A stretch of 57,119 bases of DNA from a virus (IMGVR_UViG_3300031840_000710:1-57119); one strand, 5' to 3'. Positions 1 through 57,119 are shown, counted from the first letter of the stretch. The notes: generated by a model from the sequence alone, not told the origin. Made by a program: numbers and translations.

Positions 1-113
1 TCTTGATACATGTAGAGAGAGATTTTTTTCTCTAATCTCTCATCGGTGTATGGTATGGATGGTGCACTTTCATTAAGAATAAATCTTCTCCATTCATTCA
101 ATATCTTTTTCAT
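1..113 (-). CDS. Hypothetical protein, 5' part only (MKKILNEWRRFILNESAPSIPYTDERLEKK...), runs off the window
   Basis: Not in the ORF track; translated by hand. ATG at 113 overlaps the upstream stop (TAATG) and the frame stays open to the window edge. N-terminus resembles the MKLIMENWRR tag of 12177..13010. Confidence 0.75.
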   Translation of the reverse strand, partial: MKKILNEWRRFILNESAPSIPYTDERLEKKISLYMYQ

Positions 114-718
114 TAATATGTATACCTGCCATAGAGATAAGGAGCAAACATGTTCTTTTGAAGGATTGAGCCTTTTTCTTCTTCATGTGGAACCTCACCA
201 AGTTCTGTTGCGTGTTCATCATCTGGGTTTAAGAGCGCATCATCCATTAATTCATCATGTGAATCTGCGTATTCCATCATTGGCTTTTCGCCTTTCATCC
301 ATTCTGCAATATTTACCAAAGAAGATTTCAAAGGGTCATATTTCTTAGATTCTAGAATACTAGCTTCCATGGAACCATATACATTGCCACCTTGAACCGA
401 GTCATAGGCAATTATGCCCTTCTTGCGGAGAAACTCAAACATACGAGATTCTGCGCCATAAACACTGTCAGTTAACATATCTTTGGCGAAAGCAACAATT
501 TTTTTCTTTTCTTGCATTAAAATGATATCAATATCTTTGTGATCAAAAATCATAATATCTCCATTCAATGCTTCTCTAGCATTTAGCTCAAAAACATATG
601 GCTTGACTCTAGAGTTTGTAATCTTGACACCAATAGTTGGCTTGATATCAACTCCGACATTAGTATCCACAAGTTCTTGTTGGCCATCTGGCTTTATTAT
701 GTTAACGCTAACGGACAT
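113..718 (-). CDS. Hypothetical phage protein (201 aa), head-module neighbourhood
   Basis: Co-oriented, tightly packed downstream of the portal genes, acidic C-terminus; no recognised motif. Confidence 0.75.
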   Translation of the reverse strand: MSVSVNIIKPDGQQELVDTNVGVDIKPTIGVKITNSRVKPYVFELNAREALNGDIMIFDHKDIDIILMQEKKKIVAFAKDMLTDSVYGAESRMFEFLRKKGIIAYDSVQGGNVYGSMEASILESKKYDPLKSSLVNIAEWMKGEKPMMEYADSHDELMDDALLNPDDEHATELGEVPHEEEKGSILQKNMFAPYLYGRYTY

Positions 719-719
719 T

Positions 720-1532
720 CTATAATTCCCCCATCAAATCTTGAATAAAGAATAATTTTTTTACCATGTTCTCGTCAAGAGGACGCTTGGTAAAATCTTC
801 AAGAATAACGGAAACTTTAGAGAGTTTTTCGTGTCGTTCTTCTCCGAGGACACCCTTACCCTCGGAAAGTTTTTGAGAGAGTTGTAGCTTCAAATTTCCC
901 ACTTCCTCGTTAATAAATGACTTAAGTCCGAGGCCATTGTCGGAGAACGATGTGATATAATTTGTAAGAAGCGATTTTTGGTTCTCTTTAAGAGAATTTT
1001 TGTAAGTATCATTGAATTTGCCAACAAAAGTTTTGTAAGTAAGATTATCAATGTGCTTCATTTCTTTTTCTTCTTTAACAGAAGGAACCAAAAGAGATTT
1101 AACATTTGTCTCAATTATAAGGCGGCTTTTTGCATTTGACTTTGTGTCTTGGAACCAAGAGCCAACTGTTGCAATGTCTTTGTAGTTTGGAACGAAGTTA
1201 TTGAAAACACTAGCGCCGAGTTGTTGATTAATCTGAGAAATCAATTTTGTTTGCGCATTGAAGACCGATTTACGATCTATAGAGTTGTAATCCTTCTTTG
1301 TCTCAACGAGAAAACGATCTGTGAAGTCTTTCGTCATCTTATCCTTATTCTCTAGAATAGATTTGTATAGATCAAGGTCTTCATTCAAAGGAGATCCTTT
1401 TCTAAAGCTTTCCTTGATTAATGTTATAATTGTTTTCTTCTTTGCTTCTTCTTGACGGACAACTGCTTTCGTTAGTTCCTTCACAAGAGATTCGTAAAGA
1501 AAAGCGGTATTTCTTTTCTTATTGTGTTTCAT
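720..1532 (-). CDS. Hypothetical phage protein (270 aa) immediately downstream of portal
   Basis: Long helical-looking ORF starting MKHNKKRNTAFLYESL; overlaps the portal 3' end. Confidence 0.8.
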   Translation of the reverse strand: MKHNKKRNTAFLYESLVKELTKAVVRQEEAKKKTIITLIKESFRKGSPLNEDLDLYKSILENKDKMTKDFTDRFLVETKKDYNSIDRKSVFNAQTKLISQINQQLGASVFNNFVPNYKDIATVGSWFQDTKSNAKSRLIIETNVKSLLVPSVKEEKEMKHIDNLTYKTFVGKFNDTYKNSLKENQKSLLTNYITSFSDNGLGLKSFINEEVGNLKLQLSQKLSEGKGVLGEERHEKLSKVSVILEDFTKRPLDENMVKKLFFIQDLMGEL

Positions 1533-3489
1533 CTGTTTTCACCTTTTTTAGTAGACTTTCAATCAAGTTATCAACTTGCTTTGATGTTTTAAATAGTTTT
1601 TCTTCTTCTATTTGGCTGTTTCTTTTACTCTCAGTAATTCCACGCGCTAAAGAGTCTAGGCCACCAAATCCGGATTTTCCTTGAAAGGTTGTTCGATAAG
1701 TATTTCCATATTCTCCGGTTGCTTGGTTTTTCATTTGCTTAGAGCGCCCGCCTTTTGAATAAGAGGTTTGATGTCGTTTGTACTTGCCTCTCTTATAAGT
1801 CGGCTCATCGTCGCGTTTAGCAGGGGGCTCAGCTAGGAGAACATCATCATTTTGATCACCCCCTTCGGCACCAGGGCTCTCGTCCCCAGCAGCCTGATCT
1901 CCAGCATCACCGCCCAAATCTAAACCGCCGCCAGCATCGTCTCCACCTAAATCAAGACCTCCACCGGCATCGTCTCCACCGCCAAGATCACCAAGGCCAC
2001 CGCCTCCACCATCTCCACCCCCAGCACCGGCTGTTGCTGCTGCTTCTAGGTTTGCGGCAAATTTCTTATCATAAAACATTTCGCGTTGCATTCGTACGAA
2101 CTCTTCGTCTGATAAACCAAAGAGGTTTTCAGCAACCCATCGTTTTGAGAAATATCCTTCCGTAGCATTTGCAGCAACAGAGAATTTCTTATCCCAATGT
2201 TCAAGTTCTTGCAATTCAGCAATCTTTGATGGGTTGTTTAATTGTAATTTAAATGATAAAAGATCATCGTTTCTAAATCCCATGGTGAATAAGTGAATAA
2301 TGCCTACTTTTTCTAGTTCAGAAATCACAACTCTCTGTAATCTTTGGATTGTTCTTGCGAAACGAATGTCTTTTTGAGCAAGTGTTGTTTTGTCCTCTGT
2401 GGCTCCTTCTCCCATTGTAAGATAGGATTGTGGAACCTTTAGAGCAGAGAACAACTTGTCTCGTAAATACTTAACATCTTCGATGGTAGCAGTCATTGCG
2501 CCACCAGGAAGATTTTCTATACTTGTGTTTGATGTTCCACGAATAGGAATATAATAATCTTCTTCAATTGACAAAGGATTGTAACGAAGGTCAAGTCGTC
2601 CAGTCGTTGGATCTGTTACTTGGTGTCGCTTCATTTGTGTCATAACTTTCTGCATGTATTGTTCTACATCTTGTGGTGGAATGTTACCAACATCAATTTT
2701 AAAAACTCGTCTCTCTGGAGCACGGACGATTCGGTAAGCCATCATTGCGTCTTCTAGAAGTGTAAGTTGTCTCCAAATTCTACGAGCAGGCTCCAAAACA
2801 GATGTTCCATAAGGAGCATGCTTGTCGTTACCAAGAATACGAAAATGAGCCATTTGCCAGTTTTCCAAAGTCATACCAGCAGAATTCCACTGATACTGAA
2901 CATAATTTGGATTTGTTTCGTCTTCACCTTCCAAACGCTCAATTTCTTGAGGAGGAAGACCGATGCATGCACGAATTCCCATTGATTCTTCAATATCTAG
3001 ATAGAGGAAAAGATCTCCGTATTTACACATAGTTCTAGACCAGCCAAACAGATTATGTTCAATGTTGAGAACGTTATGATAAAGATTATGAAGAATTGTT
3101 TTGATCTCGTCATTTGGACACTTAATTCTAAGCATAGGCTGAAGAGAGGAGTGTGTTGTCATCTCATCTGCATAAATATCCAACGAGGAAGCACACTCTG
3201 GTGTATATTCCATTTGATCAAAATCAACGTAACGCTCAGCACGATTTCTGTTTGAAATCATGTTAACCGTCATAATATTCATTGGGTTGTATTCTTGCTT
3301 CTTGAATTGCTTACCAGAAGCGCTTCTAAAGCGAGATGAATATACATCCAACTGGCGTCTTCTCAGCTGGCGCCCTTGCTGTGTTCTTCTCTGTGTTATA
3401 GGTCCTGAGAATAGTTTTGTTAAAGACTTAAAAAGTCCGTTCTCTTCATTATAGGGATTCTTCCCTAAATTTCTTTTTTTTCTAGCCAT
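1519..3489 (-). CDS. Portal protein, T4 gp20-like
   Basis: Motifs LEDAMMAYRIVRAPERRVFKIDVGNIP, EEDYYIPIRG, IEDVKYLRDKLFSALKVP and DIRFARTIQRLQ are typical of gp20-like portals; adjacent to terminase. Confidence 0.95.
   Translation of the reverse strand: MARKKRNLGKNPYNEENGLFKSLTKLFSGPITQRRTQQGRQLRRRQLDVYSSRFRSASGKQFKKQEYNPMNIMTVNMISNRNRAERYVDFDQMEYTPECASSLDIYADEMTTHSSLQPMLRIKCPNDEIKTILHNLYHNVLNIEHNLFGWSRTMCKYGDLFLYLDIEESMGIRACIGLPPQEIERLEGEDETNPNYVQYQWNSAGMTLENWQMAHFRILGNDKHAPYGTSVLEPARRIWRQLTLLEDAMMAYRIVRAPERRVFKIDVGNIPPQDVEQYMQKVMTQMKRHQVTDPTTGRLDLRYNPLSIEEDYYIPIRGTSNTSIENLPGGAMTATIEDVKYLRDKLFSALKVPQSYLTMGEGATEDKTTLAQKDIRFARTIQRLQRVVISELEKVGIIHLFTMGFRNDDLLSFKLQLNNPSKIAELQELEHWDKKFSVAANATEGYFSKRWVAENLFGLSDEEFVRMQREMFYDKKFAANLEAAATAGAGGGDGGGGGLGDLGGGDDAGGGLDLGGDDAGGGLDLGGDAGDQAAGDESPGAEGGDQNDDVLLAEPPAKRDDEPTYKRGKYKRHQTSYSKGGRSKQMKNQATGEYGNTYRTTFQGKSGFGGLDSLARGITESKRNSQIEEEKLFKTSKQVDNLIESLLKKVKTDETQ
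1895..2032 (-). repeat. Gly/Asp-rich imperfect tandem repeat (GGDDAGGGLDL units) in the portal C-terminal tail
   Basis: Protein reads GGGGLGDLGGGDDAGGGLDLGGDDAGGGLDLGGDAGD; about 33-nt units with synonymous divergence and locally high GC. Confidence 0.85.
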
Positions 3490-3492
3490 TTA

Positions 3493-5076
3493 TTATCCTT
3501 TGAATATCCAAGCAAATTCTTTTCTATTGTTTAATTGTTCTTTATATTTAGTTTCAAAGTCCTGATTATACCCATCTTGTCCTTTTATCGCTGTGTTCAT
3601 TATGTTCTTTTTCATGTACATTCCATCAATTAGGGCTTTATTGTATTCTTTATCTTTCTCGGAAACTTCCAAAGCAGTGTCTCTAACCCAACACATAATC
3701 GAAAGACACATAATAATATCGTCATGATAAGATCTCATTGCTTGTGGTTTTCCATTGTTCCAAACAAACGTTCTGAATTCGTCAAATGCGCGAGAAGATC
3801 TGATCTTTATTATTTTATTTCTAATAAACTCTTCAAGTTTTGCGACGATCAAAGGGCGAGTCTTTGTTGAGGTTGTGAACCCTCCAACAGCGTTGGTCAT
3901 AAATTGCCCTTGAGATGCATCTATAAATTCATGAGTGCCTTTAATTGAGTAATAAAGATTATCGTAACCGAGAGTAACTAGTTTTTCGAAAACCGAAATG
4001 CCAATTCCATTATTTTCTACAACTAGAAGACATTTGCCGTACTCCATTCCTGCCGAGTAAAGCATTTGCGAATACATATCTAAGGTTGGCTTTCCTTGAT
4101 ACTCAGCAACGATTTCCATTGTTGCTACATTAAGCACATGAAAAACAGAGTTATCAGCCCCATCGCCTCTAGCAACATCGGCAACGAGCAAATAAGAGCT
4201 GCCCTCTTGGTACTTTTCCCATATCCAAAAATTTCTATCATATCCTGTCCTATAAGTTGGTTCTACAATTTGTTCTTGTAACCATGCAATGTCATCAGGG
4301 TGAATAACAGTATCACCCGAAGTATTGAAGTTACACTCTAATTCTTGTGCGATTTGTCGGCGAGACATATTTTTTGTCTCTTTCTTAAACCACTCTTGAT
4401 CTCTTTCCGGATGAACATCCCATGGCAAGTTAACCGGCTTAAAGTCTGAGTCTCCGTTGTCTGCTGAGACGTATGTCTTGTGAAACCAGTTTCCTACGCC
4501 ATTTGGAGTAGATAGTGCGATACAGCGTCCACCCGTTGATAGTGTAGGATAAAGACCAGTCCACAAATCATCAAGTCCGTCAATGTGAGCAGCCTCGTCA
4601 ATAATAAGAAGAGACAATGCTTCCGAACGACCAGCATCTCCAGAGGTCGATGCGGCTTTAATCTGCGAGCCATTGGAGAGTTCAAATGACGTTCTGTTGT
4701 CAACTTTAATCTTGGAGACTCTCATCCAGTCTGGAAGGTACTGCATAATGTTTTTTACTTTCTTAACAAGGTTTGCTGCTGTCTGAAACTTGGTTGCGAT
4801 CACAAGAATGTTCTTGTCTCGGTGAAACAACATAAACCAAACAGCATAAGCAGCGGAGATCGTTGAAATCCCAAGCTGTCTTGCTTTTAAGATGACAGTA
4901 AAACGAAAATCATTGAAGTCGTTGATCAAATCATCTTGATAAGGATAAGTCTTAAAAGGAATAAGTCCGTGCATAGGATGCGAAATACGACAGTAATTAT
5001 TTATGAAGTATTGCGGATCTTTGCCGGACTTAACAATTTCTTTTATTATGTCTTTCTTTGAAAGAGAGAAGGCCAT
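3493..5076 (-). CDS. terL: Terminase large subunit (T4 gp17-like)
   Basis: Walker A-type KARQLGIST, Walker B LLIIDEAAH, coupling motif STPNG, RNase H-like nuclease ADVARGDG ... VVENN ... HDD. Confidence 0.96.
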   Translation of the reverse strand: MAFSLSKKDIIKEIVKSGKDPQYFINNYCRISHPMHGLIPFKTYPYQDDLINDFNDFRFTVILKARQLGISTISAAYAVWFMLFHRDKNILVIATKFQTAANLVKKVKNIMQYLPDWMRVSKIKVDNRTSFELSNGSQIKAASTSGDAGRSEALSLLIIDEAAHIDGLDDLWTGLYPTLSTGGRCIALSTPNGVGNWFHKTYVSADNGDSDFKPVNLPWDVHPERDQEWFKKETKNMSRRQIAQELECNFNTSGDTVIHPDDIAWLQEQIVEPTYRTGYDRNFWIWEKYQEGSSYLLVADVARGDGADNSVFHVLNVATMEIVAEYQGKPTLDMYSQMLYSAGMEYGKCLLVVENNGIGISVFEKLVTLGYDNLYYSIKGTHEFIDASQGQFMTNAVGGFTTSTKTRPLIVAKLEEFIRNKIIKIRSSRAFDEFRTFVWNNGKPQAMRSYHDDIIMCLSIMCWVRDTALEVSEKDKEYNKALIDGMYMKKNIMNTAIKGQDGYNQDFETKYKEQLNNRKEFAWIFKG

Positions 5077-5636
5077 TATTGCTTCTCGTTGTCACCTTTC
5101 TTGATGAACTCATTGTTTGGGCGCTTTGCGGCCTTGAAATTTTCAATAAACTTTCGTGTGATTGCTCTGCTGTCTTCAACTGCAGGATCAAGAATTGGTT
5201 CTTCTTTAACTCCACTGATTTTATAGTGCTGATAAGCTTGAACGAATGTGCGAACACGAGATGTTGATTGAACCATAACTTTAACCTCGCCATCTTTAGT
5301 AAGAGTGACTGAGTTACCTGTTATTGCTTTATATTCTTTTTGGAGAAACTTTTTAATCTCATTAAGTTGTCTCTCAATGTCTTGCTCAAATTTACCAGCA
5401 TAAACTTCTTTAAGACGAACATCGGATTGGTAGTTTATGCAAATTTTATTTCCGTAAAACTTAACAGAAAAACCATCGTTAACTCTTTTGTCTGTGATTG
5501 GGTGCCCTTCTTCTCGACGCAAACCGACTTGACGAGCTTGACCATCAAGAGAGTATCTTTCGTCGTGTGCTCCATCATAAGCATTTGCAGCGGCTTGTGA
5601 CAAGCCTTGAATAATTTCTAGTGTTGTTGAACTCAT
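5076..5636 (-). CDS. Hypothetical phage protein upstream of terminase
   Basis: Start moved to MSSTT (ATGA overlap with upstream stop); stop overlaps terL start (TAATG). Confidence 0.75.
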   Translation of the reverse strand: MSSTTLEIIQGLSQAAANAYDGAHDERYSLDGQARQVGLRREEGHPITDKRVNDGFSVKFYGNKICINYQSDVRLKEVYAGKFEQDIERQLNEIKKFLQKEYKAITGNSVTLTKDGEVKVMVQSTSRVRTFVQAYQHYKISGVKEEPILDPAVEDSRAITRKFIENFKAAKRPNNEFIKKGDNEKQ

Positions 5637-6007
5637 TTGTTTGGTCTCCATCCTGTTTTCCAGCGTTCTTCGCGTCCTTCAACCCATTGAATGTAACATT
5701 TTTCACAACAATCAAACTTGGACATATACACATCATCGTTAGATTTAAATGAATAAACATTACATACAGGACAAGAACGTTTAGAATTCTTTGTAATTAG
5801 TTTCTTTGGGATAAAAACCCCATTTATCTCATCTTCGTCATTCATCCCAGACTCTTCGTATTTATAAAAGTCTTTGAGTTCCGCGAGATATTCTTTTTCT
5901 TTTTCGTCATCCCATCCTTTCTTGGGATGTTGAACGGCTTCTTCACCGTATTTCTTCGCAATTGCTTTTTCTATTTTAATTGCGTAGTTTGGATCTTTAC
6001 TTTTCAT
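5633..6007 (-). CDS. Hypothetical protein with C-terminal Zn-finger-like motif
   Basis: CPVC...CCEKC; start moved to MKSKD, which follows AGGTGG. Confidence 0.7.
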   Translation of the reverse strand: MKSKDPNYAIKIEKAIAKKYGEEAVQHPKKGWDDEKEKEYLAELKDFYKYEESGMNDEDEINGVFIPKKLITKNSKRSCPVCNVYSFKSNDDVYMSKFDCCEKCYIQWVEGREERWKTGWRPNK

Positions 6008-6638
6008 AATCCCACCTATCGACATTTCCTAAGTTTTCTCCATCGCCCTCATGTGTTATTCTTTCCGGTGAATCAGAATCTTTGTAAACTTTCATCCAAT
6101 ACGGAATCTCAAGATCTTTTGGACATAGAGAATTATCTAAAAATCTCATTTTGTTATTTGGTCCGCATATTAAAGCACCGGTATTGTCATCAAAAAAATA
6201 AGTTTTCGTTTTGTGTTCATGCCACACTTCAGATTGTCCATAATCGGTCATGGTTCTCGGTCTCTGTGGATCACACGTCCAAAGATATTTGCCTTCCCAT
6301 TTGTGCCCTGTTCTGCTAGACATCTCAACATCCATGCCACGAAGACCTTGAATTTGTGTAAGCTGCCAGTAATCTGAGAGACTATCCCACCATGCTACGT
6401 CATTCATTTTAATAATTTTGTCTGGTGTTTCTGATCTGTTAAATATAGCACATTGGTCAACCTTATCATAAAGAGCTCCCATAGAAGGAAGATACACTAC
6501 ATATAAAGGAGCTCTAGCTCTTATAAATCTAATAGCATATAGAACTCCAAATACAGTTTCATTTTTTCCATAGTTTGGGTTTCCTGATAAGAATGACTTT
6601 TTAACATAACATTCTGTGTAAGGGGTTGATACAATCAT
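5997..6638 (-). CDS. Hypothetical protein (213 aa, Trp/Tyr-rich)
   Basis: Long co-oriented ORF overlapping both neighbours. ECYVKKSFL and PNNKMRFLDNSL recall a conserved hypothetical family of marine phages (from memory, unverified). Confidence 0.7.
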   Translation of the reverse strand: MIVSTPYTECYVKKSFLSGNPNYGKNETVFGVLYAIRFIRARAPLYVVYLPSMGALYDKVDQCAIFNRSETPDKIIKMNDVAWWDSLSDYWQLTQIQGLRGMDVEMSSRTGHKWEGKYLWTCDPQRPRTMTDYGQSEVWHEHKTKTYFFDDNTGALICGPNNKMRFLDNSLCPKDLEIPYWMKVYKDSDSPERITHEGDGENLGNVDRWDYEK

Positions 6639-7027
6639 TGTGTAATTCCGGGTTTAACTGCGTACATAATGGCAATTGACATTCCAGCTCCAATAACGAA
6701 GCCACCAACAACAGGCAAAACATTATTTGTTGGTTTCAATTGCTTTATATGTTCGTCTTGTAATATAATTAGTTCGTTAAGCTTCTTGATCTCTGCGTCT
6801 GTCTGAACTTTTAAAACATCGTAGCGATACTTCTCTTCTATTCTCAGATTGTTAAGTTGAAATTCTGTCTTGGCTTCGCACATCAAGTCTTTCGTGGCGG
6901 CATCTTCAACAAGAATTCTCATTGCAGATTCATTCAAAAGGCGACCATCCCATGGAACAGTCTCACCAGTTTTCATTTCTTTGTATTTTGGCTCTTCCGC
7001 AAAGAGAAGAGGTAACAGAAAAATCAT
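6635..7027 (-). CDS. Putative exported/membrane coiled-coil protein (spanin-like candidate)
   Basis: Short hydrophobic N-terminus, central coiled coil, C-terminal Gly-rich TM segment (VLPVVGGFVIGAGMSIAIMYAV). Function is inferred. Confidence 0.5.
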   Translation of the reverse strand: MIFLLPLLFAEEPKYKEMKTGETVPWDGRLLNESAMRILVEDAATKDLMCEAKTEFQLNNLRIEEKYRYDVLKVQTDAEIKKLNELIILQDEHIKQLKPTNNVLPVVGGFVIGAGMSIAIMYAVKPGITQ

Positions 7028-7353
7028 TCTTCTTTCTCAATACCTTTTGACTTTAAGAAGTCATCGGTGTTAACCTTCTTTGCGTCCTCTAAAATCTTTG
7101 CCTTTTTTTCTTCAAATTGTAGAATGTTTTCACTAGTAGAAGCGTCTTTGTCTTCCACAAGGTCTCCGAGGTCCTCCACCAACTCTTGGCGCTGTTCTTT
7201 CTCTAAATCTTTCCATTTCTCATAGAATTTTACTTGTTGTTGTTTAGCATCTTTTGACCGACCAAGAAGGTAAAAAGCAATGGCCGTGACAAGCATCACG
7301 ATCCATTGCCAATATTTGACGACAAAGTTCTTAGTTTTTGTCCACCAAAACAT
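7024..7353 (-). CDS. N-terminally anchored coiled-coil membrane protein (i-spanin-like candidate)
   Basis: Single TM (YWQWIVMLVTAIAFYLLG) followed by charged coiled coil; start at MFWW overlaps the upstream stop (TAATG). Confidence 0.55.
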   Translation of the reverse strand: MFWWTKTKNFVVKYWQWIVMLVTAIAFYLLGRSKDAKQQQVKFYEKWKDLEKEQRQELVEDLGDLVEDKDASTSENILQFEEKKAKILEDAKKVNTDDFLKSKGIEKEE

Positions 7354-7625
7354 TACATACCTTTCCAAACTTTAGCTACATCTATAGCGGATTGGCCACC
7401 GATATACATAGAAGCAATCATTGCCCAAGTATCAGGGTCAAGTCCGGACCAGATAAGAAGTCCAGTTGCGCACATAAACACAAGAAGTTTACGGGAAACC
7501 GCTTTACTTAGAACAGCATCCAAAGCACCGCCTTTTACATGTGTACATTCTTGATCGCAGTCATGCTCATGACATTTACAATCACAATCCTCACAGCAAT
7601 CACACTTTTGTTTTTCGTTTTCCAT
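7353..7625 (-). CDS. Putative holin with Cys/His-rich N-terminal extension
   Basis: 90 aa. SRKLLV followed by two short hydrophobic segments and YIGGQSAID, a pattern seen in small phage holins. N-terminus CDCCEDCDCKCHEHDCDQECTH. Strong SD (AAGGAG). Confidence 0.6.
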   Translation of the reverse strand: MENEKQKCDCCEDCDCKCHEHDCDQECTHVKGGALDAVLSKAVSRKLLVFMCATGLLIWSGLDPDTWAMIASMYIGGQSAIDVAKVWKGM

Positions 7626-7730
7626 CTTATTTCTCCTTAAGTAATAATCAATAGATTTTAATTAATTAGTTTACTGTTGATTAAACTTAGTAATTAGATT
7701 TCTTTTGCTTTATTCTTCCCACTGTTGATA

Positions 7731-7775
7731 ACGAGCCACCTATTTATAGTAAATGAACTTAAATAGGTGGCTCGT
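7731..7775. repeat. Perfect 16-bp inverted repeat (hairpin/cruciform) with 13-nt spacer
   Basis: ACGAGCCACCTATTTA (7731-7746) / TAAATAGGTGGCTCGT (7760-7775), 14 nt past the sbcD-sbcC stop. Confidence 0.95.
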
Positions 7776-7789
7776 CAAGAAAAAGAAGG

Positions 7790-10700
7790 TTAGATAGAAA
7801 CTTTTGCGTATCCGTCAACTTTGTCGATTTCTACGGTCATGTCAACTACATCCTTCAAAGCATCTAAGTGAGAGATAAGAATCACAGTTTTGAATTGATT
7901 CTTAACCATTTGGAGCAACCTTACAAACCCCTCCATATGCTCAGCGTCCAATGCTGTCGCGGGCTCATCCATCACAAAAATTTCCGATTTTGGCAAATTG
8001 GTTATTGCAATCATCGCTAGACGGATAGCCATTGAAGCAATTGTCTTTTCTGCTCCTGATCCCATAGATAATGGTCGCGGTGCATAGTTCGGATGTTTAA
8101 TTGAGATTTCAAGCTTATTGGCTGTGTTCTCAAAGAATACTTCAAACTCAACAATGTTAGCTAAGATCTTCGCAATCTCTTGATTGATAATCGGCAACTT
8201 CTGCTGAATGATCTCATATGAAATTCCATTGGGATGCATGCAAGTTGTGTAGATATCATAGGCACGATACTCGTTCATAACATCTTTATATTCGTTCTTC
8301 TCCTCATAGATGGAGCGAATCATTTCTTTTGTTGTTGCTTCTTCAATAAGATACTCTTTGGTAAGATCATCACACTTCTTAAGAAGAGATTTATTTTCTT
8401 TAATCTTATTCTCAACAGCTTTGCGTTCTCCGAACAATTGTTCTTTGTTCTCAATAGCTACACGATTATCTTCATAATCTTTTGCTTTTGCTTCCAACGC
8501 ATCAATTTCATTTGATAACAAAGAGATTGTTGCTTCGTTCTTACCAATTGACATCTTGCTTCTCTCAATGTTCAGACAAGCGGCGTCATATTCTTCGTTA
8601 AGTTCCTTAAACTTCTCAATGTTTCTTTCTATAGAATCAATTCCATAATCTTCAAACTTAAGCTTCGCAGCATCCAATGAGTCACCAAGATCAGCTAAAA
8701 GACTCATATTATGGGGCAATTCTTCTTTTGCTTTTTCTGCTTGTTTAACAAACTCATTATCACAACAAAAGCTACAGTTTGGATCATATTCGTGATCATG
8801 AAGCATTGAGGCTGTTTTGTCTAAATTCATGACAAGGGTTTTCTGTGCACGAAGCTGTCGGGCAAAGTCTTTCATAATTTCTTCTTGGGCTTTTGCTTCC
8901 TTTTTAAGCTGCTGAAGACGTTCTAAGTTATCATAGTCAAGCTCTTTCACGTGAATATCTAAATATTTGTCAAGCTTTTCTATGTTATCTTGAGAAGCAA
9001 GATTTTGAGAAAGCAGTTTGGTTTTTTTAACTCTCTTGAAGGCAATCTCCTTCTGAACGGCAAGGATGTCGATAATCTCCGCAGGAATTGCACTGATTGT
9101 TTCGTTAATGTCCGCAAGCTCAGCTTGATGCTTTTCAATTGAACATGTGTAAAGATTACATTTGTCTATTTGTTCATCAATGTCGCGCTGAATATCTTGA
9201 AGAAGATCATTCTTTTTCATTATTTGCTCTTCAAACTTCTTGCTTTCCATTCGCTTAATAACTCCACGAAGGTCAGCAGCGTCTTTACGAGCCAACTTAT
9301 ACTTCTGGTCGAAGATTTGTAAGTCCAAAAATTTCGCTATAATCTCTTTTCTCTTGGTAGAGCCTTCTCTGAGGAAAGACATGGAGTCCATTTGAGAAGC
9401 CATAGAAGTTAAAAGGAAGTCGTCAATCGTTCCAAAGTGCTTACGAATGTTTGCATCAGTCTCATTACGAGTTGTGCCGTTTTTACTCTCTAAAACTCCG
9501 CCTGTTGTTTTAGTAAAGTCAAGGTCCACCTTCGCTTCATAAGTCTCTTTACCTTTCAATTTCTTAGTGTATTTGTTAAGATTTCGGGTAATCTCAAAAG
9601 AGTCATGTCCAGCTTCTAATTTTATCTTGCATTTTGCGAAGTCTTTGTTTTGGTTGATGATGTGGACGTTTTTTCGCTCTCCTTTAGAAGTCGTGTTAAA
9701 AAGATTATATAACACACTGTCGATAATAGAAGACTTTCCTGAATAATTCTTACCGAAGATTCCGACAAGTCCGGATAGCTTTTCAAAATTAACTTTATTC
9801 TTTTCACCGTAGTTGAAGAGGTTATCCCACTGAATCTCTTTAATTTTCCAAATAACATTTCGTGATATCTCCTCTGTCTCTTCGACTGTTTGATTATATT
9901 TTTTATTTAACTCAAGAATCTTAGCCATAACCTCGTCGGTCATGTCAAGGTCTTTGCAGTATTCTCGGATATACTTCTCTTGGATTGTTATATCTCGCAG
10001 GTTTTCTGCACCAACAGCTTTACCCAAGAGAGAAGTTGTGGAAGAATTTGTCGTGCCGTTGTTAACAAAAGACACAGAATATGGACTCCACTTCTTTTGA
10101 CAGTAGTCACACGCAGCTTTCAATTTCATTGGAGAAATATTAGCAGACGCACGAATCCTAAGACGGCACCCTTTGGGCACAATAGTGTTGGGAACTTGTC
10201 CAGTTGATGTAAGGTCAATCGTAATGAATGGTCGTGGATTTGCAATTGAAATGTGCTGACAATCCCAATCAAACTTGTCACGAATGTTCCACATAAGGAA
10301 GCCTTTGTTGATAGATTCTCCGAAGTTTTGTTGAACTGTGGAGCCTGCGTATCTCACTCTTCCTTTGAGATCCATCTTTTGTTGCTTGTGAATATCACCA
10401 AGCAAAGCAAAGTCAAAATCTTTAAAAATATCCAAAGAGTCTTCGCCCTCTTGAATAACGAACCCTTGTGAAGTTTGACATCCATGAATAGAGCCATGAT
10501 AAAGAGCGATGTTAATAGAGTCTCCATCAGTCGGCTTAATCCAATTTTCTCTATCAAAGACCGATAGAACGTTGAGAGTGATTTCATCATTTACTTTTGT
10601 CTCTCCGGAGTTTTTAAGTAGAATTATATTATTGTGTTCAAGAGCATCTATAATAGGTGTGATTGCATCTTGTCTTGTATCATTCTTTAGGTTACCGTCG

Positions 10701-10939
10701 TGGTTTCCTAATATAATATAAGTAGGAGCGATGTCGCCAAGATTCTGCAAAAAACTTGCGCACATTTGGAAAAACTCGGGTGATAATTGAGTTTTAGTGT
10801 GAGCTATGTCTCCTGTGTGTACAATAATGTCCGGAGACATTTGTCGTAATTTTCTGTAAAGATCATCAAATGCGATCTTATACTCGTAGTGATATTTCAA
10901 GTTACGAATATGCGTGTCTGATATATGTGCTATTTTCAT
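7790..10939 (-). CDS. Fused SbcD-SbcC (Mre11 nuclease + Rad50 ATPase; T4 gp47+gp46 equivalent)
   Basis: Metallophosphoesterase motifs HISDTH, HTGD, GNHD, LGDIH, YAGS; then Walker A GKNYSGKSS, long coiled coil with CSFC zinc hook, signature MGSGAE, Walker B/D-loop VMDEPATALD and ISH. Confidence 0.93.
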   Translation of the reverse strand: MKIAHISDTHIRNLKYHYEYKIAFDDLYRKLRQMSPDIIVHTGDIAHTKTQLSPEFFQMCASFLQNLGDIAPTYIILGNHDGNLKNDTRQDAITPIIDALEHNNIILLKNSGETKVNDEITLNVLSVFDRENWIKPTDGDSINIALYHGSIHGCQTSQGFVIQEGEDSLDIFKDFDFALLGDIHKQQKMDLKGRVRYAGSTVQQNFGESINKGFLMWNIRDKFDWDCQHISIANPRPFITIDLTSTGQVPNTIVPKGCRLRIRASANISPMKLKAACDYCQKKWSPYSVSFVNNGTTNSSTTSLLGKAVGAENLRDITIQEKYIREYCKDLDMTDEVMAKILELNKKYNQTVEETEEISRNVIWKIKEIQWDNLFNYGEKNKVNFEKLSGLVGIFGKNYSGKSSIIDSVLYNLFNTTSKGERKNVHIINQNKDFAKCKIKLEAGHDSFEITRNLNKYTKKLKGKETYEAKVDLDFTKTTGGVLESKNGTTRNETDANIRKHFGTIDDFLLTSMASQMDSMSFLREGSTKRKEIIAKFLDLQIFDQKYKLARKDAADLRGVIKRMESKKFEEQIMKKNDLLQDIQRDIDEQIDKCNLYTCSIEKHQAELADINETISAIPAEIIDILAVQKEIAFKRVKKTKLLSQNLASQDNIEKLDKYLDIHVKELDYDNLERLQQLKKEAKAQEEIMKDFARQLRAQKTLVMNLDKTASMLHDHEYDPNCSFCCDNEFVKQAEKAKEELPHNMSLLADLGDSLDAAKLKFEDYGIDSIERNIEKFKELNEEYDAACLNIERSKMSIGKNEATISLLSNEIDALEAKAKDYEDNRVAIENKEQLFGERKAVENKIKENKSLLKKCDDLTKEYLIEEATTKEMIRSIYEEKNEYKDVMNEYRAYDIYTTCMHPNGISYEIIQQKLPIINQEIAKILANIVEFEVFFENTANKLEISIKHPNYAPRPLSMGSGAEKTIASMAIRLAMIAITNLPKSEIFVMDEPATALDAEHMEGFVRLLQMVKNQFKTVILISHLDALKDVVDMTVEIDKVDGYAKVSI

Positions 10940-10967
10940 ATTTCCTCCTCATGATTAGCATATTATT

Positions 10968-10995
10968 AATATAACATATCCTCCGGGTTTGTCAA
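10968..10995 (-). promoter_or_regulatory. Sigma70-type promoter for sbcD-sbcC
   Basis: TTGACA-16 nt-TATATT with TGn extension; SD GAGGAGG before ATG. Confidence 0.85.
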
Positions 10996-11041
10996 GTATT
11001 TTCTTCTATTTATTAAGATACAGGACTTGGGAGGGTTTAAT

Positions 11042-11212
11042 GTGGAATTTATTATTATTGGTATGTGTATTGTTGTAGTCTTTACTGGCTATGAGCTGTT
11101 TGAGGGCATCTTTGCCAGTGGCGCTTTTAACGGAGATGATGAAGAGATTTTTGCTCCAATTGCGGTCTTTTCTCTTCTTGCTTTTGTTGCCGGTCTTTCA
11201 TATTTTGGATAA
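11042..11212 (+). CDS. Small two-TM membrane protein (56 aa), only credible plus-strand gene
   Basis: Fills an otherwise empty gap. GGAGG lies 7 nt before GTG at 11042, with TCTATTTA motif upstream (11005-11012). Two hydrophobic segments flank an acidic loop. Confidence 0.7.
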   Translation: MEFIIIGMCIVVVFTGYELFEGIFASGAFNGDDEEIFAPIAVFSLLAFVAGLSYFG

Positions 11213-12133
11213 TTGGTTATAAAAGTTTATTTCATCAAGATCTGGTTCGGTGGCCTGAGACATTCTAGAAAGAAACTGTTCTCTGGTCATTGAACCTACG
11301 TCTTCTACATTTGCTGTATCAATGACTTTGATATCAACATCATATCTGAAAAGAGTCTTAATCATAAAGTCTTGTTTCTTTTTGGCGTCCTCATCTAATG
11401 CTAGATAGACCGGCGAGTCGTTGAGGACGATGCCTTGAAACAGTTTGCTTTCTTCTCGCAATGTTGATCCAAGGATTGGAATGGCGTTCTGTCCGGCTAT
11501 TATTGCATCAAACAAGCCCTCAACTAAAATAATTGGCTCATCCCAATCAACAAACAGCTCATTGAACACAACATTTTTACTGATTGGTGGATTGAGATAC
11601 TTCATTCTGTGGCCTACGAAAGATCTTGCGATGAAGTAATTGAGATTGCCGGCATTGTTAAACGATGGAACAATAATTCTTCCGCTATACCTTCCTTCCG
11701 TGCAGTAGCCGATCTTCCACATCAAAATCTCTTTCTTGGTTATTCCTCTATCATATAAATAATCTAAAGGTCTCTGGGAAGAAATCGGAAGGTGTTTGTT
11801 GCACAGCGACACAAAACTCGGTGGAAGCTCGGTGACTTGTTCAATCTCCTCATCATTCATCTCCATAAACATCTTATCGAATTCTGATAGATCCAAACGA
11901 CCATCAAGCTCAAGCCATTTCTGCTTCTGTTGGTAGGTTCCAAACTTGCGAACAAGTCTGTAGATGTTCTTGCCTCTTGTGTCACAAACCCAACACTTAA
12001 ATGCATTGATGCCGAAATTCACCGACATCTTCTTTTTATGATGGCCGCAAAATGGACAAGCAAACAAAAACTCACTTGATGATTGGCGATAGCCTCCGAG
12101 AATATCTCTTATAATTCTTAATTTTTCTTCCAT
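11198..12133 (-). CDS. DNA primase (Zn-binding + TOPRIM; gp61/DnaG-like)
   Basis: CPFC...H...CWVC zinc domain, GRIIVP, ILVEGLFDA, LALDEDA; start moved to MEEKL (SD GAGGGGAG, downstream of promoter). Confidence 0.92.
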   Translation of the reverse strand: MEEKLRIIRDILGGYRQSSSEFLFACPFCGHHKKKMSVNFGINAFKCWVCDTRGKNIYRLVRKFGTYQQKQKWLELDGRLDLSEFDKMFMEMNDEEIEQVTELPPSFVSLCNKHLPISSQRPLDYLYDRGITKKEILMWKIGYCTEGRYSGRIIVPSFNNAGNLNYFIARSFVGHRMKYLNPPISKNVVFNELFVDWDEPIILVEGLFDAIIAGQNAIPILGSTLREESKLFQGIVLNDSPVYLALDEDAKKKQDFMIKTLFRYDVDIKVIDTANVEDVGSMTREQFLSRMSQATEPDLDEINFYNQLSKI

Positions 12134-12152
12134 GTTTTCTCCCCTCATTTAC

Positions 12153-12180
12153 AATATAACATGCGAGGAGATTTTGTCAA
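12153..12180 (-). promoter_or_regulatory. Sigma70-type promoter for primase
   Basis: TTGACA-16 nt-TATATT with TGn; the -35 box contains the TGA stop of the upstream gene. Confidence 0.85.
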
Positions 12181-13010
12181 GTTTTTTCTTTATAACTTTT
12201 AAACACTTGAAGCGTCTTCTTTGCATATTCAAAGCGTTTGATGGTACTGATTAGGGATTCTGCTACCCAACTTGCTGCTTGGAAAATTTTATATGCAATC
12301 GCCATCCACCCTAAAGCGCCAGATGAAGCAGCAAAAGCGGCTTTTCCGTAAAGTTGTGCTGCTAAATTTGGAAATGTATTGGTAAAATAATTTTGTATCT
12401 TATTAAAGATTTCAGGCTTTACGTTTTCTATAAATTTACTGATGGGATTAGCAGCATCAATTTTTTTACCAACTATTTCTCCTATGGCGCCCTCTGCATA
12501 ACTCCATAATAGAGTTATGCCTATATAAGAAACTGCCGCCTTCCAACCAGATAAAGAAATGGCTTCTTCAATTTTCGTTTGTATATCTTCTATTTTTGTC
12601 GCAAACTTATCCATGTTTAAATCTTTTAGTTTTTTTATAAAAGATTTAAGCGTTTTCTTAATTGGTCTGATTCCCTTTTTCTTGATAGCCTGTATAAATA
12701 CGCCGATTTCTTTTGGATTTGTGACAACGCTCCAAATAGTTTTAAACAGATCTCCAAGATCTCCAAATTTCTTAAAAGCTTCTTCTTTAAAAGATTCTAT
12801 TTTATCGCCAACAAAATTTGCTATTTTACTAAAAAAGTTCTCCAACAATAATTGTTCTTGCAAGATATCTTTTCTTAAACTTTCTGATATGAAGTATTTA
12901 CCCTCTACTAAGGGAATTTTTATACCTAAAACATTTTGAGCATATAATGGATCTAGAGGATCTGTAGATCTTCTCCAGTTTTCCATTATTAACTTCATGT
13001 CATTTTTCAT
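12177..13010 (-). CDS. Hypothetical helical protein with MKLIMENWRR N-terminal tag
   Basis: 277 aa (alternative start 12998); amphipathic and hydrophobic helices in the C-terminal half. Confidence 0.75.
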   Translation of the reverse strand: MKNDMKLIMENWRRSTDPLDPLYAQNVLGIKIPLVEGKYFISESLRKDILQEQLLLENFFSKIANFVGDKIESFKEEAFKKFGDLGDLFKTIWSVVTNPKEIGVFIQAIKKKGIRPIKKTLKSFIKKLKDLNMDKFATKIEDIQTKIEEAISLSGWKAAVSYIGITLLWSYAEGAIGEIVGKKIDAANPISKFIENVKPEIFNKIQNYFTNTFPNLAAQLYGKAAFAASSGALGWMAIAYKIFQAASWVAESLISTIKRFEYAKKTLQVFKSYKEKT

Positions 13011-13518
13011 TTAGTAATTCCATTCCTGCTAATGCAATGACAACTGCATCCGCTTTGTCATCTGTTCCCGGACGAGGATTACCATAATTAGTGTATTCAA
13101 CAATAAAATCTTTTGGATAATTCTTCTCTACCCATTCAATAACTCTTTTCTTTGTGTTCTCGCCACGTTTGATTTTGAGACCAACTGACTTTCTTGCTTT
13201 GTTTGCTGGAATAAGAACTGGGTTTTGTTTGAAGACTCTCTTAACAGCAAAAGAGCACATACCATTGAACCTCTGAAGTTTAGCCATTGTACCAGCAGTA
13301 GTTCTACCACCACCGAACATTGAAAAAGGCTCTTCAATGAATATCTCTTTAATTTCATATTTATTCTTTAATGTAATCATAAACAAATAGAATATCTCTG
13401 CTCTATCTTCTAAAGCTAAAGGTTTTAACTTCATTACATCACATTCAATTAATTTCTTATTATTATCTATAATTGAATAACCTATTTTGCTTGTACTTAA
13501 ATCTAAACCTAATATCAT
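13000..13518 (-). CDS. RuvC-like Holliday junction resolvase
   Basis: MILGLDLST (first catalytic D), IFIEEP, and DDKADAVVIA; start moved to 13518 (SD AGGAG). Confidence 0.85.
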   Translation of the reverse strand: MILGLDLSTSKIGYSIIDNNKKLIECDVMKLKPLALEDRAEIFYLFMITLKNKYEIKEIFIEEPFSMFGGGRTTAGTMAKLQRFNGMCSFAVKRVFKQNPVLIPANKARKSVGLKIKRGENTKKRVIEWVEKNYPKDFIVEYTNYGNPRPGTDDKADAVVIALAGMELLNEK

Positions 13519-13535
13519 ATAAACTCCTATTATAT

Positions 13536-13564
13536 AATATAACATGTTCTCAGCAAGTTGTCAA
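13536..13564 (-). promoter_or_regulatory. Sigma70-type promoter for RuvC-like gene
   Basis: TTGACA-17 nt-TATATT with TGn. Confidence 0.85.
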
Positions 13565-13586
13565 GTAAATATTACTATTTTTTACT

Positions 13587-14147
13587 TTATCTTGCAAGAC
13601 CAGCAGTGGTTTTAACCATTTCCTGCTGTGCTTTGTCTAGACTCATAAACAGTGGATTTTCCAGAACAGTTTTGGCCATTTGTATAGCACTATCAGGATT
13701 CTGTGTGTCAAGCGCTGTTTGCATTTGGGCTAATTGCATTTTTATGTTTCCACCTTTCATTGTTTTAGAACCAGCTTTTGGGCTTTTAGTCTTGGATTTT
13801 GCTCCGGATGCTACTGCGGCTATTTGCTGAGTGCCTAATCTAAAATCAGATGAACTATACTTATTGTCCGCATCAACTATTCCGGACTCTATGTCTGCTT
13901 TCATAACTTTCAGCATACTTTGTGGGAACTCTCCGTCTAAATTTCCATCTCTATCATAATCAAGGGTTTGTTCTAAAGAATTTGGCGTAAATGTGCTACC
14001 ATCAATTGTAATAGTTTCAGCACCACCGGCAAATAAAAAGGCTAAGGCTGCAGCCATTGCACCTTCGTCAAGTTGTTCTTTTTCATTCATAACATTTTGT
14101 AATTCTTCTTTAATAAGTCGTCTTATTTGTTGTGTTGTGATTTTCAT
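13587..14147 (-). CDS. Hypothetical protein with MKITTQQIRRLIKEEL N-terminal tag (possible internal virion protein)
   Basis: SD AGAGG, upstream ACTATTTA motif; hydrophobic patch after LDEG; DYDRDG motif. Confidence 0.75.
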   Translation of the reverse strand: MKITTQQIRRLIKEELQNVMNEKEQLDEGAMAAALAFLFAGGAETITIDGSTFTPNSLEQTLDYDRDGNLDGEFPQSMLKVMKADIESGIVDADNKYSSSDFRLGTQQIAAVASGAKSKTKSPKAGSKTMKGGNIKMQLAQMQTALDTQNPDSAIQMAKTVLENPLFMSLDKAQQEMVKTTAGLAR

Positions 14148-14166
14148 TTTAATTCCTCTTTTGTTT

Positions 14167-14174
14167 TAAATAGT
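14167..14174 (-). promoter_or_regulatory. Putative late promoter ACTATTTA
   Basis: Octamer recurs in short intergenic gaps; 19 nt upstream of ATG. Confidence 0.65.
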
Positions 14175-15320
14175 TTATATATCAAGCTTCAACTTAAATG
14201 TATATTGTTTCTCTTCAGTCTTGCGAACAGGAGTTGCAACTTTTGCTATTCCAATTAAATTCTTGTCTTCATCATAAAGAGCAATCTTGGATATATAAGT
14301 TGTTTTAACAAAGTCAGGCTCAACATCTAGGAACTGCGAATGAACAACATTCTTTATTTTCTTTGGTTGTTCCATATATTGAATTGAGCCGGTTGAAACC
14401 CCTTGGGTCTCAGAAGCATCTAGGTAAGTTGGATTGTTAGAGTGATTAAGTTCTCCATAAGGAGCTGTTGCAAACATCGTCATTGTTTGTGTATGTGTGG
14501 TGCCCTGATAGTCTATCGCAAATGAAGCAGAGAGAGTTGTGAGTGTCGGAGAATTACCATCGTTTGCTCCATAGTTAAAATGAATCCACTTGGATGGACC
14601 GTTTGCGTCTGTCTGTATGGTTTCTGCGTTGAGATTCCAAGATCCTGTGAGAAGAAGAAATCCTTCTCTATATAAAGCTACACCAGCAACAGAACCAGAA
14701 CCAGTAGAACCTTCCGGTCCAACTTGAACCAATTCACCGTTATAGTTCTTATCTTGTAGTTCTCCGACCAATGTCCCTGTGACATAATATTTTAATGAGA
14801 TTGTGCCTTTCTTTATCTTTGATCCATAAAAGATTGATGGTATAGAGATCAAATTTATTGTTTGAGAAGACTTGTCTCCAAAAGAAGATGAATATTGATA
14901 ATGTGGAGACAAATAATTGTAATGATTTAAAGTATTCTGCAGTGCATTAATTCTAGTTCTTGTTGCTGTGCTATAATAATCTCGTGATATACTTGCCGAA
15001 AGGCTGTATGATCCAGTGGATGTTTCACCAAACAACAACGTTGCATTATACAATTGCTTTGATATAGTTTTGAGTGTATCTCTATGTCCATCTTTAATTA
15101 TAAAGGGATATATAAGATTACCCGCTGGGCGATCTATATTGTATTCATAGAGTGAAACGAACCCTTTAGGTACGCCAAGATTGTTAACTGTATTTGCACC
15201 GGATAAATGAGGCATATCGTTTATATAGATAGATCCACTTTGCGTATAAAACCTATATTGTGGATATGCTTCTATTGTATTGGTGAAGAGATCGTCTTCG
15301 TCAAACTTGTAAAATGACAT
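14175..15320 (-). CDS. Virion structural protein (tail/baseplate), paralog of 15330..16433
   Basis: Shared IKKGT, N(H/Y)S(N/T)NPTY and C-terminal YISKIALYDEDKNLIGIAK...KLKLDI motifs. Confidence 0.7.
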   Translation of the reverse strand: MSFYKFDEDDLFTNTIEAYPQYRFYTQSGSIYINDMPHLSGANTVNNLGVPKGFVSLYEYNIDRPAGNLIYPFIIKDGHRDTLKTISKQLYNATLLFGETSTGSYSLSASISRDYYSTATRTRINALQNTLNHYNYLSPHYQYSSSFGDKSSQTINLISIPSIFYGSKIKKGTISLKYYVTGTLVGELQDKNYNGELVQVGPEGSTGSGSVAGVALYREGFLLLTGSWNLNAETIQTDANGPSKWIHFNYGANDGNSPTLTTLSASFAIDYQGTTHTQTMTMFATAPYGELNHSNNPTYLDASETQGVSTGSIQYMEQPKKIKNVVHSQFLDVEPDFVKTTYISKIALYDEDKNLIGIAKVATPVRKTEEKQYTFKLKLDI

Positions 15321-15329
15321 GACTTCCTC

Positions 15330-16433
15330 CTAGTAGTCTAGGCGGACTCTGATAGTGAACTCTGTATCTGAGGATTTCTTAAGTGGCTCACTAAGCTTTG
15401 CAGTTGCTAATAGCTCATTATTATCATTATAAAGTCCAACAGAAGTAATATAAGAAACAGGAAGATCAGAAGATTGAGTTTTCACTCGGATCTTACTTCC
15501 GGAAAGGTAAGTTGGGTTTGTTGAATAATTGTATTCGTTGTGATTGATACGACAGAAGTATACAGAAGAATTAAGCTCAACTGTGTTGTTGAATTGTACA
15601 TTGTAAATTCTATTTCTCAATGAATCAGCTATAACTTCGTTTGTGGAACCGGTTACAATGTCAAGTCCGCTGTATCCACCGGCTGATAGAAGTCTGGTGG
15701 AGTCGGTGTTTGTAGTATTTAAGATACCACCCTTCGCAGCATCATGAAAAACTGATCCTGAAATTACAGCAACTCCGGCTTGATAAAATAAAAGCCCTAC
15801 AGCATAATATTGATTAGCAGCTAAAACAGCATTGCTACCAAAACTTTGAGTGGCATATAGAACCCCATATTCCCCAACTGGTGAATTAACCAAATAACCA
15901 TTAGATCCACTAAGATCTGTTAATTTGATTCGTCTAGTGAAAACTACACCAGCCTGATCATAGTCACTGTTCACTCCTAGTTCCAGTTCAAAAGTGCCTT
16001 TTTTGATTTCGTCTTTAATCAATAGACGAGAAAAATTCATAAAGAACACATTGTCCAGTTTTGCACCACCGGCAAGAATGTTTCCGTCTTGGTCAAAGCG
16101 TTGTATAGAGCCGGTGTGATCATATCCAGCGAGAACCTGTGCCATTTGATTATAAATATTTAATTTTTTGGATTTTTGACTTGTAACGCTAGAGTAGAGA
16201 CCAGATTGAGCACTAACACCAACTGTTAAATCAAAAATATGATTTGCAGAGGAACTTAGATAAGGATAATCATATACCGATTGAAACATGCCGTGAGCAT
16301 AATTCTTGATATTGTTATCTGAATATGTTCCGGATACAATTGTACCGGTCAAAGGAATCGCTTCATGAAGAAGTGTCCTTGTGTTTGCGACATCCTTTCC
16401 GATGTCTAGTGATTTGTAAAAACTTTCAGCCAT
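15330..16433 (-). CDS. Virion structural protein (tail/baseplate), paralog of 14175..15320
   Basis: C-terminal YITSVGLYNDNNELLATAKLSEPLKK...RVRLDY; start moved to MAESF to remove overlap. Confidence 0.7.
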   Translation of the reverse strand: MAESFYKSLDIGKDVANTRTLLHEAIPLTGTIVSGTYSDNNIKNYAHGMFQSVYDYPYLSSSANHIFDLTVGVSAQSGLYSSVTSQKSKKLNIYNQMAQVLAGYDHTGSIQRFDQDGNILAGGAKLDNVFFMNFSRLLIKDEIKKGTFELELGVNSDYDQAGVVFTRRIKLTDLSGSNGYLVNSPVGEYGVLYATQSFGSNAVLAANQYYAVGLLFYQAGVAVISGSVFHDAAKGGILNTTNTDSTRLLSAGGYSGLDIVTGSTNEVIADSLRNRIYNVQFNNTVELNSSVYFCRINHNEYNYSTNPTYLSGSKIRVKTQSSDLPVSYITSVGLYNDNNELLATAKLSEPLKKSSDTEFTIRVRLDY

Positions 16434-16443
16434 TATTTTCTCT

Positions 16444-17361
16444 CTATGAAATTGTTGATTTTGCGAAACGAACTGGGACATCTACAGAGTATCCTGTTTT
16501 CATTCCTGTGACTCGTACGATTGAGTCGATATGTTTAACTGCTTTCCCTTCAAGTGTAGAAGTTCCACCCAACTGTGAAAAAAGGAAGGTGCTAGTATTC
16601 AGATCAATTGAAGCAGCAATTTTAAACTCCAAGCGGGTTCCTCTAGGTCCAGCAATCGCTTCAGAAAGTCCAGCGCTCTCATCTGTGATTTGACTCACAA
16701 GCCCAACGTCTACTGTGTAGTATGCTATGTTGTCATCGTCAATATAATCTTCTGGGACCATATCTCCGTTAATTGTTGCAATCTTACCTAGGCGGTTATC
16801 AATCTGAATGATATAAGAATCCTCAATCAAATCCGGATCTAGACTCTCTTTTGGAGAAATTTCAGAAGAATCAACTCCTTGATCCAGACGAATTCTATTG
16901 TCTCCTGCAAGGGAAGATCCAAATATAACACCAGGAACCGGTTGTCCGGCATTATAACCTACAGAATATGCTGTAACATTGTCTGCAGTTCCTTCAGTCT
17001 CAGCATCAACTGCGACTATAAAGGCACCTGAAGTGTGCATTTTGGTAGAACTGTTAAGTTGGTTGATTTTAACAACCGGTAGATAAAGAAGATTCATAGA
17101 ACCATAAGAAATCAATTTAGACTTAACAGACCCTGCGTTGTCTGTAAAAGCTTCAAGCACAGGAGTTTGTAGAATTTCTACATCATAATAAGCAGACCCA
17201 CTAGCGTGAGTTGCATTGTAAAGTGTATAATTGATCTCATCATCTGCAAGAGCAAATTTTGAAATTTGAAATGACCCATCGCCCTTTGCGAGAAGTTTTC
17301 TTCCGTGATCTGTTAAAACAGCATCTAAAATAATATCGCCGCTATTGTCTAGAAAGCCCAT
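16444..17361 (-). CDS. Virion structural protein (tail/baseplate)
   Basis: N-terminal DAVLTDHGRKLLAKG...FALADDEINY, similar to 22123..23082; SD AGGAG. Confidence 0.7.
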   Translation of the reverse strand: MGFLDNSGDIILDAVLTDHGRKLLAKGDGSFQISKFALADDEINYTLYNATHASGSAYYDVEILQTPVLEAFTDNAGSVKSKLISYGSMNLLYLPVVKINQLNSSTKMHTSGAFIVAVDAETEGTADNVTAYSVGYNAGQPVPGVIFGSSLAGDNRIRLDQGVDSSEISPKESLDPDLIEDSYIIQIDNRLGKIATINGDMVPEDYIDDDNIAYYTVDVGLVSQITDESAGLSEAIAGPRGTRLEFKIAASIDLNTSTFLFSQLGGTSTLEGKAVKHIDSIVRVTGMKTGYSVDVPVRFAKSTIS

Positions 17362-17386
17362 ATGTTTCTCCTAATAATATTCATAA

Positions 17387-17394
17387 TAAATAGT
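17387..17394 (-). promoter_or_regulatory. Putative late promoter ACTATTTA
   Basis: Exact octamer in the 38-nt gap upstream of a structural gene. Confidence 0.65.
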
Positions 17395-17399
17395 TTGTC

Positions 17400-19295
17400 C
17401 TAAATATTGTCCTTGTTTAAATTGAATTTTACATTTAAATCCACAATTTTTCCTGTATCTTTTGACTTTACTCTGATTTTAAATTTTTTACCCCACACTT
17501 TATCTGTGGCGGTACCTAGAGGTATATCGTTGATTTTTTTCTTAAAAGTACTTAAGCCCTGTATGAAATCTGTCTGATCGTCTAAAACCTTTTGTTGAAA
17601 TGCAGGTTTTATTTGCAGAAGATTTTTAAGCGTTTTATCTAGGAAAACCTCTTCTTTTTCCAATGTCACTACTCGGGACATGATTTTAGATCTTGAGGAA
17701 TCTTTGATGAGTTCTACCTCGTACACTGGTGTGGGATTGGATGGTGTCCCTATTACATTAATCGCTCTGAACATGTAATAATATTTTTTATTCGGCAACA
17801 AGTTTTCTTTGAACACAATTGATGTAGAGCTTCGTTTGTTTCTCACATCTAATGTTTTTGCGTTTTCAAAGTCTCTATAAGACATCGGCATCTCGTCTAG
17901 ACGAAATACTTCAAACTTTCCATCTTCTATAGAATATTCAAAATCTATTTTACCATCTACATCGGTTGGTATGTTTTCCATCGCAGGACTGTCTTGTTCT
18001 GTGACTTGTACAAAAGTCTCTTTTCTAGAATCATTGTTTAAATCTAAATATATTTTTATATAGTTTCCGGCGTTTGATTCATTTAAAAACTGAACGTGGG
18101 GTGGTAATGGAATCTTTGGCGATACTTTAATTGAAACTGTTTCAAAGTCAACTATGGCCATCTTGTAGGACGGAGAAGAAATAAAATCCACTTTAATACT
18201 ATCTTGTTCTTCTCGTATGTTGTCGACACGTGTTAGTGAACCATAAATTATACTATAAACTTGGAGTTCATATCTATATGTTTTATCAAGTTTAATTTGG
18301 TAGTCCATATATTCTTTCCATTCTTCCTCAAACATCCAAAAAGTTTGGATGGGTAGGGTGTCGGTATCAACGAACTTCTGTATTTTATATATAATAAATT
18401 CCTTTGCACACTCTTCACTATTATAAATTTGTGTAAAGGTTTTAACCAATTCTGCTCTCTTTTCATTGAGATAATTTATAAGCAAGAACTTTTTAAAATT
18501 GTTAGTAACATAATTTGATGTTTTCTTATCAGTTCCCATGATGAGCTTATCAGATGTATCCAAGGTCAGTGGATTGTTGTTTACAATATCTAAAATATCT
18601 TGAACAGCGATCGTTGTTACACTTGTGGAATTGTTAACATTAAAACCGACGTTAACAGTTTGATTGTTTGATATCAAGCCGCCAAACATTTCTTCTTGAA
18701 ACTTTATTTGCCTTAATAAACTCCCAATTACTTCATGTGTACCTTGGGAGTTTATTTGAATTCTATTATAATAACAAAACTCATTGAGAAACTTCTTGGC
18801 GCGTACCTTTTGAAACTCATTGCCAAATAAAATATTTCTCATTTTCACCACATCGGATTGTGGTCTGACTATGAGAGATTGTTGGTTATTTGCTATGTTT
18901 TGTATATAGCTCTTGGATATCGTATCCACAGCAATACTTTTTAGATTTTGAAATCTTTTGTTTTGTGCCTTAACATTCTCAATATAATAAAGGGGCAATT
19001 CTAGCTCTGATGCTTTTCTCGTTATGTTTTCATATTCATTTGAAGAGTAATTGAAAAAATTGTCCACATTCATATCTACGTTTAATGTTGTATTGTGATA
19101 AAGCTGCGTTCTATAATTTTCTAAAACAGAACGTAATTGTTGCTTCTGTTCTTCATTCTGTGGGCGCATTTCTAATTCGCTAACTATGCTCCCCTGGTTT
19201 GCTTGTCTTCTAGAAGAATAGTGTGATATTCCAAGGCTCTTAAGAAGACTCACAAGAGTGTTGGAATTAGAGTTTTTTAAATTAATTTTAGGCAT
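17400..19295 (-). CDS. Putative virion structural protein (631 aa) with Ig/FN3-like segments
   Basis: KTYRYEL and KKYYYMFRAINVIGTPSNPTPVY resemble FN3 strands; lies within the structural block. Confidence 0.6.
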   Translation of the reverse strand: MPKINLKNSNSNTLVSLLKSLGISHYSSRRQANQGSIVSELEMRPQNEEQKQQLRSVLENYRTQLYHNTTLNVDMNVDNFFNYSSNEYENITRKASELELPLYYIENVKAQNKRFQNLKSIAVDTISKSYIQNIANNQQSLIVRPQSDVVKMRNILFGNEFQKVRAKKFLNEFCYYNRIQINSQGTHEVIGSLLRQIKFQEEMFGGLISNNQTVNVGFNVNNSTSVTTIAVQDILDIVNNNPLTLDTSDKLIMGTDKKTSNYVTNNFKKFLLINYLNEKRAELVKTFTQIYNSEECAKEFIIYKIQKFVDTDTLPIQTFWMFEEEWKEYMDYQIKLDKTYRYELQVYSIIYGSLTRVDNIREEQDSIKVDFISSPSYKMAIVDFETVSIKVSPKIPLPPHVQFLNESNAGNYIKIYLDLNNDSRKETFVQVTEQDSPAMENIPTDVDGKIDFEYSIEDGKFEVFRLDEMPMSYRDFENAKTLDVRNKRSSTSIVFKENLLPNKKYYYMFRAINVIGTPSNPTPVYEVELIKDSSRSKIMSRVVTLEKEEVFLDKTLKNLLQIKPAFQQKVLDDQTDFIQGLSTFKKKINDIPLGTATDKVWGKKFKIRVKSKDTGKIVDLNVKFNLNKDNI

Positions 19296-22123
19296 TAGTA
19301 AGATCCGAATGAATTTGTATCAACACTGATTGGAACACCACTAGTATTTTGAGGTGCTGTGGGTGTTTGAGCGGCATCTGTTGTCTGCTGTATTTCTACA
19401 GTCATAGGTTGGTTTGTTTGTGTGACAATGTTAGAATTCATAAATTCATATGAGATATCTAGTGTATTATAATTAGGCTGATTATCAATTGTTTGAGCCG
19501 ATGGCTTCACAGTCAAATTTATATCAGACATAATAAAAGAGGAATCTACAACAGAAACTTGGTTTTCACCTGTGATGTTAAACTTGTTGTTCGTATAGGA
19601 CTGCAAAAAACAGATTACAGGTTTTGATGTTAATTGAAAGTTATTCAAAAGCATAGATTTATAGACCGGCCTATTCAAAAGAATATTATTGTTTTTGTCT
19701 TGCTCAAAGCCGTCTACATATACTAATTGCTGCACAGAGAAATTATTAAGTTCATAGTAGTTTTTTGTCTTTGGATTCGCCAATAAATCTGTTCCGGAAG
19801 TAACATAATCTGTTCTTGTTGCTGATGACTGTCCATTGATTACCGCTTTAAGTTGATTTGGTAGGTTTACTGCCTCGTCTCCCGATAGGAGTTTTGTGGC
19901 CGCTAAGGTTGCAGAAAATGTTCTATTGTTTTGATATCCCGTAAGTGCATTGTTCACTTTTTGACTTGATCCTGTTTTACTCTCAATAACATTGTAAGAA
20001 TCAACAACATCTGTATAAGACACAAAGGATTGACCAGAGCCGATAATCTTAGAAGAATCCACAAATGCTTCACCAGTATCTTCTGCATCTTGCTGCGGAA
20101 TTTTTGGCTCCTCTACAGCGATGGCGGGGGCTGTATTGCTGGGTGGGTTATCGAAGGGACTCACCTGTGGAGCAATGGCGCCCAAACCTGTGTTTAATGG
20201 ATCAAAGGGATCATATGCTGTTCCACCCATCAATAATCTTGTCTGTCCTGTATGCATCAATGTTGGACCAAAAAAAGTAGTCTTGGTTGTTGATATATCG
20301 CTTAGGCCAACATTGGTATCCGTATCTAGATCTGGGCTATTTATTGTTGGGGTTCCAAGAAAATTATTCTCTGTTTCTTCGTTAGCTCTATTTTCTATAT
20401 CAAATTTTGTAAAAATCTTCATAGAGGGACTGTTTGATTGGTCCATATACGCAAAACCAACAGCATTAGAAGCTGGTTCAACAATCTTGTCAAAAGTCTT
20501 ATCAATTAAAATTCTGCTGGTTGTTTGATTCTTTGACATTATGCTTACTCTTTCTTTTTTAGAATAAGTTTTCTCTGCATCAAAGTCCAAGAATACCAAA
20601 AACTCACCATATAAATCCTCGTATTGCTTTTGAAAGTTCTTTATAGACCTTTGATTTGCTGTTTGAGTGTTCAATAAAGTAAACATTTTAAGAGATAATT
20701 TGCTTCTCTCGTTGTCCGTTAACTGATAAATATAAGAATAATAAGACACATAAGAGTTTACTAAAGATTGCACATCCACACCAGCAATAGTCAAGTCTCT
20801 ACCTCTAGAGGCAAAAGAAGCATATCTTTTAATATCTGATAAATCTTGTTTCATTAACCTAGATATATTTGAGAGAAAAACATAAACAGGATCAGAAAAC
20901 TGCAGATCTATTTTATATTTGTATTTGCCGGGGGTTTTCTCGGTCAATTCGTAATCATTAAATTGAAAGGTTCTTATTTCTTCACCATATTGAAAGAACA
21001 GTTCTTGAATCATAGCGATTTTTTTATAATCACTAAGCTGTTCTTTAAATATTTCATTTTTCTTTCTGTTGGGCTCGTTCGCGTCCGAGCGAAGCTCTGA
21101 TTCAACAATGTCAAATGATCCATTACGCTCTAGTCTTGTGGAATTTCTAATCACCCCATTAATATCGTATGTTTTGATGATGTTTTTCTTTGAAAAAATA
21201 TTCTGCGTAACTTGTTTTTTGCTCCTTAGGCGAGTAGATTGATTGTAGACTCTAATTCTTTGACGCTGTATTGTCATCAAATTTATTTTAAAGTTGCCAA
21301 GTATCTGTGAGACAACACCGGAAGATGCTCTATTAAGAAAAGAGCCGTATTTTGTGTGGTTTTTTAGAAGTGTTTTCAAATTAAGCATAAACATAGCATT
21401 AATATCTGTATTTGAGCTGTAAGATACAATTAAATCGCTTAAAAAATTTGCAGATGAGTCTGTTGTTTGGCTGTTTGTTTTTTTAGTTCCACGAAAATCT
21501 TTAATTTTTGCATTTGGAATCGTTAATCTGCTTAGGTTCGCGTGTGGAGTTTGTGTATGATAAGAGCCAATCATATATCTACCATTGTGTTGATGCACAG
21601 GACCTGGCCAGTATTGCCCATTATCTTGTGTAAAAACGTTGGTATTTGCTACAATATTTGAATTATTAAGCACGCTCTCGGACTTTATGGGGCCATAGTA
21701 GTCTTGCGACATTGAGAAGCCATATTCTTCCAAAACTTGCACTTTATCAATAAAACAGAATGAATATATATTTAAGTGTCTTGTGTTGATTGGGATAGAT
21801 TTTCGGAAAGTAACTTCAAAGACTAAATTACTTCCGGATTCTCTAGCTGAGGGGACCGTTCTAGTTTCTGATACCATAGACACAGGCGAAATCTCTCCGC
21901 GTGTTAATTGATTACTTTGATCAACATTTGTGGACATAATCAAACCAATTCTCAATAGCTGGGTAAGAGCTTCAGAGGTATCAAACCATATAGAACCGTT
22001 TTCTAGATCGTGTACCCTAACTGTGACCTCCACTTCTATGTGTCCAGAATCATGATCAAATATTGATACTTCTTTAATATATGCGTTTGGTAGATTCTCA
22101 AACCCAACAAGTTCTATAGACAT
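19295..22123 (-). CDS. Putative virion structural protein (about 942 aa)
   Basis: Long ORF coupled by TAATG overlaps at both ends; no recognised catalytic motif. Confidence 0.65.
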   Translation of the reverse strand: MSIELVGFENLPNAYIKEVSIFDHDSGHIEVEVTVRVHDLENGSIWFDTSEALTQLLRIGLIMSTNVDQSNQLTRGEISPVSMVSETRTVPSARESGSNLVFEVTFRKSIPINTRHLNIYSFCFIDKVQVLEEYGFSMSQDYYGPIKSESVLNNSNIVANTNVFTQDNGQYWPGPVHQHNGRYMIGSYHTQTPHANLSRLTIPNAKIKDFRGTKKTNSQTTDSSANFLSDLIVSYSSNTDINAMFMLNLKTLLKNHTKYGSFLNRASSGVVSQILGNFKINLMTIQRQRIRVYNQSTRLRSKKQVTQNIFSKKNIIKTYDINGVIRNSTRLERNGSFDIVESELRSDANEPNRKKNEIFKEQLSDYKKIAMIQELFFQYGEEIRTFQFNDYELTEKTPGKYKYKIDLQFSDPVYVFLSNISRLMKQDLSDIKRYASFASRGRDLTIAGVDVQSLVNSYVSYYSYIYQLTDNERSKLSLKMFTLLNTQTANQRSIKNFQKQYEDLYGEFLVFLDFDAEKTYSKKERVSIMSKNQTTSRILIDKTFDKIVEPASNAVGFAYMDQSNSPSMKIFTKFDIENRANEETENNFLGTPTINSPDLDTDTNVGLSDISTTKTTFFGPTLMHTGQTRLLMGGTAYDPFDPLNTGLGAIAPQVSPFDNPPSNTAPAIAVEEPKIPQQDAEDTGEAFVDSSKIIGSGQSFVSYTDVVDSYNVIESKTGSSQKVNNALTGYQNNRTFSATLAATKLLSGDEAVNLPNQLKAVINGQSSATRTDYVTSGTDLLANPKTKNYYELNNFSVQQLVYVDGFEQDKNNNILLNRPVYKSMLLNNFQLTSKPVICFLQSYTNNKFNITGENQVSVVDSSFIMSDINLTVKPSAQTIDNQPNYNTLDISYEFMNSNIVTQTNQPMTVEIQQTTDAAQTPTAPQNTSGVPISVDTNSFGSY

Positions 22124-23082
22124 TAGCAATCCTCCAAGTCTTCGGGTCTCACGCGAGAGCCATATATATTAACATCAATATTTTCGCGATCTGGGCATTC
22201 AACTTCTAGATCTAAGAAAATGTCTTTCGCTTTTAATCTGCGAACGCCGGCGCAGATGTCCTCTTCCGGTATCTCTTTGTCAACAGAAATATCCATATAA
22301 TACTCAACGTAATCTGTTGTTAAGTCATCAGGTGCATCAATTGATTGGTTGATATCCGGCGAAAAATCTGGTTGATCAACAAGCATATTATTCTGTATCT
22401 GTCTATCTTGTTGATAAAATTTAAGCTTTCTATCAATTTCAATCTCGTCTGATTCATATAGATAGACCTCAACCTCGTATGAGTCTTTATGAAAAAACCC
22501 GTTTCTTTCAAATATATTTAGCAAAACTTGTTCCTCTATGATATCCACAAAGCTTCCGTCAGGTTTAACAGTAGCCGGCAGATCTCTATTAAATAGCAAT
22601 CCACTGTTGGATAGTTCAAATTTATTCTGATTTCCTACAGACATTGTATACTCTAAAGTCATTTCCAATTGTGGAATCGGCTGTGTTGCGGTTGTTGAGC
22701 CTGTGAGGGTTAACGAAGTTGTATCAATTTCGCCCAAGAGAGCGGTTATATTCCAACCTGCGGCTCTAGTCTCTGCTGTATTGTTTGTTCCGATCTTCTG
22801 CTGAAGATATGTAACTTGCTCAACTTTATTGTCAGCGTTATACAAGCTTGTGTCAACGCCCTTATAATTTGTTTGAGGCTTCATATATGGTGTCTCGGAG
22901 AGAATTCTATTCTTTGTTTGGGAATTGTTCTCTGTGCCTCCACCTTGTGTAATATCATAAAGCACATCGTCATCCAAGAACGAATAATACTTAGGCATTA
23001 ATTTTCCTTGTGATAGAAGCCTTCTACCGTGGGGCGTCAGCTCAATCTTCAATACGTCTTCTTTTTTATTAAAAAATGTCAT
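22123..23082 (-). CDS. Virion structural protein (tail/baseplate), N-terminally similar to 16444..17361
   Basis: IELTPHGRRLLSQG...FLDDDVLY. Confidence 0.65.
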   Translation of the reverse strand: MTFFNKKEDVLKIELTPHGRRLLSQGKLMPKYYSFLDDDVLYDITQGGGTENNSQTKNRILSETPYMKPQTNYKGVDTSLYNADNKVEQVTYLQQKIGTNNTAETRAAGWNITALLGEIDTTSLTLTGSTTATQPIPQLEMTLEYTMSVGNQNKFELSNSGLLFNRDLPATVKPDGSFVDIIEEQVLLNIFERNGFFHKDSYEVEVYLYESDEIEIDRKLKFYQQDRQIQNNMLVDQPDFSPDINQSIDAPDDLTTDYVEYYMDISVDKEIPEEDICAGVRRLKAKDIFLDLEVECPDRENIDVNIYGSRVRPEDLEDC

Positions 23083-26000
23083 TAGTTATCCTCCGGTTTT
23101 GGACCCGCATCATATCCGCCATCTTCCGGATCTCTGCGGCCATCACCATCATAATCAGAATTCTTTTGAGTTGCTGTGATTAGTTCGTATGGCGAATTTG
23201 GGTTGTTGAGGTTCTGTCTTTGCCACATTTGATATTCTCCATCTCCGAGGGCACCAGCTGCTTTGAGTTTCGCTCTATCCTCTGCTACCCTTTGTTGATA
23301 GGCTTCTTCTTCCTTCAAGATTTTATACGCAGCACCTTTCGCTCGTCGTTCTGCTTGAGCCGCTGCAGCAGTATTAAATCTAACTTCTTTAAGACTAGCA
23401 TCTAGAGAAGTACCTCCGGCGCCAACTTTATTGCCCAAAACAGGAACAATTGTATCACGAGGCTCTTGACCTGACTTAACGGCTCTTTCAGCAAATTTAA
23501 CTTCTGTTTCAATCTTCGCTAGCTCTACTAGGGAAAAGAAATCATAAGGCCAGTTGTAAGATATTTCTGCTTGATCTTCTTGGAAAAGATTAGTGTCTCC
23601 TCTCCCTATGATCTTCAAATTATAATCTATATTCGCTCTTTGCTTAACCTTGAATACCATCCAACGGACACGATCGGGTATTTCATTCCCAATAGCATTC
23701 ACGTCAAGTGTTCCTTCGGGATTTAATTTTGCTCCACCGCCAAGTAGTTCGTGAGCTAACAATTCATGACTTATAGAGGATTCTGCTGTATCAAAAGTTC
23801 TTCCAATTTCCGGATATAGATTCTGCCAAATATTTGCGAGATCTTGTTTCTTAAGAGTGTGAGAGAATTGGAAAATATACATTGCAAACGGATCAATTGC
23901 ATCGTTCCTTAAAAAGTCCATTGATGGCGGAAACACATATCCTTGCATTTTTACAATCATTTTAAGAACAGAGTCTCCGACCAGTGCTCGTTCTGTTTCA
24001 GTTCCGAACGCTCTTGTTATATCTATTCTGGGTATACGGAAGAATTTTCTATTTCCCTCTTCTTCAATGAATGGAACAGCAACAACCGCTTCCCTAATTT
24101 CTTTTGTATCTGCTATTTCACCAAGTTTTTTTGTTTCTGTTGTGAACCCGCACAAATCAGCCAAAGATTCAACTGTTGATGAGTCTCCTCCCAACGATTC
24201 GTCTATCCAAGCATTGGGCACATTATCAACTTGTAAAAATATTCCTTTTGTTGGATCTGTTTCAATATTTCCATATTGATGCCACATACCTCGTGGAACA
24301 GACTGAGAAGCATTTAGTGGAAGTGTTATACTGTTGCTAGCAGAAAGGTGATTGAAATTAAGCATTGGAGTTTCAAATTTTGTTTGAATAACCCAACGAG
24401 AAGGAGGGTCGCTTGGATCAGCGCCTGCTGCGCCTGCTGAGGTTTGTGAGAATAAGTTCACACTAGCGTTTAAATCCATGGCATGAGCATTGATGCTGAT
24501 TTTTTTAATGTATTCATTATCACTTGTATCGATGGGTGCATATCTATGAAAAGCAACAGTAGAACCAGAAATTATTTCTTGAATGGAGTGTTTTCCACTT
24601 CTAGTTGGAGTAAAAGTGATATCCGCCCAAGACTGTCCATAATAATATGGTGGAGTAAAAGCATAATTTTCTCCTTGGTCTGCTAGTGGTATATCGTAAT
24701 CAACGGATGCCAGAGTTCCTGTTAAGTACAGAGGAGGACCAAAAGCGGATGGGCGTGAATACATGGTGAATGTCTCGCGAGTGTCGCTGCTGTATTGTGG
24801 TGGAGTATAGAATCCACCAGAAGAAGAAACATTTGGGAGACTTGCTTGATCTGTACTCTTATACATCTTTACTCTCATCATATACGTTTTTCCAACTTCC
24901 GCATTTCCAACATTTGTATCGTTTGATGGAAGCGAAGATATTTGGGTCATATTTTTTTCACGCATAAAGAATTCTGTTGTCTCAGCTAAAAAGTTGTTAG
25001 CCATAAGTTTATAGCGATTGTTTCCATTTCCATCCCAAGATACAGAGCCAGAGTTGTTTGCATAAATATGAGGCTCATTGCAGTAGACGGGAGAACCAGC
25101 AAGATGTTTTTCCGGCTCAACAAGGGCCTCAAAGGGAATTCTACGGTTAAAAGTATCACCGGTTGTGGTTTTTATATAATAATTATCATTGCTTGTTGTT
25201 ACATTTGTCGCTATTGAGAGATTTGCATCAATCAGAGGATAGTCAACGGCAACACCAGACTTTATTGTATTAAAGAAAATACCCGGAGCGAACGTTGGAA
25301 CCATCAGATTTTGAAAAAGTGGCTCATCGTTTGTATTGACACCGAAAGTACTTGCAGCACCAGATACTGCGACAAAATCTCTATACGAATCATAAAACTG
25401 CTTTGCTAAGTCAACAGATCTTTGCGCGGGATAGAATCCTTCGTATGGGAGAAACTTTTTGATTGCTTTACATTTAAGAGAAATTGAATTAGGTGTAACA
25501 AATTCCTTATGGTCTTTCTTCACAACCTCAAAGTGCTTCATAAACTCTGATGTTGAATAAATCTTGTAAAAATTATCTTTGGAAGAATCGGTTGTATCCG
25601 ATAAAGCGCCGGTTAAAGAGAATATATTTGATACTTCCTCGGTTAGTCCCGTTGATTCGTAGGTCTCAATGTGCTCGCTTATTCTGAATTCCGGAATGAT
25701 TGAATAATCTTTTCCGTGTTGACGGACATCTTGAATGTAGTTGTCGTATGTGTCGTAGAATGGATTAAGACCAGATTGGGTACCAGCTTCCCATTTGGCT
25801 TCACCGGATGGTATTTGCTTACTGCTAATATCTCCAAATGTTGTTCCAAAATTTATTCCCTCTATTTTCATGCCGTTTGGAGAAACAACGGAAGAAGACA
25901 GCAACGTAACGTGTGGTCTATTGTACCTTGGGGCAACACCCAGGGTATTTTTTAGAGAACCGACTGAAACGAAAACATTAAGATTAAGTTCTCCGAAACT

Positions 26001-27011
26001 ATATCTATTTTGTAGTATACCGCCGTCGTTACCTTTGGTGTGTCTGGTGCCGCTCCAATTCTGCCAAGTTCCATTGGTGGCTGTTTCAACTGCCAATGAG
26101 GAAAAATCAGAGTAACTATCCAACGACCAAACACTCTGTGTTACAATGCTAGTGAAGATGTTTTGAAAAAAGAAGCCATTATCGGCAAATTCTTCTGTTC
26201 TATTTGTCCTATCGTCTCTCCATGGGAAAGAAAATGTTGTTCTTTGTCTCGTATAATTCTTATATTGATAAACACGAGGAGGATAAACACATTCGCGATA
26301 ACTAAAGAACTCAAATGTATCCATTGGAGAACCGTCTTTATCAAGCCCTCCGTTAAGATAAAAGTCTTTGACGGTATTGTATTGCGTGGATCGTTGAACT
26401 CTCAATCCATTATACTTATTGATTTCTTCATTCTTAAAGAAGTTTGTTTCGTTTCCATATGAAGAAACCAATTCAAATCTCTCAAGCGTTCCGTCATTAA
26501 TTATAGAGGCTCCACCAACAACAAAAGGTTTGTAGCGAGAAGATACGGGGTTTTCATCAAATTTCTTAATGGCTCCGTATTTCCCTCTTACCGTATTAAG
26601 CTTGCCGTTATTGTCCATAACGATCTCGGGACCGGGTTCTTCAACAAATGTAAAGACGTTCTCTTTGTTTTGTCTTCTTGTTAAAGGGTTTTGCCCTATT
26701 CTTATCTGCTTCCAAGTTGGAAATCCGTACGGACCATTTCTTTTAAGCATAAGAGCAGGAAAGAACGAAGCGGTTGTTGGAAGGTTATGAGGGAAAAGGT
26801 AGTTTTTGGCATTTTTTAGGTCATATGTAAATATGGATGGTAATCCTAAACCCATAGTATTCTGTGTGATTGGAAAATTTGTGCTATTACCATCCCAGTT
26901 TATTTTTTCATAATTATTTCCAACACCGACAATAGTTTGATTCTCTGGGCTCCAGCCCACAGGTTCATAAATAAATGTGTTTAATCCAACAAAGTCTACA
27001 TAATACGCCAT
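23082..27011 (-). CDS. Large virion structural protein (about 1309 aa)
   Basis: Long ORF in structural block; start moved to MAYYV (SD GGAG); C-terminal charged helix and DYDGDG motif. Confidence 0.7.
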   Translation of the reverse strand: MAYYVDFVGLNTFIYEPVGWSPENQTIVGVGNNYEKINWDGNSTNFPITQNTMGLGLPSIFTYDLKNAKNYLFPHNLPTTASFFPALMLKRNGPYGFPTWKQIRIGQNPLTRRQNKENVFTFVEEPGPEIVMDNNGKLNTVRGKYGAIKKFDENPVSSRYKPFVVGGASIINDGTLERFELVSSYGNETNFFKNEEINKYNGLRVQRSTQYNTVKDFYLNGGLDKDGSPMDTFEFFSYRECVYPPRVYQYKNYTRQRTTFSFPWRDDRTNRTEEFADNGFFFQNIFTSIVTQSVWSLDSYSDFSSLAVETATNGTWQNWSGTRHTKGNDGGILQNRYSFGELNLNVFVSVGSLKNTLGVAPRYNRPHVTLLSSSVVSPNGMKIEGINFGTTFGDISSKQIPSGEAKWEAGTQSGLNPFYDTYDNYIQDVRQHGKDYSIIPEFRISEHIETYESTGLTEEVSNIFSLTGALSDTTDSSKDNFYKIYSTSEFMKHFEVVKKDHKEFVTPNSISLKCKAIKKFLPYEGFYPAQRSVDLAKQFYDSYRDFVAVSGAASTFGVNTNDEPLFQNLMVPTFAPGIFFNTIKSGVAVDYPLIDANLSIATNVTTSNDNYYIKTTTGDTFNRRIPFEALVEPEKHLAGSPVYCNEPHIYANNSGSVSWDGNGNNRYKLMANNFLAETTEFFMREKNMTQISSLPSNDTNVGNAEVGKTYMMRVKMYKSTDQASLPNVSSSGGFYTPPQYSSDTRETFTMYSRPSAFGPPLYLTGTLASVDYDIPLADQGENYAFTPPYYYGQSWADITFTPTRSGKHSIQEIISGSTVAFHRYAPIDTSDNEYIKKISINAHAMDLNASVNLFSQTSAGAAGADPSDPPSRWVIQTKFETPMLNFNHLSASNSITLPLNASQSVPRGMWHQYGNIETDPTKGIFLQVDNVPNAWIDESLGGDSSTVESLADLCGFTTETKKLGEIADTKEIREAVVAVPFIEEEGNRKFFRIPRIDITRAFGTETERALVGDSVLKMIVKMQGYVFPPSMDFLRNDAIDPFAMYIFQFSHTLKKQDLANIWQNLYPEIGRTFDTAESSISHELLAHELLGGGAKLNPEGTLDVNAIGNEIPDRVRWMVFKVKQRANIDYNLKIIGRGDTNLFQEDQAEISYNWPYDFFSLVELAKIETEVKFAERAVKSGQEPRDTIVPVLGNKVGAGGTSLDASLKEVRFNTAAAAQAERRAKGAAYKILKEEEAYQQRVAEDRAKLKAAGALGDGEYQMWQRQNLNNPNSPYELITATQKNSDYDGDGRRDPEDGGYDAGPKPEDN

Positions 27012-27012
27012 T

Positions 27013-30000
27013 CTAATCTCCATATATTTCTGATGCGGTCGGGAAAGTTATTGCCGGAACAAATCCACTATCCCCATCTATAACTACCGAGGAACTCAGT
27101 ATTCCTGTTGGGTGTGCGTATCCATACATTCTTTGCTTTCCACTTGTGATACTATAATTACTTCCTAATGAAGAAGTTACCCAAGTGTATTGAAAGTCTG
27201 ATCTTGGAATTGGAGTGCTAATATACATATTGTCGTGTCTCTTCACAAGAACGGGCGCTAAAACGGTTGATGTATCGCTTGGTCTTCTATTCTCATTTCT
27301 TTGTTGTTTATGAGAAGAAGGCTTGTTAACTGCTGTTTGAAAGTTTGTTTCTGATAGAGATCTGTTTGTTATTGTAGCATATGAAGTATTTCTTGTATCT
27401 ACGCCATATTTTCCACAATGTCTAGACAATAAAGCCTTGTGAGAATCCCTTTGATTGAGTTGATTGTTCACTCTTATCGTTGTTGCTTCGCCCGATCCAC
27501 CGAAAGCATAGAACTCAGCTCCATCAGCGGAAGCAGATACGCGAACATCAATACCACGAACTGAAAGGTTGCGATAGTTGACGTTGTTGTAAACTGAGTA
27601 TTCCTGTGAGTAAGCATCTAAATATCCATAACTCAAAGTGTCAATTGAGCCGGGAGCAGAAAAGCGAGAAGTAATAACGGTTCTTGTGACAGATCCAGTT
27701 ATACGATCAATCGTAATGTCTTTTGAAAGAGAGGCTGAGACAAAATTTATTCCACCCGCAAAGCCAACTTCTGTACCAGGAAAAGTCAAATTTGCGTTTG
27801 TCCCTGAAGTTGTAATTGTTATATTGTGAGCTGAGCCAGTTTGACTAGCAGTTAAATGAAACACCGCTTGATGACCTGCGCTGGAATCAATTGTTATATT
27901 ATCATAGACAGTGTTGTCTTTAACGGACTGCGATAATGCATTCCAGAAAGCAGCATTTGTTCCACCAGTGAATTGCGGAATTGCTATAGCAGGACTTGTA
28001 GCCGTACTATTCATTACAAAAGTTTTATTCAGCACAATTGATCCGCCCGGATAGGCTCCTCTGTAGTTTGTTCCACCTGCGCCGTTTGACAAATTAGTAA
28101 CCGTTCCACAAGTTGCAACGGATCCAAAACCAGAAGTAGTCAAGGTTGTATTATAATCTGAGCCAGTTGCGGGTGCGGTTAAAGTAAAATTAGCATAAGG
28201 CAATGCCGGAGGTCCTGCGTTTGTATTAATAAAATTGTTTCTATCGTCTTGAACAGAAAAATTGCTACCAGATATGATATCGGTTCCTCCGGAGGATTCT
28301 TTCTCCAACGGAAACCACGCTATAATATTATTTCCTATAGAGACATCACAATATAGAGCAGTTGAGAAGTTGACGTAATGTCCTTTGTTATATATATAAT
28401 CAACGTGTGTTGAGGATAAATCAATATTCCAAAACACAAAATTTGAACCTGTTCCGTGAAACTGTTTGTTTTGAGCATTGTTGTTCAATATTGACCCGGT
28501 ACCGTCTGGTGTTACTAAAGCCATCGTTGCGCCACAGACTCCGGCACCTCCTACAGAAATATTATTACTAGTTGAACTGATTGCAGCATTATCAATATAG
28601 AAATCAACAGACCCTGGTCCGCTGCCATAATCATGTGAAACAACTAAGTGCATAAGCCCTCTGGTTTGGTAGGTTGATTCAAAGTTTGTTATAAACTGTG
28701 TTTTTATACATTGTGTACCCACAGAAGCACCATTGGATATAGCCTTATAATATAAGTCTCCGCTGGAAGATATAAAAAGTTCGCGAGACACTCCACCGGA
28801 TGAAGATGCAAATTGAAAAATAACCTTGTCTCTTGATTGAGCTGAAGATCCCGTGATGTCAATCCACCCTGAAAAAGAAAATTGATTTGTTGTATATTGC
28901 GAAGGGAGAGAACCAGTATTTATCACAGATTGCGGGGTCGCAGCAGAAGAAGTAAGAGAAAGTGATTCAACATTTCCCGGAGTAACCTCAGAAAAACTAA
29001 CTGCAAACGGCGTCTGTGCCTGTATTTTTGAGTCTAGATTATTCCAAAAAACAGTGTTACTGGAGCCGGTAGCAATATAAAAATTTGGATCACTGTCAGA
29101 AGGTGGTGTGCTAGTGCGAAAGAAAAACCTCTTATCGTTACCAGCGCCGTCAACAATTCTAATTCCTTCATTGTCTTTAAGTTGAGATCCGGTTGCGTGT
29201 ACTCTAAAAGTTGCATTACCGGCAGTTGTGCCGGCAACATAGGCGCCAGTTACCACAAAGCTTCCGGAAGCAAAAGCACTAGCAACAGCAGGGACGATAA
29301 CTTGCCCATCTGGTTGTCGGTTATTTTCGTATGTACCAAACACATTACCGGCACTAGCGGCCTGCTGTCCAATAAGCGTCATTGGATTAGTGGTTTGAGG
29401 AAGTTCGTTTGTAATTGAAACAGGAAGATAATTGGATTGAGCACTATTCTTTCTGAAATATAAATTATTCTGTTGTTTCCCAGTTCCAGCACTTATAAGT
29501 TCATAATTGTTGTAATAGTTTCCATGATTAATGCTTGAAGTGGTAGTCTGTATATTTGCAATATTAAACGATCGTTTTGCTCGTCCATCTCTGTAAAATG
29601 TGGCTGCTTTTTTTGCTGTGTCTGGGTAGGTGTTGGTTGCCAATGTCAAACCATATTGAGGATCAACCATACCAATGGCACCGTCCGATCCAGCAACACC
29701 TTGTTCTACCACCAAAATTCGCCAAGCTTCCGCTCTTGTGTAGAGGTTATGCAGGTTGTTAGGCGGAGCAGTGCCGGTTTCGTCATCACGCAAGGTCGCG
29801 TCATAGCGATTGAGATCAATGTGCCTAGCCTGGTGACCGCCAACCCACTGTTGGGAGAAAGGCCCTTGAAGTGGAACATCATTTGAAATACTAGTCGTAT
29901 CTGAATGTAGATTGGTTATCACAGCATTACTTTTATAGCCTTGTGAAACTGCTTTGTTGTACCCAGTTGCTATTGAACCGGAGAATATATCAAAGGGAAG

Positions 30001-33000
30001 GCGTAATCCACCCTTAACAGATATGTCATATGACGCACTATCATTAATCGGTACAAACGTTGAACTAGGAGAGCCAACAGCAAATTTACCGCTAAAAACA
30101 GTTGTATTAAACTTTTTCTTTTCATTTGGGATCTCAACATCATCACAGGTATTCACAGGCAGTTCTATACCTTGTCCAGTACCGGCACCTACAATAAGAA
30201 CATTTTTCGGAATTCCAATAGGAGTCAGATCAGAATGGCGATGCAAAGCAGACCAGACAAAATCTCTATCTTTCTGTAGGTTATAATTGATACCAGAATG
30301 GATGGTCTGGCTGATTTGGGAACCAACACGGTATGTGTTCGTGAATCTTCTTATCGCATAGGTTGAACCAGAATATGAAGTTCTATCTTTATTGGCTACA
30401 TTTGAAGCTTGAGCATTATTGTTATTAACAATTACCTTGCGAATATCTTCTCGGTTTGCAATATCTGTTCTTTCTGCTCTTTCTTTTTGCCAAAGACAAT
30501 TGTTGTTATCTCCACCCTCTAGTGGTGCGTGACCAAATTGCCATTGGTATTTTAATTCACCAACGCCTTTTACAGAACCTTCTGTTGCTGTATGGATGGA
30601 TGTTAGCGGAAACTTATTTTGGTATTTGTTTCTCTCAAATAAATGAGATTCAACAACATCCGATATTCCTTTAGAGAAACGGACGCTCGCTGGGAACATT
30701 TGAGAAACCATATACGATACAGAAGAATCAATCCACTTAAAGTAATCAGAAAATCTATCAAAATCTGGATCTGCCTCTACATCTTCAAAGAATAGTCTAC
30801 GAACTTGATCTAATTTTTTGTATTGTATTCTGTATCTTTCAACAGCTTCGCCCATTAAATTAGACATTTCTTGAGCAGTTGATAGATTTCTCATCATTTC
30901 TTCTGAAATTACTTGGTACATACTCTTCTCTAGAGAGTAAAAGTTATCAGAAACATCTTCATCTCTAATGAAATATTCTTGTTGTTCTCCTTTAATCGTC
31001 ACACGGTCAGAGGAATAAGAGATTTCCGGAAGTTCTTTCTTTGAAGAGTAGATAATTTCATTGGAAACAACATTTGTGGTTGATACAGGGAACCCAAAAC
31101 CTTTTGCTCGGTGCTCTCTGCGTATAATATTATCCATCCAACCGTATCTGCTGTCTGTTGAGCCACTAGAAACATCGACTACGATAAATTCACCAGATGT
31201 ATCCGACGTGGATACTGTTTCAAAATCCCAATCAGCGGTCAATAGTTCATACGAGGGAACTTCAATTTGTGATAAATCTTTACCAAATATAGTTGAAGGG
31301 CGACTTGACCTTCTATTTCCTCGTGAAGTGATATCTGTATTGTGTAGTTTAACTGAATCATCGGAAATATAGTCATACCATAGGTCAAAACGTCCAATTT
31401 TTATGTCTGTTTGCTCTAAAACACTTCCTGTGAAGTTGATTCTGTGGGCTCCTGCGTAGAATCTCTTCGGGTTTGAGAGGTATGCAGAGCCAGTGTCATA
31501 GTTTAAGCTTTGTGTTAATGTGAATTCATTCTTAATTGTATCAAAAGCATAGTTTACACCATAAAATTCTAGTTGGTAATTTCTGTTGGAAGACGTAACA
31601 ACATTACCTGCTATCGGATAATCAACAGGCTTCACTCTAACAGCCAAATTCCACTGTTCATTTGAGTAAATTTGCTTATATGCCGGTGTTTCTAGAGTGA
31701 AATTACCCGCATAATCTTTCAAAACAAACTTAGCAGTTGGGGATTCCAATTCGTCTCTGACCAAATACACTTGAAAGTTAGCCAAATCCTGGGTTGCCCA
31801 AGTGTAATCTGCACTCGCTGGACGGGCTTGATGAAGTCCAAACACAGAAGCAGATTGAAACGGAGTAGCAAAATGCCCACTATCAAAAATTCCAAGCTTT
31901 TTTGGAACTATAATTGAAATTTCACTGCTCAATGCGTTATATTGTTCTAGTTTTCCAGTGCCAGAGCCAGAAATATATGTTAAAGAATGGTTTGCAGACG
32001 ATGTTTGGAACAAAGTAGCACTTAAGTGCGATAATTTGTTAAAATCTACATACTTTTTATTCTCAGAAGTGTGTTTGAAGGCGTCCGAAAAGTAGTGAGT
32101 ACCTTCATCTGTATAGATATTTAGTTTTACTATCTCATCATCAATCCCAAAACAGCGCAACATATTACGAATTGCACCTTCGGTACCTTTATGTTTGTAT
32201 ATATTCTCTAAATTGTTGTAGATATTTGTATAGACTTGGTTTTTTATATCAGTTAGTTTCTTTTCAAACTGGATTTTGTTTAAGTCTCGTGAACCAAACG
32301 CCTCTAAAACGTTAGCATCTGCGAATAAATTAGGCACAACGAGACCTTTTTCTTCTAGAAGACGATCGGCGAAAGGTAAAGCCTTATAACTTGAACTAGG
32401 ATAGACCTTATTTTTGAGAGATGGCAACGCTGTAATTTGAGCATGCAGTGTATCAAAATAACTTGAAATTATTTGATATAGATATTTTGTTGAAAATCCA
32501 TTTGAAGGGTCTTCGTCTCTAATCCATTGCGGGATTTTGTTATAAAGCAATCCAGTGTTTTGATTGTCATGCGTTGCTCCGGAAGCCATTAAACTTGTCT
32601 TAAGAGAGGATACTTCTGGATGTGTACTATAAATTATTGGATCTTTTTCCTCAGATGCAACTAAGCCAGACTCCACAAAAGCAGAGCTTGTAGATCTTGC
32701 ACCGGCGGTATAACCATTCCACGAACCATTGACCAATCGGCCAGAATAATCTAAAACAACCGAATCTGTTGCTGTTTTTCCAACGACACCTTCGTTAAAC
32801 TTATAGTATACGCCAAGATATGTGTTAGCGTCATCTGTGTTTGTACCGCCACCGATTGTTCTATACCAGTTATTATAAATCTCTTCTGAGGTTCTGCGGG
32901 TCTTCCAATAACGGAAATCGTCTAAACTTGCACTTAATTTACCGGAAAAAGGCAATGCTGTTGCAGCTCCTTGGCTTGAGGAAGGGCTTGTTTGTAGTGC

Positions 33001-33921
33001 TCCGATATAGCCGTTTATTAAGCCACCAATTTCGTTAACACCGACTGAACCGAGTGATTTGCTCTCATTTAAATCTCCGTCAACATAAAGTCTAGATGTT
33101 ACTCCAGTAGAAGCAGAAACAAAAGATAAGGCGTAATGATGCCAATCTGATAGGGAAGAAGTGGTTACTGTTGATGTTCCAATTGATTGCTCAAAGAAAC
33201 CTACTGTGCCTGACTGCATGGTTACAATAAAAGTATCTGTTCCACTGGTAGTGCCAGAGAGGGCCAGTGTAAAACGTCCGTAATTTACCGATGAAGATAT
33301 CTCTCCATTCCAAAGGTCCAAAATAACTTCTTTGTTCGTTTTAGTTAGGTCAAACGCATCTTTTTTAAGCCAGAACTCGGTCGTCAATCCTTGTGGGATG
33401 TTCATACGAAGACTGCTTACTCTTTTCTTTGCAGCATCATAAATTACTGATTTATCAAAAGTTTTCTGAAGTGGTTTTGTAGCCATATCATCTGCTACGT
33501 GAATACCACCTCGGAGATAGATATATTCTGTACTGGTAGGTAAACCGTAACCATCTGCTGTTGAGGTTTGTACGCCCCATCCGCCATAAGAAAGATTAAC
33601 ATATCCGTTTGTTTTTGGATATTTTTGCTCTAGAATATACTTGTCTAAATAAGAAGAAGATAGTTCAAATACAAGCTTTTCATTCTCTGAGCCGTCGTAT
33701 GGATAATTGTTATGTATTCTTTCAATTGAGTTTTTATAATACTCTTCGGCTGAGCCAAACTTTGCAAAGTTAGAGGCACTAGCAAAATTAATAAAGGGAT
33801 AAAAGGTCTCATCTCTTTCCGTCGTGGTTAGCACTAAATCTTTTGATTCTACTAATTTACTGCCGGATGCAGCGTTTTCAACTGTTGTTGTCTTGTTGTT
33901 AAATAAACTTTTAATACTCAT
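27013..33921 (-). CDS. Very large baseplate/tail protein (2302 aa) with LamG/concanavalin A-like domains
   Basis: TTEFWLK...WHHYALSF...RLYVDG...LDDFRYWK and a second FSFSGWID...HLVVS...FYIDN lectin-like domain; YKHKGTEGAIRNMLRCFG resembles a baseplate wedge motif. Confidence 0.75.
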   Translation of the reverse strand: MSIKSLFNNKTTTVENAASGSKLVESKDLVLTTTERDETFYPFINFASASNFAKFGSAEEYYKNSIERIHNNYPYDGSENEKLVFELSSSYLDKYILEQKYPKTNGYVNLSYGGWGVQTSTADGYGLPTSTEYIYLRGGIHVADDMATKPLQKTFDKSVIYDAAKKRVSSLRMNIPQGLTTEFWLKKDAFDLTKTNKEVILDLWNGEISSSVNYGRFTLALSGTTSGTDTFIVTMQSGTVGFFEQSIGTSTVTTSSLSDWHHYALSFVSASTGVTSRLYVDGDLNESKSLGSVGVNEIGGLINGYIGALQTSPSSSQGAATALPFSGKLSASLDDFRYWKTRRTSEEIYNNWYRTIGGGTNTDDANTYLGVYYKFNEGVVGKTATDSVVLDYSGRLVNGSWNGYTAGARSTSSAFVESGLVASEEKDPIIYSTHPEVSSLKTSLMASGATHDNQNTGLLYNKIPQWIRDEDPSNGFSTKYLYQIISSYFDTLHAQITALPSLKNKVYPSSSYKALPFADRLLEEKGLVVPNLFADANVLEAFGSRDLNKIQFEKKLTDIKNQVYTNIYNNLENIYKHKGTEGAIRNMLRCFGIDDEIVKLNIYTDEGTHYFSDAFKHTSENKKYVDFNKLSHLSATLFQTSSANHSLTYISGSGTGKLEQYNALSSEISIIVPKKLGIFDSGHFATPFQSASVFGLHQARPASADYTWATQDLANFQVYLVRDELESPTAKFVLKDYAGNFTLETPAYKQIYSNEQWNLAVRVKPVDYPIAGNVVTSSNRNYQLEFYGVNYAFDTIKNEFTLTQSLNYDTGSAYLSNPKRFYAGAHRINFTGSVLEQTDIKIGRFDLWYDYISDDSVKLHNTDITSRGNRRSSRPSTIFGKDLSQIEVPSYELLTADWDFETVSTSDTSGEFIVVDVSSGSTDSRYGWMDNIIRREHRAKGFGFPVSTTNVVSNEIIYSSKKELPEISYSSDRVTIKGEQQEYFIRDEDVSDNFYSLEKSMYQVISEEMMRNLSTAQEMSNLMGEAVERYRIQYKKLDQVRRLFFEDVEADPDFDRFSDYFKWIDSSVSYMVSQMFPASVRFSKGISDVVESHLFERNKYQNKFPLTSIHTATEGSVKGVGELKYQWQFGHAPLEGGDNNNCLWQKERAERTDIANREDIRKVIVNNNNAQASNVANKDRTSYSGSTYAIRRFTNTYRVGSQISQTIHSGINYNLQKDRDFVWSALHRHSDLTPIGIPKNVLIVGAGTGQGIELPVNTCDDVEIPNEKKKFNTTVFSGKFAVGSPSSTFVPINDSASYDISVKGGLRLPFDIFSGSIATGYNKAVSQGYKSNAVITNLHSDTTSISNDVPLQGPFSQQWVGGHQARHIDLNRYDATLRDDETGTAPPNNLHNLYTRAEAWRILVVEQGVAGSDGAIGMVDPQYGLTLATNTYPDTAKKAATFYRDGRAKRSFNIANIQTTTSSINHGNYYNNYELISAGTGKQQNNLYFRKNSAQSNYLPVSITNELPQTTNPMTLIGQQAASAGNVFGTYENNRQPDGQVIVPAVASAFASGSFVVTGAYVAGTTAGNATFRVHATGSQLKDNEGIRIVDGAGNDKRFFFRTSTPPSDSDPNFYIATGSSNTVFWNNLDSKIQAQTPFAVSFSEVTPGNVESLSLTSSAATPQSVINTGSLPSQYTTNQFSFSGWIDITGSSAQSRDKVIFQFASSSGGVSRELFISSSGDLYYKAISNGASVGTQCIKTQFITNFESTYQTRGLMHLVVSHDYGSGPGSVDFYIDNAAISSTSNNISVGGAGVCGATMALVTPDGTGSILNNNAQNKQFHGTGSNFVFWNIDLSSTHVDYIYNKGHYVNFSTALYCDVSIGNNIIAWFPLEKESSGGTDIISGSNFSVQDDRNNFINTNAGPPALPYANFTLTAPATGSDYNTTLTTSGFGSVATCGTVTNLSNGAGGTNYRGAYPGGSIVLNKTFVMNSTATSPAIAIPQFTGGTNAAFWNALSQSVKDNTVYDNITIDSSAGHQAVFHLTASQTGSAHNITITTSGTNANLTFPGTEVGFAGGINFVSASLSKDITIDRITGSVTRTVITSRFSAPGSIDTLSYGYLDAYSQEYSVYNNVNYRNLSVRGIDVRVSASADGAEFYAFGGSGEATTIRVNNQLNQRDSHKALLSRHCGKYGVDTRNTSYATITNRSLSETNFQTAVNKPSSHKQQRNENRRPSDTSTVLAPVLVKRHDNMYISTPIPRSDFQYTWVTSSLGSNYSITSGKQRMYGYAHPTGILSSSVVIDGDSGFVPAITFPTASEIYGD

Positions 33922-35830
33922 CTTGTTCTACTCTGATTTTGAATGTATAGGGTTGCTCTCTGTAAGAAGAAAGAGAATCTTCATAGAAGGAAAGCTTCAA
34001 TTCATATGTATAGCCCTCTTCTAATAAGTCCATATCCAAATCAAAGTAGTTTCCATCGGAATCATACGAAAGCATTGTTTCTGCTGTGGAGCCTGTTCCA
34101 TATGGTATTACTATCTTTTTATCTGATGCTCTTGTGATTTGATAGGATGCGCTTTCTATCAATAAGTTTTCTGGTGTTGATTTTGCGGTTGTATATATAT
34201 TTGGAGACCAGTTCTTCTCTCTGACATATAGTCTAAATCTTTCAGTTTGCCCTCTCGTATATTTGGGCTTAAGGTTTTTAACCTTCATAACATATTTTGA
34301 ATTTGGATTATAATTTGAGAAAGAATGTTCCTTTGGGACAATAACTGATCCAGTGTGTAATTCACTTCCGCTCATTGTCCAGACATCAACCAAATAAGGA
34401 TATGTTGAGGTTACTGCGCTTGCTGTTGCAGAAAATGTCGCCTTGTAAACACCTTTTGATACTCGCGATGCTGATAGGAAATTTACAGCTGCATTAGAAG
34501 AGTTTCTAAAATAACGTGCCGTTCCTTCAGGTACTGAACCGGAAGAATAATACAGATTTAAGACTGGTATTGCAGTGGAGCTACCAGCGATGTCGCGAAG
34601 GTTTCCACGGATGTAGTTGTACATAAAAAGACTGTTTAAGTTCTCAGCTGCTGGAGCAAGAGAAGAACTAAGATAAAAGTTTCCTCTATTATCTTTTCTA
34701 GTGGAATCCCAACGAGCCTCAAGGACAGGACGATCAAAGTAGAATTCAGAAGATCTTGCAAAGAATTTCTTTGTGTAATAAGAAATCACAGCACCGGCTG
34801 GGTTAGAAGAAGCGTCATATGCTTCGTACGAAGAAGACAGTCTGATGCCAAACCCATGGTTTTCTTTGGAGCCCAATACGTTTCCACCGCTATTAATCCA
34901 CTGTTCAACAAGGGTCGTAACATCTACTTCCAAATCTTCATCACCTTTAGGAAAAGAAGCAACAAAAGAGGAGCTAGAATCTGTATAATAGTCTCCACCG
35001 GCTGTTGACCAAGTTCCACTTCCACCGGTAAAACCGTTTGCAGAATTAGAAAGTGATAAACCTGTGACTCCGGATAGATCTATCGCAGTGTTTCCTGCGC
35101 GTCCAGTTGTTTTTTGCTTTATTAATAAAGTATGCTCTGATGTAGCGTCGCCAGCCGCTGTAATAGTGCTAGCTTCTATGTCTAGAGCCGAAATGTTATT
35201 GATTGCTGTTTTGATTGCAGTCATTGCGTTATCATTTTGGTCTGTTCCCGGAGCGCCAAAGCCAATTGTTCCGCCAGTTAAAGTACTGCTGTTGTAGTCT
35301 ATTGTAAAAGTCTGTGCGGTACCATCTGAATCTGTTAGGACAAACGTTTGATTGTGCATAGAGGCCAGGTTCGTACCGCCAGCCAATTTAATTGTGGCTG
35401 ATGCACTGACAAAACTACCATTTGCATTTATCCAATTTGATCCAATTTTATCATAAGTAATATCTGAATATCCTTCCATATCCAGCCCGTTACCTTCTTG
35501 CCAAGATCCGGATACGCCTTGAACTGTTAATTTAAAATCTTTTGGCAAAGTGTGTGGATGTTTAGCATTAAACATACGGAGATAAAAAGATACACTACCG
35601 GAAGCTGGAATATTTTCTGCGGTTCTATCTGACGATATATCCGTCACTGGGAATTGTAGTAGAATTCTAGCTAGCTCTGTTGAGGTTGCGCTTTCTTGTG
35701 CATATATTGAAAATGTTTCTAAAACGTCGGCTTGGCCCATATTGGAGCCGGTTCCGCGAGTTGTTAAGTTTTCTTGAAAAGCATTTGTGATAGTATTATC
35801 AGCATCTGCAAAGTATCTTTTAATGGCCAT
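33911..35830 (-). CDS. Virion protein with DNRLRE/CBM96-like domain interrupted by an insertion
   Basis: ADADNTI...ARILLQF...DVTTLVEQW...NHGFGIRL...PVLEARW motif order. Confidence 0.6.
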   Translation of the reverse strand: MAIKRYFADADNTITNAFQENLTTRGTGSNMGQADVLETFSIYAQESATSTELARILLQFPVTDISSDRTAENIPASGSVSFYLRMFNAKHPHTLPKDFKLTVQGVSGSWQEGNGLDMEGYSDITYDKIGSNWINANGSFVSASATIKLAGGTNLASMHNQTFVLTDSDGTAQTFTIDYNSSTLTGGTIGFGAPGTDQNDNAMTAIKTAINNISALDIEASTITAAGDATSEHTLLIKQKTTGRAGNTAIDLSGVTGLSLSNSANGFTGGSGTWSTAGGDYYTDSSSSFVASFPKGDEDLEVDVTTLVEQWINSGGNVLGSKENHGFGIRLSSSYEAYDASSNPAGAVISYYTKKFFARSSEFYFDRPVLEARWDSTRKDNRGNFYLSSSLAPAAENLNSLFMYNYIRGNLRDIAGSSTAIPVLNLYYSSGSVPEGTARYFRNSSNAAVNFLSASRVSKGVYKATFSATASAVTSTYPYLVDVWTMSGSELHTGSVIVPKEHSFSNYNPNSKYVMKVKNLKPKYTRGQTERFRLYVREKNWSPNIYTTAKSTPENLLIESASYQITRASDKKIVIPYGTGSTAETMLSYDSDGNYFDLDMDLLEEGYTYELKLSFYEDSLSSYREQPYTFKIRVEQDEY

Positions 35831-37629
35831 TATTTTGCTATCCCTTTAATATCTTCGTCTGGAAATTTTAGCTCCAGAATTGAATTGTTTGGTGTTTGAT
35901 AAAACGTTCCGTCTTTTGAAATTATTTTATCCATATCTAGAGTGATTGGAGAATATGCTCCACTGTTTTGGTTGTTGATTTTGACTTTTCTCACATCAAC
36001 AACGCCGTCAACACGATTGAGTATCTCATAAGCTCTTGTTATATATAGAGGCTCCCCAATGTAGAATTTGTCTGCGTAAAGACTTTTGATTTCATTGATA
36101 CAGCGCCTAAGAACTGTGTCTTGTGAAAACTTCTTGTCAACCATAACTGTAAATTCAATTCTAAAATTAATAATCTTGGGATTATAAATCTCAACTTGAT
36201 CATTCAATGAGCGATATTGGTTAAGCCAATTCTTAATATTGTTTTTGGTTATTGAGTTGGTCTCAGATAAATGACCATTATTGTCTTGTGACACCAAATA
36301 GAGAGAAAGTCTTCTATTTGATGAAGAGGGGTCATTAATGATGTTTGCTCTAGTAACTGCTCCAAATTGCGGTGGCATATTGTATATTAGAGACTCATAA
36401 TCTTGCTTTGTTACAGCGCGATTTTGTGTTGCAAAATAAGATTTTGCTCTTTGTTTCAATTCATCAACAGATATATCAACATTTATTGAAGTAATTGGAT
36501 TGTCATTGTTCACTTCCAAAGAATTTTCAACAAAAGCTCTTTGTGAATTGGTCAATACTGTTATATCCTGAAAAACATAAGTCTTAGAATTTACTGATGT
36601 GATAGAGTTTGCAGCTACATTTGTAGTCTGCGGAGAATTTGAGCGATAAATAATAGACAGCTGAGTATTTGAGGGAGCAACACCGAGCTTGTTTGTGGTA
36701 ATCAGCTTGGTTGGATCAAAAGATTTAGAGGAAATATAATCTTTTCCCAGCATCTTAAGAGCCACTCGTGAAGGATCAGTTATACCTCCATCGTCTGTAT
36801 TCTCAGATCCAAAACCAAATTGCAAGAAAGTCCCTGTGTCATCTTGTTCTAGGGTAAATCTTCTTGCTGTTGCAAAGGGCTTAAGAATTGATCTCACGCC
36901 ATCGGTTGCTGCATTTTGGTTTGTTGTTTCAACAAAAACAACTTCTTGTGAAAGATGGTCTACTTCATAATAACGGTTGCCCGAGGCATCATATACAGAT
37001 ATAATTTCACTTATATTTGAACCCCCAACACGAACCTTTTTAAATCTTTCAAAAGCATCATTGCTCAAATCAACTGTGGCTATGTTTAACACACCAGATT
37101 GAACTTGTCCGAAGTTTCTAACAGCGAAATATGTTGTTGCGCCTGTCGTAGAGTTGAATCTAGCCGCAACAATGTCAGAAGATTCATCCGCAAAGTCAAT
37201 GTCTTCTGTTAAAATGAAATTTCCGCCTTCTGATGTAGAGAAAGAGGTCCCTGCTTTTAAAACTGGTAAGTAAGTCGTATCAGGTGCGGTTCCATCAGTA
37301 TTCGCAGGACACAAGATAAATAGCGATACGGTTCCAAAGGAGGATGGTGCACCGGCAAATTTGTATCCAAATGCCCTAGCGTGCTTTCTTATATTATCAA
37401 ATTCCAATGAAGTATCTAAAAAACTCTCATTAACGTGATAATCTAGGTAGTAAGATAAAATATCACCCGTGTAAGCAACGGTATCCAATACCAAAGAACC
37501 AAATGATGCAACAGAAAAGTCTCTATATCCATCTGGGTAGTATCTTTTCGCGTATTGTACCAGATCCTCTTTGATGCTTTCAAAATCTCTACTAGTGTAT
37601 TTCACGGCAACATTTTTATTTTTTGGCAT
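35830..37629 (-). CDS. Baseplate wedge subunit (T4 gp6-like)
   Basis: YTSRDFESIKEDL, LSYYLDYHVNESFLDT, LQFG, QNRAVTKQDYE; start moved to MPKNK. Confidence 0.88.
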   Translation of the reverse strand: MPKNKNVAVKYTSRDFESIKEDLVQYAKRYYPDGYRDFSVASFGSLVLDTVAYTGDILSYYLDYHVNESFLDTSLEFDNIRKHARAFGYKFAGAPSSFGTVSLFILCPANTDGTAPDTTYLPVLKAGTSFSTSEGGNFILTEDIDFADESSDIVAARFNSTTGATTYFAVRNFGQVQSGVLNIATVDLSNDAFERFKKVRVGGSNISEIISVYDASGNRYYEVDHLSQEVVFVETTNQNAATDGVRSILKPFATARRFTLEQDDTGTFLQFGFGSENTDDGGITDPSRVALKMLGKDYISSKSFDPTKLITTNKLGVAPSNTQLSIIYRSNSPQTTNVAANSITSVNSKTYVFQDITVLTNSQRAFVENSLEVNNDNPITSINVDISVDELKQRAKSYFATQNRAVTKQDYESLIYNMPPQFGAVTRANIINDPSSSNRRLSLYLVSQDNNGHLSETNSITKNNIKNWLNQYRSLNDQVEIYNPKIINFRIEFTVMVDKKFSQDTVLRRCINEIKSLYADKFYIGEPLYITRAYEILNRVDGVVDVRKVKINNQNSGAYSPITLDMDKIISKDGTFYQTPNNSILELKFPDEDIKGIAK

Positions 37630-37650
37630 TTGTAATCCTCTCAACTAAAA

Positions 37651-37658
37651 TAAGTAGT
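37651..37658 (-). promoter_or_regulatory. Putative late promoter ACTACTTA
   Basis: One-mismatch variant of ACTATTTA in the gap upstream of the gp6-like gene. Confidence 0.55.
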
Positions 37659-37671
37659 TTTTGCTAGGATT

Positions 37672-38091
37672 TTAAAGTACGTTATCGTTAACTTCATTGA
37701 TTGTTAAATCAAATGTTGAAGAAGTGGGACTATCAGTTACCGAATACTTTATTTTTATATTCATTCTATTGGAATCTGGAGATATACTGATCTGTAAGTC
37801 TAGAACTGCTATGTAAGGTACAAATATTGATAATTGTGACAATATGTTCTCGCGCAATGGCGGTAGTCCGTTGGATCCTCTAGTAATTGTTGTATTGTTT
37901 TCAAAAAGATATTGTCTAAGTCCCACACCAAAAGCAGGGCTCATCATACGTTCTCCCGGAGAAGTCAACAGAGTCATTTTAATATTTTGATCTACTACTT
38001 TGGTGAGATCTGTTACGCCGTAAACTTCATATCTTCCGGTCTCGTCGTTTATCTGTAGTGGTATTTTTGGTGCTATTGTTTGTGTTGGCAT
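37672..38091 (-). CDS. Baseplate wedge protein gp25/GPW-like (sheath initiator)
   Basis: QNIKMTLLTSPGERMMSPAFGVGLRQYLFE; start moved to MPTQ (SD GAGG). Confidence 0.9.
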   Translation of the reverse strand: MPTQTIAPKIPLQINDETGRYEVYGVTDLTKVVDQNIKMTLLTSPGERMMSPAFGVGLRQYLFENNTTITRGSNGLPPLRENILSQLSIFVPYIAVLDLQISISPDSNRMNIKIKYSVTDSPTSSTFDLTINEVNDNVL

Positions 38092-38104
38092 ATTACAATC
38101 CTCT

Positions 38105-41100
38105 CTAGTTAAATAACTTACCAAAATTATTTTCACATAAATTTCCGTCTTTATCAAGCGGAGATTCTCGTTTTATTCTTCTTTTAATGTCCCAAGAATA
38201 TTCTCCAGTATTTAAAAACCTAAGTGAATTGCGAATCGATCTCTGTGCGTGCTTGACTACACCTCCATTGTCTTGTTCTTCGTTTGGAGGATCTCTGTCG
38301 TCATTTTTATAAAACGCGGCGAATAATTTTCTTGCCTCTCTTTTTGAGTCGTTGAACAGCATTCCGATTCTATCAGGTGCTATGATATTTTCATCATCTC
38401 CGGGATCTCTTTCGCTTTCAGATCCCAATGAAGGGAGAAAATTCAAGTACGAATATATTAGATAAGTTGATGGTATCTTTGTTATTTGAAGCACATTGTC
38501 GACTAGATGTTTGTAGTTTTCTGTCTTGACTAGTTTGTCAATATAACACTTAAGATCTTGATCTAGATTATCATTTGATGCTAGTAATTCCTCTATTTTT
38601 ACATCTAAAATGTCTTGTTCATATGAGCATATAGGAAAGGAGTAGCGGGAAGACTGCAAACGCTTGGTGCCCGAATCTGTTTCAAAAGAAGCAGGGTTTA
38701 GAACATAACTGCGGCGCTCTCTAGCCATCGGTACTGCGTTTAAGCCGGCTATTAAGGAATCAAACGGATCATATCCAGCCGGAGGAATGTAACACAGGCG
38801 AACACCATATTTAATACCAATACTTCCCTCATATTCCCTCTCGTCTTCAGACAGAACAGCGTCTCCAAAGTAATCGGACACATTATAGGTTGGATCAAAC
38901 ACAAGGCGATTTTGATTGAGAAATTGCTTAAATTCAGTAAGATTTTGTATACCTGAGATTGGATTAACAATTCCCAATCTAGAATCGGTTTTTGGCTGAG
39001 ATATAACATACTTCTCTAAGTAAAAACCGCCACGTTCTTTTATTTCTTCAAAGCGGTCGTCTGTTATGGTTGCTCCGTTTAGTGGGTGAATCATATTTGA
39101 TTTTGCGCAATCATTTATATCACCATAAGGAAAGTTTCCGACACCACCGCCAATAGGCACTTCGCTATCATACGTTCCAGCTTCAATCTGTTTTCCAAGA
39201 AGCATGTGAGATCCGCCAATGAAGAATTTTTTGATGTCGTAAATGTATGGTCTTGGCTCAATTGATTCTCGGAGGATCTTCGTATAAAGATCCATCTCTT
39301 CTTTGACCACATATTTTAATAATTTCTTTATGTCTGCTGCAACCGAGTCTATTGAATAAATTTTTGAAGCAAATCTTGCTTGCTCTAAACTAATAAGTGC
39401 TATATTAAAAGTAGCACTTTCAAAAAAAGAAAGCAGATCAAAACCTTTCCCTTTTCCGGAAAGTATTGCTGCGCCAGCTTTGACTACCTCAATCTTTCTC
39501 TCAACTTCTTCTGTATAAATTTCTACTTCGGAAATAAAACTCCCATCCACCATTCTGCCTTGTCCGGTGAATATGCCTGCATAGGCTTCTGCTATATTAA
39601 CAACATCATTTGTTTTCATTTTTAAAAGATCATTTGTTGTAATCGCCTCATAATCCTTCTGTGCTTGGTCGCAAATTTCCAAAATTTCTTCAATCTCTTC
39701 ATTACTCTCCATTTGTTCGTTACGGACTTTTCGGTGGACGATTTGTACCACTTGTTCTAGGAACAATAAAGCATAAGTATACCCTTCGTAAGTTGAAGCA
39801 AAAAGACTAGTCTCATTTATTAAGCCATCGTAAATTTTCTCTGTGATATAATTGAGAGTGATGTTGTCGTAATTTCTTTCAATCTCTAAGTGTACATTAG
39901 AGAATATTGGGAAAGAGCGAATCAAGAAGTCACTTAAGTGAACTCTTATTGTTGCCCTAATAATGCCCTCAATCGTTGCAAGAGTATCTGAGCTCGCTAT
40001 TTTATCAAAAGGAAGCTCAGTTGTACACTCTGGAGAATACGGAAGAAGTTCATGATTTTGTATCTTCTGCTTGATTTTATCAATATCTTTCACAAGTGTG
40101 TCTAGCATTAAAAAGTTAGAGTTCTTTGGATCACAACCGGTTGGATTGGGCACAATAATCTCTGAAAAATTAAGCCAACCTGTGTGTTGAGCCTCTGCAA
40201 TATAAATTTTAGGCTTTCTATAAGTTCCTCCGTATCTTTGCGGATCTAAAAAATAAACTCTTGGATTTTCTGTTTTGCTCTTACCAAGAACTTTGTCGTC
40301 GTTTGTAAAAAAGTCCTCATATGGCTCTTCACCATTTGGACCAACATAAACCAAATCAGTTTCTTCATCAATGTCGCCATCTCCGTTTCCATATAAAAAA
40401 CCTTCAGAAGATGCACCGTTCCGTCTAACAGTAAAAGTCTTTGGAAGCTTATCATATAGGTCCGCATTCATTCCTTCAAATATTGTGTTACTCTCTATTG
40501 TTATACCGCTAAATTCTGACCATATATCTTCAATCATTTTCCCCAATGTTAAAGAGCCAAATGGATTTTGAAAAGAAACCTCTCCCTGGTTTGGCTCATA
40601 TTTCTCTGGTATTTCTAGAAAATTATCGCTAAGAATTTGTATATCACTTTCTTCATCTGCTACTAGTATTTTTCCGGCTGGATCAAAAGTATCATTGATA
40701 CTGATACTACTAGTGTAATTTGCGTTATCCTCTTTGTTATTATCATAATAAAGGATTGTGTCTTTGCCCAGTTTATAATCTATAACTTGTGATTCAATAT
40801 AATCTTTCAATTGAATCCCTATGGTTTCCGGAAGAACATTGTCTCCGCCAAAAAGGAAATTTAAAACAGGATTGTTTTTGATAAGCATGTGCCAGTTTAT
40901 TTCTTTGTTCGTTCTGTTTGCTAGGATCATGGAAAGAATCCCGGGTGTGTTAAATCCAAATAAAGAAGAAAAAGCATTCCACTCAATTGTATCGTCAATA
41001 AAAGCCCTTTCTAATCTTGTGAAGATTCCCGCTATAGCACTTGATATTGCTGCCTGTCGGTTTTGGGGATAATCAGAAAAACTGGGAACGATGCCTTTAT

Positions 41101-44100
41101 TGGTTTTACAGTCTGGATCTTTTGGATTGAATGCTTCGTCTATCGCATCCTGCAGCAGTTGATCTGGGCCATTAATTAAAAGATTTGCGGCATCTGCAAG
41201 GTCACTTTTGGTTTTTTCATCTTGTTTTCTAACAAATTCTTCTCCCAACTCTGGATCAGAGAATGCAGCGATGCGTTCTTGGTCCCACAAGTCTTTTTGT
41301 TCTTTAGTTAAACAGATGCTTGTTTCAACCGGATAATCAGCTAATGGAGAATCAAGTTCGTCTATTATATTTTGTCTTTGTTCTGCTGTTAATATATTAC
41401 CCATTGTCTCAAAATATTGAGCAGCAGAAGCTGGATCAGCAAACATATCAGAAAACTGCGGAAGAACATTTTTAACCAATGAAGAAATATTAACTAAAAA
41501 ATTTGGATCTCCCTGACCGGTCATAGCTTGTTTAATTTCTTTTTGAGTAGCAGAAACTGATAGCAGTTGGACCAAATCTGCTACTGCTGCTGATCCTTTC
41601 TTTGCAGCACCGCCGGCTCCAGCAACTTGCTTGTTTATCTTATCTTTTTGATCGTTTGTTTTGGGATCTGGGCATAGAGTATCTGTTATGAAACCTTCTA
41701 AACCACCATCGTTCAGAAGGTTTCTGGTGAGATTTCCAGTTAACTTACACAAATCTGTATTTAATAATTGTGTGGTCTTCACCATCATTGCAATTAATAC
41801 ACGAGATAATACTTCTCTTAAGGCAACATAAAATGCATCGCCAAGTTGTTCCATCCAATTAAAACTTGTAGGTATTTCTTGTATTGTTGGAAGAGAAATG
41901 CGCGACTTTCCTCCCCTGCAGGGATCAAAAGTCAATGTAGATAGAAAAGACTCAATCGGTGGATATACCAGAGGATCAGATCCACATTTAAAACGAGACA
42001 CCAATTTACCTAATAAATCTGCTCCGGGAATATTTTCAATTGCTCTTTGAAGTTCTCCGATGGAAGCAGTCTTCATAATCTCGTCAATATATGCTTGAGT
42101 CAATGCCTTTTGAACATTACCGAGAGCTTTTCCAAGTGTTCCTTGTTGAATCTTATCACTTGGCGTTGTTGCGACTATTGTTGTTTTCTCTTTTTGTTTA
42201 TCAATCACTGCTTGTTGATCTTCTTCTGAAAGGTCTTTAAAATTTAGATATGCTTGAATATCTTCAGCTGTAGTATCATCTTCAAATTTTTGCTTTTTTA
42301 GAATTTCTAGTTCTTCGTTAAGAGCTTTCTTTTCTGGTTCTATAACAGCATCAAAATCTTCATCGCTTTCAACAATTTTACCGGCTTGGTCTAAAATTTG
42401 CGTTCTCATTAATTCAATTTTTTCAGTTAATCGTTCAATTTCTGCTCTAAGTTGAAATTCTAGATACCGCTCTAGCTCTTTTATTTTTAAATCTAAAGAA
42501 GAAATCTTTTGTGATTCTTCCCTAGCTAGCTCGTCTAAATTAACATTCTCATCAGATATAGTATCTGTTGCGATATTTATCAATTGATCAAGAGAATTTT
42601 CAAGAGACTGTAGTCTCTCTTTATCTTTACGAATAGAAATTATAGTTTCTGATTCTTCCTGTCGGACCCGATTTATGCTCTCTATTGCTTTTTGCCTATC
42701 ATCTTGTAGTTTATCAAGTACTTGTTGAAGACCTTCCAAGTAATTTGAATAAAAGTTAGGGTCATTTAATTCACTAAGTCTTTTTTCTATTTCTTCTATC
42801 TTTTTTCCAATAGACAAGGAACTGTATTCTGCACTAATTTGATTTCCTAAATTCTTAGATTTGTCTTTCTTTTCTTGAATATTTTTTGCTGTTTGTCTAT
42901 CAACTGCTTTACCTAGAGAACCGCCTTGCCAGCTCGGATCCCATGGGTAGGGCATATCTTTAAATTGCTTTTCTATTTCTTTTCGGATCTCTGCTTGTTT
43001 GTTGGCCGGCAAAGTTTGCATTATGATTTCCAGTGCTTGTTCTCCAGCAGAAGAAATTATTTGTTTTATCAAGGTATAGTAAACTTCGTCTAGCGTCAAA
43101 GAAGCGGCTAGGCATTTAATCGCTATACCCAATTTACCTTTAAAGTCACACGTATCTAAATTCTCAATCATTTCTGATATGGCTAGCTTGGCCGATATCG
43201 CACCAGTTGCAACTGCTTGACCCATTGCCTTAAAATCAGGACCTTTTGTAAAAAGTTTTTTTGCTCCTTTAACTCCGGTATTCCAACCAGCTTGAACTCC
43301 AGTTTTTACTTTGTTAACTTGAGATTTTCTATAACTCCAAGCCTTCTGGAGTTCCTTTGTTTTCTCAACAGACTCTGGGTCACCAGAAAAATAATCCTGT
43401 ATCTTAGCGTTTTCAGCTAGCATTTCTTCTTTTGTTTTACACTTGTTCTGACTGAAGCTGTATTCAATGGATTTAAATAAATCCATAGTTTCTTCTAGAA
43501 TGAAATCGCTTAAATCATCCAAGTTGACCGAGAGGCAACTATTATCTTCAAAATTATCGGAACTTCCATAATTTATAGCGAGTTGAGGGAAAGTATTATC
43601 AACTATAAAGTCAAGCCATGGAGGGGTCTTGTTAGCCTGTAAGGTTGTGGCTATATTTTTTATATTAGAAAAATACCCCATCATTGTCTGGTCTGTTTTA
43701 GAATACTCTATGAAAGAATCAAGTCCTTTTTTACACTCTATATACGGACAATTTATCTTTCTTGCACGGACATTCTTTACGACAAATGGGTTTGCTTCGT
43801 CTGTTTTATCAAAAGACACTTCTATTTCGTATGCAATATCAAAAGAGTCCTTACCGGAATCCAAAAACCCTCGGAGATCAAAGCCATTGTTGTCTAATAG
43901 TTTGTCTAGCTTATTAACGAATTTACTTATTCTTTCTTCTGCATAGAATTTAACATAGAAGGGACCTCCACTTTCTTGAAAGTATATCTTTGCATTTTCT
44001 TCTTTATAAAAGTATGCTTGAAATGTTTTGAATGACGTCATTGATGCTATCAATAAACCAATCGCCGGCATAAACTCCGGTGGCTTAATAACCACTTGAT

Positions 44101-44803
44101 CAGTTGAGGTGTTAAGCGATCCCAAATCTGGAGCATTGGGGACTGCATCAAAGCGGTAAGCCGGCACTCCTACCAGAACAATTAACACATTTTGATTGGT
44201 TATGAAGGTATAATCCTGCACCCTTGCAACTAATTCTAAGGCTTCCAAGTTAGTAATATCTGGATTATCAATTAGGATTTGCTCATTAATGTCAATAGTC
44301 TCAAATCTTTGAGGGATTATTTCATCTGTCAATCTTTGAGTACGAATTACATATTCTTCATAGCTAGATCCAAATATTCCTTTGCAAATCTGTCCTTGAG
44401 ATTGTGGTGGGGCGGCACAGACTATCTGATCTGTTTCTAGCTTTCCATAGAAACGAAGCATCTTCCGAACTCCCGGTCGGATGTATGACTTAAGTAAGGT
44501 GTTAAAGTCATAAGGAGAATCTGATAGTTTCGTGAACACTCTACTACCAACATCGTTTGCCTTAAATGGTTGGCCGTCATGATAGACCTCAGCATCAATA
44601 TTTATAACAACCTTGACTTGATATTCACACTTTAACTCATTGAGATATGGCTCTTCTAGTTTAGTCCAATCTGGTTCAATATAGCTTTGGTTTGGAATAC
44701 AAGTCGGACATATCTTATCTGGTTCTAAGATTTCCTCTTCTTCTTCCTCTGGGCTCTTGAAGCACACGTCTTCTTGTATATTTTTAAATTTTGATTCTGC
44801 CAT
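38105..44803 (-). CDS. Very large acidic, Cys-studded protein (about 2232 aa) with central coiled coil; probable virion/baseplate component
   Basis: Between gp25 and the hub/spike-position genes; start moved to MAESK (SD GAGG); heptad-rich region around 42200-42900. Confidence 0.65.
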   Translation of the reverse strand: MAESKFKNIQEDVCFKSPEEEEEEILEPDKICPTCIPNQSYIEPDWTKLEEPYLNELKCEYQVKVVINIDAEVYHDGQPFKANDVGSRVFTKLSDSPYDFNTLLKSYIRPGVRKMLRFYGKLETDQIVCAAPPQSQGQICKGIFGSSYEEYVIRTQRLTDEIIPQRFETIDINEQILIDNPDITNLEALELVARVQDYTFITNQNVLIVLVGVPAYRFDAVPNAPDLGSLNTSTDQVVIKPPEFMPAIGLLIASMTSFKTFQAYFYKEENAKIYFQESGGPFYVKFYAEERISKFVNKLDKLLDNNGFDLRGFLDSGKDSFDIAYEIEVSFDKTDEANPFVVKNVRARKINCPYIECKKGLDSFIEYSKTDQTMMGYFSNIKNIATTLQANKTPPWLDFIVDNTFPQLAINYGSSDNFEDNSCLSVNLDDLSDFILEETMDLFKSIEYSFSQNKCKTKEEMLAENAKIQDYFSGDPESVEKTKELQKAWSYRKSQVNKVKTGVQAGWNTGVKGAKKLFTKGPDFKAMGQAVATGAISAKLAISEMIENLDTCDFKGKLGIAIKCLAASLTLDEVYYTLIKQIISSAGEQALEIIMQTLPANKQAEIRKEIEKQFKDMPYPWDPSWQGGSLGKAVDRQTAKNIQEKKDKSKNLGNQISAEYSSLSIGKKIEEIEKRLSELNDPNFYSNYLEGLQQVLDKLQDDRQKAIESINRVRQEESETIISIRKDKERLQSLENSLDQLINIATDTISDENVNLDELAREESQKISSLDLKIKELERYLEFQLRAEIERLTEKIELMRTQILDQAGKIVESDEDFDAVIEPEKKALNEELEILKKQKFEDDTTAEDIQAYLNFKDLSEEDQQAVIDKQKEKTTIVATTPSDKIQQGTLGKALGNVQKALTQAYIDEIMKTASIGELQRAIENIPGADLLGKLVSRFKCGSDPLVYPPIESFLSTLTFDPCRGGKSRISLPTIQEIPTSFNWMEQLGDAFYVALREVLSRVLIAMMVKTTQLLNTDLCKLTGNLTRNLLNDGGLEGFITDTLCPDPKTNDQKDKINKQVAGAGGAAKKGSAAVADLVQLLSVSATQKEIKQAMTGQGDPNFLVNISSLVKNVLPQFSDMFADPASAAQYFETMGNILTAEQRQNIIDELDSPLADYPVETSICLTKEQKDLWDQERIAAFSDPELGEEFVRKQDEKTKSDLADAANLLINGPDQLLQDAIDEAFNPKDPDCKTNKGIVPSFSDYPQNRQAAISSAIAGIFTRLERAFIDDTIEWNAFSSLFGFNTPGILSMILANRTNKEINWHMLIKNNPVLNFLFGGDNVLPETIGIQLKDYIESQVIDYKLGKDTILYYDNNKEDNANYTSSISINDTFDPAGKILVADEESDIQILSDNFLEIPEKYEPNQGEVSFQNPFGSLTLGKMIEDIWSEFSGITIESNTIFEGMNADLYDKLPKTFTVRRNGASSEGFLYGNGDGDIDEETDLVYVGPNGEEPYEDFFTNDDKVLGKSKTENPRVYFLDPQRYGGTYRKPKIYIAEAQHTGWLNFSEIIVPNPTGCDPKNSNFLMLDTLVKDIDKIKQKIQNHELLPYSPECTTELPFDKIASSDTLATIEGIIRATIRVHLSDFLIRSFPIFSNVHLEIERNYDNITLNYITEKIYDGLINETSLFASTYEGYTYALLFLEQVVQIVHRKVRNEQMESNEEIEEILEICDQAQKDYEAITTNDLLKMKTNDVVNIAEAYAGIFTGQGRMVDGSFISEVEIYTEEVERKIEVVKAGAAILSGKGKGFDLLSFFESATFNIALISLEQARFASKIYSIDSVAADIKKLLKYVVKEEMDLYTKILRESIEPRPYIYDIKKFFIGGSHMLLGKQIEAGTYDSEVPIGGGVGNFPYGDINDCAKSNMIHPLNGATITDDRFEEIKERGGFYLEKYVISQPKTDSRLGIVNPISGIQNLTEFKQFLNQNRLVFDPTYNVSDYFGDAVLSEDEREYEGSIGIKYGVRLCYIPPAGYDPFDSLIAGLNAVPMARERRSYVLNPASFETDSGTKRLQSSRYSFPICSYEQDILDVKIEELLASNDNLDQDLKCYIDKLVKTENYKHLVDNVLQITKIPSTYLIYSYLNFLPSLGSESERDPGDDENIIAPDRIGMLFNDSKREARKLFAAFYKNDDRDPPNEEQDNGGVVKHAQRSIRNSLRFLNTGEYSWDIKRRIKRESPLDKDGNLCENNFGKLFN

Positions 44804-44810
44804 TATTTCC

Positions 44811-45743
44811 TCACGTTGTAAATACCGAGTCACTCTGGATATTACCTTCTCCCATTATTAGATCGGAGTCCAAAGCGTGAATTTGCCTAATATATTCGTT
44901 AAAAGTTTTTGTTACAGCCTCGGAAGTGGCCGTAATATTCCCCTGCATAAATGGTATCAGCAAAGCAGCAGCACCAGGTATTCCTGTGGAACAAGCACTG
45001 TTTACAGCTGCGAGGTTCAAGTTGATATCAAATATTGCCTTGTGTAGTTTTCTCATTTCACCACTTATTTTTAATAAATGTACCTGCAGCTGTACTGATC
45101 GAACCACCGGCTGTAGCTCTCCATCGCCAACCTGCAATTCAATCATTCCCCCTTGGAGTCTTTCACCTAAAGAGTTTGTCTCGCCAACACCAGACTCAAA
45201 ACCATCCCAATTTCCTCTTCCGCAATATATCCTTACTTTCTCTCGGCCAATAATTCTTATTTGATCTGCTTTTGCTGCGACAGCCGATTTCATCTTGCTG
45301 GTTGGACCACCGGATGGCATGAGACTAAAGTATTGATCGATATCTTCCGCTTTTTGAGTTATATAGATTCTTGCTGCATCGGAGTGAAACATGGGGCCAA
45401 CGTAGTTGACTCCCTGTAGGATGTCTTTTTTATTCTTTTTATTGTCTGCTATGATCAACTGCCCTCTACCGGCGACCAAATCAATCATGCCGCATTGAAG
45501 CATTCCTTTGCCTCCATTTCCAGAGCCCCAAGTTGAATTTCTATCTCTGCCTAGTACGACAAAAGAATTGTATTCTCCGGAAACCACTGTTTCACAGGGA
45601 GCCGCGTTGAACTCTGGTGTACATTCTGGGAAGGAAGAACAGAACATCAATCCGACTCCTTTTTCAACCATTGTTTTAGTTTTTTCGTCGGTTATGCTTG
45701 CTAGGTTTATTCCTAATTTATTACAGTTATCTTCTATTGGCAT
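44811..45743 (-). CDS. Putative baseplate hub/spike-associated protein
   Basis: Position upstream of gp25; beta-rich segments (VVLGRDR, MIDLVAGR, ARIYITQK, KADQIRIIGRE) suggest a gp5-like spike. Inferred. Confidence 0.5.
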   Translation of the reverse strand: MPIEDNCNKLGINLASITDEKTKTMVEKGVGLMFCSSFPECTPEFNAAPCETVVSGEYNSFVVLGRDRNSTWGSGNGGKGMLQCGMIDLVAGRGQLIIADNKKNKKDILQGVNYVGPMFHSDAARIYITQKAEDIDQYFSLMPSGGPTSKMKSAVAAKADQIRIIGREKVRIYCGRGNWDGFESGVGETNSLGERLQGGMIELQVGDGELQPVVRSVQLQVHLLKISGEMRKLHKAIFDINLNLAAVNSACSTGIPGAAALLIPFMQGNITATSEAVTKTFNEYIRQIHALDSDLIMGEGNIQSDSVFTT

Positions 45744-45760
45744 TGTCTATTTCTCTTTTG

Positions 45761-47098
45761 TTATTTCATTTTTTTAAGGATTATTAGATAGGGTTGTGGA
45801 CTTAATATTGTTCCGTCTGATGCTAATTTCATTTTCCTTGTTTCCTTGAATACACCCCTTTTATCTATATTTCCACCAGCAGTATATGCAAAATCTGCGT
45901 CTATTCTCACAATAATATCTCCATGTGATGCAGTAAATACGGTATCTTCCGCTCCATGACCTGCTGTTTTCACCACAACATCCCCTAGTTGCGGTTTAAT
46001 TTTTCCTCTAATTAACGAGTGGGCTTCCCAAAGTTTGGATCTTCCGGATGCAATATTCCCGGCATAACCACTGTGTCCTTCATAGGCGGGGAACCCTGTG
46101 CCTCGCATTGCCCAAGAAACCGATGTTGCACTCCAGTGCATAATACCTGTGACTGAATCTCCTTTACCACCAGTTGCTGCACCAAAGATATATGTTCTTT
46201 GAACTTCTTTATCATCTGCATATTTTGGCCAATATTCTTTTACTTTTCTGTGTGATTTTCCTTTTGCCCGTTTTCTATCTTCTAGACCATAATAATGATA
46301 TAATTGAATTCTTTTATATGCGGCATTTGATTTATCTGTACTTCCTTTTTCTCCTGCGTCTCGCTCGTTTTTACCAACCCAAAAAGCAATTTCTGCGTTT
46401 GCTTGAGCGGCAGCAAGAGGTGAGCCAACACCAACAATAACAGAATCAGAAGCTTTTAATTTCTTTTCCATTTTTTCAATAATATGCTCGCCGTTAAAAT
46501 CAGTAGTAACAGGTTCCCCATCAGGGAAGTTTTCACCTGTTGGTACATTCTTACGATACCCACCAGCATCAAATGCTGCAGCAAGATCGCCCATTGCTTT
46601 CATTTCTTTCTCTAAGCAAGACAGGTTAATTCCTCTTCCGCCACTGGTTGTTTTTTTTGTACGGTATGTTAATCCCCTTAGTTTGCCATTTTCCTGTGGG
46701 CCGGTGCGATAAAAACACTCAACAACTCTTGCGCTAAATGGAGGACTCTCTGGTGTCTGGAGTCCACCTCCGTTACTTGAAGAATCAGAATCTGGGTAAG
46801 CGATGGGGTGTAAGGCTAAAATTCTTTTAATTGTTGCAGGATCTTTGAAGATACAAGGCTCGGGGATTATCATATCATATATCCCAATTGGTCTAACCCT
46901 AACGGCCTTGGTACCGTCAAAAGTTTTGACCGAGCCGATATCTTCTGGGAGAACAACGGCGTCAAACGTTGTTTTACCTGCTAAAGAATTAAAGAAAGTT
47001 TGAGCAACGGCTCTAAGATTCATTTCTTTCTGTAACGCATAATAAGATTTTGGATCTGATAGAGCATTAAACAGAGACGTAAAGAGATTAGAGGCCAT
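45761..47098 (-). CDS. Baseplate-associated protein with C-terminal DUF2272/CHAP-like peptidoglycan hydrolase domain
   Basis: HWSATSVSWAM...H..Y...PQLGDVVV...SHGDIIV...AGGNI follows the DUF2272/CHAP motif order. Confidence 0.65.
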   Translation of the reverse strand: MASNLFTSLFNALSDPKSYYALQKEMNLRAVAQTFFNSLAGKTTFDAVVLPEDIGSVKTFDGTKAVRVRPIGIYDMIIPEPCIFKDPATIKRILALHPIAYPDSDSSSNGGGLQTPESPPFSARVVECFYRTGPQENGKLRGLTYRTKKTTSGGRGINLSCLEKEMKAMGDLAAAFDAGGYRKNVPTGENFPDGEPVTTDFNGEHIIEKMEKKLKASDSVIVGVGSPLAAAQANAEIAFWVGKNERDAGEKGSTDKSNAAYKRIQLYHYYGLEDRKRAKGKSHRKVKEYWPKYADDKEVQRTYIFGAATGGKGDSVTGIMHWSATSVSWAMRGTGFPAYEGHSGYAGNIASGRSKLWEAHSLIRGKIKPQLGDVVVKTAGHGAEDTVFTASHGDIIVRIDADFAYTAGGNIDKRGVFKETRKMKLASDGTILSPQPYLIILKKMK

Positions 47099-47385
47099 CA
47101 GTCGTCCTCTTTTTTGATCATTGAATAGATATCATCCATATCATCATCAGTTAAGCCTTCGGATTTTTCATTCTTTGACATAAGAGCAGCAATTTTTACA
47201 ATCTGTTCATTTGATCTTTGCAGGGTCTCAACGTATTTGGCCAAAGTTATGCCAATCTGCTGGTGTCTTGCTTCGTCTTTCGCAACAAATTTGATAGCAT
47301 CGTCAAGAAGCTCCCGCGTTATTTTGCGGTCTTCTCGGATGTTATCAATTGCTTCTTTTAGGTGTTCGTCTACTTTTTTACTCAT
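47098..47385 (-). CDS. Hypothetical helical protein (95 aa)
   Basis: Co-oriented ORF, stop overlaps the next start. Confidence 0.75.
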   Translation of the reverse strand: MSKKVDEHLKEAIDNIREDRKITRELLDDAIKFVAKDEARHQQIGITLAKYVETLQRSNEQIVKIAALMSKNEKSEGLTDDDMDDIYSMIKKEDD

Positions 47386-47389
47386 ATAT

Positions 47390-47397
47390 TAAATAGA
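47390..47397 (-). promoter_or_regulatory. Putative late promoter TCTATTTA at the head of the structural block
   Basis: Octamer variant in the 17-nt gap, 4 nt upstream of ATG. Confidence 0.55.
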
Positions 47398-47402
47398 TCC
47401 AA

Positions 47403-48089
47403 TCAAATATTTATATTGTCCCAATCTTGCTTAAATAACCTATATTTCTTGCGAAACTTGTTTAATTGAGTTACAATTTGCTTAGTATTCATTCCGGTAA
47501 TCTCACGAAGATAAAGATAGATTGCTTTCTTATTGAATATCTCAATCTCTTCAACAGAGTTAAGAACAACACGAATTGCTTCATAAACTTTTTTCTCATT
47601 ATCATTCATGTCATTTGTGCCCCAACCATCCATTTCAACTTCCAAGTGCTTCCAGAATTCTTCTTTTTCTTTATCTTCATGATAGGGATTATAGTATACA
47701 ATCTGCTCAAAAGATAATTCTTTCAAAGCATCTTCATAGTCAACTTCTCGTTTGGCTCTCTTTGCTCTCTGCTTGACTTTATGGATAAACCAGTTCTTAG
47801 TTATCACACTAAAATAGGAAAATGCCTTAGATCCCTTGTTTGGATCGTATTTTGCTAGTATAGTAGTAAGCCAGATCTTGCAATCTTCTCTTAATTCATT
47901 GATATTCGGTAATGTTGTAAATTTGTATGTGAATACAATCTTGTCAACCAATTCGCTAAATGCGGGTTGAATAAGCTTAACATAAAGTTCAGTCTTCTCT
48001 TTTCTGCAGTCGGATGATGCGTACTTAACTATCGCGTCTTCGTGAACCTGCGTAAAATACATTCTCTTCGTTTTGGGTCGTCTGGCCAT
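47403..48089 (-). CDS. Phage RNA polymerase sigma factor (late, gp55-like)
   Basis: Region-2-like KYDPNKGSKAFSYFSVITKNWF, N-terminal YFTQ..EDAIV.Y, C-terminal helical LYLREITG; start moved to MARRPK (SD GAGG). Confidence 0.8.
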   Translation of the reverse strand: MARRPKTKRMYFTQVHEDAIVKYASSDCRKEKTELYVKLIQPAFSELVDKIVFTYKFTTLPNINELREDCKIWLTTILAKYDPNKGSKAFSYFSVITKNWFIHKVKQRAKRAKREVDYEDALKELSFEQIVYYNPYHEDKEKEEFWKHLEVEMDGWGTNDMNDNEKKVYEAIRVVLNSVEEIEIFNKKAIYLYLREITGMNTKQIVTQLNKFRKKYRLFKQDWDNINI

Positions 48090-48420
48090 TGATTTGTTCC
48101 TCTTGTTGTGGCTGCGCATCTTCAGGCTCATCTTCAAACTGCTCCAGGAAAAATTCCGGATCTTCAAAGTCTTCTAACATAAGGCCAAGAGACTTTGTGT
48201 GGTTCAAAAGATGTTGCAATGTTTCATCCCCATAAAACATTTCCATTTCGTATATGGACTTCAGATGCGCTTCGTAATTAGCAATGATATCGGACACTTC
48301 ATTAATATTGTCGTAAATAAACGTTAATTTGGAAGTTATCCGCCTAGAATACCAAAACATAAGAATGTTGAATAGCAATGAGAGCGCTAAAACTATTGCT
48401 AAAATTATCGTACTACTCAT
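48025..48420 (-). CDS. Membrane-anchored hypothetical protein
   Basis: N-terminal TM (IILAIVLALSLLFNILMFWY), acidic tail overlapping the sigma gene start. Confidence 0.7.
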   Translation of the reverse strand: MSSTIILAIVLALSLLFNILMFWYSRRITSKLTFIYDNINEVSDIIANYEAHLKSIYEMEMFYGDETLQHLLNHTKSLGLMLEDFEDPEFFLEQFEDEPEDAQPQQEEQINGQTTQNEENVFYAGSRRRDS

Positions 48421-48667
48421 TGTATTCTATCCTTGTTGTTTTTTCGTCTTTTAAGATTCTTTTATTTTCTTCAATATATTCCTTAACTAAATCACCAGTT
48501 TGTTGTGAGTCTTTGCTTTCTTTTCTCACAAAGTTGGTGAGTTGTGGGATTCGGGTTAAAACTTGCTTATTATCGCAAACTTCACAGTCTTCAAGGCGTT
48601 CCGTTATCCCGTGCCTTACCTCTACCTCACTATCACAAATGGAACATTTATAACAGTATTTAGGCAT
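48413..48667 (-). CDS. FmdB-family zinc-ribbon protein
   Basis: MPKYCYKCSICD...CEVCD pattern. Confidence 0.8.
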   Translation of the reverse strand: MPKYCYKCSICDSEVEVRHGITERLEDCEVCDNKQVLTRIPQLTNFVRKESKDSQQTGDLVKEYIEENKRILKDEKTTRIEYNE

Positions 48668-48885
48668 TATAGGGGACCTTTCATATCTACATCAGTTATA
48701 ACCGTTGATTTTTGCTTCTCGGCTTTAACCATTGGTGGGTTCATTACAACCAACTCTCCTGAATCGTCCACTTGAATTTGAAACTCTTGGAGAACAGGGA
48801 CGATATCTGTTTGCTCCATTAGTGATTTTTGTAAAGCCATCATGATTGCTCCGACGGCTTGATTTGATAATTTATGATCTTTCAT
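48667..48885 (-). CDS. Hypothetical protein (72 aa)
   Basis: SD GGAG; TAATG coupling to the next gene. Confidence 0.75.
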   Translation of the reverse strand: MKDHKLSNQAVGAIMMALQKSLMEQTDIVPVLQEFQIQVDDSGELVVMNPPMVKAEKQKSTVITDVDMKGPL

Positions 48886-48907
48886 TTAATTGCTCCATAT
48901 TTTAATT

Positions 48908-49804
48908 TTATTCATTTATTCTCAACATCTTCTCTACCTGAATTCTGATGTTTAAGTTTTGCAACGCATAATCTCTATTGCTGTCACCGAAAGAATGAGA
49001 ATATTTTTTAATTTCTTTTGTGATACTGTCTTCATTTACTTCTTTCTTATATTTTCTTCCAGAGCAATTAGTTGTTATTATTTCATCTATATTGTCTGGT
49101 GTTATCAATCCTTCCATCATGGGTTTTTGATATGGCCTCCAGTCTGCAACTAAAACATTTTTACCACAACTCATCGATTCATATGCTCCTCTACCTAAAG
49201 AAACAACCAAATCAGCTTCTGAAATGAAGTTCTCAATATCAAAAACAGGATTAGTAAACTTGTTATGTGCTTTGAAATTCCAGCCATTTTTCTTGCAAAT
49301 CTTTTGCAAAAATTGATTGAAACGTGAAGATTGTGACAACGATAAGATGTTCTTGAGTTCTTTGTTTGTTCTTGTTGGTTTAAATCTATCTGTATTTATG
49401 CCATTTCTTATCATGTGCGATGGTAAATTCTTTTGATTCAAATGCTCTTTCACTTCTTCAGAAATAGAAATATAATTTCTTATTGGTTCTCCAAAGGGCT
49501 GCTCTAGACTTGGTATGGTACCATGACAAACTTGATAGATTTTCTGATGATCTAAATTTAGTTTTAAAGCTTTAGCAATTGTTGTAGTATGGTTTATAAG
49601 GCAAATCTCAACGTCTCCTTCAAAAACGTTTGGAATTATATTGAAATCTTGATAAATTTTCTTAGACATAATTCCATATCTATCAGATCCAGACAACAAA
49701 AACGTTTTAATTTTTCGTCTTTTCAACTCTTCTATTACAGTATAGACATAAGTTTCAGAACCACCTATCGTATCTAAATGATTTTGTCCTATTAAGATTT
49801 TCAT
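48908..49804 (-). CDS. Glycosyltransferase, GT-B fold (GT4-like)
   Basis: MKILI...GGSETY, IRNGINTDRFKP, ADLVVSLGRGAYESMSCGKNV. Confidence 0.85.
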   Translation of the reverse strand: MKILIGQNHLDTIGGSETYVYTVIEELKRRKIKTFLLSGSDRYGIMSKKIYQDFNIIPNVFEGDVEICLINHTTTIAKALKLNLDHQKIYQVCHGTIPSLEQPFGEPIRNYISISEEVKEHLNQKNLPSHMIRNGINTDRFKPTRTNKELKNILSLSQSSRFNQFLQKICKKNGWNFKAHNKFTNPVFDIENFISEADLVVSLGRGAYESMSCGKNVLVADWRPYQKPMMEGLITPDNIDEIITTNCSGRKYKKEVNEDSITKEIKKYSHSFGDSNRDYALQNLNIRIQVEKMLRINE

Positions 49805-50556
49805 TCTGCTTGTCCTTTTGAATTGTTTATTATTTTTGCAGTATCAAACCTGTCTTTCCATTCAATAAGACTTCGGCCAAAATCCGATTGAGTGTGAATT
49901 GCTTTGCCCTTTCTCTTTTTCCATTTTTCAGAAATCGTAGAGTTTCCGGGTTGCCTTTCGTACAAGAAGTTTATATAGTAATCACAAGTTTGTTCCCATT
50001 GTTCTATCGAAATTGCCTTTCCGTAATGTTTTATAAATCCTTTATGGCCAACTTTCGAAAAGCTTGCAAATGGAACCCTAGTGTAAAAATGAAGATCCGG
50101 CTTAGGTCTAAATAAGGTTAAAATATCTCTAAACTCTGGGCCCATAAACTTTCTGTTAAGATATTGTTCTTCTACATCTTGTGGTGTTATATAGAAATCG
50201 AACAATCTCATTGAATATGCATCATACGAAGTGTCGAAGAGATCTATATTATCAAAGTCTGTGTATTCGTCTGCATCGAAATAATAAATCCAATCTGGCT
50301 GTGATTCTTTGGCTACTTTGTAAATAGCTTGCCTTTGGGTTCCTTCTAGAATTTGTCTTTTATGAGGATTTGTTTCCCATGTTTTGGCTTGTATTATTCT
50401 TTTTACTTTAGGAAATTTTAAACATATTTGGGTTGTGCTGTCTGTAGAGTAGTCATCAAAAATATAAATTTCATCTACTAAGTTAGAAACATGCTCTAAA
50501 GTATTAAAAATAATGTCTTCTTCATTTCTTATTCTTGTTACTCCCACTATTTTCAT
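49801..50556 (-). CDS. Glycosyltransferase, GT-A fold (GT2-like)
   Basis: RIRNEEDII, FDDYSTDST, WIYYFDADE (DxD), IKHYG. Confidence 0.88.
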   Translation of the reverse strand: MKIVGVTRIRNEEDIIFNTLEHVSNLVDEIYIFDDYSTDSTTQICLKFPKVKRIIQAKTWETNPHKRQILEGTQRQAIYKVAKESQPDWIYYFDADEYTDFDNIDLFDTSYDAYSMRLFDFYITPQDVEEQYLNRKFMGPEFRDILTLFRPKPDLHFYTRVPFASFSKVGHKGFIKHYGKAISIEQWEQTCDYYINFLYERQPGNSTISEKWKKRKGKAIHTQSDFGRSLIEWKDRFDTAKIINNSKGQAE

Positions 50557-51566
50557 AAAACAATACTCGCTATTTCTTCATTCCATATTTTACCAAACAA
50601 CACTTCGTCACTTCTTAATTGTTTATCGCCTATTTTTTTTCCACTCAAACTCACAGACTCATCATGATAAAAAAATAAATCTTTGCCAAAATAATAACAA
50701 TGTTTGCCTTGTGTTATTATTTTTAAACAAAGATCTGTATCCTGGAAGTTCTTGGACAGAGAGGGATTGAAACCACCAACTTCTACAAAATCTTTTAAAT
50801 TGACTATCATCAAAGCACCTGTGAGACAGCTTACTCCTTTATTACAATTGACTCTAGGATCTTCTGGGCACACAAAGCGCTTGTAATGAAAAGGTGTTAA
50901 GGTCTGGATATTTTTCATTAAAGGAAGAAACAACGAGCCTCCGTATTGGGTTGTGTTTCTCCATTTACCGGCTACATGTTTATAAAACTCTTTTATATTT
51001 TGACTGTCTTCTTCTTTTATAAAAGATATTTCCTTTGGAGGATACAGTAATTTCGTTCCGGACACTGATGATTTATTGGATCGGTGTCTTTGCAAAAAGT
51101 CTAATAATGACTCTTTGTTTTTTGTGTACAAGTCATTATTCCAAAAAATAACTTCATTATTTCCTTTTTTATAGCATATCAAGCATGCGATATTATTCAG
51201 CATAGAAAAATTAAATCCTTTATCATTTTCAATCCTCAAATAACAGCATTCAGATGCAATAGTAAATATATCTTCATCCGAGTTGTCATCTACAATTATT
51301 ACATTACAAACAGATAGCACATCATTGTTTTTAAGGTTTGCAACTGTTTTAGCCAAAAGCTCAGACATGTTTTTTGTTGGAATTATAATTGTTGGTTTTT
51401 CTTCATCAAAGTCTTTTTCTTTCCACACACAAGAGTAATTTATTTCTAAAACCTCAAACAAACTCTTTCCGCCAAGTGCTTCTTTTTTTAGTTTGATTTC
51501 TTTTTGAATTATTTCAAATTTATCTGATATATTATTCCGGAAGTCAAACTCATAAAAGGATTTCAT
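50553..51566 (-). CDS. Glycosyltransferase, GT2 family
   Basis: TIIIPTKN, IIVDDNS, FNFSMLNN, FWNND, TGALM, GGFN, QDTDLCL, YHDESVS; start moved to MKSFY. Confidence 0.88.
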   Translation of the reverse strand: MKSFYEFDFRNNISDKFEIIQKEIKLKKEALGGKSLFEVLEINYSCVWKEKDFDEEKPTIIIPTKNMSELLAKTVANLKNNDVLSVCNVIIVDDNSDEDIFTIASECCYLRIENDKGFNFSMLNNIACLICYKKGNNEVIFWNNDLYTKNKESLLDFLQRHRSNKSSVSGTKLLYPPKEISFIKEEDSQNIKEFYKHVAGKWRNTTQYGGSLFLPLMKNIQTLTPFHYKRFVCPEDPRVNCNKGVSCLTGALMIVNLKDFVEVGGFNPSLSKNFQDTDLCLKIITQGKHCYYFGKDLFFYHDESVSLSGKKIGDKQLRSDEVLFGKIWNEEIASIVL

Positions 51567-52767
51567 ATTCGTCTTCCTCTTGTTTGCCGTTGATCTGCTC
51601 GCAAAAACCTTGAAACAACTTCTCATCAGAGAATTTATCTCCAATAATCGTTTTCAATTCCTCTGCTTGAGCTTTCATCTTATCGCTATTTTTAACAGCC
51701 TTTCTCAATGCCATCTTATAAGATCCTTGATCTGCAAAAGCCCACATTTGTTCTTTGTCAATAACTCCGGGCCAAACAGCTTGTGACTGGACTGGTCGCA
51801 TAGAATAATCCACTTCATTAAAGTAGTTGTTTCCATCATGATGAAGGAAATCAAGCTGCCCAGACCAGCCAATCGTTGTAATTGGTAATCCTTCACGAGC
51901 TGCTTCAAACATAGGAAGACCAAAACCTTCACCGTGAGCGATGTTAATCATTCCTTTAATCTTTTCATGTTGATATAAACCGGTCATTTGACCAGCAGTA
52001 AGGTCTCCATGGAGAAGATAGACAGAACACTTGCGATCTTTATATTCACCAACCAATTGTGACATTCTTTTTTGAAGATGATCCCAATCAATTATTGAGT
52101 TTGAAGCGATATTTGTTTTAATAAGCAAACCTACTTCTTGATCTATAAACTCTTCAATAAACCATTTTACCATATTATCAAAGTTTTTACGAGGAGATAT
52201 TTGAGATACAGCAAGAAAATTAAAATCGTGCTTCAACTCTATCTCTTCAATTGGCTCTGGGTCTGCTCTTGGGGTATTCTCCCATACAACTTCAACGGGT
52301 GTTTCTATCTTATATGGATGACTTTCGCCTGTTTGTTGATTTTGTGCTTGAGCCACTGTATCTACCAAAGAAGTTTTTGCATGGTTTGACACAACGAGGA
52401 CTTTATCCATTTCATTACATTTAGGAAGCCACTGTGGTGAACACATATTGGTCTCAATACCAGCAGTATAGCCTATATTTATTGGTGCTAATTTTTGGAA
52501 TTCATTGGGGATTGTTACTTGCAGAGAAATATCTGCTTGTATTTGTTTTCTCTGAATGAGAACTTGTGTTAAAGTAATCTTCTCATCCATCCATTGGCGA
52601 AACTCAGAGTCTTGCCATACCCAACCAGTGCGTCCCCAAGGGATAGCCATAATAAAGATATCAAATAAATCTTCTCGGGATCTCAATGCTCTCAGAGCAA
52701 ATCGTGCTTGCTCTCCATATCCTGATTGTGACAGAACAGGTGCTCTTACTAAAATTTTCTTTTTCAC
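51550..52767 (-). CDS. Glycosyltransferase, GT4-like
   Basis: SGYGEQAR, PRKNFD, HGEGFGLPMFEAAREGLP. Confidence 0.9.
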   Translation of the reverse strand: MKKKILVRAPVLSQSGYGEQARFALRALRSREDLFDIFIMAIPWGRTGWVWQDSEFRQWMDEKITLTQVLIQRKQIQADISLQVTIPNEFQKLAPINIGYTAGIETNMCSPQWLPKCNEMDKVLVVSNHAKTSLVDTVAQAQNQQTGESHPYKIETPVEVVWENTPRADPEPIEEIELKHDFNFLAVSQISPRKNFDNMVKWFIEEFIDQEVGLLIKTNIASNSIIDWDHLQKRMSQLVGEYKDRKCSVYLLHGDLTAGQMTGLYQHEKIKGMINIAHGEGFGLPMFEAAREGLPITTIGWSGQLDFLHHDGNNYFNEVDYSMRPVQSQAVWPGVIDKEQMWAFADQGSYKMALRKAVKNSDKMKAQAEELKTIIGDKFSDEKLFQGFCEQINGKQEEDEYEILL

Positions 52768-54029
52768 GCTACCTCCATAAAACGAATTCCTTTATAGTTT
52801 GACCTTGTTTCCCAAGATCCACCTTCTTCAACAACTTGATCAATAAATTCAACCCACGTAGAATTGAAGTTTTCAAAGTTATAATTGTCTTCAACGTGCT
52901 TGCGCCCTAACATACCCATCTTACGTCTTTCAGAAGCAGGAATGTTGTAAATCTTTGACAATGCCGAATGGAATTGAGCTTTGTCAACACGGTCTTCATA
53001 AATATAAGGAACATCTTGAGACCCGATAACAGACTTTGAGGAGGGGAGGAGGGGGATGCCAAACCAATCTTTTCCGTTGGTCACTTGCTCCTGCAATCCA
53101 CCGGTCATAGTAACTACAATAGGTGTTCCGCAGGACAGTGATTCCAAAGTTGCAAGGCCGAAACCTTCCGCATCTGAAATATTAATAGTACAGTCAGCCA
53201 TGTTGTACATAGCCGCTAAATGTTCTGGGGGGATCTTATTGATTGACAAAAGTACTTGTCTGTTATCGAGCCCAAGATGTTCGATAATGTGATTGAGGTC
53301 TTGACCGTGAGGATCTTTTGGATCTGTATGCATAATAAGTTGTGCCTTATCGTGAAGGTTGTTCTTATCAAGCCATTCTTTGAACCAGTAAATTAAAGTT
53401 CCAGATTGTTTTCTTCTAGCGTTTCTGTTATTCCAGAAGAAAATAACCTTGTCTTGGTCAGACTCAGGGAGCGAATCTTTTCTAAGTTTTTCAATACTTT
53501 CTGGAGTTAATGGCTTAAAAACCTCTCCATCTACAGCGTGTGGAATATATTTTCTTTTCACTTCCGGTGCTGCTTTGGCTACAATGTCATCAGTTACCTT
53601 AGAGATTGTTGCAATTGCGTCGTTAGAAATATAATACTTTCTATTAAACATTGGTACAGGATAATTGTCCCATACATGATAATATACCATTGAGCAAAGA
53701 GGACGCACTTCGTTCTCAATTTGCCATAACCAACCCCAAAAACGGGGATCAGTCATAAACCACAAAACGTCCGGCTTCTCTGTACGGAGAACCGAACGAA
53801 TCATTTCAGGTGTTCCGTAACCATCTACGGGAATAATTTTCCAATCTTGACCCCATGGATCAACTGCTATAGGGTTGTAGTCATTGTGCTTCATCGCCCC
53901 ACCAAAGGAGATGATAGAATACCGTCCGGTGTTCAGAAGTGCTTCGCAAACATATTTTGTTTGAGTTCCGACACCGGACGGGGACAGGGGATGGTCCGAT
54001 AATGTTAAAATTTTTATTTTCTTAGTCAA
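52764..54029 (-). CDS. Glycosyltransferase, GT4-like
   Basis: SGVGTQT, YIPHAVD, NRNARRK, YNMADC...SDAEGFGLATLESLSCGTP; TTG start with SD AGAGG. Confidence 0.9.
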   Translation of the reverse strand: MTKKIKILTLSDHPLSPSGVGTQTKYVCEALLNTGRYSIISFGGAMKHNDYNPIAVDPWGQDWKIIPVDGYGTPEMIRSVLRTEKPDVLWFMTDPRFWGWLWQIENEVRPLCSMVYYHVWDNYPVPMFNRKYYISNDAIATISKVTDDIVAKAAPEVKRKYIPHAVDGEVFKPLTPESIEKLRKDSLPESDQDKVIFFWNNRNARRKQSGTLIYWFKEWLDKNNLHDKAQLIMHTDPKDPHGQDLNHIIEHLGLDNRQVLLSINKIPPEHLAAMYNMADCTINISDAEGFGLATLESLSCGTPIVVTMTGGLQEQVTNGKDWFGIPLLPSSKSVIGSQDVPYIYEDRVDKAQFHSALSKIYNIPASERRKMGMLGRKHVEDNYNFENFNSTWVEFIDQVVEEGGSWETRSNYKGIRFMEVA

Positions 54030-54059
54030 GTTTTACCTCTTTGTTTTTCTTATGTATGT

Positions 54060-54088
54060 AATATAACACACTCAAGTTAACTTGTCAA
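54060..54088 (-). promoter_or_regulatory. Sigma70-type promoter for the glycosyltransferase operon
   Basis: TTGACA-17 nt-TATATT with TGn; T-rich upstream tract. Confidence 0.85.
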
Positions 54089-54114
54089 GTAAAAAAGCAA
54101 ACTTTTTTTTATTT

Positions 54115-54873
54115 TTATTTACAATGCTCTGTTTTGTAGAATTCACACTTTGAACAAGATCTTCTATCTTTAACGTGATGTTGCTTAGAAATGTGGATTA
54201 AAGCATTTGTAAGGAGCTTTGTTGCGTTCTCTGTTTTACGAGGGCCAGAGGTTACACGAAAAATTTCAACATTATTCTTTTTTGCTGTTCTCTTAAGGAG
54301 AGCAAAGTGTGTTTCAACCAAACTTGGATCAACTTCATATTTCTCACACCAGAATTTCTTATATAGAGTGAGTTGATAAGTAATGAACTTGTCTGCTTTC
54401 TTTTTAGCATCCCAACCCCATGAACAGGTCTTCCAATCAATGATGTGAAACTTCCCGTCATTTGTCCTAATTACGAGATCTATGAAGCCTTTAAACTTGT
54501 AGGGCACCTCTCCTTCCTTAATGTCTTCGTAAAGCTGTTCTTCAACAGAAAACACCTCATAATCGCCAAAGACTTTAGTAAGCTGAGGCATGATCTGAGG
54601 AGTGATAAGTTGTGCTTGATCTCGCATCTCGGTTATGAGCTTATCCTCTTCCATTCCGATGGAAGCCAATTCTTTCTCAAAGGAAAGATTAAAGAAATCT
54701 TCCGGGTCATCAACTTTGTCAAAAACAAGGTTCTCGCATAAAAAATGAAGCGCTTTTCCAAACGCTGTAAATTGATTTCCTACGAATTTTTTAACTCTGT
54801 CTTGATAAGAGAGTTTTCTTTTAAAAGGGCATTCGGCCCAAGTCTTAAGTTCTGAGTATGATATATGCTTCAT
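54115..54873 (-). CDS. PD-(D/E)XK nuclease, Cas4/RecB/AddB-like with four-Cys motif
   Basis: ISYSE...ECP, GKALH, GFIDLV, IIDWKT, QLTLY, C-terminal CSKCEFYKTEHC. Confidence 0.85.
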   Translation of the reverse strand: MKHISYSELKTWAECPFKRKLSYQDRVKKFVGNQFTAFGKALHFLCENLVFDKVDDPEDFFNLSFEKELASIGMEEDKLITEMRDQAQLITPQIMPQLTKVFGDYEVFSVEEQLYEDIKEGEVPYKFKGFIDLVIRTNDGKFHIIDWKTCSWGWDAKKKADKFITYQLTLYKKFWCEKYEVDPSLVETHFALLKRTAKKNNVEIFRVTSGPRKTENATKLLTNALIHISKQHHVKDRRSCSKCEFYKTEHCK

Positions 54874-55544
54874 TATTCCTCCAGTTTGTGTAAAGCTTCT
54901 AATTTATTGTAAAGAACAGGACAAGTTTGCTTAAGTTCTTTTTTATTGTCCATTGCATACTCTTCAAATCCACGAGCAAAGTACTCACGGACAGAAGTTG
55001 CAGCATAAGGCGATGGGAATAGTCCTCCAACAAAGTGCCACATCGCGTCATAGGTTACGTCCTTATAAAGATAGTCATCAATTTTTTGGACGTATTCTGT
55101 TTTGTATTGCATTTCTTCAGGTGGCTCATAATCATTTGCTAGCAAATCAGCATAAAGTCTTTTTCTTTTTCCTAGGAATTCTCTGACAACTGCTCCGTCA
55201 TCATAAATGCCGTGACCATAAAGGTCTTCAACCGAATGTGCGATCTCGTGAATGATATCATCTATGAGATCTTTATCGTTGTCTTGATCATTAGTCAAGT
55301 AGATTGCTCCATCTGAATATATGGCGTTTGCTTCTTTATCTTCTAGGTGTTTAAATTTTCCAACATAGATCATATCAACGCCACGTAACAGATTAACAGG
55401 AACCCTGCTCTTAATATATTTAAGAACAAAATCCATGTTGATATGCTCGGGCATCTGATCTTTGATGAAAATTTCTATATCGTGCAAACTATATGTATCC
55501 TTTAAACTTTTTGATTTATTCATTGATTCATTTAACCATTTCAT
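54873..55544 (-). CDS. Zincin-like metallopeptidase domain protein
   Basis: IIHEIAH (HExxH) plus downstream PYAATSVREYFARGFE; start at MKWLN has SD GGAG (alternative start 55556). Confidence 0.65.
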   Translation of the reverse strand: MKWLNESMNKSKSLKDTYSLHDIEIFIKDQMPEHINMDFVLKYIKSRVPVNLLRGVDMIYVGKFKHLEDKEANAIYSDGAIYLTNDQDNDKDLIDDIIHEIAHSVEDLYGHGIYDDGAVVREFLGKRKRLYADLLANDYEPPEEMQYKTEYVQKIDDYLYKDVTYDAMWHFVGGLFPSPYAATSVREYFARGFEEYAMDNKKELKQTCPVLYNKLEALHKLEE

Positions 55545-55566
55545 TGTTATCTCCATTTATACTTAT

Positions 55567-55595
55567 AATATAACAGATAACATCTCAAATGTCAA
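55567..55595 (-). promoter_or_regulatory. Sigma70-type promoter for zincin + nuclease genes
   Basis: TTGACA-17 nt-TATATT with TGn; ACTAATTA octamer just upstream (55607-55614). Confidence 0.85.
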
Positions 55596-55614
55596 ATAAA
55601 AAGAAGTAATTAGT

Positions 55615-56934
55615 TTATAAAACGTTTGCCGCCAGAGTCGCTATTTTAGACCTTTCACCTTTCTTAAACGTGATATGACCAGCTAGTTCAGCATGCTTAA
55701 ATTTTTCAATTGCATATGTCAATCCGTTAGAGGTTTCGTTTGTGTAAATATTGTCAATCTGCTCAATGTCTCCGGTCAAAATAATTTTTGTTCCGTCTCC
55801 AACTCTTGTTAGAATTGTCTTAACTTCGTGAGCAGTAAGGTTCTGTGCTTCATCAATAATAATGAAAGCATTTGAAATTGAGCGACCTCTAATATAAGTG
55901 AGAGCTTCAATCTCAATCTGTCCTTTCTCAAAGTAAGATTTAATTTGTGCTTTGTTTCCAAGAATGAATTCAAGGTTGTCTTGAATCGGCATAAGCCAAG
56001 GGCCCATCTTCTCTTCCATTGTTCCCGGAAGGAATCCGATGTCTTTTCCCATTGGTTGAACAGGACGAGACACAACAATTTTTTTATATTTTCTCTCGGC
56101 GAATCCAAGAGTTTGTTCAAGACCTGCGGCAATTGCCATCAAAGTTTTACCTGATCCTGCTTTTCCGATAAGAGACACAAGCGGGATGTCATCGTCAAAC
56201 AGTAAATCATAGGCAAATGTCTGTTCTTTGTTACGAGGAACGACGCCCCAAGACTTTGAGTAGTCCTTAACGTTGATTCGTTTTAGGGGACGCTTAAACT
56301 CTGAGAATCTGCAAATAGCGGACTTCTTTGGGTTACTGGATGAGATGAGAAGAAGAAACTGATGTGGATAAAGTCTTTGCTTTATCAAAGATTCTTCAAG
56401 GAACATATCCTCGCCTTCATAGAATCTCTCAATGAATTCATCATCAACAAGAATCTCGGCATAACCTTCATAAACTTTGTCTTTGTTCTCAATAACAGAA
56501 TTGGTTTCATAATCTTCTGCTGTTAGTCCAAGAGAATCGGCGATAACTCGCATGTTGATGTCACGAGACACAACGATAACTTTTCTTTTTTCGTTTATTT
56601 TGTTCTCATAAAGAGCAACGGAAAGAATTTGATGATCGGGAATACGAGGATCAAGATCCATTGGAAGCTCGGAAGATGCTTTCGCAACCCTGAGAAGCCC
56701 CATGCCTTTGCCTAAACGGATGCCTTTTGCAAGAGATCCTTTCACGCGGAGTCCGTCAAGATGTTTGATAATGAGACGAGCATTGAATCCAACGGAATCT
56801 TGTCTCTTCTTGTGTCCATCAACTTCTTCTAGAACTTTCATTGGAATAAGAATATCATTATTCTTAAAACGATACAATGCATTTGCGTCGCTAAGGAACA
56901 CGCTTGTATCAATCACATATGTTTTTTTGGCCAT
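55615..56934 (-). CDS. phoH: PhoH-family protein with N-terminal PIN domain (PhoH2/YlaK-like)
   Basis: PIN: YVIDTSVFL, VLEEVD, VSRDINMR. PhoH ATPase: PRNKEQ, GKAGSGKT, IGFLPG, YIRGRS, IIDEAQN, TGDIEQID. Confidence 0.93.
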   Translation of the reverse strand: MAKKTYVIDTSVFLSDANALYRFKNNDILIPMKVLEEVDGHKKRQDSVGFNARLIIKHLDGLRVKGSLAKGIRLGKGMGLLRVAKASSELPMDLDPRIPDHQILSVALYENKINEKRKVIVVSRDINMRVIADSLGLTAEDYETNSVIENKDKVYEGYAEILVDDEFIERFYEGEDMFLEESLIKQRLYPHQFLLLISSSNPKKSAICRFSEFKRPLKRINVKDYSKSWGVVPRNKEQTFAYDLLFDDDIPLVSLIGKAGSGKTLMAIAAGLEQTLGFAERKYKKIVVSRPVQPMGKDIGFLPGTMEEKMGPWLMPIQDNLEFILGNKAQIKSYFEKGQIEIEALTYIRGRSISNAFIIIDEAQNLTAHEVKTILTRVGDGTKIILTGDIEQIDNIYTNETSNGLTYAIEKFKHAELAGHITFKKGERSKIATLAANVL

Positions 56935-56936
56935 TT

Positions 56937-57119
56937 TTAATCCTTTTTAAAATGTCGTCTTGCAATTTCTTGTAGTCCATAAGCATCTGGATCTATCTCT
57001 TCTTCCTCTTCTGGAGCATCTACTAGAAATTCTTCTTCTGGGAACATACCGGGTTGGTCGGGAGCTAGCTTTGCTGCTGTTACCTTACCAATGAGTTCGC
57101 CGAACTTTTTATTTTGAGC
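56937..57119 (-). CDS. 3' end of an upstream hypothetical protein (acidic C-terminus), truncated by the window
   Basis: Hand translation: ...AQNKKFGELIGKVTAAKLAPDQPGMFPEEEFLVDAPEEEEEIDPDAYGLQEIARRHFKKD*, stop 2 nt before phoH ATG. Confidence 0.7.
   Translation of the reverse strand, partial: AQNKKFGELIGKVTAAKLAPDQPGMFPEEEFLVDAPEEEEEIDPDAYGLQEIARRHFKKD

What the first reader, a model, noticed from the sequence alone, without database searches (positions are those of the whole stretch)
14175..35830. [S/T]-[G/A]-S tripeptides saturate a subset of tail/baseplate proteins: candidate sequon for phage-encoded virion glycosylation
Seen: SGS/TGS/SAS/TAS recur throughout certain structural proteins. 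Approximate hand counts are 11 in the 639-aa protein, 8 in the 381-aa protein, 5 in its paralog and more than 20 in the 2302-aa protein, often after a hydrophobic residue (LSGS, ISGS, VTGS, FTGS, LSAS, VSAS), with extra LSSS variants. The 631-aa, 944-aa and 2242-aa structural-block proteins and the enzymes have only about 0-2 each. The motifs are dispersed through unrelated folds rather than tandemly repeated, which fits a selected modification site better than a structural repeat. The same phage carries five glycosyltransferases (48908-54029). Established: some phages glycosylate their virions with their own GTs. Inference: the GTs O-glycosylate exposed virion proteins at this sequon, forming a glycan shield or adhesion coat.
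Basis: partly seen in the sequence, partly recalled or inferred. Interest (0 to 1): 0.85.

Follow-up and report, generated by a model that had tools for sequence, protein, structure and literature searches.

The report
Ser/Thr-Gly-Ser motif on phage virion surfaces
A three-residue motif (Ser/Thr, then Gly, then Ser) is packed far above chance into the outward-facing parts of particle proteins in a group of large aquatic phages that all carry sugar-transferring enzymes, so it may be a sugar-attachment site, but this is unproven.

Summary
[ST][GA]S occurs 11, 8, 5 and 27 times in the 639-, 381-, 383- and 2302-aa proteins. Pooled, that is 51 observed against 12.75 expected. The other 34 ORFs hold 13 against 15.2.

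- **Level of the signal.** It lies in the protein, not the DNA, and it survives local shuffles.
- **Specificity.** Only S/T is enriched before G-S, and only S after [ST]-G. G is preferred over A in the middle.
- **Relatives.** It recurs in uncultured marine relatives, Flavobacterium phage immuto, Microcystis phage Mel-JY01 and, more weakly, Rhodothermus phage RM378. Site positions turn over while density is kept.
- **Controls.** T4 and S-CBS4 show no general enrichment. S-RSM4 and LR756508 show only a weak one.
- **Location.** In relatives' sheath and capsid proteins the motif sits only in the non-core parts: 51 vs 11.0 and 18 vs 5.0 there, against 3 vs 3.9 and 1 vs 2.7 in the cores.
- **Glycosyltransferases.** The cluster is core to the lineage.

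Against the sequon reading, the flanks are hydrophobic and relatives' fibres carry tandem arrays. The GT cluster shares a promoter type with replication genes. Two phages with a GT homologue lack clear enrichment.

Verdict: a real, selected motif on non-core virion parts. O-glycosylation sequon about 0.4; purely structural motif about 0.35. Cultured relatives allow a direct test.

The parts
33911..35830 (-). 639-aa protein encoded directly after the gp6-like baseplate gene; motif-rich
   Evidence: It holds 11 [ST][GA]S against 2.9 expected. Across 120 homologues the mean is 8.9 against 1.96 expected. Motifs start in 41 alignment columns, of which 5 are kept in at least 80% of sequences and 24 in fewer than 5%. 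No Pfam or PHROG hit.
27013..33921 (-). 2302-aa giant tail or fibre-like protein; motif-rich
   Evidence: It holds 27 against 7.9 expected. There are no internal repeats and no periodic spacing. The G010 homologue (3902 aa) holds 49 against 9.3, and only 5 of the 27 positions are shared with it.
15330..16481 (-). 383-aa paralogue of the 381-aa protein; motif-rich
   Evidence: It holds 5 against 1.07 expected. The family ratio is 4.0 over 77 relatives. None of the 5 positions is shared with the G010 homologue, which has 4 sites of its own.
14175..15320 (-). 381-aa, highly conserved and abundant virion-block protein of unknown role; motif-rich
   Evidence: It holds 8 against 0.95 expected. More than 4785 homologues exist. 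Seven of the 8 sites are kept in 74-98% of the 120 closest homologues. The AF2 model has pLDDT 85.2. PDB matches are only weak, Z 4-5.4, partly to tail-tube-like proteins.
23082..27023 (-). 1313-aa structural-block protein; not significantly enriched in this window
   Evidence: It holds 4 against 2.1 expected, p 0.15. Family fragments in relatives show a ratio of 2.9.
35830..37644 (-). gp6/J-like baseplate wedge protein; internal negative control
   Evidence: Matches phrog_219 at 2.3e-20. It holds 0 motifs against 1.13 expected. The homologues also hold 0 in G010, Mel-JY01 and immuto.
37672..38157 (-). gp25-like baseplate wedge protein; no motif
   Evidence: Matches phrog_261 at 2e-18. It holds 0 against 0.15 expected.
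52764..54029 (-). GT4-family (Glycos_transf_1) glycosyltransferase, first gene of the cluster
   Evidence: Matches PF00534 at 1e-14. Its G010 homologue is 61% identical. Among 50,697 phage records, homologues occur in only 9 (immuto, Mel-JY01, LR756508, RM378, S-CBS4).
51550..52767 (-). probable GT4-type glycosyltransferase
   Evidence: Matches GT4-conflict at 20.1 bits, below the cut-off of 26. It is 41% identical to a G010 ORF, and that ORF's region matches PF00534 above cut-off.
50553..51644 (-). GT2-family glycosyltransferase
   Evidence: Matches PF00535 at 2.9e-06, above cut-off. Its G010 homologue is 42% identical.
49801..50556 (-). GT2-family glycosyltransferase
   Evidence: Matches PF13704 at 9e-14. 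Its best NCBIfam hit is SunS-type peptide S-glycosyltransferase at 33 bits, far below the cut-off of 350.
48908..49804 (-). possible GT4-like glycosyltransferase (sub-threshold)
   Evidence: Matches Glyco_transf_4 at 26.8 bits, below the cut-off of 28.5.
54060..54088 (-). promoter-like site TTGACA-N14-TGTTATATT directly upstream of the glycosyltransferase cluster
   Evidence: It is one of 5 such intergenic sites. The others precede the SbcC-like, primase, RuvC-like and peptidase/nuclease genes. TGTTATATT occurs 9 times against 1.16 expected.

Best explanation
[ST]-G-S, with A tolerated in the middle, is a short motif that selection maintains in the variable, non-core parts of virion proteins in one deep clade of large T4-related aquatic phages.

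The most likely mechanism is that it serves as an acceptor or recognition site for a phage-encoded modifying enzyme. The leading candidate is O-glycosylation of its Ser/Thr hydroxyls in the host cytoplasm by the clade's conserved GT4-GT4-GT2 glycosyltransferase cluster. The result would be a glycan coat on capsid, sheath and distal tail or fibre surfaces.

**Shown**
- The enrichment, its residue specificity and its purifying selection.
- Positional turnover with density kept.
- Restriction to non-core parts of the proteins.
- Glycosyltransferases as core genes of the lineage.

**Inferred**
- That the non-core parts face outward. This rests on recalled T4 structures.
- That the glycosyltransferases act on these proteins at this motif.
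- Any role of the glycan.
For: 1. **Real and specific.** Observed 51 against 12.75 expected; TGS is the top tripeptide. x-G-S is enriched only for x = T or S (4-7 fold). [ST]-G-x is enriched only for x = S (5-6 fold). The N and D analogues are not enriched. The same holds in a second data set from Mel-JY01 plus immuto.
2. **Under selection.** Motif S/T residues are more conserved than other S/T residues: 0.73 vs 0.52 (p 0.007) and 0.85 vs 0.58 (p 6e-5). Density is kept while positions change: 4 of 11, 5 of 27, 4 of 8 and 0 of 5 sites are shared with G010. In the 639-aa family, motifs start in 41 columns, 24 of them in fewer than 5% of sequences. Changes such as SAS to TGS or SGS preserve the motif class.
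3. **Unrelated proteins.** No HMM or hhalign similarity links the families, and the giant proteins have no internal repeats.
4. **Location.** In the sheath family the non-core part holds 51 vs 11.0 and the conserved core 3 vs 3.9. In the capsid protein the figures are 18 vs 5.0 and 1 vs 2.7. Portal, gp6-like, gp25-like and the 2242-aa protein are at baseline.
5. **Clade-specific.** The motif is enriched in marine relatives (381-aa family 5.6 fold, 383-aa family 4.0 fold, n = 77 each; other same-strand ORFs 0.91, n = 614). It is also enriched in G010, Mel-JY01, immuto and RM378. It is absent from T4 (13 vs 24.1 over 31 proteins).
6. **Hosts.** The named hosts are Flavobacterium, Microcystis and Rhodothermus, which I take to belong to different phyla. 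Any shared reader of the motif should therefore be phage-encoded.
7. **Glycosyltransferases are core.** PF00534 genes are present in 19 of 30 related contigs and in 4 of 4 that are at least 90% complete. The 11 contigs without a hit are all 48% complete or less. A homologue of the main glycosyltransferase occurs in only 9 of 50,697 phage records, among them immuto, Mel-JY01 and RM378.
8. **DNA is an unlikely target.**
   - No ThyA-family hydroxymethylase was found in 0 of 5 near-complete relatives.
   - The passages I read in PMC10516641 report for immuto DNA three canonical nucleosides, with fdPreQ1 replacing dG, and no sugar-modified base.
9. **Glycan capacity.** G010 carries a sugar island with NeuB, a CMP-sugar cytidylyltransferase, aminotransferases, epimerase/dehydratases, a GT2 and two GT15-like genes.
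Against: - There is no direct evidence of any glycan.
- The flanks are hydrophobic (0.46-0.48 vs 0.31), and the sites sit at strand edges. SGS28 forms a two-residue hairpin turn in the model.
- Seven of the 8 sites in the 381-aa protein are kept in 74-98% of its 120 closest homologues, as structural residues would be.
- Fibres of immuto and G010 carry the motif in tandem arrays such as SGSF-SGSF and [ST]AS[YF] at 4-9-residue spacing, which looks like a fibre building block.
- The glycosyltransferase cluster is preceded by the same promoter-like element as the SbcC-like, primase and RuvC-like genes. No structural gene has it. This suggests early or middle rather than late expression.
- LR756508 has a glycosyltransferase homologue (28% identity) and synteny, yet holds 19 vs 13.0 over 33 ORFs, none at p < 1e-3. 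Its 639-like protein has 0 sites.
- S-CBS4 has a glycosyltransferase homologue (24% identity), yet holds 38 vs 31.6 over 29 proteins.
- All enriched phages may share ancestry: TerL identity is 41-45% to immuto, Mel-JY01 and LR756508. Co-occurrence with the glycosyltransferases is therefore not independent of phylogeny.
- The glycosyltransferases match only generic GT2 and GT4 profiles. No Maf-type protein glycosyltransferase was found in 0 of 5 relatives.
- Solvent exposure could not be computed because no model coordinates were available.
Confidence: 0.4

Rival explanations
1. The motif is a purely structural micro-motif. Under this reading phi-[ST]-G-S-phi is a clade-specific way to build tight turns, strand ends or tightly packed small-residue beta segments in decoration domains and fibres. 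No modification is involved. The glycosyltransferases would do something else, for example remodel host surface glycans.
For: - The flanks are hydrophobic or aromatic.
- SGS28 forms a two-residue hairpin turn, and the other sites sit at strand-loop junctions.
- Sites in the 381-aa family are highly conserved.
- Relatives' fibres hold tandem arrays with regular aromatic spacing.
- Fibre-like proteins of phages outside the clade show a mild excess: the four S-RSM4 giants hold 47 vs 27.2 and S-CBS4 gp48 holds 18 vs 9.0.
- The strength of enrichment seems to follow relatedness rather than glycosyltransferase presence.
- The glycosyltransferase promoter class matches that of the replication genes.
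Against: - The same sharp tripeptide appears in families with no detectable homology and no repeats.
- It is absent from the conserved cores of sheath and capsid proteins.
- Turn-forming analogues with N, D or T at the outer positions are not enriched.
- Positions turn over while density is kept.
- The LR756508 homologue of the 639-aa N-terminal part has no motif at all, so the fold does not require it.
- T4 virion proteins, including fibres, sheath and capsid, hold 13 vs 24.1.
Confidence: 0.35
2. The motif is read by another phage-encoded factor. Candidates are a different modification of Ser or Thr (phosphorylation, acylation, a cross-link) or an assembly chaperone. The glycosyltransferases would be unrelated to it.
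For: The features that point to a trans-acting reader apply equally here: clade specificity, unrelated proteins, non-core parts only, turnover with kept density, and hosts from several bacterial groups. The glycosyltransferase promoter class and the two phages with a glycosyltransferase homologue but little enrichment loosen the link to glycosylation.
Against: No candidate kinase, acyltransferase or chaperone was identified in the window. The glycosyltransferase cluster is the only conserved enzyme set seen here that plausibly acts on hydroxyl groups.
Confidence: 0.1
3. The enrichment is an artefact of amino-acid composition, low complexity, a DNA-level motif, or post-hoc choice of the motif.
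For: The four proteins are rich in S, T and G (S 9.7-12.5%).
Against: - Whole-protein and block shuffles keep composition and still give p <= 0.005.
- The unbiased scan puts TGS first; 1 of 600 shuffles reaches its z.
- Codons differ between sites.
- The same top tripeptides come up in Mel-JY01 and immuto.
Confidence: 0.02

Closest known systems
Virion glycosylation of mycobacteriophages (Freeman et al. 2023). I saw it only as summarised in a passage of PMC12619734; the paper itself is not held.
   Same: Phage-encoded glycosyltransferases and glycans on virion proteins that are proposed to act as a shield.
   Different: There the glycans sit at the C-termini of the capsid and tail-tube subunits. 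Here the candidate sites are spread along many proteins, at relative positions 0.01-1.0, and form a defined tripeptide. The hosts and phage lineage are unrelated. Nothing has been demonstrated here.
Glycosylation of serine-rich-repeat adhesins in Gram-positive bacteria. The abstracts of PMC6973325 and PMC5578698 were seen in the listing; the enzyme details (GtfA/GtfB and further glycosyltransferases) are recalled.
   Same: Several glycosyltransferases O-glycosylate Ser/Thr inside the cell in serine-rich, small-residue contexts. The [ST]AS arrays in relatives' fibres look similar.
   Different: Those substrates are long low-complexity repeats that are exported by the accessory Sec system. In the window the motif is dispersed in non-repetitive proteins. 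The window's glycosyltransferases match SdgA and SdgB only at 18-21 bits against a cut-off of 800.
Heptosylation of autotransporter adhesins such as AIDA-I and TibA
   Same: Cytoplasmic O-glycosylation of Ser in folded beta-rich repeats, with recognition of a short strand-loop-strand element.
   Different: The enzyme family and the sugar differ, and the substrates are bacterial adhesins. No homologue was sought or found here.
Chlorovirus capsid glycosylation by virus-encoded glycosyltransferases (recalled)
   Same: A virus encodes its own cytoplasmic glycosylation machinery for its capsid. The window's GT4 weakly matches PBCV-1 B736L (PDB 3oy2, E 3.6e-07).
   Different: Those glycans are N-linked, at other sites, in a eukaryotic virus. 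The match is only to the generic GT-B nucleotide-binding part.
General O-glycosylation sequon of Bacteroidota, D-[ST]-[AILVMT] (recalled)
   Same: A three-residue O-glycosylation sequon in bacteria that are hosts of at least one clade member.
   Different: That sequon is not enriched here, 13 vs 14.7. From recall, that system acts outside the cytoplasm, where phage particles are not assembled.
Promiscuous Ig-like decoration domains on phage virion proteins (recalled)
   Same: Extra surface domains added to capsid, sheath, tube and fibre proteins. The middle of the 381-aa model weakly resembles Ig-like folds, Z 3.5-4.1.
   Different: No shared domain family was detected among the enriched proteins. 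No sequence context beyond hydrophobic flanks is conserved.

Membership tests
Phage-encoded virion O-glycosylation system | The phage encodes glycosyltransferases | tested here: met
   Three ORFs are above Pfam cut-off and two below it. PF00534 genes are present in 4 of 4 complete relatives.
Phage-encoded virion O-glycosylation system | A glycan is covalently bound to virion proteins | not testable with these tools
   This needs glycoproteomics or staining of virions. Immuto, Mel-JY01 and RM378 are cultured.
Phage-encoded virion O-glycosylation system | Acceptor residues are exposed on the particle surface | tested here: inconclusive
   The motif is confined to non-core parts of sheath and capsid proteins, and 7 of 8 sites in the 381-aa model lie at loops or strand ends. 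No coordinates were available, so no accessibility could be computed.
Phage-encoded virion O-glycosylation system | Motif enrichment tracks presence of the glycosyltransferases across phages | tested here: inconclusive
   Enriched with a glycosyltransferase homologue: G010, immuto, Mel-JY01, RM378. Homologue present but weak or no enrichment: LR756508, S-CBS4. No homologue at E <= 1e-8 and none or weak enrichment: T4, S-RSM4. This pattern is confounded with phylogeny.
Mycobacteriophage-type virion glycosylation | Glycans at the C-terminal ends of capsid and tail-tube subunits (as summarised in PMC12619734) | tested here: not met
   The candidate sites are spread over the whole length of the proteins, at relative positions 0.01-1.0.
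Serine-rich-repeat adhesin glycosylation (GtfA/GtfB type) | Long low-complexity Ser-rich repeat region as substrate | tested here: not met
   The window's proteins have no internal repeats. Tandem [ST][GA]S arrays exist only in fibres of relatives.
Serine-rich-repeat adhesin glycosylation (GtfA/GtfB type) | Orthologous priming glycosyltransferase | tested here: not met
   Only generic GT4 matches were found. SdgA and SdgB score 21.1 and 17.7 bits against a cut-off of 800.
Bacteroidota general O-glycosylation | Sequon D-[ST]-[AILVMT] enriched in the targets | tested here: not met
   Observed 13 against a shuffle mean of 14.7.
N-glycosylation (N-x-S/T) | Sequon enriched in the targets | tested here: not met
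   Observed 40 against 52.2, z -2.0.
Periodic structural fibre repeat | Regular spacing or internal sequence repeats around the motif | tested here: not met
   For the window's proteins there are 0 self-hits at E <= 10 and a flat distance histogram. The feature is met in two fibre proteins of relatives.
Flagellin-type nonulosonic-acid glycosylation (Maf glycosyltransferases) | Maf-like (PF01973) transferase present | tested here: not met
   Found in 0 of 5 near-complete relatives. NeuB is present in 2 of 5.
T4-related contractile-tailed phages | gp17-like terminase, gp20-like portal, gp6- and gp25-like baseplate wedge, sheath, gp23-like capsid protein | tested here: met
   Terminase, portal, gp6-like and gp25-like proteins are in the window. 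Sheath and major head protein are in the complete relative G010.

The most novel reading that the evidence does not exclude
A whole clade of large aquatic T4-related phages uses a three-residue O-glycosylation code. The clade comprises abundant uncultured marine phages, Flavobacterium phage immuto, Microcystis phage Mel-JY01 and perhaps Rhodothermus phage RM378. The code, [ST]-G-S, would be read in the host cytoplasm by a conserved phage GT4-GT4-GT2 set. It would coat the outward-facing domains of capsid, sheath and fibres with glycans. In some members, variable sugar islands (NeuB and a CMP-sugar cytidylyltransferase) would diversify these glycans with nonulosonic acids.
Probability: 0.3. Interest if true: 0.85.

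Novelty: new variant of a known kind. Interest (0 to 1): 0.68.

Why it matters
- **A first sequon of its kind, as far as I found.** My literature searches turned up phage-encoded glycosylation of virion proteins only for mycobacteriophages, and no defined acceptor motif. A simple tripeptide sequon would make virion glycosylation predictable from sequence.
- **Scale.** The 381-aa protein alone has thousands of homologues in ocean metagenomes. A glycan coat on such particles would bear on adsorption, stickiness to marine polymers, grazing and decay of particles, and host recognition.
- **Value if the structural reading wins.** A sharply defined [ST]-G-S element that marks non-core virion parts in unrelated proteins would still be a useful sequence marker. 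It would also remain an unexplained rule of protein architecture.
- **Testability.** Three cultured phages allow a direct test.

Tried and rejected
- **DNA-level motif.** Rejected, because codons differ between sites and both serine codon families are used.
- **Local composition.** Rejected by block shuffles.
- **Shared domain or internal repeats.** BLAST, HMM, hhalign and self-comparison found nothing.
- **Fold identification of the 381-aa protein.**
  - The second was good, pLDDT 85.2, but Foldseek found no match at E <= 0.001.
  - Profile searches against PDB sequences found nothing, and the protein atlas gave no named family.
- **T4-type late promoter.** TATAAATA is not enriched, 7 vs 4.45.
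- **Genes sought in near-complete relatives.** A ThyA-family hydroxymethylase was found in 0 of 5 and a Maf-type glycosyltransferase in 0 of 5.
- **Known sequons.** D-[ST]-[AILVMT] and N-x-[ST] are not enriched.
- **Literature.** Four searches found no report of an [ST]-G-S sequon or of virion glycosylation in this clade. Nothing is held on Mel-JY01. Freeman et al. 2023 is not held. Supplementary files were not consulted.
- No complex prediction was run, because enzyme-substrate pairs are a poor use of that tool.

Full report
**What the window is.** The window is a complete record of its own, a 57-kb virus contig, and all its genes lie on the minus strand.
- Recognisable genes are a T4 gp17-like large terminase and a portal. 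There are also SbcC-like, primase and RuvC-like genes, a gp25-like and a gp6/J-like baseplate wedge protein, and a PhoH/PIN protein.
- The ten structural-block proteins between 14175 and 37644 gave no Pfam hit (0 of 10). Only the gp6-like protein gave a PHROG hit (1 of 10).
- Five ORFs at 48908-54029 look like glycosyltransferases. Three are above Pfam's cut-off and two below it.

| Protein | Observed [ST][GA]S | Shuffle mean | z |
|---|---|---|---|
| 639 aa | 11 | 2.88 | 4.9 |
| 381 aa | 8 | 0.95 | 7.5 |
| 383 aa | 5 | 1.07 | 3.9 |
| 2302 aa | 27 | 7.88 | 7.1 |

(All.)
- The other 34 ORFs hold 13 sites against 15.2 expected, and the four proteins together hold 51 against 12.75.
- Shuffling within 20-, 40- or 80-residue blocks leaves p <= 0.005.
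- In a scan of all tripeptides, TGS (20 vs 2.95) ranks first and SGS third. Only 1 of 600 shuffles gave any tripeptide a z as high as that of TGS.
- Codons differ from site to site, so the signal lies in the protein.

**Anatomy of the motif.** It is sharp and directional.
- Before G-S, only T (6.8 fold) and S (4.2 fold) are enriched.
- After [ST]-G, only S (5.3 fold) is enriched. T reaches 1.9 fold, and N is at 0 vs 4.2.
- In the middle position, G (5.3 fold) is preferred over A (2.5 fold) and S (2.0 fold).
- A second data set from Mel-JY01 plus immuto gives the same picture.
- The flanks lean hydrophobic, and no wider sequence context is conserved.
- The known sequons D-[ST]-[AILVMT] and N-x-[ST] are not enriched.

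**Are the proteins related?** Apart from the 381- and 383-aa paralogues, no homology was detected by BLAST, profile HMMs or hhalign. The giant proteins have no internal repeats and no periodic motif spacing.

**The 381-aa protein.**
- It belongs to a very large marine family. More than 4785 homologues were scored, and 2962 clusters at 50% identity match its profile.
- A model built on 88 sequences reached pLDDT 85.2.
- PDB comparison gave only weak matches. The best was Z 5.4. Several matches at Z 4-5 were to tail-tube-like proteins through the N- and C-terminal parts, and the middle weakly resembled Ig-like folds. Its role therefore stays open.
- In the model, SGS28 is the two-residue turn of a hairpin. 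The other sites lie in loops or at strand ends.

**Relatives.**
- In 80 related viral loci the 381- and 383-aa families keep ratios of 5.6 and 4.0 (n = 77 each). The 614 unassigned same-strand ORFs have a ratio of 0.91.
- In a complete 203-kb relative, G010, the homologues are enriched again: 11 vs 1.8, 49 vs 9.3 and 7 vs 1.2. So are further virion proteins beyond the window's end. Non-structural proteins are at baseline.
- Site positions turn over while density is kept. Shared with G010 are 4 of 11, 5 of 27, 4 of 8 and 0 of 5 sites.
- In 120 homologues of the 639-aa protein the mean is 8.9 against 1.96 expected. Motifs start in 41 alignment columns, 5 of them kept in at least 80% of sequences and 24 in fewer than 5%.
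- Motif Ser/Thr residues are more conserved than other Ser/Thr residues.

**Where the motif sits on known folds.** In G010 the major head protein and the tail sheath were identified by PHROG. Over five genomes, with expectations computed separately for each part:

| Protein family | Conserved core (observed vs expected) | Non-core part (observed vs expected) |
|---|---|---|
| Sheath | 3 vs 3.9 | 51 vs 11.0 |
| Capsid | 1 vs 2.7 | 18 vs 5.0 |

From recalled T4 structures, such non-core insertions face outward. Portal, gp6-like, gp25-like and the 2242-aa protein are at baseline.

**Cultured relatives and controls.**
- *Cultured relatives that share the window's main GT4 and its gp6-like protein*.
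  - They are Flavobacterium phage vB_FspM_immuto and Microcystis phage Mel-JY01.
  - Both show the enrichment throughout the tail module that follows the gp6-like gene. For example, Mel-JY01 has 13 vs 2.3 and 9 vs 0.8, and immuto has 8 vs 2.3 and 53 vs 12.2.
  - SGS and TGS are their top two tripeptides.
- *Rhodothermus phage RM378.* It shares the glycosyltransferase and shows a block of moderately enriched proteins, with 72 vs 32.3 overall. For one search I picked its proteins by their enrichment, so that ranking is partly circular.
- *Controls.*
  - T4: 13 vs 24.1 over 31 proteins.
  - A 100-kb part of cyanophage S-RSM4: 73 vs 49.0, with the four giant proteins at 47 vs 27.2.
- *Partial counter-examples that carry a homologue of the glycosyltransferase.*
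  - The syntenic huge phage LR756508 has 19 vs 13.0 over 33 ORFs, none at p < 1e-3.
  - The siphovirus S-CBS4 has 38 vs 31.6 over 29 proteins.

**The glycosyltransferases.**
- PF00534 genes occur in 19 of 30 related contigs and in 4 of 4 that are at least 90% complete. The 11 contigs without a hit are fragments of 48% completeness or less.
- Three of the window's five glycosyltransferases have homologues in G010.
- G010 also carries a sugar island. It holds NeuB, a CMP-sugar cytidylyltransferase, aminotransferases, epimerase/dehydratases, a radical-SAM protein, a GT2 and two GT15-like genes. NeuB is present in 2 of 5 near-complete relatives.
- A DNA target looks unlikely.
  - No ThyA-family enzyme was found in 0 of 5 relatives.
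  - Passages of PMC10516641 report that immuto DNA holds three canonical nucleosides plus fdPreQ1 in place of dG.
- The glycosyltransferases resemble only generic GT2 and GT4 families.

**Evidence that cuts the other way.**
- Two fibre proteins of relatives carry the motif in tandem arrays such as SGSF-SGSF and [ST]AS[YF] every 4-9 residues. This looks like a structural building block.
- A promoter-like element, TTGACA-N13/14-TGTTATATT, occurs five times. Each copy lies in an intergenic gap on the coding strand, before the SbcC-like, primase and RuvC-like genes, the peptidase/nuclease pair and the glycosyltransferase cluster. None precedes a structural gene. The glycosyltransferases are therefore probably expressed with the replication genes.

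**Verdict.**
- The motif is real, specific, under selection and characteristic of the non-core parts of virion proteins in one clade.
- Unrelated proteins in phages of distantly related hosts share it. That argues for a phage-encoded reader, and the conserved glycosyltransferases are the only candidate in view.
- I put the O-glycosylation sequon at about 0.4, a purely structural motif at about 0.35, another modification or reader at about 0.1, and an artefact at about 0.02.
- No tool here can show a glycan. Glycoproteomics of the cultured relatives would decide the question.

Noticed in passing
window 10968-10995, 12153-12180, 13536-13564, 54060-54088, 55567-55595 (all - strand): A conserved promoter-like element, TTGACA-N13/14-TGTTATATT, lies in five intergenic gaps. 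It precedes the SbcC-like, primase and RuvC-like genes, the glycosyltransferase cluster and the peptidase/nuclease pair. TGTTATATT occurs 9 times against 1.16 expected. This is probably the early or middle promoter class of this phage.
   Followed up: partly
L083 (G010 40001-60000), ORFs at 112-16999: The complete relative G010 carries a roughly 17-kb sugar-biosynthesis island. It holds two epimerase/dehydratases, a GT2, two GT15-like (alpha-mannosyltransferase family) genes, a radical-SAM protein, a CMP-sugar cytidylyltransferase, two aminotransferases and NeuB. This set suggests nonulosonic-acid synthesis. NeuB is present in 2 of 5 near-complete relatives.
   Followed up: partly
window 14175-15320: The 381-aa protein belongs to a very abundant marine family with no annotation. 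More than 4785 homologues were scored, and 2962 clusters at 50% identity match its profile. Family members reach about 850 aa through insertions at a few fixed points.
   Followed up: partly
L087 (G010 134132-137161 and 137289-140261): G010 has two adjacent sheath-like paralogues of 1009 and 990 aa. They share motif-bearing stretches such as LRVSASDAT and AIQSGS.
   Followed up: no
window 54873-55556: This 227-aa ORF has sub-threshold hits to metallopeptidase families (an ATLF-type domain at 22.9 bits and Peptidase_M90). It sits between the PhoH/PIN gene and a PD-(D/E)XK nuclease gene.
   Followed up: no
window 48025-48420: This 131-aa ORF has a faint hit to S-adenosylmethionine decarboxylase, E 0.006. 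Cyanophage S-RSM4 has an annotated speD gene.
   Followed up: no
window 55615-56934: The PhoH-like ATPase is fused to an N-terminal PIN domain (PF13638 at 1.8e-28, PF02562 at 9.6e-54).
   Followed up: no
L111 (S-CBS4 9916-12282): In cyanosiphovirus S-CBS4, two glycosyltransferase genes and a SAM-dependent methyltransferase gene sit inside the head module, between the portal and protease genes. Its virion proteins nevertheless show no general [ST][GA]S enrichment.
   Followed up: partly
L095 (immuto 97658-100819) and G010 122699-127054: These fibre proteins repeat a GDGSxLTG-like element next to SGSF/TGSF runs. They also hold long [ST]AS[YF] arrays, and they reach 53 and 76 motif copies.
   Followed up: partly
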